Position numbers and translations under genes: made by a program. From a virus (Duplodnaviria; Caudoviricetes), in IMG/VR virus record IMGVR_UViG_3300020045_005414, positions 1 through 40,084 of that record: a stretch of DNA of 40,084 bases; one strand, given 5' to 3'. Positions 1-40,084 of the stretch are shown here, in pieces (positions within the stretch are counted from its first letter, which is position 1; each line of letters begins with the position of its first letter). Under the pieces are notes generated by a model. The model was not told the DNA's origin and made no database searches. It worked only from the letters and a program-made list of their open reading frames with translations.

Positions 1-419
1 GAAAAGGCTTGCACTAAACATCGCCGTCATCATTTTCAATGTCCTCAAGTTCATCATTTCCGTTTTCGTCTTTGCGAATCAGAGACTCAACGAAAATAAA
101 TGAGAGTCCCTTGCAATTATCCGCATTGGGATGCTCAAATGTATAAACTCGACCAGGAATTGGATCAACCCAATCACGATGGGGGAGGATCCATTCCGAG
201 ACATCATCCTCTGCATACACCACAGGTGTTCCGTCTTCGTAGAAGCCAGTAGTAGCCGCCAGAGTTAGCCGTTCTTCCTCTGTCATGGTAGAAGTTGGTT
301 TGCTTGCCGTTGTGGCAGCAGTGGTTTTGTCTTCAGTCTTAGCTTTGGTTGTCTTTGCCATTTATTGTTTCTCCTAGATGATTGTTATACCATGTTGATT
401 GTTTAGTGCAAGCCTTTTC
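1..419. repeat. perfect 20-bp inverted repeat (1-20 / 400-419)
   Basis: gaaaaggcttgcactaaaca at 1-20 is the exact reverse complement of tgtttagtgcaagccttttc at 400-419. Confidence 0.95.
14..361 (-). CDS. hypothetical protein in a foreign-looking segment; 3' end possibly artefactual
   Basis: 115-aa ORF preceded by an AGGAG Shine-Dalgarno and a TTGCAC-N16-TATAAC promoter, unlike the rest of the window; the stop codon lies inside the 20-bp inverted repeat at 1-20. Confidence 0.6.
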   Translation of the reverse strand: MAKTTKAKTEDKTTAATTASKPTSTMTEEERLTLAATTGFYEDGTPVVYAEDDVSEWILPHRDWVDPIPGRVYTFEHPNADNCKGLSFIFVESLIRKDENGNDELEDIENDDGDV

Positions 420-485
420 ATTTGCACTCAGATAGATTAGCATTCTCTTGCATTGAGTCAATTGGTTTGTTTGAAGATTTTGTTT

Positions 486-722
486 TCATACATTCCAATA
501 TTCTTCTTCTGGAGTTTTTAAATCCCAATCTTTTGATTCATAATTTCTTTTTTTAGCTTTTGCATTTCCGTATTGTTGTCCTGCCATTTTACCAGCTTTA
601 TTAGCGTGATTTATCCCATAAGGAGGATCTACAATTGCTAAGTCAAAGTAATTATCAGGATAACGAGCCATAAGCACCATATTATCCTCATTCGTAATCG
701 TAATTTTATCTGTTATGTTCAT
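486..722 (-). pseudogene. truncated N4/N6 DNA methyltransferase (beta class), N-terminal part only
   Basis: DNMVLMARYPDNYFDLAIVDPPYG catalytic motif; ORF ends after 78 aa at a composition break, with no FxGxG motif. Confidence 0.85.
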
Positions 723-839
723 AATATAAATTAAAAAATCCTTTTATTACTCTCAGCAGTACCAGTGCCGATTTCGTAAAAGGATGAATTTATAATTTTT
801 CTAACCGACTGGTACTCGGTGTTTGTATGCGCAAATATA
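723..839 (-). promoter_or_regulatory. leader A: promoter + 5' hairpin + terminator with complementary loops
   Basis: TATATTTG at 839-832; hairpin 804-820 with loop GUACCAG; terminator 738-785 with loop CUGGUAC followed by a U-tract. Confidence 0.8.
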
Positions 840-869
840 ATCTAAATTATTGAATTGGTGAAATTAAAT
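824..869. repeat. 46-bp direct repeat containing a promoter (second copy 39716-39761)
   Basis: tgtatgcgcaaatataatctaaattattgaattggtgaaattaaat is identical at both positions. Confidence 0.95.
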
Positions 870-1160
870 GTTATACGATTCTATAATTCTGAATAATTCA
901 TTTAGCTTATTTTGTTTTTCTTCTAAAACTTTTCTCTCTCCGTGACCCATTTCTGGATCATAAAATCGATTGCTTATTTTTTTATCAAGTTCACTAAATA
1001 TAATTTCAGTCAATCCAATGAATTTATTAAAATCCATAAGTCTAATATCTGTCACGCATTTTTCATAACCCGTAACATAATCTTTTATTGAAGATATAGG
1101 GCGTTTATTTTTTTGACAGTAATCTAATGCTTCAAGTTTAATATGTTCGTCTGCTTTCAT
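864..1160 (-). CDS. hypothetical protein (alternative cassette to 39762..39965)
   Basis: 98-aa ORF with an A-rich initiation region, between the same flanks as the 67-aa gene at the window end. Confidence 0.75.
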   Translation of the reverse strand: MKADEHIKLEALDYCQKNKRPISSIKDYVTGYEKCVTDIRLMDFNKFIGLTEIIFSELDKKISNRFYDPEMGHGERKVLEEKQNKLNELFRIIESYNI

Positions 1161-1163
1161 TTC

Positions 1164-1280
1164 TCTATTTTTTTAATGTTATTTCAAATGATGGGGTTGG
1201 TTACTGATTATGTAAAAAGAACCGTTTTGCAAAACCCTGCGAACACCAACTTCTTATACTCATATCGCATGTAATTAAAT
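1164..1280. repeat. 117-bp repeat closing the circle (copy at 39968-40084)
   Basis: Identical to the last 117 bp of the window except 1192 T vs 39996 G. Confidence 0.95.
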
Positions 1281-1821
1281 CTTTTGCATATTCCATTTCA
1301 GGTATTAATTCTTTTGCCGATTTATGAAACACTGCTAAACTTGGTTTTGTTCTTCCTGGACGAACATACAAAGGTAGTTTAGGCACATCTTCCCATTTTG
1401 AATACATAGGTTTTAGAATATTAAATTTACCCCATAAAGCTGTTTCTTTTGTCCACGGGCTACCATACTGATAAGGTTGATATTTTAATTGTGGCTTGCC
1501 TAAAAACTTATGTAAATCTCCTTTAGCAGGATTTTCAATTACGTAAAATACAGGGTCGCATTCTGTTATTATTCGAATGCAATGATTAACTAAAAATAAA
1601 CCTTTCTCATAATCCTTTTCGTTTTCGCTGCGTCCTTGGATATTTGAAAATTCAGTACAAACAGGATTTGCGATTATACTATAAATATCCATTCCTTTAG
1701 CTGAAAAATTTTCAACCCCAATATCTTTGCCAATTTTAACAACTTCATAGTTTGGGTCTAAATCGTAGTATCTGCTGTCGCTTCCAATGTCAGCGCAAAG
1801 GTGTAGTATTACTTTTTTCAT
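1201..1821 (-). CDS. phage C5-cytosine DNA methyltransferase-like protein
   Basis: NPVCTEFS (catalytic Cys motif IV), VIENP (motif VI), YGSPWTKETALWG; motif I degenerate (LCADIG); start reassigned to MKKVILHL at 1821. Confidence 0.75.
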   Translation of the reverse strand: MKKVILHLCADIGSDSRYYDLDPNYEVVKIGKDIGVENFSAKGMDIYSIIANPVCTEFSNIQGRSENEKDYEKGLFLVNHCIRIITECDPVFYVIENPAKGDLHKFLGKPQLKYQPYQYGSPWTKETALWGKFNILKPMYSKWEDVPKLPLYVRPGRTKPSLAVFHKSAKELIPEMEYAKDLITCDMSIRSWCSQGFAKRFFLHNQ

Positions 1822-1825
1822 TTCT

Positions 1826-2026
1826 CTATTTTTTACAACAAAGCACACTATACGCTTCATTGGGGGTTAGTTTATTGGATTGGTTATCGTTAAAGCCGAA
1901 TAGGGTATTATCATCAATGTATTTAAAAATGTTCCAATAAATACCATTATTGCAAACCGTTGCTACCAACTTAAAATCACGTCCACTTGGTGCAATCTGA
2001 ACTTTATTGTTTAGTTGTATTTTCAT
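1826..2026 (-). CDS. hypothetical protein
   Basis: 66-aa ORF with ATGA coupling to the upstream gene. Confidence 0.7.
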   Translation of the reverse strand: MKIQLNNKVQIAPSGRDFKLVATVCNNGIYWNIFKYIDDNTLFGFNDNQSNKLTPNEAYSVLCCKK

Positions 2027-2328
2027 TGGAATAAAGATTGAAAATCGGTTAGGGATCGGATTAAGTGGTATTCGTAGCCTAGATTCTGAACAGTTGACTG
2101 GAACCGTTTTTGATTCTCTTGTTGACTATTGTAACCAACTTTTAATTCACAAAACAAAATCCTTCCGTTCATTACAATTATCAGGTCCGAGCATCCTAAA
2201 CAAATTACTAAATCTTTTCTTTTTGATGCTAATTCATTTAGGACCGGAATAATTACTCCTTTTCCATATCGCTCAAATTGGTTCCTAAAATAAGATATGC
2301 ATTCAAGTTGTAGTGTATGTTCAGTCAT
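2023..2328 (-). CDS. VRR-NUC domain nuclease
   Basis: MTEHTLQ start; GCSDLI...FCELK...QENQKRF PD-(D/E)xK pattern. Confidence 0.85.
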   Translation of the reverse strand: MTEHTLQLECISYFRNQFERYGKGVIIPVLNELASKRKDLVICLGCSDLIIVMNGRILFCELKVGYNSQQENQKRFQSTVQNLGYEYHLIRSLTDFQSLFQ

Positions 2329-2330
2329 TT

Positions 2331-4679
2331 TTAAAATGGTATTTCGTTATCATTATCTTTTGGTTGCGTTGGGTCCTCAAAATCTATCCATCGTGTTGAA
2401 TTGGTCCGTCCTGATATATATTTCAAGTTGTAATATTTACCGTAAGATTCTAGCCATTGTGTAAACTTTCTTTGTGATAGAAACTTTTTAAAATCTTGGT
2501 ACTCATTGCAAAACTTTGTAAAATATTCTGTTTTATCAATTCTTGAATTATGCGGTAAATTTTCACGGTCCGCGCTCCATTCATAAAACTCATAAGAAGT
2601 TTCTTTGATGAATTTTCTAACTTCTAAGTTATTGAAATTGTGTTTTACTAATCCGTTCTTAAGATAGTACTGTTCACAATTAATCATAAAGTTATCAAAT
2701 CGTAACCATTCTTTTTGGTCCCAATCAGAATAAAGCATATGACCAAATTCATCTAAAGGAGTATGTTTATGTGAAAAGTAACTTGACATTTCAACTTCAA
2801 ACTTTCTTCTTTCAAATGACCCGCCAATACCTCCAACTGTATAGTTTGTAGTAATCAAAATCTTTGGTGACTTTTCTACTGGTATTGTTATTGCATCCTG
2901 TCCTTTGTACTCCAATGTAATGCCCTCAGTTATCAAAGAGAATAGGTTTTCAAAGTTGAAATTCTTTTTAACATCATCGAATACCAAAATTTGTGTATCT
3001 GTGCTTACGGTTTGATAAGGAAATGTTTTTGTTGGCTCAAACATTTTTCCATCAATTCGAGATACTTTTTTCATATTCTTTAATCCATTCCAAAAAATAC
3101 CTTTTCCGGACCCACCGTTTGGATTCTCTGAAATAGTTTCATCGTTGAATATTATTGCTTTATTGTTTGCAGAAGTTTTGAAGCTGTGAAGTAGGTACCC
3201 AATAACCGATTTTAGACTATTATACTTTTGTACATCTTTACCGGACGCAAGCCATAAATAAGTTCTAAACTCGCTTTCGTGATGATCATAAGATTCATAG
3301 TCACGGTCTATAATCTGACGTCGCCAAACATAACCATCAAGGTCCAAATAATCAATTTTTTGTATTTCATCGCTAGTGACTTTTACAACACAATTTTTGA
3401 AATACAAATAACATTCTTTTGATGTATCTTCTTTTATTTCTACTTCTGTAGTATCTAACATTGATAGAAAATCAGGTTTAAAATAACCGCTATTTGAAGC
3501 CATATAATCGTATGGACCGTAACCAATATTAGAACGGTCTAAAATGTTCTTTAAAACATAGTCCTTTATCCTTTTTTCGTTTGTTTCCTCCAGTAAGTTC
3601 TGATCCTTTTTTATAAAAGTAAAAGTATTGCTTTGCTCAGAAGGGTAGTATTTAAAAAAATTGTTTTGCTCTAACCAAAATTTGAATTTATGAGTTGAAA
3701 GAACAACTTTTCCTTTGTCATTGTAAAACCAAAATTCATCAATATCAAGTGTTTCTTTTATTCTTGAAATATCTACGTCTTTATAAACTTTTTCAATATC
3801 CTTTACCGATTTACCGGACCGGACCATTTTTTCAATCTTTTCTTTTTGTGAAGTATCTTCAAATGCTTTTCCTGCTGAAGGTCTTTTATAAGCAGAACGG
3901 ACCAGCGCTTCAATTTCTTTTTGCTTTCCTCCTTCATCAAATTTCATACACTCAGAAAGTGCATCATTGTAATCAATACCGAAGTCATTAAATGCGGAAG
4001 CTAAACGGTGTAAATTGTTATTCTTTGCCCCTTTAGTCATTCCATATTTTTTGGACCACCAAACAAGTAATTTTTCTACAATTTGGTTAGATGAAGTCAT
4101 TCTAACAATAGGCTCAAAAGTTCCTATTTCTTCTATCTCAGGTTCTTCTAGTTCAGTCCACTTTGAACTTTCCGGATTAATGTAAATATCAGGATCGTAA
4201 CTTTCAAAACAAGTTCGTGAAACATCGGATCCTGAGTCGTCCCAATTTGGATGATTGAAATACTTTTTTAGTGATTGGAAATAACCTTTGTGGTCTTTTG
4301 CATTTCCCGGTATCTTAACCAATATTTTTACACCCAATGCAGAAGGAGAAATCCAAACACTGTAAATGTACTCGTCGCTTAGAATAGAATCTTTAAACTC
4401 GATTGCATCTTCTTTAGTTTTGAATTTATCAAAATCTAATATAATTAATCCTGAGTGTTCAATTAATCCGGTTATTGATCGGCTTTTAAACTTTCCATTG
4501 AAACATACAACAGGAAGTTTTGATTTATTTTTAGAATAATCTTCGGGACCCATTAACCGTAACTGTTCAACAAAGTCTTTTGATTTACCTTCTTGTATTC
4601 TTTTTAAAGCATATGAAATGTCCTTGTTAAATGGATTGTTAACATCGGTTATTTTTTTGAATATTGATATTATTGGCAT
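2331..4679 (-). CDS. primase-helicase (BT4734/VirE-N-like prim-pol, PriCT, SF3/D5-like helicase, C-terminal winged helix)
   Basis: KSKLP...HSGLIILDFD...SPSALGVK...DVSRTCFESYDP N-domain; GAKNNNL PriCT; NGGSGKG Walker A; ILVFDD Walker B; ITTN sensor. Confidence 0.9.
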   Translation of the reverse strand: MPIISIFKKITDVNNPFNKDISYALKRIQEGKSKDFVEQLRLMGPEDYSKNKSKLPVVCFNGKFKSRSITGLIEHSGLIILDFDKFKTKEDAIEFKDSILSDEYIYSVWISPSALGVKILVKIPGNAKDHKGYFQSLKKYFNHPNWDDSGSDVSRTCFESYDPDIYINPESSKWTELEEPEIEEIGTFEPIVRMTSSNQIVEKLLVWWSKKYGMTKGAKNNNLHRLASAFNDFGIDYNDALSECMKFDEGGKQKEIEALVRSAYKRPSAGKAFEDTSQKEKIEKMVRSGKSVKDIEKVYKDVDISRIKETLDIDEFWFYNDKGKVVLSTHKFKFWLEQNNFFKYYPSEQSNTFTFIKKDQNLLEETNEKRIKDYVLKNILDRSNIGYGPYDYMASNSGYFKPDFLSMLDTTEVEIKEDTSKECYLYFKNCVVKVTSDEIQKIDYLDLDGYVWRRQIIDRDYESYDHHESEFRTYLWLASGKDVQKYNSLKSVIGYLLHSFKTSANNKAIIFNDETISENPNGGSGKGIFWNGLKNMKKVSRIDGKMFEPTKTFPYQTVSTDTQILVFDDVKKNFNFENLFSLITEGITLEYKGQDAITIPVEKSPKILITTNYTVGGIGGSFERRKFEVEMSSYFSHKHTPLDEFGHMLYSDWDQKEWLRFDNFMINCEQYYLKNGLVKHNFNNLEVRKFIKETSYEFYEWSADRENLPHNSRIDKTEYFTKFCNEYQDFKKFLSQRKFTQWLESYGKYYNLKYISGRTNSTRWIDFEDPTQPKDNDNEIPF

Positions 4680-4803
4680 AGTTAGTTAATTTGTTATAAA
4701 AGAGAAAACCTCCTAAATTGCCTTCACACAATTTAAGAGGTTTCTCGGATTAGTCTATCGACTAAAAGTCTTAATACAAGTGAAGGTTTGCATCGCAAAT
4801 ATA
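4680..4803 (-). promoter_or_regulatory. leader B (primase): promoter + 5' hairpin + terminator with complementary loops
   Basis: TATATTTG at 4803-4796; hairpin 4774-4793 with loop containing CCUUCAC; small hairpin 4751-4764; terminator 4702-4746 with apical GUGAAGG. Confidence 0.8.
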
Positions 4804-4813
4804 CAAAATGTTT

Positions 4814-5476
4814 TTAGAACTCAGCACTTAATTTAAAAAATCTTTCAGCATTTGTTCTTTTCTGAATAAATGACAAGCTGTTTTCTTTTCCGTACTTTAT
4901 GATTATAGAAGTTAGTTTTCTTTGTGATATATTGAAATTATTGTAAGACTTATAAATATCCCTGCTATTATAAAAAGTATCTTTTTCTATATTCTCTTTA
5001 AAAAACGCATAAGCGGATTTTTCTAAATCTGTTAAATTAAACAATAGTTCTTTTGAATAAATGGTTTCGTCTAAGTCTAATTTAGGAGTAAAAGTTTTAT
5101 TTATTATTTTGAAATTATCTCTACTTATTAAATCTCTAGCATCATTGTCAGTTAATTTAAACCATTCCCCAAAAACATTTTTGCTTTTAAATTCTAAGTG
5201 TAATTCTTTTTCTTTTGCTCTGTAGTCCTCAATAAAAAGATACCCAATTAGTATAATTTTTCCATTTGAATGATTTAAAGCACAAAGACGTTTTCTTAAA
5301 TCTTTGGCTATCCCTATTTTTATGTATGAAGTATGATGACTTTTTATAACATAAACATACCCTTCATTATCATTAGAATTTAATTCATTAATTTTTACTG
5401 ATAATTCTTCATAGAAAGTATCGCTAAAAATATTGAAGGTTCTTTCTCTAACAAGTAATTCAATTTTCTTTTCCAT
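4814..5476 (-). CDS. T5orf172/MUG113-type GIY-YIG protein with a primase-like C-terminal domain
   Basis: GYVYVI...YIKIG...RL..L...EKELH..F...GEWF; C-terminus SQRKLT...YGK...RTN resembles the primase C-terminus. Confidence 0.85.
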   Translation of the reverse strand: MEKKIELLVRERTFNIFSDTFYEELSVKINELNSNDNEGYVYVIKSHHTSYIKIGIAKDLRKRLCALNHSNGKIILIGYLFIEDYRAKEKELHLEFKSKNVFGEWFKLTDNDARDLISRDNFKIINKTFTPKLDLDETIYSKELLFNLTDLEKSAYAFFKENIEKDTFYNSRDIYKSYNNFNISQRKLTSIIIKYGKENSLSFIQKRTNAERFFKLSAEF

Positions 5477-5488
5477 TTTATTTTGTTT

Positions 5489-5754
5489 AGTGATTTAATG
5501 ATGTAAATGTAATACAAAAAAGTGATATATCATATAAAGTAAATCACTTTTTTAGTGTTTTAAAGTGATTTAGTTGTAAAAGTGACATATCTTTATGTTT
5601 TTACCTTTTTACTGAATAAATTTTTTTACATATTTGCAAAAAATACATATAAAGAACAATATGGTTTTTACTCGATGTGTCACTCTTTTTTGTAAGTTAA
5701 TACAAATAAAAAAACCTTAACACGTTTAGTATTAAGGTTTTAAGATAAATCACT
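5489..5754. repeat. putative replication origin with seven AGTGA(T/C)(T/A)(T/C)A iteron-like repeats
   Basis: Forward copies at 5489, 5521, 5564, 5581; inverted copies at 5540, 5676, 5746; very AT-rich non-coding gap within the replication module. Confidence 0.65.
5708..5741 (-). terminator. intrinsic terminator after the helicase
   Basis: aaaaccttaa/ttaaggtttt stem with a U-tract on the minus strand. Confidence 0.75.
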
Positions 5755-7384
5755 CAAAAATAGCTTTTAATCGACTTTCTATCTTTTCTTGAAGATATGC
5801 GTAAGTTCTAGGAACTCCATTTTTAATCATATTTACAAATCTGTAGTTATTTTTTAGATACTCTTGTATTCTTTGAACTAAATATCCGGTCCTGACTCGA
5901 GTATTATACACTTCTTTAGTGACTCGATATAACTTCCAAAGATCAACATATTTTTCTATCAAAATACGATAGTAGTCCTTTTTGTCGTTTGAGGTCCTAA
6001 CAACAAACTCAGCTATTTTTTTACCGTTTGGTAATGGTATCACTTGCAAAGCAACTGTTTTTTTATCCACTATATCTAATTCACTTTCATCTTCTCCGGT
6101 CAGGATCCTAACAGTTAACTGGACCGTATTTACATGACCACAATCAGGGCATTCATCTTTATTTGAACCAAGCCAATTATAACCGCATTTTTCACATTGC
6201 ACAAGAGTTTCTTTTTTCTTTTTAGCCTTTACAACTCCATTGTAAAAAATATCCTGCCAGTCTAACTGATCGGACCATTTGCCTAATCGTTTTACATTAC
6301 CTCCTAAATCAATTACAATAAAGTTGTCTTTAAAAATTAAGTCACTTGGTCTTGCTCCCCTTCCTATTATTTGGTGCCATAAAGACAAACTCTTTGTTGG
6401 ACGGTTTACAATGATACATTCAACTTCTTTGACGTCAAAACCAGTGGTAAACGTTCCGGTAGATACAAGTATGGCGCCATCAGTTTCCTTGAACCATTGG
6501 ACCGTTGTTTTACGTTCTGATACATCATTGTTTACAGAATCGTAAGATTGTATTTTATGTCCTGCATCCGTGAAAGTTTGGACCAATGAAGTATTTTGCT
6601 TTGTGGAAGCCGTGAAAATCATTGTCTTTTTTCCGATTGCTTTTTCTACATATTCATCTAAAACATTTTGATCGTGCTTTATACTTTCTTCAGTAATTTC
6701 GTTTTCGTCAAAATCATCATCTCCTTTTGCTTTTAATTCTGAGTAGTAATCGTAGTCAAATATAATTTCATCCACTAAAGAACCTTCATCGATTAGGACC
6801 CGAATAGGAATACCTACAATTACAGTTGAATAAGTTTCTGACATCGTTACCGGTGCGCTCCATTTTATAGCGTGGTCCTTATAACAACAAACTTCACGTG
6901 TTTTAAACCTTTTTGAACAATGTTCGCATTCGTAATATGTGATACGTTTATTTAATGAAGGAGTTGCTGTAAATCCGGTCCTAAATGCGTTATCAAATAA
7001 ATTAAAGGTTTTCACGTGGACTTGCTCGTGCGCTTCATCCACGATAAACAATCCAATATCAAGTTTTATTTTACGTGAGTGAATGGTTTGAGTCATTCCG
7101 ACAAAAACATTATTACTAAAATCAGGTTTTGATTTTGCTGTAATTTTATCGTTTAGGATCCCGAGTTTTGCAAGAGTTTCAGAAGTCTGATTTACAAGTT
7201 CGTCTCTATGGACCGAAACAAGGACTTTTTTAGTTGGGTTCCTATTAAGCCATTCTTTAATAAAAAAAGCCATAATGACTGTCTTTCCTGATCCGGTTGC
7301 CGATTGACATAAAACAGAATCATGTTCTTTCTCAGCTTCAAATATGGAATCCACCATACTTGATTGATAGTATCTTAACTGCAT
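5750..7384 (-). CDS. SF2 DEAH-box helicase (RadD/YejH-like, with Zn-finger motifs)
   Basis: LRYYQ Q-motif, SATGSGKT, VDEAH, TATP, TGFD, QIIGRGAR, CxxC pairs; start reassigned to MQLRYYQ at 7384. Confidence 0.92.
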   Translation of the reverse strand: MQLRYYQSSMVDSIFEAEKEHDSVLCQSATGSGKTVIMAFFIKEWLNRNPTKKVLVSVHRDELVNQTSETLAKLGILNDKITAKSKPDFSNNVFVGMTQTIHSRKIKLDIGLFIVDEAHEQVHVKTFNLFDNAFRTGFTATPSLNKRITYYECEHCSKRFKTREVCCYKDHAIKWSAPVTMSETYSTVIVGIPIRVLIDEGSLVDEIIFDYDYYSELKAKGDDDFDENEITEESIKHDQNVLDEYVEKAIGKKTMIFTASTKQNTSLVQTFTDAGHKIQSYDSVNNDVSERKTTVQWFKETDGAILVSTGTFTTGFDVKEVECIIVNRPTKSLSLWHQIIGRGARPSDLIFKDNFIVIDLGGNVKRLGKWSDQLDWQDIFYNGVVKAKKKKETLVQCEKCGYNWLGSNKDECPDCGHVNTVQLTVRILTGEDESELDIVDKKTVALQVIPLPNGKKIAEFVVRTSNDKKDYYRILIEKYVDLWKLYRVTKEVYNTRVRTGYLVQRIQEYLKNNYRFVNMIKNGVPRTYAYLQEKIESRLKAIFE

Positions 7385-7486
7385 AGATATAAAAACCCGA
7401 AGCGCATAAGGTCGTAGTCTTAATTGCTTCGGGAATTCAACAAGGTTTTTAATTCGGCTACGACTCCGATTTGTTACGGAAAGATA
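7385..7486 (-). promoter_or_regulatory. leader C (helicase): promoter + 5' hairpin + terminator with complementary loops
   Basis: TATCTTTC at 7486-7479 (one mismatch to consensus); hairpin 7454-7469 with loop containing GUCGUAG; terminator 7396-7433 with loop containing CUACGAC, then U5. Confidence 0.8.
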
Positions 7487-7524
7487 ATCATTTTTCTTTA
7501 ATACGCAATGGGGTTGGGTTAAAT

Positions 7525-8217
7525 CTACCATCCTTCCATTGGAAATTCTAAATACACTTGACAATTTACACGGATTTCGTTTGTTATTTTATTAACTCGT
7601 TCGGTATTTCTGCTTACTCTACCAAACCAACGCCAACCATTTGAAACAGCTTTAGTGCCTGAGTGAAACGCTTGCCAATCGAAATAATATAAATACCTAT
7701 CTTCACATTCGTGTTTTTGCAAAATATTATCTTCAATAAGCATTTCAACTTCTTTGTGCCATTCACGGTAAATTAAATCGCCTTCTTTTATTTTAGGCAT
7801 TAAACAGTTGCCTATCGCAAATTCAGTAGGACAAATTTCTGCATTTACCAATCCTAAAATATGTTCGCTTTTGTATCTTGGATTATCATAATCAGGCTGC
7901 CCGCCTGTAATAAAATGTTGTCCTGTCGGTATTTCTGCACGTGGTACATCATCGTGATGCCATCCGGGTATTGCAGGATACCATCCCGGCATTAACATAT
8001 GAACCCTGCTGTCAAAAACTAAAGGTTCGTTTTTCCAATCTTCTGGCAATGCATCTAAAAAAGAGCGTGTAATTTCACCGCCATTTTCATAAGCATATTG
8101 AAAATCACTATTAAAAAACATTGGTTCTTTTTTGATTAACGCATTTGGAATTGTAGAAGCGAAAGGATTTAATCTTTTAAAATCACTTTCGAAATATTTA
8201 TTTGTCGTTGCGCTCAT
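7525..8217 (-). CDS. putative 2OG-Fe(II) dioxygenase
   Basis: PGWHHDD (HxD), distal AFHSG histidine, WRWFGR arginine. Confidence 0.7.
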   Translation of the reverse strand: MSATTNKYFESDFKRLNPFASTIPNALIKKEPMFFNSDFQYAYENGGEITRSFLDALPEDWKNEPLVFDSRVHMLMPGWYPAIPGWHHDDVPRAEIPTGQHFITGGQPDYDNPRYKSEHILGLVNAEICPTEFAIGNCLMPKIKEGDLIYREWHKEVEMLIEDNILQKHECEDRYLYYFDWQAFHSGTKAVSNGWRWFGRVSRNTERVNKITNEIRVNCQVYLEFPMEGW

Positions 8218-8221
8218 ATCG

Positions 8222-8515
8222 CTAATTTTTGTAAGTGTTGGTTAATTGATTAAGCAGGAATAAAAAGCATCCTTTATAAATAAGCCATTTGCATTTTGAT
8301 TTCGGTAACCATCCTGCTAAATAGTTTTCCGTTTTTTTTAATTCAAAATACGCTTCTATAATGTCAATCTCGTAATCACCCTTATCTTTGTAGAATTTAA
8401 TAGTGGCTAATGACCATCTAGCACGAAAATAAAAGTAATATCCTAAAAACCATCCGTTCGCTTGTACTGGACAATTACCAGAAGGCTTGTATTCCCATTT
8501 AAATAATTTTTTCAT
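8222..8515 (-). CDS. hypothetical phage protein
   Basis: 97-aa ORF in operon; GNCPVQA...YFRARW motif. Confidence 0.7.
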   Translation of the reverse strand: MKKLFKWEYKPSGNCPVQANGWFLGYYFYFRARWSLATIKFYKDKGDYEIDIIEAYFELKKTENYLAGWLPKSKCKWLIYKGCFLFLLNQLTNTYKN

Positions 8516-8586
8516 GATTTATAATTTTTAGTCCCGTTAAATGCTAAAAATAACCGCTATTATTATTGATAGTATGAATATGATAA

Positions 8587-8754
8587 TCATTTTGAATTAA
8601 TTTTTGATGGGTACGTTTCAAACACTTCTTTTACTGGATAATGATTATCTATCATATCTTGCAATTCCTGTTGTTTAGGCTCTTTTTGAAAAGGTCTAAA
8701 ATTAAGCATATCCTTTTCTCGTAGTATTGCTTTTTGTTCGTCTGTATATTTCAT
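8587..8754 (-). CDS. small hypothetical protein (55 aa, not in ORF track)
   Basis: Hand-translated MKYTDEQKAILREKD...KINSK; ATGA overlaps at both ends. Confidence 0.6.
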   Translation of the reverse strand: MKYTDEQKAILREKDMLNFRPFQKEPKQQELQDMIDNHYPVKEVFETYPSKINSK

Positions 8755-8822
8755 TCTTCCTCTGATTTAGCATATTTAAAAATCAATCCTTGCATCGTTG
8801 CAACTCCAAACATTTCTTTTGT

Positions 8823-9062
8823 TCATTTCTCTAAAATTTCTGAAATCATTAAAATATCTCTACCTGGTATATTTGGATTTTGCCTCAGATATTCAATACC
8901 GTATCTACAAGATTGACGATAGTATTCGTACATACGTTCAATATTCTTTTTTGATGTCATTAAATTTCGTAAACCTCCCGCTTTTTCTTTAGTATACGGG
9001 CTTGTATTTTTCACCGCTTCCGTGAATTGGAAGGTGTTTAATTGGGTGTGGGTTATGCTCAT
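8823..9062 (-). CDS. hypothetical protein, possibly interrupted by a premature TGA
   Basis: 79-aa ORF; the frame stays open for 23 more codons to a TGA at 8751 that overlaps the next ATG. Confidence 0.6.
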   Translation of the reverse strand: MSITHTQLNTFQFTEAVKNTSPYTKEKAGGLRNLMTSKKNIERMYEYYRQSCRYGIEYLRQNPNIPGRDILMISEILEK

Positions 9063-9217
9063 GATATTGGTTTTTTATTTGTTAATACGAAATTTGTAAA
9101 TTCTAAACCATCCGTGTTCAAGTTTATTATGATAATCATTACGGTAAAACTTGAAAGTGTATCTATTTGACATTTCAAAATGCCACATTAATATTCTGAT
9201 GTTTATTAAAATATTGT

Positions 9218-9607
9218 TCATTTTTCAAAAGGTCTTTTAAGCATTTGTCTTTTGCAGGAATGACTCAAACATAAAACATTACTATGTATATTGCTACATA
9301 CTCTAAATGCTCCATCTAAAAAAGCAACTGTGTATTCCTCTTTTCTTTTTGACTTAACAGCACAAAGAACGTCGCCTTCATAGATATCATTTCCATAAAA
9401 ATCTGTCATACCTGTAAATTGACCAACAGATTCTCGTTTTACTTCAAAATTAGTTTCTACCATATCAGATTCTAGATTTGACTCCCCAATTATTTCAAAC
9501 CATATTATTCTAGGTTCTAATTCTGAATTCCAATTTATTAAATTTCCATAAGCCCATCCTTTGTTGTCGGTTCTTAATCCCCTAAACTTTATTTCTCTAT
9601 TTTCCAT
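9218..9607 (-). CDS. YopX family protein
   Basis: REIKFRG...W.YG.L...SVGQFTG..D..G.DIYEGDV. Confidence 0.9.
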   Translation of the reverse strand: MENREIKFRGLRTDNKGWAYGNLINWNSELEPRIIWFEIIGESNLESDMVETNFEVKRESVGQFTGMTDFYGNDIYEGDVLCAVKSKRKEEYTVAFLDGAFRVCSNIHSNVLCLSHSCKRQMLKRPFEK

Positions 9608-9609
9608 CC

Positions 9610-9837
9610 CTAATTCAAATTTTCAGTTAACATTCTTAAATCTTTTGCAGTAAGTCCTACACGTGCTTTTGCAGGACGAACATTTACGCATTCAATATTA
9701 TTGATTGCTTTTCGTATTTCAATCATAACCCGATAGTATTTTAGTATTTTCGGGTTGTCTGATTGCGTGTAGTGATGTGTATTGTTTAGTGAAATTAGTT
9801 TTTCACGTCTGTTTCGGAGTTGTTGGAGTCGAGTCAT
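9610..9837 (-). CDS. hypothetical protein
   Basis: 75-aa ORF, translationally coupled. Confidence 0.7.
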   Translation of the reverse strand: MTRLQQLRNRREKLISLNNTHHYTQSDNPKILKYYRVMIEIRKAINNIECVNVRPAKARVGLTAKDLRMLTENLN

Positions 9838-10055
9838 AGTGTTGATTTGTTTAATGTTATTTCAGAATTAATAGGTTCTCGATTTCTGTTTAGACCAATA
9901 GTGTATTCACTCCCGCACGTTCTGCATTTAAAATACATAGCCATAAGTTTACCTCCATTTTCTTTATGACCGTAAAAAGAATCGCCATCAACGTAATGTT
10001 CACATACAGGACATTCGTCTTTTAAATATCTGTCAAAAATATCTTTTCCTTCCAT
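9834..10055 (-). CDS. small zinc-ribbon protein
   Basis: CPVC...CRTC. Confidence 0.7.
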   Translation of the reverse strand: MEGKDIFDRYLKDECPVCEHYVDGDSFYGHKENGGKLMAMYFKCRTCGSEYTIGLNRNREPINSEITLNKSTL

Positions 10056-10144
10056 TCCTCTACAAATTAAAAATTAAACCTATTATCGTTCTTGCTACGA
10101 AATAACCTGCTATTGTGTAGGCTATTGTTGTTTGGGTTTTTAAC

Positions 10145-10657
10145 TTAAACATCGTGAATAGATATAGCTAATCCTTTTTCAATAAGTCCGTGAATGTCGA
10201 AATGATTTTCTAATAATTCTACAATATGATAATAAGGTAGTAATTCGCAATTTTCAAAAAGTCTAGATGTATATCCTTGTTTATAAAGACCTTCTTTTGT
10301 GAAATATAATGCAAAATCATCCTTTTTGTTCTTACCTGTCATTTCAAAATATTTTTCAATTGTCAAGTCTGATAATGGGTGAAGGATTGGTAAAATTTCA
10401 CGTTTAAAATTAACATAAGTTGTTCCGTGTCTAAATAACATTCCATCTAAATACCCTTCGCCTAAAGGAATGTTTAAAGCTTCACCTTTATTAATTCCTA
10501 TCAATGTCCAAATACTTCCTTTTTTAAAATTTGAAGCATTTAATTCAGCCCATTCTTGGTCTTCAAATTCTTCTGTTTTGTCAGTTAGCAATTGGGATTT
10601 TAGGTTGTATGGTAAATATCCCGCTATGTATTTTGATTCTAGTTCTTCTGTCGTCAT
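10145..10657 (-). CDS. hypothetical phage protein
   Basis: 170 aa; YLPYNLK...PILHPLSDLT...HFDIHGLIEKGLAI, a pattern I recall from Bacteroidota phages. Confidence 0.8.
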   Translation of the reverse strand: MTTEELESKYIAGYLPYNLKSQLLTDKTEEFEDQEWAELNASNFKKGSIWTLIGINKGEALNIPLGEGYLDGMLFRHGTTYVNFKREILPILHPLSDLTIEKYFEMTGKNKKDDFALYFTKEGLYKQGYTSRLFENCELLPYYHIVELLENHFDIHGLIEKGLAISIHDV

Positions 10658-10679
10658 TTGCCTTTTTTTTTAAAAGTTT

Positions 10680-11114
10680 TTACTCGAAATTTCTTTTAGA
10701 ATATGGTTTAGTTAAAATTATATTTAACCCATCTTCAATACTATTGTATAGTAATTGATAGTAATTTTCTTTTTGCGATAATTCCAATAAAGGACATTCT
10801 TCAATAACTTCAAATGTATGATTATCAACTCCGAATTCATCATAAGACGATTGAAGCTTATGATTTATCATTTGGCTTTTCTTATGATTATTAATGCGTC
10901 TATCTACATTTTTAGAGCCACCGATATAGCTTTTGCCAATTGGATTTGTGATTTTGTAAATTCCAGAAACACCTTTTTTATAGTATTCTTTAATTACTGC
11001 GTTTTCCGCTATTTCTTTACATACTAATAATCCAAGTTCGTCAACTATTCTTTTCTCAACTGACGCGCCTATTAATTCTCGTTTCTTTTCTTTAGCTATT
11101 GGATGCCTTCCCAT
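10680..11114 (-). CDS. GIY-YIG endonuclease with an N-terminal putative DNA-binding domain
   Basis: GIYKITNPIGKSYIG...R...H...FEVIEE...E; N-terminal MGRHP basic arm followed by a strand-helix-helix pattern. Confidence 0.85.
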   Translation of the reverse strand: MGRHPIAKEKKRELIGASVEKRIVDELGLLVCKEIAENAVIKEYYKKGVSGIYKITNPIGKSYIGGSKNVDRRINNHKKSQMINHKLQSSYDEFGVDNHTFEVIEECPLLELSQKENYYQLLYNSIEDGLNIILTKPYSKRNFE

Positions 11115-11143
11115 AATTATATGTTTATTTAATTATTGTTATG

Positions 11144-11248
11144 CAAATGTAGAATATAAAAAACGAATAAAAAAATATTAAATTCAGTTTAAATTCATTC
11201 TAAATAAGCTTTTACACATTGCAAATCAAATTAACTTCCCTACATTTG
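11144..11248. promoter_or_regulatory. divergent Bacteroidota-type promoters
   Basis: TACATTTG on minus at 11151-11144; TTG(11219)-N19-TACATTTG(11241-11248) on plus. Confidence 0.8.
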
Positions 11249-11273
11249 TCGAAACATTAAAATTTATCACAAC

Positions 11274-11792
11274 ATGGATTTATCAAAAACAATTATTCCA
11301 AAATCAGACCAATTAAATGCAGACGATTTAATATCAGGGTCAAAAACAATTAAAATTCGTAATATAAAAGGAGGTGAAGATGAAGCACAACCAGTATCTA
11401 TTTATTTCTACGGAGACAATAACAAGCCGTTTAAGCCGTGCAAATCTATGCGTAGGGTTTTGGTTCAATTATGGGGGTCAGAAAGTTTAGTTTTCCACGG
11501 TAGAAGATTAACAATTTATCGTGACGACACTGTAAAATGGGCAGGAGTAGAAACGGGAGGTATTAGAATTAGCCACGCTTCACATATTGCAGAGTCTACA
11601 CGCGTATTGGTTACAGCTTCAAAAAACAAACGTGTTCCAATGACTATTGACGTTTTGCCGTTGGTAGAGTTGAAAGACTTAACAGGTGCAAAAAAAGCAC
11701 TTAAAGACAAGAAAATAACTTTAGACGCTGTATTGGAAAAGTACGATTTAACAGAAGAACAATTTAAAGCCTTGCAAGATGAAACAGTTTAA
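11274..11792 (+). CDS. phage protein, candidate ssDNA-binding/annealing partner of the exonuclease
   Basis: KSDQLNADDL...KPCKSMRRVL...GGIRISH; overlaps the YqaJ gene. Confidence 0.6.
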   Translation: MDLSKTIIPKSDQLNADDLISGSKTIKIRNIKGGEDEAQPVSIYFYGDNNKPFKPCKSMRRVLVQLWGSESLVFHGRRLTIYRDDTVKWAGVETGGIRISHASHIAESTRVLVTASKNKRVPMTIDVLPLVELKDLTGAKKALKDKKITLDAVLEKYDLTEEQFKALQDETV

Positions 11793-12459
11793 GTGTAGGG
11801 CTTCAAAAGGGGGTATATTGTTGACCAACGACAGAAGCGGTAAAGCAATGGGAGAAACCGCAAAATCTTATTGCAAAGAGTGGTTAATTTCAGAAATAAT
11901 AGGAAAAGAAAAAGATATCAAGTCAAAATATCTTTCACGAGGTAAGGTTATGGAATCTACAGCAATTGAAAGGGCTTCTAAATATTATGATTGTGAGTTT
12001 CAGAAAAATGAAATAAACTTAGAAAACGAATATTTCACGGGGACTTATGACGCTAAAAACTTAGAAAGAGTAATTGATACTAAAGTACCGTTTGACGCTT
12101 TTACGTTTCCTTTTTTCGTAACCGAGCCCGATTCAAGTTATTATGCACAACTTCAAATTTACATGGAATTGACAGGGCTAAAAAAAGCAAGCCTTTGTTA
12201 TTGTTTAGAAAACGGGAGCGATGAACAACTACAAAGGTTGTCTTGGGATATAGCTAGAGAATCAGGAAAAGACGAACCTGATATTGAAGAATGGGATTTA
12301 GCAGAAAAAGAATTAAGTTATGACCACTTACCCGACAATCTAAGAATAAAAGTTTTTGAATTTGAATATGATAAGGCATTTATCGAGCAATTAGAAATCC
12401 GAGTATTGCAAGCTAGAAAATATATTGAAACAGAACTATTAACACAAATAAAATTATAA
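11779..12459 (+). CDS. YqaJ/lambda-exonuclease family nuclease
   Basis: RG..ME, TGTYD, IDTK, YYAQLQIYM motifs. Confidence 0.85.
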   Translation: MKQFKCRASKGGILLTNDRSGKAMGETAKSYCKEWLISEIIGKEKDIKSKYLSRGKVMESTAIERASKYYDCEFQKNEINLENEYFTGTYDAKNLERVIDTKVPFDAFTFPFFVTEPDSSYYAQLQIYMELTGLKKASLCYCLENGSDEQLQRLSWDIARESGKDEPDIEEWDLAEKELSYDHLPDNLRIKVFEFEYDKAFIEQLEIRVLQARKYIETELLTQIKL

Positions 12460-12462
12460 ATT

Positions 12463-13539
12463 ATGAACCAAGAAATTAACCCTGTAGAATTTGGAATTGA
12501 ACCAGTAAAAGCAAAAGAAATGTTAAGCGGTCTTTCTGTAATTATGGAAGAAAGAGAAGCTTTAAAATTATCGTACATCGATGTTATAAAGCTACCAATA
12601 ACAGAAGAAAATGTTTCTATTTTCAAAGACCTTAGGATAAAAGTAAGAGACAACAGGACAAAGGGCATTGAACCTTGGCATAAAACAAACAAAGCTTTTT
12701 ATTTGGCAGGCGGTCGTTTTGTAGATGCTATCAAAAACAAAGAAGTTTTAGAAAATGAGCAAATGGAGGAAAAGCTTTTAAAGGGCGAAAAGTTCTTTGA
12801 AAACCAAGAAAAAGAACGCCTTTCATTATTAAAAACAGAAAGAGAAGCTTTTTTGCGTCCTTTTGTTGAAGTTATTCCGAATGGTTTAGAAGATTTAGAT
12901 CAAGATGTTTTCGATTCATTTTTAGAAACTAAGAAAAAAGCGCATTTAGAGAAACTTGAATTAGAGCGTTTAGAAGCCGAAAGAATCGAAAACGAACGTT
13001 TGGAGCGTGAAAAAGAAATTGAAGCACAGCGAGTTGAAAACGAGCGATTGAAAGCCGAGGCAGAGGCAAAAGAAAAAATAAGAAAAGAGCGAGGCGTAAA
13101 AATGCAACCGTACATTGTTTATATTCGTGACTATAATAAACTTCTTGAAATGTCAGACGCTGATTTTGAAAAAGAAATAGCGTCAATTCATAAAGGAGCA
13201 ATGGAAGATATGAAATATCAAGCCGAAAAATTGCAAGCAGAAGAAAACGAACGAACTGCAGAAGCTAAAAGAAAACAGCAAGATTTTGAAAAAGCAACTG
13301 AATTACGTTTAAAAGAAGAGGCTGTTAAAAAAGCCAAAGAGGAAAAAGAAAAATCCGAAGCATTGGCGATTGCGGAAGCGGTTAAATTAGCAAAAGCACC
13401 CGTTAAAAAACAACTTTCAGTTTGGGTAGAATCTTTCGAAATTCCTGTAGTTGGAGTAGACAACGAAACATCAAAAGAAATTATTGCTAAATTCGAGGCT
13501 TTCAAGAAATGGAGTTTAACACAAGTGGCTAATCTATAA
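12463..13539 (+). CDS. coiled-coil phage protein
   Basis: 358 aa, E/K/A/R-rich helical. Confidence 0.8.
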   Translation: MNQEINPVEFGIEPVKAKEMLSGLSVIMEEREALKLSYIDVIKLPITEENVSIFKDLRIKVRDNRTKGIEPWHKTNKAFYLAGGRFVDAIKNKEVLENEQMEEKLLKGEKFFENQEKERLSLLKTEREAFLRPFVEVIPNGLEDLDQDVFDSFLETKKKAHLEKLELERLEAERIENERLEREKEIEAQRVENERLKAEAEAKEKIRKERGVKMQPYIVYIRDYNKLLEMSDADFEKEIASIHKGAMEDMKYQAEKLQAEENERTAEAKRKQQDFEKATELRLKEEAVKKAKEEKEKSEALAIAEAVKLAKAPVKKQLSVWVESFEIPVVGVDNETSKEIIAKFEAFKKWSLTQVANL

Positions 13540-13775
13540 TGAAAGACGCGCTAGGAAACGAAATAACCGTAGGTAATGCTTACGGTTATTCAAGAAACAA
13601 AAGCGGTATGAATATGATTAAATTGGGTATTGCTGTAGAGATAAAAGAAACTGGGATAGTTGCATTGAAAATAAATAAATCGTTTGTATCTGTTTATAAT
13701 GAGCAACCCGAACGAGAAAAACATTCTAAGAATCAAAAAATAAATGTCAAATCTTTTATGCTATTCCCAATATGA
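13539..13775 (+). CDS. hypothetical protein
   Basis: 78 aa; TAATG coupling; KDALGNEITVG start. Confidence 0.75.
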   Translation: MKDALGNEITVGNAYGYSRNKSGMNMIKLGIAVEIKETGIVALKINKSFVSVYNEQPEREKHSKNQKINVKSFMLFPI

Positions 13776-13854
13776 AAACAAATCCAAAAGAAATAGAAGT
13801 AATTGACCCTGAGATAGTGAATCCAAATGAATTAACAATTAAAAAATAGAAATT

Positions 13855-14106
13855 ATGCTACAGATAATAGAATCAATAACAGAAGCGTTTTCAATGCAAC
13901 CCGCAACATTTAGAATTATAGAAGAATTAGGTAAATTTGATAAACCTGAGCTATCTCTTAAAAACATAGAAAGAGAAGAAATTATAACACATTATGAATG
14001 TGGTGATGCTATGCAACAAACTTGTTATATTGGATATAATTGGGAGGGAAATAAAATGTTTCAATACTTAGCGCATACCGTAAACATTCATTATAAAACT
14101 TGGTAA
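13855..14106 (+). CDS. hypothetical protein
   Basis: 83-aa ORF with an A-rich initiation region. Confidence 0.7.
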   Translation: MLQIIESITEAFSMQPATFRIIEELGKFDKPELSLKNIEREEIITHYECGDAMQQTCYIGYNWEGNKMFQYLAHTVNIHYKTW

Positions 14107-14159
14107 CAAGTAAATAATTTGTAACTTCGCAAAGATAAATTTTAACTATTGCATTTTTT

Positions 14160-14186
14160 ACCCTTGCAGAAATGTGAGGGTTTTTT
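14160..14186 (+). terminator. intrinsic terminator of the rightward operon
   Basis: cccttgca-gaaa-tgtgaggg followed by T6. Confidence 0.85.
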
Positions 14187-14268
14187 ATGTTAGAAATCTT
14201 GTATTACCTGTTAGAAATTTTCCTACTCCATCGTAAAAAGCTTCGAATAATCTGTTTAATGTTTTCAT
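14185..14268 (-). CDS. 27-aa amphipathic peptide (not in ORF track)
   Basis: Hand-translated MKTLNRLFEAFYDGVGKFLTGNTRFLT. Confidence 0.4.
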   Translation of the reverse strand: MKTLNRLFEAFYDGVGKFLTGNTRFLT

Positions 14269-14309
14269 AGTATATGTTTTTCTTATGTAAATACAATTAT
14301 TGTGCCAAA

Positions 14310-14465
14310 CTACTTTTTAATTCTGATATTTGCACCGTCTTTGACTTGAATAGCTTTTTTTATCCAGCGAAAAACTTTCCCAGCTTTTGTTGTAGGTTCT
14401 TTATCTGAAATCAATGACCCGAAAATAGATATAAGCAGGTCTATTGGTATTTTTGGCTTTTTCAT
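14310..14465 (-). CDS. 51-aa cationic amphipathic protein (not in ORF track)
   Basis: Hand-translated MKKPKIPIDLLISIFGSLISDKEPTTKAGKVFRWIKKAIQVKDGANIRIKK; ATGA-coupled. Confidence 0.65.
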   Translation of the reverse strand: MKKPKIPIDLLISIFGSLISDKEPTTKAGKVFRWIKKAIQVKDGANIRIKK

Positions 14466-14554
14466 TTGTTAGGTCTAAATTGGTGTCCGATAAAGCATCC
14501 TATAGCAAATCCAATTATTACTGCCAAAACTATTAATTGTTCTTTTGTTTCCAT
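14462..14554 (-). CDS. 30-aa single-TM peptide (not in ORF track)
   Basis: Hand-translated METKEQLIVLAVIIGFAIGCFIGHQFRPNK. Confidence 0.55.
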   Translation of the reverse strand: METKEQLIVLAVIIGFAIGCFIGHQFRPNK

Positions 14555-14564
14555 AATATTGTAA

Positions 14565-15164
14565 TTAATTTTTTAATACTCCTAGCATTTGTTTCCATTT
14601 AATTAAACATTGTTTTCTATGCTCGTAACCGTTCGAATCTCCTTTTTTAATAGTTTGCCTACCTATATTAATTTGATCGCTTACAGCGTCTAAATCGTCT
14701 AAATCCGCATACTTGTTTAAATCGTTATCTTTCCAGAATATTAAAGCGCAAAGAACTGCTTTTTCCTCATCTAAAATAAAATCAGGATTAGCAACAAAAT
14801 CAATTCCTGTTTTATCTTTTAATCTTTTATACCCATCGAAAAAAGTGTTTTGTAGCAAGCCACCGCCTCTATATTTGAAGCCGTCACCCGAGTTTTGATC
14901 CCCGTTCCCCCCTCGATTAGCATAAACATAATTAGCACATTTTACAGAATCTTTTAAATACTGAGACACAAAATCATCAGGTTTGCCTTTAAATGGCGTG
15001 TAGAATGTATTTCTAAGACCTTCAATTGTTTTGAAGTATAACGATTCTCTTTTTGGTTTTAGCCCGCTTTCGTGGTCTAATTGAGCCATGAAATGTGCCG
15101 TTCTTAATACGCTTGTTAGCCCGTAGTTATTGAATAGTGTATTATATTTTTCGTGTAGTTGCAT
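14565..15164 (-). CDS. endolysin, glycoside hydrolase family 19
   Basis: AHFMAQLDHESG, ANYVYANRGGNG...GDGFKYRGGGLLQNT. Confidence 0.92.
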   Translation of the reverse strand: MQLHEKYNTLFNNYGLTSVLRTAHFMAQLDHESGLKPKRESLYFKTIEGLRNTFYTPFKGKPDDFVSQYLKDSVKCANYVYANRGGNGDQNSGDGFKYRGGGLLQNTFFDGYKRLKDKTGIDFVANPDFILDEEKAVLCALIFWKDNDLNKYADLDDLDAVSDQINIGRQTIKKGDSNGYEHRKQCLIKWKQMLGVLKN

Positions 15165-15355
15165 TATTTCACTTTATTTAATCGTTCTTTTCTAATATAC
15201 CATTGGTTAGTAATTTGCAACACCAAAAGCGTAAAACTTAACATTGCCATTATTGATTTAAAAACAATATCTGAATCAACGTATTCGCTAATAAAATAAA
15301 AGAATGTCGAAAACCAAGTTCCTGTATTGAACGCTTTAGATAGTAGGTGATTCAT
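15164..15355 (-). CDS. holin-like membrane protein
   Basis: 63 aa, 1-2 TM segments, basic C-terminus, coupled to the endolysin. Confidence 0.65.
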   Translation of the reverse strand: MNHLLSKAFNTGTWFSTFFYFISEYVDSDIVFKSIMAMLSFTLLVLQITNQWYIRKERLNKVK

Positions 15356-15358
15356 GCT

Positions 15359-15664
15359 TTATTTAGGCTCTAATTTATAGAATGCTATGGCAATTAATAG
15401 AAAAATACCACAGTTTAAATAGTTTAATAATTCATTGTCTAAAGATATAAAGAATTTTAATACAGAAAACAAAAGTATTGATAAAGATAATGAAGTTCCT
15501 AAAATACGAATATGCTTATCTTTTTGCTCGTAAAACAATAGTGCTAGTATCGAATAGTTCGATACAAAAAATGCGCCATTCCAAAAAGCCGTATCTTTTC
15601 CAAACACCATATAAACGGCTGTAAACATTAACAGAATGTATATTGGTATCTTTTCTATTTTCAT
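15359..15664 (-). CDS. multi-TM membrane protein
   Basis: 101 aa with about four hydrophobic segments. Confidence 0.75.
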   Translation of the reverse strand: MKIEKIPIYILLMFTAVYMVFGKDTAFWNGAFFVSNYSILALLFYEQKDKHIRILGTSLSLSILLFSVLKFFISLDNELLNYLNCGIFLLIAIAFYKLEPK

Positions 15665-15909
15665 CCTTTCGGTCCTTTTGGGGGTATTGGGTCGCCTTCT
15701 TCTGAAAAAGCTTGAACCTTATCTGCAGGAGTGAAAAAGTTTTTAATCAGATAAGTAATAAGCGCAGCCAATGCGCATTTAGCAACTATTGGCATAGGGT
15801 AATTAGGGATTAATTCCTGTAACAAATAAAGTACAGGCGTCCCAACTGCCATAATCATTCCTCTTAAAAAATCTCTCCAATTTACTGTTTTATATTCTGA
15901 TTGTTTCAT
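15661..15909 (-). CDS. holin-like 2-TM protein
   Basis: WRDFLRG...two TMs...YLIKNFFT. Confidence 0.65.
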   Translation of the reverse strand: MKQSEYKTVNWRDFLRGMIMAVGTPVLYLLQELIPNYPMPIVAKCALAALITYLIKNFFTPADKVQAFSEEGDPIPPKGPKG

Positions 15910-15910
15910 A

Positions 15911-16135
15911 TCATTTTTCTTTTTTATATTTTAACCAAACCATTAATACTCCAATTATTCCTATTATAAAATCCTGTGCAATATCCGTTTTAAATATTTC
16001 CTCAGTTCTAAATATTATCTTTTCAACTAAGCAGTAAAACAAAATTACGTAAAAAATCAAAAACAAATGATTCTTTTCTTTGGTAATCCAAATGCATAAA
16101 ATAGCTGATATTAATATGTAGAGTAAGTAAATCAA
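15911..16135 (-). CDS. small membrane protein
   Basis: 74 aa, about three TMs. Confidence 0.7.
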   Translation of the reverse strand: MIYLLYILISAILCIWITKEKNHLFLIFYVILFYCLVEKIIFRTEEIFKTDIAQDFIIGIIGVLMVWLKYKKEK

Positions 16136-16455
16136 TCGTTATCTATTTCGTAATCTGTTGAAATTGTACCGTAATTTACACCAGATTCTAAACCACTTAA
16201 AAAAGCATCTTTCAGTACATTGGTTAGTTCTATCTTTAAATCGCCACTAGCCGAAATATCAGCCCATAATTTAAACAATGATATTCCACTCATTGGGATC
16301 GCTTGTAAATTTGCATCTAAGTAGTAAAAATATCCGTTACCTAATAAATTATTAGTATCGAATGACCCACCGTTAAGAATAACTCTTATTGTCTTTTGTT
16401 CAATTCCTTGTGTGGTTTGAACGCCAAATTCTGTTTTTGTTTTTAGTTTTAGCAT
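16132..16455 (-). CDS. hypothetical tail-associated protein
   Basis: 107 aa directly downstream of the fibre-like genes. Confidence 0.6.
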   Translation of the reverse strand: MLKLKTKTEFGVQTTQGIEQKTIRVILNGGSFDTNNLLGNGYFYYLDANLQAIPMSGISLFKLWADISASGDLKIELTNVLKDAFLSGLESGVNYGTISTDYEIDND

Positions 16456-16459
16456 AGTT

Positions 16460-17209
16460 TTATTTATAATGTGTTTGATAATAACTTATGTCCGATGATG
16501 TTAGCGAATTATTAAAAAAATAAACTTCGTCTATAGATCCAATAAAACGAGTTGATGCACTATCACCAGTGAAACAACTCCCAATTCTAACTGGTAGCGT
16601 CCCGTTTGACATTCCTGTATATGACCCTCCTGAGTTAGTTGTGCTTTGCAGTACTCCGTTCAAATAAATTTTCATCCCCGATTGTAATTCAGATCCATCA
16701 TATGTTATAATTAAATTATACCAGGTATTAAGCGATATTGAATTAACACAAACTATACCGATAAAATTAGCAGAACCGTCCACTAAAAAGAAACGTATTT
16801 TACCGGAAACTATATCTACTCTATATTCGTCACCTACAGCTAAACCGCTTGAGTTTTTTGTAATTAAAAAAGGGTTTGCGTTGGCTGTTGTTTGTTTAAA
16901 ATTTAATTTAAAAGAGAAAGGCAAATCACTTGCACCGTTTGTAAAACTAAAAACGTTGTTATCAGCTATGTTAACGTAATTATTTGCAGCGCCACTTATG
17001 ATTATACAATTACCGTCAACTCCAGTAGTGTAAGTCGCAGGGGTAAATGTTCCGTTTAGTCCAGATGTACCGTCTATTACATTATTTTCAAATTTATAAG
17101 AGGCAAAAGGTGTTGATATTCTTTTTTTTCCATACTCGTAAAAAGCAACTGGATTAAATTGTCCAAATCCAATAAAAGGAAGCAGTAATAAAAATAAAAA
17201 CTTTTTCAT
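16460..17209 (-). CDS. LamG/ConA-like lectin domain protein with a signal peptide
   Basis: ISLNTWYNLIITYDG...KIYLNG...FIGSIDEVYFFNNSLT; N-terminus MKKFLFLLLLPFIGFG|Q. Confidence 0.88.
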   Translation of the reverse strand: MKKFLFLLLLPFIGFGQFNPVAFYEYGKKRISTPFASYKFENNVIDGTSGLNGTFTPATYTTGVDGNCIIISGAANNYVNIADNNVFSFTNGASDLPFSFKLNFKQTTANANPFLITKNSSGLAVGDEYRVDIVSGKIRFFLVDGSANFIGIVCVNSISLNTWYNLIITYDGSELQSGMKIYLNGVLQSTTNSGGSYTGMSNGTLPVRIGSCFTGDSASTRFIGSIDEVYFFNNSLTSSDISYYQTHYK

Positions 17210-17210
17210 A

Positions 17211-18920
17211 TTAGTAGTTGTTTATTGCTAAATAATCAGTTGTTCCATTACTCCATAATGTCGCTGTACTTCCCGCTATCCCGTTAAAAACTGCTGTCCC
17301 GCTTAGCTGCACCAAAGTTCGCCCCGAACCTTGAACGAATGTAATTGCACCCGTTCCTACTTTACCGTATGAAGTTGTTACTCCTCCGTTACAAGTCAAG
17401 TTAATTGCATTTACTCCGTTGTCAATAACTACGTGTCTACCATCTTGCCTGATACCATTAGCGTCAAGCGTTGCGGTTGTAATGCTTATTGAAGTGGTTA
17501 TTGTTATTTTAGTTGTATTGGTGTCTATTGCATTGGCTGTTATGTTTCCAGCGGATGAGATAGCCGCTTTTTCAACTACTCCAAAATTAAACGAAGCTAT
17601 TTTTGATCCGTTTACAGTTCCCGCATACAAGCCTATAGACTGATCTGATATTCCAGATATGCCCGTATTACTGTAAGAATATCCATAGACGCCTGTTCCC
17701 GCGCTAGCTAAAAACTCAGCCCCTCCATTCCTTGTCAGCGTTGCTGTTTTAGAATTCCCAGCAGGTACTGCGGTGCCTTTATACCAAAAGTTTGAAGTGT
17801 CTGACGTGACCGCTTTAGTTATATAAATAGAACCGTTATACACCCATGTGCTAGCATCTGTTCCAATATATAGGTTTGCTGTATCCGTTTTTAAAGCATT
17901 ATCGTTTACTGTCGGAGGATTTTCTAAGTCAAATATTGTTGCGCTGTTTGGGTTGGTGTTGTTTACATACACAATTTTTGAGTAGTTTACAGGGATTGAA
18001 GCGAGCAAGTTGTTTAAAGCTTCGGTTGTTGTCTGCCCATCAACATCACTTAAATTTTGAACTCCAGAAGTATTTAAAGTTACTGGCACATCTAAAAATG
18101 AATTATATGAAGTCCCGTAGTATACGCTTTGAGTTATGTTTGAAGCTGTTGTGCCTACTTTTTCAGCCGATACATGGTAACGTATTCTTTGTCCTGATAG
18201 CATAGATAAACCGCCTGCTCCTACAGTTCCAGAAACTTGAACGTTTGTAACGCTTCCGTCCGCTAATGTTAATAATCCTGAGTCAAGAATCGTTATTGTA
18301 GTCACTCCTAAATCGCCAACTACTGCGCCACTAACTCCAGAAGCTATCGGAGTGCCCAAATTATCGCATTTGTATAATTCTACAGTCCATCGTTGTTGCG
18401 CTGAATTTGGAGTAGTACTTGCTGATAAGTTTCCTGCGTAAGTCCCTGGAGGAAATAACACATCTGTTGCAAAAGCTGCTCCTATTAAATCCTGTGTATA
18501 ATACTTTTTTTGGTTATCATCATTTACAACACTTTGAATCGCGCTCGCTGCCGTTCCTTTACTTGTTGGATTGGTAGCATAGTAATTAATAGCCGAAACT
18601 ACAGTAACATCAGCAGTCCACCAAACCCTAGTGGAAATACCCGCAGTTGTTGCTGTAACCGCAGCAAATTTATTATCAATTCCTGTTAAATGCCCTCCTA
18701 ATGTTGGAGATGATACCGTGTAATTTGCAGGCGTCAAAGGAATAGGAATATTTACAGGTTGTAGCCAATTGATTAAACCCGATGTTTCCTGTGCTGGTAT
18801 TTTGTTTGCTGTCGTACTCTCTACATTGGTCTTCAATGTAAGAGTTCCATACGTTGGATTTTGATATGTTTGACCGTAAATTGATACGGTACACAATAGT
18901 AAAAATAATATCTTTTTCAT
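17211..18920 (-). CDS. tail fibre/receptor-binding-like protein with a signal peptide
   Basis: T/G/S/N-rich beta composition, fibre-type repeat VQNLSDVDGQTTTEALNNL, QxGTGxITF-like C-terminus; N-terminus MKKILFLLLCTVSIYG|Q. Confidence 0.75.
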   Translation of the reverse strand: MKKILFLLLCTVSIYGQTYQNPTYGTLTLKTNVESTTANKIPAQETSGLINWLQPVNIPIPLTPANYTVSSPTLGGHLTGIDNKFAAVTATTAGISTRVWWTADVTVVSAINYYATNPTSKGTAASAIQSVVNDDNQKKYYTQDLIGAAFATDVLFPPGTYAGNLSASTTPNSAQQRWTVELYKCDNLGTPIASGVSGAVVGDLGVTTITILDSGLLTLADGSVTNVQVSGTVGAGGLSMLSGQRIRYHVSAEKVGTTASNITQSVYYGTSYNSFLDVPVTLNTSGVQNLSDVDGQTTTEALNNLLASIPVNYSKIVYVNNTNPNSATIFDLENPPTVNDNALKTDTANLYIGTDASTWVYNGSIYITKAVTSDTSNFWYKGTAVPAGNSKTATLTRNGGAEFLASAGTGVYGYSYSNTGISGISDQSIGLYAGTVNGSKIASFNFGVVEKAAISSAGNITANAIDTNTTKITITTSISITTATLDANGIRQDGRHVVIDNGVNAINLTCNGGVTTSYGKVGTGAITFVQGSGRTLVQLSGTAVFNGIAGSTATLWSNGTTDYLAINNY

Positions 18921-18921
18921 G

Positions 18922-19584
18922 TTATATAATTTGAATTAATGTTCCTGATGGTATAACAAAGCTAAATGTTATATCCGAACCTGATTGAACCCAGTCTGCT
19001 TTAACCATTGGTACTCCGCCCCAAAAAACCATCCTAGCAAGTGCTGTTGTGCCTATATCGTAAATCGTTCCCACTCCGTCCGCTGTTAATTCAAGCCCTA
19101 TTGGAACAGAAGAAAAATTTGAAAATAAATAATTTAAAGCAACCGTAACATTTAGACCTGGGACAATTGAATTGTTTACTACATTATCACTTTCTATTAC
19201 GGGAAATAAAGATTCATCAGTCCAAACAAATCCGTCCCATTGCCATAATTTTACAGGTAAATCATCAACATCTAACTGCATATAAAAATCAGCGTAATTA
19301 TATGTAGGCGGAGGTGTTACGTTCGGGTCATCTATCCCTGTATAAAGTTGAACTCCGTTATTTACTAAGTCATCAAAATTAGTCTTTAACGAATTTATTG
19401 CAACTACAATGTTGTCAATTTCATCAGTCGTTAAATCATCTAAATCACCAATTGTATTATTGGTAAAATCTGTCATTAACTCCAAAATTGGATTTAATAT
19501 ATTTGCTGTAATATCATTATTGCCATTGGCTACAATGTACGTATTTATTTGTGTTAATACTTCTGCATAGGTTGGTGTAGCCAT
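18922..19584 (-). CDS. minor tail/fibre-anchor protein
   Basis: Acidic, 220 aa; IVANGNNDITA N-terminus; repeat VVNNSIVPGLNVTVALNYL. Confidence 0.6.
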   Translation of the reverse strand: MATPTYAEVLTQINTYIVANGNNDITANILNPILELMTDFTNNTIGDLDDLTTDEIDNIVVAINSLKTNFDDLVNNGVQLYTGIDDPNVTPPPTYNYADFYMQLDVDDLPVKLWQWDGFVWTDESLFPVIESDNVVNNSIVPGLNVTVALNYLFSNFSSVPIGLELTADGVGTIYDIGTTALARMVFWGGVPMVKADWVQSGSDITFSFVIPSGTLIQII

Positions 19585-19586
19585 TA

Positions 19587-20210
19587 CTAATAATTATTAA
19601 AGTCATTATTAAAATCATCATTGAAATCTCCGTGAGGAACAAACACAACGTCTTCAAACAAATTATCGAAGTCATCCGCACCACCTTCATAAATAAAGGG
19701 CAATTCATCCTCCAAAGCATCTTGTAAAGATTGAAGTTTTATAATTGCACCTCCTCCAGAATTTTGAGCATCATAAGTATAATTATCTGTTGTCATTCCA
19801 TACTCAAATCCAAAAACTTCAACAGTTCCGTCATACATTTGTAAAGCAACAAAGTAATCAGCATAATCCAATTGTTTCAAAGTGCATTTAACCATTTCAG
19901 AAACACCAAGAATATTAATTGTTACGCTGTGTAAATATTGAGGTATTCCATTAATAACTGACTTTTGAACCACTCCAAAAATTGTAGTTGAATTTTCAGA
20001 AGTAGAAAATAAAAAACCGTGTAAATCTGGTTTTAAATTAAAAATTACTTTATATCTACATTCGTAAACATCTTCAATTGAAACCGTACTGGTTAGAATC
20101 TGCTTATTTAATACATCGGCACGATTAACCAAAACAGCCTGTTGGTAGTAATTTTTTACAATATTACCACAAGATAAATCAAGTCCGTTTCTTAGTGTTT
20201 CGCAACTCAT
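19587..20210 (-). CDS. tail-tube-like protein (paralog of 22462..23067)
   Basis: Collinear similarity: YQQ.VL.N.AD, DGTVEV.GFE.G.TT..(F/Y)TYD.Q..GGG; DFN repeats at the C-terminus. Confidence 0.7.
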   Translation of the reverse strand: MSCETLRNGLDLSCGNIVKNYYQQAVLVNRADVLNKQILTSTVSIEDVYECRYKVIFNLKPDLHGFLFSTSENSTTIFGVVQKSVINGIPQYLHSVTINILGVSEMVKCTLKQLDYADYFVALQMYDGTVEVFGFEYGMTTDNYTYDAQNSGGGAIIKLQSLQDALEDELPFIYEGGADDFDNLFEDVVFVPHGDFNDDFNNDFNNY

Positions 20211-20803
20211 TATTTATTTACATTTCTTGATTTAAAACCGTAGCCCTTTGCTTTTGTTGAACCGCATTTATCAGAACCACAACCGCATTTATCGGTTTGA
20301 CAATGTGAGTAATCGAATATTTCAGTATTTTGGCAAATATATCTAACCGTTCTATCAAAAGATATTTTACCCATCGTTCTGTACTTATCAGCAAACAATT
20401 CCAATTCTTTTAAAGCTTTTGGAATTGAAAATTCATTAGTCTTTTGGACTAATCCGTTTGGCGTATCTGAGTACCCATTTAAGATAACGTAACGAGAATA
20501 TGAATAGTAGGTAAGTATTTTGTAAACACCATCAAAAGGACGTTGTTTTTGAGAACAGTCTAAATAAATACCTCCATATAATAAAGCGTACTTTTCATTG
20601 TAGTTTTCTGGAATAGGCAACTCGGGGTCGTCGATATAAGCTTGCACCTCCGCATCTATTTGCTCTATAGTAATCCAAAAATCACAAAACAATTCTGCCA
20701 AATCAAAGTTTGAAGCTTCGTTTTCGGCAATGCATAGTTTTGATAAGTCGCAATGTTTAGCAACTATTCCAATGCAGTTATACTGAAGGGGTAATAAGTT
20801 CAT
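20210..20803 (-). CDS. putative head-tail adaptor
   Basis: Follows the portal; L.YYSYSRY......TPNGLVQK helical pattern. Confidence 0.6.
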   Translation of the reverse strand: MNLLPLQYNCIGIVAKHCDLSKLCIAENEASNFDLAELFCDFWITIEQIDAEVQAYIDDPELPIPENYNEKYALLYGGIYLDCSQKQRPFDGVYKILTYYSYSRYVILNGYSDTPNGLVQKTNEFSIPKALKELELFADKYRTMGKISFDRTVRYICQNTEIFDYSHCQTDKCGCGSDKCGSTKAKGYGFKSRNVNK

Positions 20804-21974
20804 CGTCTAAGTTTAAATCGATTATCGGAATAATTTTGCAAGTAAATCCTAAGTAAGTCAAAGTGTCTTCAATCTCTTTTCTCTCGTCTTGAGTTTGCTC
20901 TGTATAAAACTTTTTCATTTCTAAATAAGTTTCAGATTGCGTGCCAAAAATTGAAGTATCAGATTTCACCAATTGAGCAGGAATATTATTTGCTGCTGCG
21001 TAAATATTATCTCTTAAAGTTACTTTGGTTTCAGAAAACAACTTGTCGTCAATTTCGGCTTTTACTTGACCAACTTTGAACATTTTATCAATGTCGTCAG
21101 TAGCTCCAATTGATAAATGATACGTTCCACCTATATTCTCAGAACCTAACCATTTTGTAATATCTTCCTGTACGGTATCTTCTTGATCTTCATCAAGACC
21201 AGCAGTAATAACGTAAGTCTTTCCTAAAAAACCAGTTCTTACTTGACGATTAGTATACATTGAAATTCTACTTTCAGAATCTAAGTCATTATACACCGCG
21301 TCGAAAGGCGATAGCGCATATTTAAACTCAGGCGTCATATTCAAATAATAAACTTGACCTCTGTAATATGGTAACATATCTGATAATGTAGTATCTTCTG
21401 TTATTACTCCTTCATTTTCAATAAAGTCAAACTCTATCTGTTGTCTTATGACTAACGGATCGGGATTGTATGGATAGAACCAAACAGCTTGCTTTTCAGA
21501 TTTATTCCAACTTCTACCTTCAGCGCAATAATCTTTAAACCAATATTTAGTTACATATTCGTTATCGTCTTCTTTGCCTATTCGTGTTTTGGTATATTCT
21601 AAAACATCTAAAACAGGCTTTAATTGTAAATCACCTACAATAATTTGCCCAATATGTAAAAAAGAGCCATTTTGTCTAGCTACATTTGAAGAAACTATTT
21701 TTACAATTTTAGATAGTTTGTACTTTTTATCAGGATTTACAATTTCATCATTTATAACACCAATTCCCGAAATGAATTTAGCCATCATTTTAGAAGCATT
21801 CTTTCCAGAAGGGCTATTTAAAATTGCTAATTCAATTTCATTAGGATAAAGATTGTTTTCGCCATTGTAATAAATAGAATCGTCCTTATCAGCATTTAGT
21901 TTAACTATACGCGAATAAAGCTCGACAAATTTAGCTCGCCACTTTCCGACAAAACTTTTTTTGTTGTTATCCAT
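20778..21974 (-). CDS. portal protein
   Basis: 398 aa; NGENNLYP....L...SPSG N-terminal motif; NIYAAANNIPAQLV. Confidence 0.75.
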   Translation of the reverse strand: MDNNKKSFVGKWRAKFVELYSRIVKLNADKDDSIYYNGENNLYPNEIELAILNSPSGKNASKMMAKFISGIGVINDEIVNPDKKYKLSKIVKIVSSNVARQNGSFLHIGQIIVGDLQLKPVLDVLEYTKTRIGKEDDNEYVTKYWFKDYCAEGRSWNKSEKQAVWFYPYNPDPLVIRQQIEFDFIENEGVITEDTTLSDMLPYYRGQVYYLNMTPEFKYALSPFDAVYNDLDSESRISMYTNRQVRTGFLGKTYVITAGLDEDQEDTVQEDITKWLGSENIGGTYHLSIGATDDIDKMFKVGQVKAEIDDKLFSETKVTLRDNIYAAANNIPAQLVKSDTSIFGTQSETYLEMKKFYTEQTQDERKEIEDTLTYLGFTCKIIPIIDLNLDDELITPSV

Positions 21975-22459
21975 TATTTTTTAGCTTTACGACCTCTTTT
22001 TTTTACTCCAATTACAGGGGATGGCTCTTGCGTCAATTCAAATACTTTTTTAGCTTCTTTTTCTATATCTAAAACTTTTGTTTCTTCAACAGGAAAATTA
22101 AACAACTTTTTACGTTCTGAAATCTCTTCCGAAGTTCCATTAGAAATGTATTCTTTTATAAAAGCATCGGTTAAAATATTGTCGTATTGTCGGTACGTTC
22201 TGCCGTCTTTCTTATAAGCTAATATTTTGCCTTGCTGTCTTTTAATTGAAATTGTGTTCATAGAATTTACTTTTTGTAAAGTTACATATTTCTTTGAATA
22301 TTTGGAAACTAATTTTTGCCAATCAGTCGCAAAAGAACATCCTGCACAATTTGGTAAAAACCCAAATGTTTCTTTAAAATACTCTAGGTACAAAGACATA
22401 AGGTTAGAATCTCTCCTAACCTTATACTTATCAATCAATATTAATTCTTCAACTGTCAT
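21974..22459 (-). CDS. hypothetical protein (CxxC, basic tail)
   Basis: 161 aa; CAGC; KKRGRKAKK C-terminus. Confidence 0.75.
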   Translation of the reverse strand: MTVEELILIDKYKVRRDSNLMSLYLEYFKETFGFLPNCAGCSFATDWQKLVSKYSKKYVTLQKVNSMNTISIKRQQGKILAYKKDGRTYRQYDNILTDAFIKEYISNGTSEEISERKKLFNFPVEETKVLDIEKEAKKVFELTQEPSPVIGVKKRGRKAKK

Positions 22460-22461
22460 AA

Positions 22462-23067
22462 TTAAACACTTGGAGCGCCATTATCAAAATTTGAATCAAA
22501 ATCTGCATTCTCAGAACCAGGAGGGGTTGAGTTATAAACTAATGGTACATAATTCTCAGGCGCAATATCTAAGGAAGATAAAACAATTGCAGTACCTCCG
22601 CCACCTTCTTGAACATCATAAGTGAAGTCTCCAGTAGTTAGTCCATTTTCAAAACCGTAAACTTCAACAGTTCCATCGGTAAATTGGTAAACAGCAACGT
22701 ATTTACCTTTACTCAAAGAATCCAAAATACATTTTGCTTCTTCTGTAGAGCCTACAATAAGAATTTGAGCATTATGTTTGTATTGTGGGAAACCTAAATC
22801 AGATAATGTTTTGTCAAAATATCCTTTGTAAGAGCTTCCGCTTTCTGGTCCAGTAAATCTAAATCCTGTTTTACCGTCTTTTAAAGCGAATTGAACGCTG
22901 TATTCACATGTTAAACTTTCCGCATCAGGAACTGATAAAACAACTGATTCCGTGTCTATATCCGCTTTGTTAATCAATACTACTTGTTGGTAAAATCTAC
23001 GGGCAGGAGCTACACAAGAAGCATCCTGACCGTTTTTCAATGTACCGCATATACTTGCTACTGCCAT
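22462..23067 (-). CDS. major tail tube protein (putative)
   Basis: 201-aa acidic beta-rich protein right after the capsid gene. Confidence 0.65.
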   Translation of the reverse strand: MAVASICGTLKNGQDASCVAPARRFYQQVVLINKADIDTESVVLSVPDAESLTCEYSVQFALKDGKTGFRFTGPESGSSYKGYFDKTLSDLGFPQYKHNAQILIVGSTEEAKCILDSLSKGKYVAVYQFTDGTVEVYGFENGLTTGDFTYDVQEGGGGTAIVLSSLDIAPENYVPLVYNSTPPGSENADFDSNFDNGAPSV

Positions 23068-23085
23068 TTTTTTAGTTTTTTAAGA

Positions 23086-24156
23086 TTAAACACTTGGAGA
23101 AGCTGTTTCTGCTCCAATGTAAACGTATTCATTAGTAACTAATGCAGATCCAACGTTTGCGCCACCTTTGATATAAATTTGGTCGTTGTCTTTAGAGTAC
23201 CAAATATCAAAAGCTGGCAATTGGTCAAGTTCAGAAGTACCGATTAAAATATTTCCTTCGCTTGTCAATAATGCTCTGTACGGATTACCCAACGCAAAAG
23301 TTGAAATAATACCGTCAAATTCTCTGTGGACATGTACAGGAATACCGAAGATTTTCAACATTGCGTCAATAGAATAAGTTCTTTGAGCAGTTAAACCGTC
23401 AGCAGAGAAACACTCGCAATTGATTCCTGTTCTATCTCCCATTGAATTTAACCAAGCTACAAGAACACTTGCCATCGCTTGTGTCATTTCAAAACGAGCT
23501 GTTGCAGGATTAAACCAAGGCTGTACTGAAGCATACAAATAAGCCTCTGTTAAGTAGTCATACAGCGCTGGTCCAGTCAATCCTGTTCCTGCTGTATTTT
23601 CAGTTACTTCAATTTTGTAACCGTCCATTGCTTCAGCTTGAGTAAAAATACCATCTGCCCCTTCTAAGTAATCATTTGAACTTGCAGAATCTGCAAACCA
23701 AACTCTACGCCAAATAGCAGCCTTAAGGTTGTTTTGAAACAATTCAACAATATACTGCAGCAATGCGCTGTTTAAGTCTGCATCGCCAAAAACTCTTTTG
23801 TATTGATTCCAGAACAATAAGAAGTTCTCATCGAATGAATTTATACAAATTGGAATTTTACATGCAATCATTGACAACTCCCAAGCTTTAACCGCATATC
23901 CTAAATCCAAATCACATGAAGGGATTGAACAGTCATTTGCGTTTTTTACAGGGAATGAATCGTACTTTGGAGCTTTAGAAAGAATTGGAATTAAATTTCC
24001 TGTTCTTACTCCTGTGATTACTTGGTGACCTTCCGCGATATCCCCAACCTCAAATGCGCTTTGAAAAACGGCATTATTGATATTGATTTTTTCAGCTGTT
24101 ACAAGGTCGTCAACTAATGCTAATATAGCTGTGTCGAAATTTGATGTTATTGCCAT
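23086..24156 (-). CDS. major capsid protein
   Basis: 356 aa after protease/scaffold; W..D...DGIF, KIFGIPV, NILIGT...FDIWYSKD pattern. Confidence 0.85.
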   Translation of the reverse strand: MAITSNFDTAILALVDDLVTAEKININNAVFQSAFEVGDIAEGHQVITGVRTGNLIPILSKAPKYDSFPVKNANDCSIPSCDLDLGYAVKAWELSMIACKIPICINSFDENFLLFWNQYKRVFGDADLNSALLQYIVELFQNNLKAAIWRRVWFADSASSNDYLEGADGIFTQAEAMDGYKIEVTENTAGTGLTGPALYDYLTEAYLYASVQPWFNPATARFEMTQAMASVLVAWLNSMGDRTGINCECFSADGLTAQRTYSIDAMLKIFGIPVHVHREFDGIISTFALGNPYRALLTSEGNILIGTSELDQLPAFDIWYSKDNDQIYIKGGANVGSALVTNEYVYIGAETASPSV

Positions 24157-24158
24157 TT

Positions 24159-25202
24159 TTATTTAGTTTTTTGTCTGTTAAGGTTTGCGATAGCTCCAGA
24201 TAATTTGCTTGTTTTTTCAACTTCTACATTTTTAGGAGCTTGTTTGTTAGATGTTGGCGCAGCTTTAGAACTTGCTTTATATCCTGCAATTAAAGCAAGA
24301 TTAGCTTTGTTCTGAGCATCCAATTCAACAGCTTTGTTTGATACCGATTCTAATTGTTCAGTTAATAAAGCAATTGTTGCGTTTGCTTCTGCTAATGCTT
24401 CATCATTCGTGTCTGTTTCATCTTCTGATTGAATTTCAGTAAGTTCTCCTGCAATGAAAACATAAGTTTCTCCATCAGGCATAATAAAGCTACCGTCAGC
24501 ATCCATACCATCATAGTAAGCTTTGTCTCCAACTGCTACAACGGCATCGTCAGCCAATTCATAAAAGTCTAATTCTTTCCCGTCAGCCGAAGTGACTAAC
24601 TTATTTTGAAAAGAACCGAATAATTTTGCCACTTTGTTTAATATGGCTTCTGTTCGTTTATTCATTTGTTTTTTATTTGTGTTAGTACTATTATATTTTG
24701 CCACCGCGATATATTCTTTTATTTCTAATCCGAATTTTTCAAGCTCTTGATTAGTCATCATTCTATCCTGTTTCATTAATGAAATAGCTTCGTCGTAAGA
24801 AAAATTAGTTTCTGAAGCGTATATGTTCGCTATTTTAATTTCTTCGTCTTTAAGGACTTTAAGCGCCTCCATTAAATCCTCAGCATATCCCCCAGCGTCT
24901 ACACTAGGCATGTGTATCAAAACATTGTTTTGAGTATAAGCATATCTTTGTCCTTTTTTTCCCGCCAACATTATTACGCTTGCAATAGAAGCTACCATTC
25001 CAACGGCAACTGTTTCAACTCCTTGTGATAAAGACTTTAAATAGTTGTAAATAGCGCGACCCTCATAAATAGATCCTCCTGGAGAATGTATGTTTACAGT
25101 CAGAATTTTGGAATTGTCAGTATTTTTAACAGCATCCACAACACTTTGTAGTGTTATTTCTACCCCAACCTCTCCTATTAAATATATTTCGTTGCTATGC
25201 AT
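24159..25202 (-). CDS. ClpP-type prohead protease fused to a scaffold-like region
   Basis: NIHSPGGSIYEG, VASIASVI, LIHMP; DG......DGET repeats and a coiled-coil C-terminus. Confidence 0.9.
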   Translation of the reverse strand: MHSNEIYLIGEVGVEITLQSVVDAVKNTDNSKILTVNIHSPGGSIYEGRAIYNYLKSLSQGVETVAVGMVASIASVIMLAGKKGQRYAYTQNNVLIHMPSVDAGGYAEDLMEALKVLKDEEIKIANIYASETNFSYDEAISLMKQDRMMTNQELEKFGLEIKEYIAVAKYNSTNTNKKQMNKRTEAILNKVAKLFGSFQNKLVTSADGKELDFYELADDAVVAVGDKAYYDGMDADGSFIMPDGETYVFIAGELTEIQSEDETDTNDEALAEANATIALLTEQLESVSNKAVELDAQNKANLALIAGYKASSKAAPTSNKQAPKNVEVEKTSKLSGAIANLNRQKTK

Positions 25203-25279
25203 TGATTTTAAGTTTGGTATAAAATTAAATCATAAAATACATCAATGTATTAAAAAAGATTGCTATAATATTTAAGCAT

Positions 25280-25308
25280 AAAAAAACCGACACGTTATGT
25301 ATCGGTTT
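25280..25308 (-). terminator. intrinsic terminator upstream of the head operon
   Basis: aaaccgatac/gtgtcggttt stem plus U-tract on minus. Confidence 0.75.
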
Positions 25309-25339
25309 AATTCTCCTTTCTTTTTAAATTACGAAATGA

Positions 25340-25492
25340 TTATTGCTTTGTAAATTTAGTTAAAAAATTTTCAATATCAGCATGAGTGATATTTTTTTTG
25401 TTCACGTCATTAATTAATGTTTCTTTTCGTTCCTTGCTTAGTAAATAATTGCCAAATGCAATTAAATCTTTTCTGTTAAAATACGTTACCAT
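25340..25492 (-). CDS. 50-aa hypothetical protein (not in ORF track)
   Basis: Hand-translated [23 protein letters not shown]...ITHADIENF... Confidence 0.7.
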
Positions 25493-25542
25493 TTTCTTTA
25501 TGTTTCATGGTTCTTGCCTACTCTTTAGATTTTCGGCTTCCT

Positions 25543-25788
25543 CTATACTTGTATTTTTTGTTCCATACTTGAAACTGCTTTTCTAACCGTATTTACTGAA
25601 CATTTAAAATTCTTTGCTACAATCTCATAACGCTTCATCTGAGCTGGCTCGTAATCAATAGATTTATAAAATAGATAAATATCATAGTCCTGCATAATTG
25701 ATAACGGCATACGTCCGATTTTAACAAACGTTTTTATTATCTTCATATTTGTGTTTATGTATTCAGCTACTCTTGCCATTTTTCGCAT
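25543..25788 (-). CDS. putative HTH DNA-binding protein
   Basis: C-terminal EIVAKNFKCSVNTVRKAV helix-turn-helix pattern; true start may be MARV at 25779. Confidence 0.6.
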   Translation of the reverse strand: MRKMARVAEYINTNMKIIKTFVKIGRMPLSIMQDYDIYLFYKSIDYEPAQMKRYEIVAKNFKCSVNTVRKAVSSMEQKIQV

Positions 25789-26057
25789 TTAGTTATTGAT
25801 TGTCTTGTTTTGTAAGATAGAGTGCATCCGCATTCGTCACATATCTTTTCCGATAACTCAGGAATAATTTTATCCTTTACCTTTAAAAAACTTATTGGTT
25901 CGTCAACATAAAACTCGCATCCAATACAAGTATTTTTTCTGTCCTCAGCAAGTCTTTCAATATTTGTGTTAGGATGCTTAAAATTATACAATCCTTCCTC
26001 TAATGGTTCAATCCCATTCTTAGCCAAAGATACTATTTTCTTTTTAAAACTTTGCAT
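25767..26057 (-). CDS. Cys-rich hypothetical protein
   Basis: R...CIGC...CDECGC....K......C.KW. Confidence 0.75.
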   Translation of the reverse strand: MQSFKKKIVSLAKNGIEPLEEGLYNFKHPNTNIERLAEDRKNTCIGCEFYVDEPISFLKVKDKIIPELSEKICDECGCTLSYKTRQSITKCEKWQE

Positions 26058-28869
26058 CGCTCATTACTCTTCTATCGTCCGACAATCCTTTAATTCCTTT
26101 TTGACTTCCTTTTGAAGTTCCTGCTTCTGCTCCAATTGCAACAGCTTCTGCAATCATACTGACCAACTGTGAATTATTAGCTCCGTTGGTAACTTCATTT
26201 TGATTTAATATGTTTGAAGCTCCATTTAATCCAACACCTCCTCCCGCCTGGTTAATTGCCGATAATTCATTAGCAAACATTGAAGTGCTACGGGCATTAA
26301 TAACAGATTCTCCTACGCTTAGATTTGCGCTTACATCATCGCTTGTTCCTGACCCGGCGCCACGCAATCCGATTACACCGCCTGCATATTTTGGACGTGG
26401 TATTTCAGGGTTTTTTGTAGCTGTTATTTTCTTAACATTTGCAAAACCAGCTGATATGGCTGCTCCCGCTGCAATAGCTCCTAATGCTGGACCTACAATT
26501 GGTATTCCTGCCAATGAACTAAACGCCGATTGAGCAGATTTATAAGTATCAATAGTTGTTTGAGCTATTGCAGCAGCTTTTCCTGCTTTGCTTTCTGCTC
26601 CAAAAATAGCTGCCAATGATCCAAAAGCGTTACTTGCTAAATCTAATTTATTGTTTTGTTTGTCTTGTTCAATTTGTTTGTCTAATTCAGCATACTTTGA
26701 ATTTATCAAAGAAACATCAGCTCCTGTTTGTTCAGCATTTAAAACTTCTTGTTGTCTTTTTATCTCATTCTGTGCTTTTTCAATTTCAGATTGTGCAATA
26801 AAATTATCAGCAAGTATTGTTTTTTGGTTTTCTAAATCAAGTAACTGCTTTTCTTTCGCCTGCGCATCACGTTCTATTTTTAATTGTTCTTGAGCTTTTC
26901 TATTTTCTTCATTTATAGTATTAATTTCAGAATTATATTCAGCTTGATTAATCGCTCCTTGTTCTAGCCTTAATTTTGCAAATTCTTGTTCAGCTTCTAA
27001 GTCTCTTTGTAAAGCCTCTTGTTTTAATTGGTATTGCGAATCAGATAAAAACTTTGTGCTATCTAAAATTCTTTGATTCTTTTCAATTTCAATCTGCAAT
27101 TCTAGTTCTGCATTCTGAATTAATAACTCAGCATTTTTTTGCGCAAAATCAGAGGTTATTTGTGCCTTACCAACTTCATACTCTTTTGCTGATATTTTCT
27201 TTTTATCGTATTGTAATTTTAAATCGGCAAGTTCTTTGTCTGCTAAGGTTTTATTAAAAGCAAATTCATCTTCTAAAGATTTCTTTTTAAATCCTTGGGT
27301 AGCTACAAATAAATCAATTTCAGCGCGTGATTTAGTCAACGCTCGTTCAATTGCCTGTTCATCTAATTCTTTTTGTTTATCGGCTGCTTCTTTTCTTAAT
27401 GAATTTAAATTAGCTAACTGTTCAGATTCTTGCCCAGTTATACGTTCTTGAATGTCTGAAATATTTGTTAATGCTTCAGCTCTTTGGTTTAATGCTTCTG
27501 TTGTTTCTCCTTCTGCTTTTATTTTAAGATTAGCCACTTGTAACGCTTTATTTGCAATAGCTAGTTCAGAAGCTGATTGTTTTTGCAATACAACACCTAA
27601 TTGATTATTAATTGCGATACGTTGAGAAATAGATTTAGTTTCATCATCCCTTTGTTGTCTTAATTTTTCAGCTTGATTCTGATAGTCTAATTGAATTTTT
27701 GTAGCTTGTCTTTGTTGTTTAACTAATTCACCTTCTGCTTTAGCTAGATTAGCCGAAGCAACCGAAGCGTTTTTAACTTCTTCAGTAAATTTACGAACTC
27801 CCTTTGCAGTTTCGTCAGCTCCGACAAATTCCAATGCATCAGCAATAAGCCCTAATGTTTTCTCAGCAACCGAACCAACATTTTCAAGTGTTTTAATAAA
27901 TACATCGGCAAGAAATAAACCTAAAGGTTTTATAACTTTAAATAAACCGTTAAATATCCCTGTAATCGCACCCGTTACAATTGCTAATTTTTGAGTTCCT
28001 TTTTCTGTGCTTTCTAGTGACGATTTAGCTAATTTAAAAGCACCAACAACTAAACCAACTGCAACAGCCAAGGCGGCGATAACCGCCCCAATTGGCGTAG
28101 CAATAAATGCTAATCCCGCCTTTAATGCCCCTAATATACCAACACGAATTGCTGTGAACGCTCCCGTTAATACATTACCAGCTCCTCCGGCTTCTTGTGA
28201 TTGTTGAATAAACCCCCCAATACCACCGTTAAATGCTTCTTGCGCCTTTAAGGCTTCTTCAATTGATTCAGTATAATTACCTACATTTGATTTTTGATTA
28301 GCTGTTGCGCTTGAATTTTCTTTAATGAACTGAGTATTTTTGTCCATTTGGTCATTCAATTCTTGCAATAACCTTGCCTCTTCTTCAATATTAGGATTTA
28401 ATTGATTAGCTACATTGTTTAATGCAATATTTGCAGCTCTAGCCTCATTCTTATTTGTTATTTGTCTTTCTAGTGCTGCTGTACCTAAATTGATCAAAGA
28501 TGTTGTTTTCCCCTCTGCATCTTGATACGCTTTTAATTGCGTTGTTGTTTGATTAATTTCTTTTTTAACTACTGACATTTGAGTACCTAATGCCTGCTCA
28601 GATTTGTATAAGTCCTTTTGAGTTTTCAACAATGCATCTAATTCTTTTTGATTGGCTTCAATAGCGTCTGTATTATCCCCACTTGCTTCTTCTAATGCTT
28701 TCTGAGACTTAACCAATAAATCAACTTGCTTTGCTGTTTCTTTTGATTGGTCGGCAAAAGCTTTTTGTTCTTTTCGTAAATCAAAATAAGTGTCTTGTAA
28801 ATCATTCAAATTACTTTGAAGCTTATTTGTATCTAATTGAAATGTTGCTAAATTAATTACTTCTGGCAT
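26044..28869 (-). CDS. tail tape measure protein
   Basis: 941 aa; coiled coil, NVGNY motif, A/G-rich hydrophobic stretches, C-terminal GSGTSDDV.A.LS.GESVINARST. Confidence 0.92.
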   Translation of the reverse strand: MPEVINLATFQLDTNKLQSNLNDLQDTYFDLRKEQKAFADQSKETAKQVDLLVKSQKALEEASGDNTDAIEANQKELDALLKTQKDLYKSEQALGTQMSVVKKEINQTTTQLKAYQDAEGKTTSLINLGTAALERQITNKNEARAANIALNNVANQLNPNIEEEARLLQELNDQMDKNTQFIKENSSATANQKSNVGNYTESIEEALKAQEAFNGGIGGFIQQSQEAGGAGNVLTGAFTAIRVGILGALKAGLAFIATPIGAVIAALAVAVGLVVGAFKLAKSSLESTEKGTQKLAIVTGAITGIFNGLFKVIKPLGLFLADVFIKTLENVGSVAEKTLGLIADALEFVGADETAKGVRKFTEEVKNASVASANLAKAEGELVKQQRQATKIQLDYQNQAEKLRQQRDDETKSISQRIAINNQLGVVLQKQSASELAIANKALQVANLKIKAEGETTEALNQRAEALTNISDIQERITGQESEQLANLNSLRKEAADKQKELDEQAIERALTKSRAEIDLFVATQGFKKKSLEDEFAFNKTLADKELADLKLQYDKKKISAKEYEVGKAQITSDFAQKNAELLIQNAELELQIEIEKNQRILDSTKFLSDSQYQLKQEALQRDLEAEQEFAKLRLEQGAINQAEYNSEINTINEENRKAQEQLKIERDAQAKEKQLLDLENQKTILADNFIAQSEIEKAQNEIKRQQEVLNAEQTGADVSLINSKYAELDKQIEQDKQNNKLDLASNAFGSLAAIFGAESKAGKAAAIAQTTIDTYKSAQSAFSSLAGIPIVGPALGAIAAGAAISAGFANVKKITATKNPEIPRPKYAGGVIGLRGAGSGTSDDVSANLSVGESVINARSTSMFANELSAINQAGGGVGLNGASNILNQNEVTNGANNSQLVSMIAEAVAIGAEAGTSKGSQKGIKGLSDDRRVMSDAKF

Positions 28870-28871
28870 TG

Positions 28872-30788
28872 CTATACTTTATTTATTTTTACAAACTCTC
28901 CTATTGATTTTTCGCTTTCTGCAAATGGTACTTTATTACAAATGTAATATGCATTCTCTTGCTTAAAGAATACTGGCTTTGTTAAATCTAATCCAACAAA
29001 ATCATTTTCTGTTAGTGCCATTGATATATTATGAACTCTAAAATTAATGAATATTTTTTGATATTCAGAATAGTTATTATAAACAGCTTCTTCAAATAAC
29101 GTGTTTGTGTTTATTCCAACAGGAATACTGCTCACTACTGTTTCATCATTTAGTATCTCGGATATTATTTTAAATGATCCTGCTTGGTCAAAATATCTAA
29201 TAAAATAAAACCTACCTGATAAGCCTTTATAATTAATTTCAACTACACCATTATTGTCTTTTGGTTCTGCTTCCCAAATCTTGTATTGATTTGTAGTGAC
29301 TCCGTTTATAAATTCAGTTACAATCTTTTTATCAGGAGCATAAATTTTAGACTGAGCAATTATTTTTTCATCATCAATATTTTTGTTTGGCACATATAAA
29401 AACCCGTCTCCTTGGTTATCAGTGTCTACGTTGTTTTTTAACTTGAATATATTCTTTTGCGCATAGTCATTCGTGTAAATTTCGCCTGTTCTCTCTATAA
29501 ATGTATGCGATAAATCTTGAGCGTTATCAAAATCTATCCTGCTGTCTAAAGTAATAAACTCAACTGTGTTCGTTTCTTTATTTAAAATAGGTGTCAATCC
29601 TGTTCGCCAAAGTTGTTCTTTTATAAAGTCTTTAATTAAAAAATCTTTTAATTCGTTTTCTAAAATTGTAGTCCCTAAATCTGTTTTTGAAATAACAAAA
29701 TTAGTGTTATTGTGCCTCCATTCGTATGACCTGTAAAAATTACCATTTATTTGCAACCCATCAGGAGCAGAAACAACCATTTCAATTATATCGCCAGCAT
29801 TGCATTGTAAATTAAAATTCAATAATCTTTCATCTCCAATCCCTGCAACATCTGTAATGAAGTCACTTAATATTGACCCAATTACTACACCGTTTTTTAA
29901 AATATCTACTCTAGGGTTAGTGTTTCTGTTTGCTTTACTAGGTCTTCTATAAATAACATACATTTCAGAAGTTAAATCAAAATTGTATGATGTAGTTTCT
30001 GGTATCATATATTTCCAGTTATCAATCAATGAGCCTTCTATAATTGTTGACGAGTTCCATTGTCTTAAATCTATTCCCCAATAAGAGTTACCTCCTGAAT
30101 GAACTATTGATTGGCTAGCAAAGAAATTACGAATAAGTGTTGCTACCGTTTCGTTTACTTGCCCTTGAGAAACTTCTTTAGGATAAGTAATATATAAACC
30201 ATCCAAATAAGAAAGATTCGTATAATCGCAATTAAAATTAAATGTAGAAAATATTAATTCCCATAGTTTACGAACAGAAAAAGACGGTGCTAAATAATCA
30301 ATATTTATTCCATCTTCAAATAATACCTTTCCTCCATAATCAGCAATTATGTATTTATAATAGTCATTTGTAAAAGAGTCTACAACGGTTGTAAGTAGTT
30401 TTTCATGGTTAAAATTAGACAAATCCAAATCTTTCCCCATTGTTTTATTCTCAATGGCTTTGAAAAAATCAACCATACCGTTAAGAATTGATCCTTTATA
30501 ATTACTGTCCGTGCCTGATACATTAAACCATCCTTGAGAAACTAAATCAAACCCGTTTACTTTTAATTGAGCATTGTTTTTAATATATGGTACTTGGGAG
30601 CTATCACCACTTATACCGAGTTGCTGCATTGCCTGGCTATTCTTTGGTGATTTTTCAAACTCAAATGAATTAGTACTAGAGCAAGTAACTTGCGCTAAAT
30701 CAAATATATCAGATATTTGTTTAGTGTATTTTATATTGGTACTTGCTGGCAGTTCGATTTGATTGCCGTTTATAATTAATTCGACCAT
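28872..30788 (-). CDS. tail tip/baseplate hub protein
   Basis: 638 aa; ELIING..IEL...I.YTKQISDI...STNSF N-terminus; adjacent to the tape measure gene. Confidence 0.7.
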   Translation of the reverse strand: MVELIINGNQIELPASTNIKYTKQISDIFDLAQVTCSSTNSFEFEKSPKNSQAMQQLGISGDSSQVPYIKNNAQLKVNGFDLVSQGWFNVSGTDSNYKGSILNGMVDFFKAIENKTMGKDLDLSNFNHEKLLTTVVDSFTNDYYKYIIADYGGKVLFEDGINIDYLAPSFSVRKLWELIFSTFNFNCDYTNLSYLDGLYITYPKEVSQGQVNETVATLIRNFFASQSIVHSGGNSYWGIDLRQWNSSTIIEGSLIDNWKYMIPETTSYNFDLTSEMYVIYRRPSKANRNTNPRVDILKNGVVIGSILSDFITDVAGIGDERLLNFNLQCNAGDIIEMVVSAPDGLQINGNFYRSYEWRHNNTNFVISKTDLGTTILENELKDFLIKDFIKEQLWRTGLTPILNKETNTVEFITLDSRIDFDNAQDLSHTFIERTGEIYTNDYAQKNIFKLKNNVDTDNQGDGFLYVPNKNIDDEKIIAQSKIYAPDKKIVTEFINGVTTNQYKIWEAEPKDNNGVVEINYKGLSGRFYFIRYFDQAGSFKIISEILNDETVVSSIPVGINTNTLFEEAVYNNYSEYQKIFINFRVHNISMALTENDFVGLDLTKPVFFKQENAYYICNKVPFAESEKSIGEFVKINKV

Positions 30789-31636
30789 AGTAAAGACGGA
30801 TTGAAACGGTGATATAGTCCTATTTGAAAATTAACCGCATACACTTTTTTGATGTTATCCCATTCAACTGAATTATTAGCTGTATAAACTTTCTTCCAAT
30901 CTCCATTTTGATAAGCGTAAACATCAGGACTGCAAACAAAGTCTAAAGCGTATTCTTTGTACTCCTTTGGTATTTTTGAATAAGCTTCAAGTCCGCTTTT
31001 GTTTTCGTTACCTAAATCAATTATATTGTTTGTTGCTCCAATTACACTTCCTAAATTTAATCCAGACTCTTTAGCTGTGTAGCTTTCGAATAACCAATAG
31101 CTATAACCTCCCTTTTGATTTAAAAACTTTAAATAAATATTGTTACAGCCTTTGATTCGTCTATAATCAATATTAGTAACATCGGCTAAGTTTTGTTTTT
31201 GTATTACGTATGATGAAGAAAGGAAATAATCAAATACAGGGAATCCATACCACACAGGAAGCGTCAAATAAGGTCTTAATGTTTGATTTGGAGATATTGT
31301 TTGGTTAGTATCGTTTACTCTTTTACCGCCTCTTACAAAGTCTTTTGTAAAAGTAATATTAGTTCCTTCATTGGTAGTAATAGATATTTGAATTTTGGTA
31401 GAGTTATTTGTCTCTCCGTTAGGTGCGTCCATTAAACTCTTAACAACCGATTGAATATTTACAAATACTGAATTACTAGCATCGGCATAAGAAATAAAAG
31501 GCGTGCTTATTTTTGCATTGGATAGGTTGGTAAATACCAAACGAAAGTAAACAACAGGCAAATCAGTTGAAATATTAAACCAAATTTCATTGTTAATTAA
31601 AAAACCGTTACCGTTTAAGTTATGAGAAATTATCAT
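30776..31636 (-). CDS. minor tail (distal-tail-like) protein
   Basis: YLKFLNQKGGYSYWLF...SPDVY motifs; position in the tail module. Confidence 0.65.
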   Translation of the reverse strand: MIISHNLNGNGFLINNEIWFNISTDLPVVYFRLVFTNLSNAKISTPFISYADASNSVFVNIQSVVKSLMDAPNGETNNSTKIQISITTNEGTNITFTKDFVRGGKRVNDTNQTISPNQTLRPYLTLPVWYGFPVFDYFLSSSYVIQKQNLADVTNIDYRRIKGCNNIYLKFLNQKGGYSYWLFESYTAKESGLNLGSVIGATNNIIDLGNENKSGLEAYSKIPKEYKEYALDFVCSPDVYAYQNGDWKKVYTANNSVEWDNIKKVYAVNFQIGLYHRFNPSLLWSN

Positions 31637-32090
31637 TTAATTGCTTTATTAAAACTTTGTTAATCTCAATTGTAATTCCTTCTTGAAATTGTGAGTAAAT
31701 ATAATCTAAAACTTCTTTACTATTTAAAACTTCTAATAAATCCGTTCCTTCTGGATAGTAATTAGTTCCTTCTTTTTTAATCTTCTGAGCAACTGCAAAC
31801 GCAATTGATTTAGCTTCGTTGCCTCCGATTCCAAATTTAGCGGTGACCCATGGGAGCAAAGCACTTATTGGTGGGGCAGTACCTCCCTTTCTACCGTTTA
31901 CTAACCAATACGTGTAATCAAACCCATGTATTTCACCGTTACCGTTTACTGCTCTTGGTTCTAAGCTATCCAACCATTGACCCGTTGCATTCATTCCTAA
32001 TGAAATAAACTTTGGTTTTAAAAACAAATCAATCACTCCTTGCATTGTGGAAATAATTAATTCATCTGATATGTGGATTTCATTTGTCAT
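31620..32090 (-). CDS. neck/tail-completion protein (HK97 gp10-like)
   Basis: ATG....SL...GRKGG..PP...L..W...IAFAVAQKIKKEGT. Confidence 0.65.
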   Translation of the reverse strand: MTNEIHISDELIISTMQGVIDLFLKPKFISLGMNATGQWLDSLEPRAVNGNGEIHGFDYTYWLVNGRKGGTAPPISALLPWVTAKFGIGGNEAKSIAFAVAQKIKKEGTNYYPEGTDLLEVLNSKEVLDYIYSQFQEGITIEINKVLIKQLNDNFS

Positions 32091-32239
32091 TATTTTAACT
32101 CAACACGTAAATTAGTCCCTTTAATCGCAATGCCTTTTTTGCTATTACTAGGATAATAGACTAAAGTTTTTGTTCTGTAAAATCCTGAGCAATGCGCGCG
32201 TTCAGTAGATACCGTAGTTGAGCAGTTTGTTATTCCCAT
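32090..32239 (-). CDS. 49-aa hypothetical protein (not in ORF track)
   Basis: Hand-translated MGITNCSTT...RVELK; TAATG coupling to the next gene. Confidence 0.55.
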   Translation of the reverse strand: MGITNCSTTVSTERAHCSGFYRTKTLVYYPSNSKKGIAIKGTNLRVELK

Positions 32240-32244
32240 AATCC

Positions 32245-32751
32245 TTAAGTTATTTTTGTAAAACTGTAATTAACTTTCCAACCATTATAATTATCATCCA
32301 AGTAATTATGTATCAAAGTTGCGTCCTGATTCATATCAACATTAACATTTGTAACACCTAACAATTCACAAGTATCTAAAATATTATCACAACCTAAACA
32401 TTCTATAATTGGTAAAAATATTGTGTTCCATTTTGATTCATCTACTGGATGACCTTTAATTTCGTTGTAGTTATTTACTCCTATTTGTTCTTTTTTTAAT
32501 ACCCATAATGAGAATGTCCAAATACAAGTTTTGCCTGTAACTAAACCCGTAACGCTGTTACGCTGTTTTACTTCACGAAATTTAACATCTGTTAAGAAAA
32601 CATGAACACAGCAATCTTCTTCATTAGTTTCGCTTTGAACTATATTGATTTGACTATTTACTAACGGAGCTGAGAAAGTCCAACAGAAACCGCATTTATC
32701 TTGCTCGTTCCATAAATCAACTTGATCTTTCCAAAATTTAACGATGTCCAT
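32245..32751 (-). CDS. putative tail terminator/completion protein
   Basis: 168 aa; C-terminal NYNGWKVNYSF strand; position. Confidence 0.5.
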   Translation of the reverse strand: MDIVKFWKDQVDLWNEQDKCGFCWTFSAPLVNSQINIVQSETNEEDCCVHVFLTDVKFREVKQRNSVTGLVTGKTCIWTFSLWVLKKEQIGVNNYNEIKGHPVDESKWNTIFLPIIECLGCDNILDTCELLGVTNVNVDMNQDATLIHNYLDDNYNGWKVNYSFTKIT

Positions 32752-32753
32752 AG

Positions 32754-32945
32754 TTAAGCCTGTTTTACTTTAAATCCTTTATATTTACCCCTAACAAATA
32801 AATGCTTATGTTCTTCATAAATACTTTTTGATAACAAAAGAACAGTACCTTTAGGGTAATTATTAGGTAACATTTTAATATGTTCGTCAAGTATATTCAT
32901 ATCGTATAATTTAAAGCAAAGGCGGTTGCTTATTGCTTTCGTCAA
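32754..32945 (-). CDS. hypothetical protein
   Basis: Short ORF in operon; start uncertain. Confidence 0.5.
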   Translation of the reverse strand: MTKAISNRLCFKLYDMNILDEHIKMLPNNYPKGTVLLLSKSIYEEHKHLFVRGKYKGFKVKQA

Positions 32946-33003
32946 CCTCGTTCACGTTACAGGTCATTGATGCCTCTATCTGTATTGTGACTACCGCTTG
33001 CCT

Positions 33004-33528
33004 TTACTTAATCTTTGCTAATTTCTTTTCTATTTCACTTTTCGTAACTTCTAAATACTGCTTATCAAAAACAACATTGTAAGGCAACTCACGAATCAAA
33101 TCGTATTTTAACACATCGCCTTTCGCTAAATTATCCAAAGTATTCATTAAACCAAACTGATCTAATTTATTAATTCCTGCTTGCAATAGTTTAACATCGG
33201 GGTCTGAACGTAAATAAGTTGATTCTAATTCACGAATAGTTTTCATTTCGTCAATAACCCATAAAATAAAACTCATAGCGTGATTAACTTCTATTTTTTG
33301 AATATCTGCCTTAAACAGATGTAAACCCCTATCTTTAAGCATTAAAAAAAACAATTTTTCGAAATCATTCTTTGTAAATAACTCCGGCAAAGTTTCTTTA
33401 AGCAACCCCCATTTCAAATATATAAGTGATTCAAAGTCAAAATTAAGCAAAATACTTGAACGTTTGCCGTTTTTAATAAGAAAGTTAAAATCTTCTTGAT
33501 TTATTGAAGCTAGTTTTTGGTTTAGCAT
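33004..33528 (-). CDS. putative tail assembly chaperone
   Basis: AGI..L..FG....LD.LA.GD..KYD.I..LPY..VF motif. Confidence 0.55.
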   Translation of the reverse strand: MLNQKLASINQEDFNFLIKNGKRSSILLNFDFESLIYLKWGLLKETLPELFTKNDFEKLFFLMLKDRGLHLFKADIQKIEVNHAMSFILWVIDEMKTIRELESTYLRSDPDVKLLQAGINKLDQFGLMNTLDNLAKGDVLKYDLIRELPYNVVFDKQYLEVTKSEIEKKLAKIK

Positions 33529-33531
33529 GAT

Positions 33532-33831
33532 TTATAAATAAGCATAAGAGCCATAAGAAGCATTTATTTTTGGAAAACCATTATTTAAATCAATATCAGA
33601 CATTTCAATTTTATAATCGTGCAATAGAAAGGGTTCGTTTTTAACATAAAAAACTCTTCTATGTTCGTCACTATAATGCTCGCACTTACAGTTTTCTTTT
33701 ATAAATGATTCTGCTTCTAAAATGTTTTTAAACTCAAAAACTTTTCTGTTTAATCCCTCAACAATTAAATCATCAAACTTATTCGATAATACTTTTGCTA
33801 TTTCCTGTATTACTAATTCTTGAATATTCAT
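33532..33831 (-). CDS. hypothetical protein
   Basis: 99-aa ORF. Confidence 0.7.
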   Translation of the reverse strand: MNIQELVIQEIAKVLSNKFDDLIVEGLNRKVFEFKNILEAESFIKENCKCEHYSDEHRRVFYVKNEPFLLHDYKIEMSDIDLNNGFPKINASYGSYAYL

Positions 33832-33848
33832 AATTTTTTATTTTTTGG

Positions 33849-35087
33849 TTAAGAGATATATCCACTTTTCTTTACTTTGGTTTTAGGTTTAAGTATTTCA
33901 CCTTCTTCAATATATCGAATCGGGTCAATTGTATGGTTCCATCCGTCAATAGGTACATTTAAAGAATTTCCTTTTTTATCTTTAGCCCAAATATATTTTC
34001 CTAGTTCTTCAATTAAATGAATGCTTCGCCTAGTCACATAAAAAACTGGGTAGCCTTGAATGTTCTGAACTCCAAAAGAAATACTATCTTTGCCCTTTTC
34101 AGCTCCTTCAATTAAAACTCCATGATTCCTAATTTCTACTATTGATTTAGGCTCTGCACTATCCGCAACAACATTACGCTTAAATGATTTTAATTCTTTT
34201 GCAATAGCAGAATTAACCAATCCTTTTTGATATAAAGCTTCATCGTAAATAGGTATTCCGTCGATTAAGTATTTATCTATAATAGTTGTAGGGTCGTTTG
34301 TATATCCAAAATCTACCCCTGTTTTAACATACTTTGCATTTTCTGGAATTGATTCAATTATTTTCCAATTACTAAATACAACGCCTTCTAAAGAACCAAC
34401 CAATCCAAGTCCGTAAACCTTCCATTTATTAGCCCAATATTTATTTTTGATATTTGAATCTTTGAATAATAATTCAAACGGCAATGCAGGGTCATGGAAT
34501 CCTTTGTTTTTGTAATCTAATATTGAACGAACCTCGCTTTGAGAAAGGTATTCATTGTCTTCAAACGTAAGTCTTAAGAAATTATTTTCATTTATATAAT
34601 CATCACCCCAAAATAATGCATCAGGGTTATAATCAATAATGGTTAATTTTGCACGGGATATAAATTGAACAGCTGTGTCTATATCCATTTTGTCAGCCTC
34701 ATTGATGTAAAGCAAATCACGCCTAAACCCCTTTCCAATATCATTTACATCTGCACCTAAAAAATCCAAATAACTCCCGTTTGAATATTCGTGCTTTGAC
34801 TCAGACTTGTTGAAATCGCTTTCGTCTTGAATAACTCCCCAATCTTTACAAATCTTTTTATAGTCACGAATAACTGTTCGCTTCATTTTAGACAATTCAG
34901 AACTCAAAACAGTTGCTTCTTTGTCTGAATTTAAAAGAGATTGAATTACAAGCTCTAGAATTGAAACTGTTTTGCTAGCTCCTTGACCACCACAAACGAC
35001 AAAAACATCTTCATCAGGGTTAGACATTATTAAGTCTAAAATTTTGAAGTATGCTTTTGTGTATTTAAATTTATTTTCGGCTTCCAA
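33849..35087 (-). CDS. terL: terminase large subunit (PBSX/Terminase_3-like)
   Basis: GGQGASKT Walker A, LYINEA Walker B, DYNP, GVDFGYTNDPT, ADSAEPKS, NHTIDPIRY. Confidence 0.95.
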   Translation of the reverse strand: MEAENKFKYTKAYFKILDLIMSNPDEDVFVVCGGQGASKTVSILELVIQSLLNSDKEATVLSSELSKMKRTVIRDYKKICKDWGVIQDESDFNKSESKHEYSNGSYLDFLGADVNDIGKGFRRDLLYINEADKMDIDTAVQFISRAKLTIIDYNPDALFWGDDYINENNFLRLTFEDNEYLSQSEVRSILDYKNKGFHDPALPFELLFKDSNIKNKYWANKWKVYGLGLVGSLEGVVFSNWKIIESIPENAKYVKTGVDFGYTNDPTTIIDKYLIDGIPIYDEALYQKGLVNSAIAKELKSFKRNVVADSAEPKSIVEIRNHGVLIEGAEKGKDSISFGVQNIQGYPVFYVTRRSIHLIEELGKYIWAKDKKGNSLNVPIDGWNHTIDPIRYIEEGEILKPKTKVKKSGYIS

Positions 35088-35508
35088 TGTCTGGAATATT
35101 AGGAATGTTTAATTGTCCCTTTACGTCGATTTCTTTTTTATCTGATAAGTCGTTAAGTCTTTGAGTAATTGACGGATTAAAAACGCTTAAAAGACCACCT
35201 GTTATCTGATTTTCTCTTATCGCGTTCTTTACACGCGAACAGATGGGTAAAAACTCTGAGTATTTATCATCAATATTTTTAAAATACTGTTCAATGCATC
35301 CAATTTCAATATCCCAACAATAACGCTTAAACCCCTCTAGAGTAAGAGGCAATTTTAATTCATCCGTTTCTCTTGTGCCTTCTTTTCCAACATACTGAAC
35401 TTTTAGCCATTCAGATTCTTTAGCTTTCAAATCAACGCAATAATCCTGAAACAATTCCCACATCATTTCAGGATTATCTATATTTCTTGGTCTGCCTTCT
35501 GTTGCCAT
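35071..35508 (-). CDS. terS: terminase small subunit (P22 gp3-like)
   Basis: GRPR....PE.MW..F..Y...PLTLEGF...NPSITQRL..L.DK; overlaps terL. Confidence 0.85.
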   Translation of the reverse strand: MATEGRPRNIDNPEMMWELFQDYCVDLKAKESEWLKVQYVGKEGTRETDELKLPLTLEGFKRYCWDIEIGCIEQYFKNIDDKYSEFLPICSRVKNAIRENQITGGLLSVFNPSITQRLNDLSDKKEIDVKGQLNIPNIPDIGSRK

Positions 35509-35673
35509 TTTATTTCCTAATTATAGATAATACTTCTACTAATTGATATTTATCAAAAGCTAATATCTCTTTAGCTCTTTTGTCATTTGTTTCGAATTCT
35601 TGATTCTTAAAACGTTTAGTGTCGGTTTTAGTATCATGGAATTTATTAATCACTTTTAACTTAACTGTTTTTT

Positions 35674-36627
35674 TCATGATTCAAGTAATTTTATCCAGTC
35701 AGATTCTTTACCTATCTCTTCAAATTCTGGAACAATTAATTCACGTTTAAGTATTGTTTCAAAATCAATGTCATTCATTTCGAACGGAACAATATAACCG
35801 TTAATTCCGTGCGTTATCTGCTCCCTGCCCGATGCAAAAGGTGTAATAATACATGGTGTTTTAACTTGCATTGCTTCATAAACTGAATAAGCGAAACCCT
35901 CCGTGTCTGATAACTGAACTAAATAATCAGCTTTGTTTATTTCTTTGAACGGTTCTCTTGTAACTCCTTTAAAAATCACATTAGGACAATTCTTAAACCA
36001 ACTAACAACTTGTTTTGCAAATGTATGTTTTGTTGACCCGTAAACATTCCAAATATACGGTATTTTTTTTAAATCTAATTGTTGTGCTAATTGCAACATT
36101 CTTTTAAAACCTTTTTCACCAGATAGTCTGGAACACGTAACCAAGTGCAAAATATTGTTTTTTATTTTTGGCTCGTGTTTAATTGTATTGTCAAGTAGAT
36201 TATAAATTACAGCATCGCATTTATACATCGTAGCTTCTTCAAATGCTTCTTTAACTATTTCGCCTACGCAAACGTGATGTGTTGTTTTTTCGTGTTTTAA
36301 ATATTTAAAATTCCAATTTGAAATAACGTGTCTATAATCTGCGTGTACAACTTGAACAACTTTATTAGCTTTTATGTTATCGTAAGGAGAATATCCCCAA
36401 GCTGTAGAATTTACAAAGTAATCGAATTGATATTGTTTTTCCTTATCTATTTTGACCACGTCTACAAAATCAGATATTTCAAATAACAATTGTGAATTTT
36501 CTACCCAATCAAAAAGGAGAGTTATTTTATAATGTTTTGACATTCGTTTACAAAAGTTTTCAACGAATCGTTCAACTCCGCCTATTGAATTATAGTTACT
36601 TATGTATATTCCAAGTGTTTTACTCAT
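35674..36627 (-). CDS. GT-B (family 4-like) glycosyltransferase
   Basis: IGGVE, VHADY, SRLSGEKG, ADYLVQLSDTEGFAYSVYEAM (Ex7E). Confidence 0.92.
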   Translation of the reverse strand: MSKTLGIYISNYNSIGGVERFVENFCKRMSKHYKITLLFDWVENSQLLFEISDFVDVVKIDKEKQYQFDYFVNSTAWGYSPYDNIKANKVVQVVHADYRHVISNWNFKYLKHEKTTHHVCVGEIVKEAFEEATMYKCDAVIYNLLDNTIKHEPKIKNNILHLVTCSRLSGEKGFKRMLQLAQQLDLKKIPYIWNVYGSTKHTFAKQVVSWFKNCPNVIFKGVTREPFKEINKADYLVQLSDTEGFAYSVYEAMQVKTPCIITPFASGREQITHGINGYIVPFEMNDIDFETILKRELIVPEFEEIGKESDWIKLLES

Positions 36628-36631
36628 ACCC

Positions 36632-36667
36632 CAAAATTACAAAAAATCCCCAAATTAATGAGGATTT
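36632..36667 (-). promoter_or_regulatory. terminator immediately followed by the glycosyltransferase promoter
   Basis: Hairpin aaatcctca/tggggattt plus U-tract, then TAATTTTG (36639-36632) 4 nt before the ATG. Confidence 0.65.
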
Positions 36668-36693
36668 ATGAATAAAATTAATTAAACGTACCA

Positions 36694-36969
36694 TTAAGGC
36701 TTTGCAATCTCAAGTTTTACTATAAGATTATTTGCTTTTATGCTATCTCTTTTAATTGCTTCTTTTGTTACGTCCTTTGGTTCAATCGACCAAGACTCAA
36801 CAATATTACCTTTATACCAAACATAAGTTTTGTGCTCTCCTGAAAAATAAGATTGCTCAATCGAATAGTTTGATTTAGTGTATTCGATACCGTTCTCAAC
36901 AGATACTCTATGTATCTCCGTGCATGACAACAAAACAACTGATATCGATAGTAATAATAATTTTTTCAT
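36694..36969 (-). CDS. lipoprotein
   Basis: MKKLLLLSISVVLLS|C lipobox. Confidence 0.85.
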   Translation of the reverse strand: MKKLLLLSISVVLLSCTEIHRVSVENGIEYTKSNYSIEQSYFSGEHKTYVWYKGNIVESWSIEPKDVTKEAIKRDSIKANNLIVKLEIAKP

Positions 36970-36981
36970 AATAATTTGATT

Positions 36982-37275
36982 TTAATGTTTAATATTGTTT
37001 TCGTCTAATAATCGATCTTGAATTTCAAGTAGTTCTTTTTTCTTAGCTAGAATATCCAAAGCATTATTAAGCTTGCTATTTGTGTTAATCCACTCCCTAT
37101 TAGCTTTACTAACTTCTTTTTGAAGTTTTAAGTTTTTCTCTATCAAATCCGTATTTTCTAATTGCAAATCTTTGTTTCTATCCGATTGCAACGAATACAA
37201 ATGACAAGTTATAAGCCATCCGATAAAGAATAAGGCTGCGATTATTAGTATAAATATTGTTTCTGCTTGGTTCAT
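36982..37275 (-). CDS. N-terminal TM + coiled-coil protein
   Basis: TM at about residues 7-24, then heptad repeats. Confidence 0.75.
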   Translation of the reverse strand: MNQAETIFILIIAALFFIGWLITCHLYSLQSDRNKDLQLENTDLIEKNLKLQKEVSKANREWINTNSKLNNALDILAKKKELLEIQDRLLDENNIKH

Positions 37276-37484
37276 AAGTTGTTTTTTGCGTTAGTAATTT
37301 CTAATTGGAGTAAATCTACTTCTTTTTGCCTTTCGTCTATCCTGTGGCTTATTTTAGGCTTTATTTGGTTAGTAATGGCTACTATCTCCTCGTAAGACCA
37401 TTTCGATATAAACAAATCTAATACAATTGATTCAGCCTTTTCTTCTATAAGCTCGGCACGGCTTTTTGTTTTGAATGGGTTCAT
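37272..37484 (-). CDS. hypothetical protein
   Basis: 70 aa, coupled. Confidence 0.7.
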   Translation of the reverse strand: MNPFKTKSRAELIEEKAESIVLDLFISKWSYEEIVAITNQIKPKISHRIDERQKEVDLLQLEITNAKNNL

Positions 37485-37963
37485 ATGATTTTTATTTTTT
37501 TTTCTGCTAATCTTTCGAAGTTCTTAAACAATGGAGCTGTTTTGTATAATTCAATTTCGTTTGCATTGTCCCAAACAGAGAGTAAATCATTGAGGCTTAA
37601 AATCGGTTCGTTGTAGTCAACTTTAAAAACGTCAGGAAACCACGCTCTTAAATTATCCACTATTAACGAATTGTTTTCGTGCCTTGCGTTGTGAGCTACT
37701 TGCAGTATTTGCTCTTTCGTTATTTTCATATCGTTGTTTTTGTATGTTAGTATTTTTGCGTAGCCATAATTTTTATCCCATAATAAAACATTTTGTCCTG
37801 TATAATGTTTATTATATAAATCAATCCAATATTCATGTGCCCATTCGTGAATATCTTTTATTATAGAAATTGTAATATCTACTATATCAGATTCATTTGG
37901 CGATTGCACTTCCTTTGCATCCTTAAAATACTCCTGTACTTCTTCTAAACTTGGTCTTTTCAT
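37481..37963 (-). CDS. hypothetical protein
   Basis: 160 aa; PSLEEVQEYF N-terminal motif. Confidence 0.75.
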   Translation of the reverse strand: MKRPSLEEVQEYFKDAKEVQSPNESDIVDITISIIKDIHEWAHEYWIDLYNKHYTGQNVLLWDKNYGYAKILTYKNNDMKITKEQILQVAHNARHENNSLIVDNLRAWFPDVFKVDYNEPILSLNDLLSVWDNANEIELYKTAPLFKNFERLAEKKIKII

Positions 37964-38139
37964 GGTTGTAAATTTCTATAATTAATCCAAAAATCTCTTA
38001 AAACATCGGAAATGTTATCCCACTTCATATCAGGTATTTTTGACATGATATATTTTTTCTGTTCTTCTGTATAAACTTTCATATCTTGAATTTATAATTT
38101 TGGTCATACAACAATTTCGATATGTAATCGTAGAATTTG

Positions 38140-38295
38140 TTAAATAGGTTTTTCATCTTGTTTTTTGTTTAGATATTGTTCTGATTGTTCTTTTGCGTAC
38201 TTACGGACGTCTTTGATTACTTTTGGATGACAACGAACTGTGTAAGGCTCGTTGGTTTTCTTTTTTCTCCCTGCATTTCTTTCGTTGTTTTTCAT
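38140..38295 (-). CDS. 51-aa ribbon-helix-helix-like DNA-binding protein (not in ORF track)
   Basis: Hand-translated MKNNERNAGRKKK...YTVRCHPKVIKDVRKYAKE...; NAGRK arm, then strand and helix. Confidence 0.65.
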   Translation of the reverse strand: MKNNERNAGRKKKTNEPYTVRCHPKVIKDVRKYAKEQSEQYLNKKQDEKPI

Positions 38296-38558
38296 ATTTT
38301 AGTGTTTAAATAATATTGTAAAATTCTATCTTTTAATGCTTTTATTGTTTCATTGCAAAAAACTTTATGATTTACCATTGATACAGAATCTCTTTCTGAA
38401 ACACACCATTCACCGTAATCGTGTGAATAAGATTCTCTTTGCTCTACTGTAAAAGGTATTACGGTTTTAAAATTATATCGCTTCAATACTTTTTTACCCT
38501 GTTTTATAGTCGCTATTTTTTTAGCAGGAGCAATAGCAACAGATATAATCTTTTCCAT
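38292..38558 (-). CDS. hypothetical protein
   Basis: 88-aa ORF. Confidence 0.7.
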   Translation of the reverse strand: MEKIISVAIAPAKKIATIKQGKKVLKRYNFKTVIPFTVEQRESYSHDYGEWCVSERDSVSMVNHKVFCNETIKALKDRILQYYLNTKI

Positions 38559-38559
38559 G

Positions 38560-38784
38560 TTAATTTATAGAGTTTAAAATATTGTTTATAAATAACACCA
38601 TTGAATCGGTTAGTTTTTCGTGATTTGGATAATTAAAAGGCAATTTAATTACTTCCATAAACCGAAGTCCACGAATTGTTTGGTAACTTTCGTAAACAAC
38701 ATTGTTTTCAGTCCAAAAATGGTCGTGGTTATTTGATTTTACTATCATCTTTTTAAACTTTTTGAAGACTGTCGGTTTTGGCAC
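38560..38784 (-). CDS. hypothetical protein
   Basis: 74-aa ORF, GTG start. Confidence 0.6.
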   Translation of the reverse strand: MPKPTVFKKFKKMIVKSNNHDHFWTENNVVYESYQTIRGLRFMEVIKLPFNYPNHEKLTDSMVLFINNILNSIN

Positions 38785-39029
38785 GACTTAAATATATTAA
38801 CGGGTCTGTTTCTGGAGCATCTACATATTGAAAGCAATAATACCCATCAATCATAAACCCGCAATACTCTATTTGTTCACCATTGTAAAAATATCTTTCC
38901 ATAATTATTTTTTGTAGATGAATTTTGCTATTTGAAATCCTGTAAATCCACTAACTATTGATAAAATCAGTAAGTTAATAATAGTATTGTATTCGCTCAT
39001 ATTTTTAAACTTAAAAGGTTATCTGAGTA

Positions 39030-39037
39030 CAAATATA
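39030..39037 (-). promoter_or_regulatory. Bacteroidota -7 promoter element for the small-gene operon
   Basis: TATATTTG in an intergenic gap ~30 nt upstream of an ATG. Confidence 0.7.
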
Positions 39038-39282
39038 ACATTGTTTTTTAAATAACAAAGCTTTATTTTAAATTTTAACACTTTTTTACCCCACGCCCCA
39101 CTCATAACAATCCAACCTCCTTTTAAACTCTTCTAAGCGCTTATTATTTTCTCTTGATACTAACAGACTTATAAATACTTTCTATCCAATGAAACGTTAC
39201 TTTTTTTATTTGGTGACGTGCTTTTAACTCGGCTTTATGTTGCTTTGACAAATCACGCCACCATTTTAATTCAATCATAACG

Positions 39283-39606
39283 TTAACGAATATCGTATAA
39301 TCTTAAAAAACGATCATTAACCAATAGATTGAATTCAGAAAATACAGGCTTATTAAAACTATGTTTTGTTTTAACGGTTAAATAATCTTTTTTCGTAACC
39401 GCTCCAGGTCTTCTTTCTGAAACTTCAAATATTTCATAAACAGAAATCATTTCGGGAGTATAATTCCCAACGATAACATCGCCAACTTTTACGTCTTGTT
39501 TTGAATCAACATAAAATGTTATTTCATTGTTTACATTTCTTTTTGCAGGATTTTCTTCCCACGTCATTAAATCACAAGAAAACTGGTTTAATAATAAATT
39601 TTTCAT
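39283..39606 (-). CDS. hypothetical protein
   Basis: 107 aa from MKNLLL; the ORF-track start at 39642 lies inside the terminator stem. Confidence 0.75.
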   Translation of the reverse strand: MKNLLLNQFSCDLMTWEENPAKRNVNNEITFYVDSKQDVKVGDVIVGNYTPEMISVYEIFEVSERRPGAVTKKDYLTVKTKHSFNKPVFSEFNLLVNDRFLRLYDIR

Positions 39607-39731
39607 AATGCTTTGTTTTATTAAATAAAAAATGCCTTTCAAAATCTACAAGGGTCTGATGCTTGCTTCATTCAAAAGGCTAATCGTTTAAGTTCTCTTA
39701 GTTTCAGACCAGAACTGTATGCGCAAATATA
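39607..39731 (-). promoter_or_regulatory. leader D: promoter + 5' hairpin + terminator with complementary loops
   Basis: TATATTTG at 39731-39724; hairpin 39700-39716 with loop containing GGUCUGA; terminator 39634-39680 with loop containing UCAGACC, then a U-tract. Confidence 0.8.
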
Positions 39732-39761
39732 ATCTAAATTATTGAATTGGTGAAATTAAAT
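39716..39761. repeat. 46-bp direct repeat (copy of 824-869)
   Basis: Exact match. Confidence 0.95.
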
Positions 39762-39965
39762 CTAATAATCAGCACCGTCAACTGTAAAGTCTTTGCCACA
39801 ATGCTCACAACAAATCTCTACAGGTGAATAAAACTTTTCTACACTTTCCATAGGTTTAGTGTAAACGTAAAACTCATCTACTTGCATAAAATCATTGTCT
39901 AATTCGCAATACGGACATTCTACTAATGCTTCTACGTGCCATTGCACTCTTACTGGTTTCTTCAT
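39762..39965 (-). CDS. small zinc-ribbon protein (alternative cassette to 864..1160)
   Basis: CPYC...CEHC. Confidence 0.75.
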   Translation of the reverse strand: MKKPVRVQWHVEALVECPYCELDNDFMQVDEFYVYTKPMESVEKFYSPVEICCEHCGKDFTVDGADY

Positions 39966-39967
39966 AA

Positions 39968-40084
39968 TCTATTTTTTTAATGTTATTTCAAATGAGGGGG
40001 TTGGTTACTGATTATGTAAAAAGAACCGTTTTGCAAAACCCTGCGAACACCAACTTCTTATACTCATATCGCATGTAATTAAAT
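39968..40084. repeat. copy of 1164-1280 (circular overlap, includes the 3' end of the C5-MTase-like gene)
   Basis: 116/117 identity. Confidence 0.95.

Follow-up and report, generated by a model that had tools for sequence, protein, structure and literature searches.

A family of phage leaders in which a 5' hairpin loop is complementary to the loop of a predicted terminator and the code varies from leader to leader

Results

Four leaders on the minus strand of an uncultured phage

The window, by which we mean the whole stretch of DNA analysed, is the 40,084 nt of IMG/VR record IMGVR_UViG_3300020045_005414 from an uncultured phage (Duplodnaviria; Caudoviricetes). It carries four minus-strand leaders, A to D, each ahead of a gene and each with a first-loop sequence (X) and its complement (X') at the tip of a second hairpin:

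486..722, minus strand: gene behind leader A, a DNA methyltransferase fragment of 78 aa whose frame closes early
733..785, minus strand: leader A terminator-like hairpin (785-738) with internal loop, apex X' = CUGGUAC (765-759) and U-run
804..820, minus strand: leader A 5' hairpin of 5 bp, X = GUACCAG (815-809), from folding and complementarity
832..839, minus strand: leader A -7 promoter box TATATTTG, presumably Bacteroidota-type, within the 46-bp block 824-869
2331..4679, minus strand: gene behind leader B, a 782-aa primase/helicase-like protein with a BT4734-like/VirE N-terminal domain
4698..4746, minus strand: leader B terminator hairpin, apex X' = GUGAAGG (4727-4721), and U-run, from folding and a generic terminator scan
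4750..4765, minus strand: leader B middle hairpin of 6 bp in the linker, with one compensatory pair among homologues
4774..4793, minus strand: leader B 5' hairpin, X = CCUUCAC (4786-4780), from folding and homologues
4796..4803, minus strand: leader B -7 promoter box
5750..7384, minus strand: gene behind leader C, a 544-aa SF2 (ResIII/DEAD) helicase
7391..7433, minus strand: leader C terminator hairpin, apex X' = CUACGAC (7417-7411), 3x3 internal loop and U-run
7454..7469, minus strand: leader C 5' hairpin of 4 bp, X = GUCGUAG (7464-7458)
7479..7486, minus strand: leader C variant -7 box TATCTTTC
39283..39606, minus strand: gene behind leader D, a 107-aa protein without PHROG or Pfam match
39627..39680, minus strand: leader D terminator hairpin, apex X' = UCAGACC (39659-39653), purine-rich 4x4 internal loop and U-run
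39691..39716, minus strand: leader D 5' hairpin of 6 bp with a 14-nt loop, X = GGUCUGA (39710-39704)
39724..39731, minus strand: leader D -7 promoter box, within the 46-bp block common to A
39968..40084, no strand assigned: 117-bp copy of 1164-1280 (3' end of the methyltransferase gene), from repeat comparison

A sequence-only reading of this DNA had claimed exact 7-nt complementarity between the 5' loop and the terminator apex of each leader, and this was confirmed, as all eight 7-mers lie at the coordinates given above and the four X/X' pairs are exact reverse complements, with gaps of 43, 52, 40 and 44 nt in A, B, C and D, respectively; in leader A the pairing spans 9 nt, not 7. A blind promoter and terminator scan of both strands returned 27 units, five of which had a loop match of at least 7 nt, namely all four leaders and one plus-strand match at 10762, where the pairing adjoins its own stem within a coding region. 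With shuffled 5' zones, the chance of the match was 0.058 for A, 0.004 for B, 0.019 for C and 0.012 for D.

Folding placed X in the 5' hairpin loop and X' at the apex of the long hairpin, followed by the U-run and the ATG, in all four leaders, and together with the scan it supports the single architecture that had been proposed for them. The -7 boxes were likewise found, that of C being a variant, and the small 5' hairpin is present throughout, with D departing from the description in its 14-nt loop. The box of A, TATATTTG, resembles the consensus of a Bacteroidota-type -7 promoter. That the four leaders share no sequence fails for one pair: A and D carry the same promoter block of 46 bp (824-869 = 39716-39761). 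The codes are distinct, as claimed, and mutually orthogonal by pairing energy, with own pairs at -9 to -12 kcal/mol and cross pairs weaker than -3.

The predicted terminators of the window leaders are already the minimum-energy fold and lie 11-27 nt from the ATG. A generic terminator scan of 1-9000 listed that of B and missed those of A and C, which have internal loops, and the terminator of D was matched by a model built on S1, a related scaffold described below (31.5 bits, E 0.0013). Purine-rich internal loops recur in the terminators. A promoter, an untranslated leader and a U-run hairpin before the first gene form the sequence pattern of an intrinsic-terminator attenuator, and the start site, termination and read-through of the leaders are predicted from it.

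The 117-bp copy at 39968-40084 points to alternative routes through a single locus, one with the A cassette and one with the D cassette, and we regard the two as probable alternatives at one genomic location. In small shares of four DNA read runs, which held relatives only, positions 1-277 of the window were uncovered and 278-554 almost uncovered, a gap that carries no weight as evidence. A homologue search found no relative of the 107-aa protein behind D. Among 41 ORFs downstream of leaders there were nine HNH proteins, five primases, three helicases, two DUF6291 and two YopX proteins, one DUF7833 protein, one weak match and 18 ORFs without a match. As had been stated, no repressor was recognised in the window annotation, nor an integrase, so that a lysogeny or immunity setting is at most a possibility.

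Pairing is kept while codes change in related phages

Among non-redundant promoter-terminator-ORF units of related phages, 47 of 123 had an own-loop match of at least 7 nt, a share that is distinct from prevalence since many genomes were picked for carrying such leaders; with loops swapped between units, the match was reached in 0.7% of 14,890 swaps. In the related scaffold S1, 48 of 50 distinct copies kept a perfect 8-bp match across 12 codes, the kissing helix being 99.7% paired compared with 92% in the lower terminator stem. Both sides had changed at five of its eight pairs and G-U was absent; Watson-Crick pairs filled 244/245 free kissing cells as compared with 499/581 terminator cells. 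In the S1 copy L157 the loop pairing contains a mismatch, and one S1 code recurs in 12/50 copies ahead of unrelated genes. The scaffold of leader B was paired in 11/11 copies with three codes and with compensatory changes among its homologues, and in homologues of leader C one pair was altered on both sides. The covariation expected of a functional pairing was thus found in S1, B and C, and because homologues keep complementarity across changed codes, these data prove, at the level of sequence comparison, that the loop pairing is under selection.

The 56 kissing leaders carry 29 codes. The kissing helix, with G-U allowed, measures 7-9 bp in 54/56, the spacing from X to X' is 36-55 nt (median 46), a 5' stem of at least 4 bp surrounds X in 50/56, and the sense strand folds better than the antisense in 48/56. 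In the helicase leader, the code CCACUAC is constant in 6/6 close relatives while the stems vary. In the primase operon, seven records with 88-100% identity have five codes, and near-identical operons swap entire leaders. A U-turn (YUNR) motif, present in X of 14/29 codes and in X' of one, was set aside because one scaffold dominates, and a correlation between linker and stem was dropped as an artefact of the boundary rule.

In more distantly related primase loci we found a sister architecture (20 distinct copies, 7-9 nt pairing), in which the terminator loop pairs with a site past the U-run, just before the ATG; this pairing cannot act on termination in cis.

Occurrence elsewhere

Rfam coverage, which the sequence-only reading had left undecided, was checked and gave no match at any leader, be it the window leaders, 12 primase loci or 20 small leader loci. 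Our literature searches found no published description of a kissing-loop leader element. Pedo-repair RNA was rejected as an identity on the different fold context in the alignment rows available from PMC2864571 and the lack of an Rfam match. Unnamed candidates in PMC10690425, such as DNAVirus_4940, precede genes for VirE_N, ResIII and NUMOD4-HNH proteins, and pieces of the leader family may be among them. As judged from sequence, the leader family is real and absent from Rfam.

Searches with the D pattern recovered the architecture at 2/104 loci, and with the A pattern at 0/120. In cellular genomes, the S1 model matched in 1 of 151, with 24 candidates scored per genome, and the S1 pattern occurred in 5/401 and 4/401, no more often than the reversed control (7 and 6); the architecture was present at 0/9 of these pattern loci. 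In blastn, neither S1 nor B matched a cultured phage, and four Flavobacteriia isolates had no convincing leader.

Discussion

On our best reading, the closest precedent of these leaders is the guanidine-IV riboswitch minus its conserved ligand-binding loops. In guanidine-IV (GGAM-1/mepA), as described in PMC7736828 and PMC11611296, a 5' hairpin loop kisses the loop of an intrinsic terminator across a linker, and the kiss hinders complete formation of the terminator, the outer pairs being blocked sterically in the proposed model, which results in read-through. The phage leaders also pair a 5' hairpin loop with a terminator loop. However, the guanidine-IV loops described there have highly conserved nucleotides for guanidine binding, whereas 29 codes occur in 56 phage leaders and no loop nucleotides are common to all scaffolds as a ligand site; the guanidine-IV genes described are transporters, while the phage leaders precede replication and nuclease genes; and the guanidine-IV Rfam model has no match at the phage leaders.

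The sequence-only reading had named other parallels. P1/P7 C4 and the IncI repZ pseudoknot with Inc RNA, as well as the pT181 attenuator, which that reading had not named, rely on loop-initiated RNA-RNA recognition, in which a short loop sets the immunity or incompatibility group and each system uses a separate or antisense regulator RNA; unlike these, no such regulator RNA was found for the phage leaders, and the Rfam C4-type models had no match at leader loci. P4 CI arises by processing of the transcript and has two pairing partners, of which seqA lies upstream and seqC downstream. While P4 CI thus has two flanking sites, the phage leaders have one upstream site whose partner is the terminator loop, and a downstream match of 7 nt occurs in 1/56 leaders, unlike the two target sites of P4 CI and P1 C4. 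The P4 CI-like location in a replication-operon leader was borne out (primase behind B, helicase behind C), and guanidine-IV is nearer than any of the named systems.

Two further systems share features with the leaders. According to passages of PMC4825925, a short RNA from the P4 replication-operon leader (CI) governs premature termination of that operon via short complementary sites, and IsrK of the Gifsy-1 prophage combines a promoter, a short terminated RNA and partial read-through, and its short form has the long mRNA of the same locus as its target in trans. There, translation is activated through an extended duplex with orf45 further downstream, unlike the loop codes here, and a loop-loop code or an interchangeable code family is undescribed in those passages. 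IsrK and P4 CI are nevertheless precedents for self-made leader RNAs (PMC4825925), which supports a step in trans. In pLS20 cATT, as described in PMC13401043, a mobile-element operon leader has an upstream stem-loop complementary to the terminator, and the default in vitro is read-through; there, stem strands exchange into a long helix within a 456-nt leader, whereas in the phage leaders of about 90 nt the pairing ends at the loop edges (7-9 bp, 54/56).

Our tentative preference is for a model in which the leader kiss opens the operon in cis and terminated leader RNAs of the same code close it in trans. Each leader would be a self-contained transcription attenuator, in which, during transcription, the first-hairpin loop kisses the matching apex of the terminator as this forms and stops it from zipping fully, such that the polymerase enters the replication or nuclease operon. 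Terminated leader RNAs, about 85-100 nt long and with a hairpin at both termini, would pair with the 5' loop of fresh same-code transcripts and bring termination back. The operon would start out active after infection of a new cell and go down as its own short RNA builds up, code by code. The observations underlying this model are the complementarity, its compensatory change across many copies, strict Watson-Crick pairing that does not extend past the two loops, a constant distance between them, and a location with a -7 box on one side and an early gene on the other. That the kiss would favour read-through is taken from the guanidine-IV precedent; the step in trans is inferred more weakly.

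Evidence on trans action, and on the copy sensing or incompatibility suggested by the sequence-only reading, points both ways. In favour of trans action are the five codes of the closely similar primase operons and the orthogonality of the window codes; against it are the constant helicase code and the S1 code that recurs ahead of unrelated genes. Cross matches between codes were found in 0/46 comparisons within genomes, with only about 3 expected and the pairs non-independent, and in 176/2816 between genomes. Across 11 genomes, no code had a conserved third occurrence that could represent a separate trans RNA, and antisense promoters of the -7 type were not in excess (4/56 leaders, 4/61 controls); the trans partner would therefore be the leader itself. 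Changes per column were 8.6 in free kissing positions, 7.0 in the linker and 7.0 in the terminator 5' arm (p about 0.23), and since this rate excess is not significant, diversifying selection on the code is unsupported. A terminated RNA, holding both loops, could kiss itself or its twins and be neutralised, and RNA levels would presumably have to be high for a newly made loop to be caught before transcription advances by about 45 nt.

A possible, somewhat less favoured alternative is an attenuator acting in cis only, in which competition between kiss and terminator zipping sets read-through kinetically, or a factor or cell state (a phage or host factor, polymerase speed, Mg2+, or a shape-reading protein) tips the balance, and a neutral code drifts by compensation. 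The rate of change of the codes, which does not exceed that of the linker or the stems, is supportive of this alternative, as are the single code preceding many genes, the purely cis action of guanidine-IV (PMC11611296, PMC7736828), and the recurrent purine-rich terminator internal loops, which could be a factor site. However, it leaves unexplained the absence of code coincidence within genomes, which at 0/46 is weak, and the exchange of whole leaders among near-identical primase operons, and the scaffolds lack common loop nucleotides for a ligand.

Two further alternatives appear improbable. The kiss might stabilise the terminated state, until a protein or a short RNA of the matching code breaks it and turns the operon on; the short form of IsrK switches on the read-through mRNA of its own locus (PMC4825925), the many downstream nucleases (HNH 9/41) need a tight off state, and the terminators are predicted minimum-energy folds, but a terminator that folds by itself needs no added stabiliser, and the one characterised RNA with such geometry, guanidine-IV, uses the kiss for read-through. 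To a similarly low degree, the pairing might act post-transcriptionally, compacting the 5' end of the read-through mRNA and controlling, in cis or trans, how stable it is or how its translation starts, with the terminator as a fixed leak. The proximity of the ATG to the hairpin, the sister architecture, and the repetition of X before the ATG in three S1 copies (L205, L208, L210) favour this, whereas the downstream 7-nt match is absent in 55/56 kissing leaders, and X lies about 45 nt upstream of X' and is made early enough to act co-transcriptionally. Although template switching can perfect short inverted repeats and the mismatched L157 fits such an origin, chance or a DNA-level inverted repeat without RNA function is hardly credible, being already largely refuted by covariation at five free pairs, by own-loop matches in 47/123 units as opposed to 0.7% in swaps, and by strand-specific folding with U-runs.

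A broader prospect, held somewhat more tentatively than the cis-open, trans-close model that we prefer, is that Flavobacteria-type phages possess a cassette library in which promoter and leader can be exchanged as a unit, and in which every cassette is a one-piece self-sensing RNA that opens in cis and closes in trans by a 7-9-nt code.

The leaders represent a selected structured RNA family ahead of replication and nuclease operons in many uncultured Bacteroidota-type phages, in which the terminator geometry of a ligand-binding riboswitch appears to be reused in combination with codes that vary freely. Should the trans step be true, phages would time or limit replication and exclude relatives by RNA alone, and dozens of short, naturally orthogonal transcription switches would be at hand. 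If the cassette library is true, its members would serve, without any protein, as timers or copy counters for individual operons and would let co-infecting relatives exclude one another by code; they would also form a naturally occurring collection of mutually orthogonal RNA switches of transcription, each under 100 nt.

The phage and its four leaders

The 40,084-bp virus record is of the linear class with a completeness of 99%, and encodes a terminase, portal, protease, tape measure, endolysin, helicase, primase and methyltransferases (MTases), with partial matches to its primase in cultured Flavobacteriia phages. TAnnTTTG boxes, which we take to be the Bacteroidota -7 promoter consensus, are located upstream of its genes. 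No integrase was found in the window, and the proposed absence of a recognisable repressor held among the 63 ORFs scanned. An Rfam DUF805b RNA lies at 25515-25546 (-), in front of the gene for the head maturation protease (46.1 bits, above the gathering score), and plain terminators lacking a loop partner at 5711-5741 (-), after the helicase, and at 14150-14190, between convergent operons.

The sequence-only reading described four minus-strand leaders, upstream of an MTase (A), the primase (B), the helicase (C) and a 107-aa protein (D), in which a 5' hairpin loop (X) complements the terminator apex (X'). The exact complementarity of all four 7-mer pairs was confirmed in sequence and position, as was the common architecture, with X in a small hairpin directly after the -7 box and a long hairpin that bears X' at its apex; a U-run comes next, and the ATG 11-27 nt further on. 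A blind promoter-plus-terminator scan of the window gave 27 units, five of which had a loop match of at least 7 nt, namely A-D and a unit in a coding-region location whose match adjoins its own stem. With the 5' zone shuffled, the chance of a loop match was 0.004-0.058 per leader, and no code pairs with that of another leader (own pairs -9 to -12 kcal/mol, all others weaker than -3).

The further claim that the leaders share no sequence fails for A and D, which share the first of two duplications found in the window:

824-869 and 39716-39761: promoter block of 46 bp, identical in A and D
1164-1280 and 39968-40084 (window end): repeat of 117 bp, taking in the 3' end of the MTase gene

The duplicated blocks suggest an assembly bubble. 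On the simplest reading, two alternative paths were joined by assembly, and the leaders A and D, each together with its gene, would be alternative cassettes of one site, so that a genome may carry three leaders rather than four. Contigs of relatives from two sequencing runs connect 868/870 to 1164 with the window's intervening gene absent, and this slot is thus variable among relatives. The MTase behind leader A ends at 78 aa; following it, the GC-richer region 1-490, with a short inverted repeat inside, may be of foreign origin. As relatives' contigs connect across 1202-1832, 4803-5578, 7515-8210 and 868-1164, the genes skipped (MTase, T5orf172/GIY-YIG protein, 230-aa and 98-aa proteins) represent exchangeable cassettes between short conserved blocks.

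Selection on loop pairing

Homologous leaders were gathered from primase and helicase relatives and by five pattern scans. S1, a leader scaffold located in front of near-identical primases, is represented by 50 distinct copies, with perfect 8-nt pairing in 48, a single mismatch in one and, in the last, a chance match in coding DNA that was left out of the 49-row alignment. Three of the eight code positions were fixed by the search patterns; the five free ones yield 12 perfect codes. The predicted loop covariation was borne out, as pairing in the kissing helix reaches 99.7%, G-U is absent and all five free pairs change on both sides (49 rows), a level never approached by shuffles (0/500 for all five measures) or slid partners. 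The B scaffold (11 copies, three codes) is 100% paired, C homologues have one pair altered on both sides, and D homologues keep the same code before other genes. In an A-like leader (G036; L462, minus strand near 9827), loops almost identical to the two of A occur in swapped order; the loops of the leader at L011:5238 are likewise swapped relative to S1. A model built from S1 only scores D (31.5 bits, E 0.0013), and A, B and C were not scored at E up to 5.

Of the 123 distinct units in 49 records scanned, 47 have a match to their own loop, versus 0.7% of swaps. The 56 distinct leaders hold 29 codes (mean 57% GC) at an X-X' distance of 36-55 nt, with pairing confined to 7-9 bp in 54, which marks the interaction as a loop-loop kiss and not as a strand-exchange antiterminator. 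We show here that loop pairing and its fixed geometry are under selection. Purine-rich internal loops recur between apex and base of the terminator stems in D, S1, L010, L060, L027 and L051, of the UGAA/GGAU type or as AGUA/GAA, which resembles an E-loop; the B scaffold has a linker hairpin instead.

Downstream genes and related layouts

Among 41 of the 51 distinct downstream ORFs, which were scanned for Pfam matches, were helicases (3), primases (5), HNH nucleases (9), DUF6291 (2), YopX (2), DUF7833 (1) and one weak match; 18 had no Pfam match and none belonged to structural or lysis families. The leaders are exchanged as cassettes. In seven records of the primase operon, whose primases are 88-100% identical, there are five codes, on three scaffolds; two of these stand before an inserted small gene. 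In many primase loci of greater divergence, no leader of this kind lies immediately upstream. The helicase leader has scaffold C in the window and a B-type scaffold in 6/6 close relatives.

A sister leader (L014:1430-1560, L022, L018, L019, L048, L056, L058), found ahead of primases that share 49-61% identity with that of the window, also has a -7 box, small hairpin and terminator, but here the terminator loop complements a site past the U-run, just before the ATG; a second, incomplete copy is frequent. Its 20 distinct copies, with several codes, match over 9 nt in 17 and 7 nt in three (swaps with at least 7 nt, 18/300), and five loci scanned gave no Rfam match. This architecture suggests action at the level of translation or in trans. 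Three S1 leaders (L205, L208, L210) repeat X directly before the ATG, a layout (X...X'...X) resembling seqA/CI/seqC of the P4 CI system. A Pistol ribozyme is present at L066:10412-10477 (+; 55.9 bits).

Relation to known systems

Rfam 15 has no match at the leaders, and no description of the element was found in the full-text literature, most subscription papers lying outside its scope. Unnamed candidates of one large motif survey (PMC10690425) may overlap with the leaders. Taken as a whole, the leaders differ from guanidine-IV, C4/CI, antisense attenuators and the pLS20 zipper, the last as described in PMC13401043. They would work in the manner of a ligand-free guanidine-IV geometry, possibly with CI/IsrK logic. 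S1 did not exceed the control in a sample of about 800 cellular genomes (a model search gave a single match), nor was it found in the cultured phages searched. The leader family is real, widespread in uncultured relatives and uncatalogued.

A probable cis kiss and a possible trans step

The units are presumably transcribed and terminated. In cis, the kiss of X with X' would keep the terminator from completing, a direction adopted by analogy with guanidine-IV, for which PMC11611296 and PMC7736828 describe a kiss that stands in the way of a fully formed terminator, and a linker that becomes shorter as the terminator grows, to the disadvantage of the kiss. By hand estimate, linkers of 16-20 nt have to be extended to some 60-100% of their full length if they are to bridge the two stems and the kiss, which fits the strain described there. 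We consider it probable that the cis kiss regulates termination.

The guanidine-IV ligand, however, needs conserved loop bases, whereas none are conserved across scaffolds here; hence, something other than a ligand must vary the outcome. No third copy of a code was found at a conserved place in the genomes compared, and the leaders show no excess of antisense promoters, which leaves no sign of another RNA partner. The candidate that needs the fewest assumptions is the terminated RNA of the leader itself. This RNA would have a hairpin at either end with the X' loop free, and could occupy X of a new transcript before that transcript's own X' emerges. IsrK and P4 CI are phage leaders able to act on their own transcripts, according to PMC4825925.

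Against this trans step counts the helicase code, constant in the 6/6 close relatives while its stems vary; in addition, the terminated RNA might neutralise itself. Changes per column (free kissing 8.6, linker 7.0, terminator 5' 7.0) did not differ significantly with leave-one-out trees. It is notable that the kissing pairs, changing on both sides almost without mismatched intermediates, keep pace with unpaired positions, but terminator stems too flip pairs often. Within-genome cross-matches were 0/46 versus 176/2816 between genomes, with only about three expected and the difference inflated by the choice of genomes. The full model of a cis kiss with closing in trans is a tentative one, somewhat less likely than not, and slightly less likely again is the bolder reading in which these phages would possess a whole collection of orthogonal RNA switches, each sensing itself.
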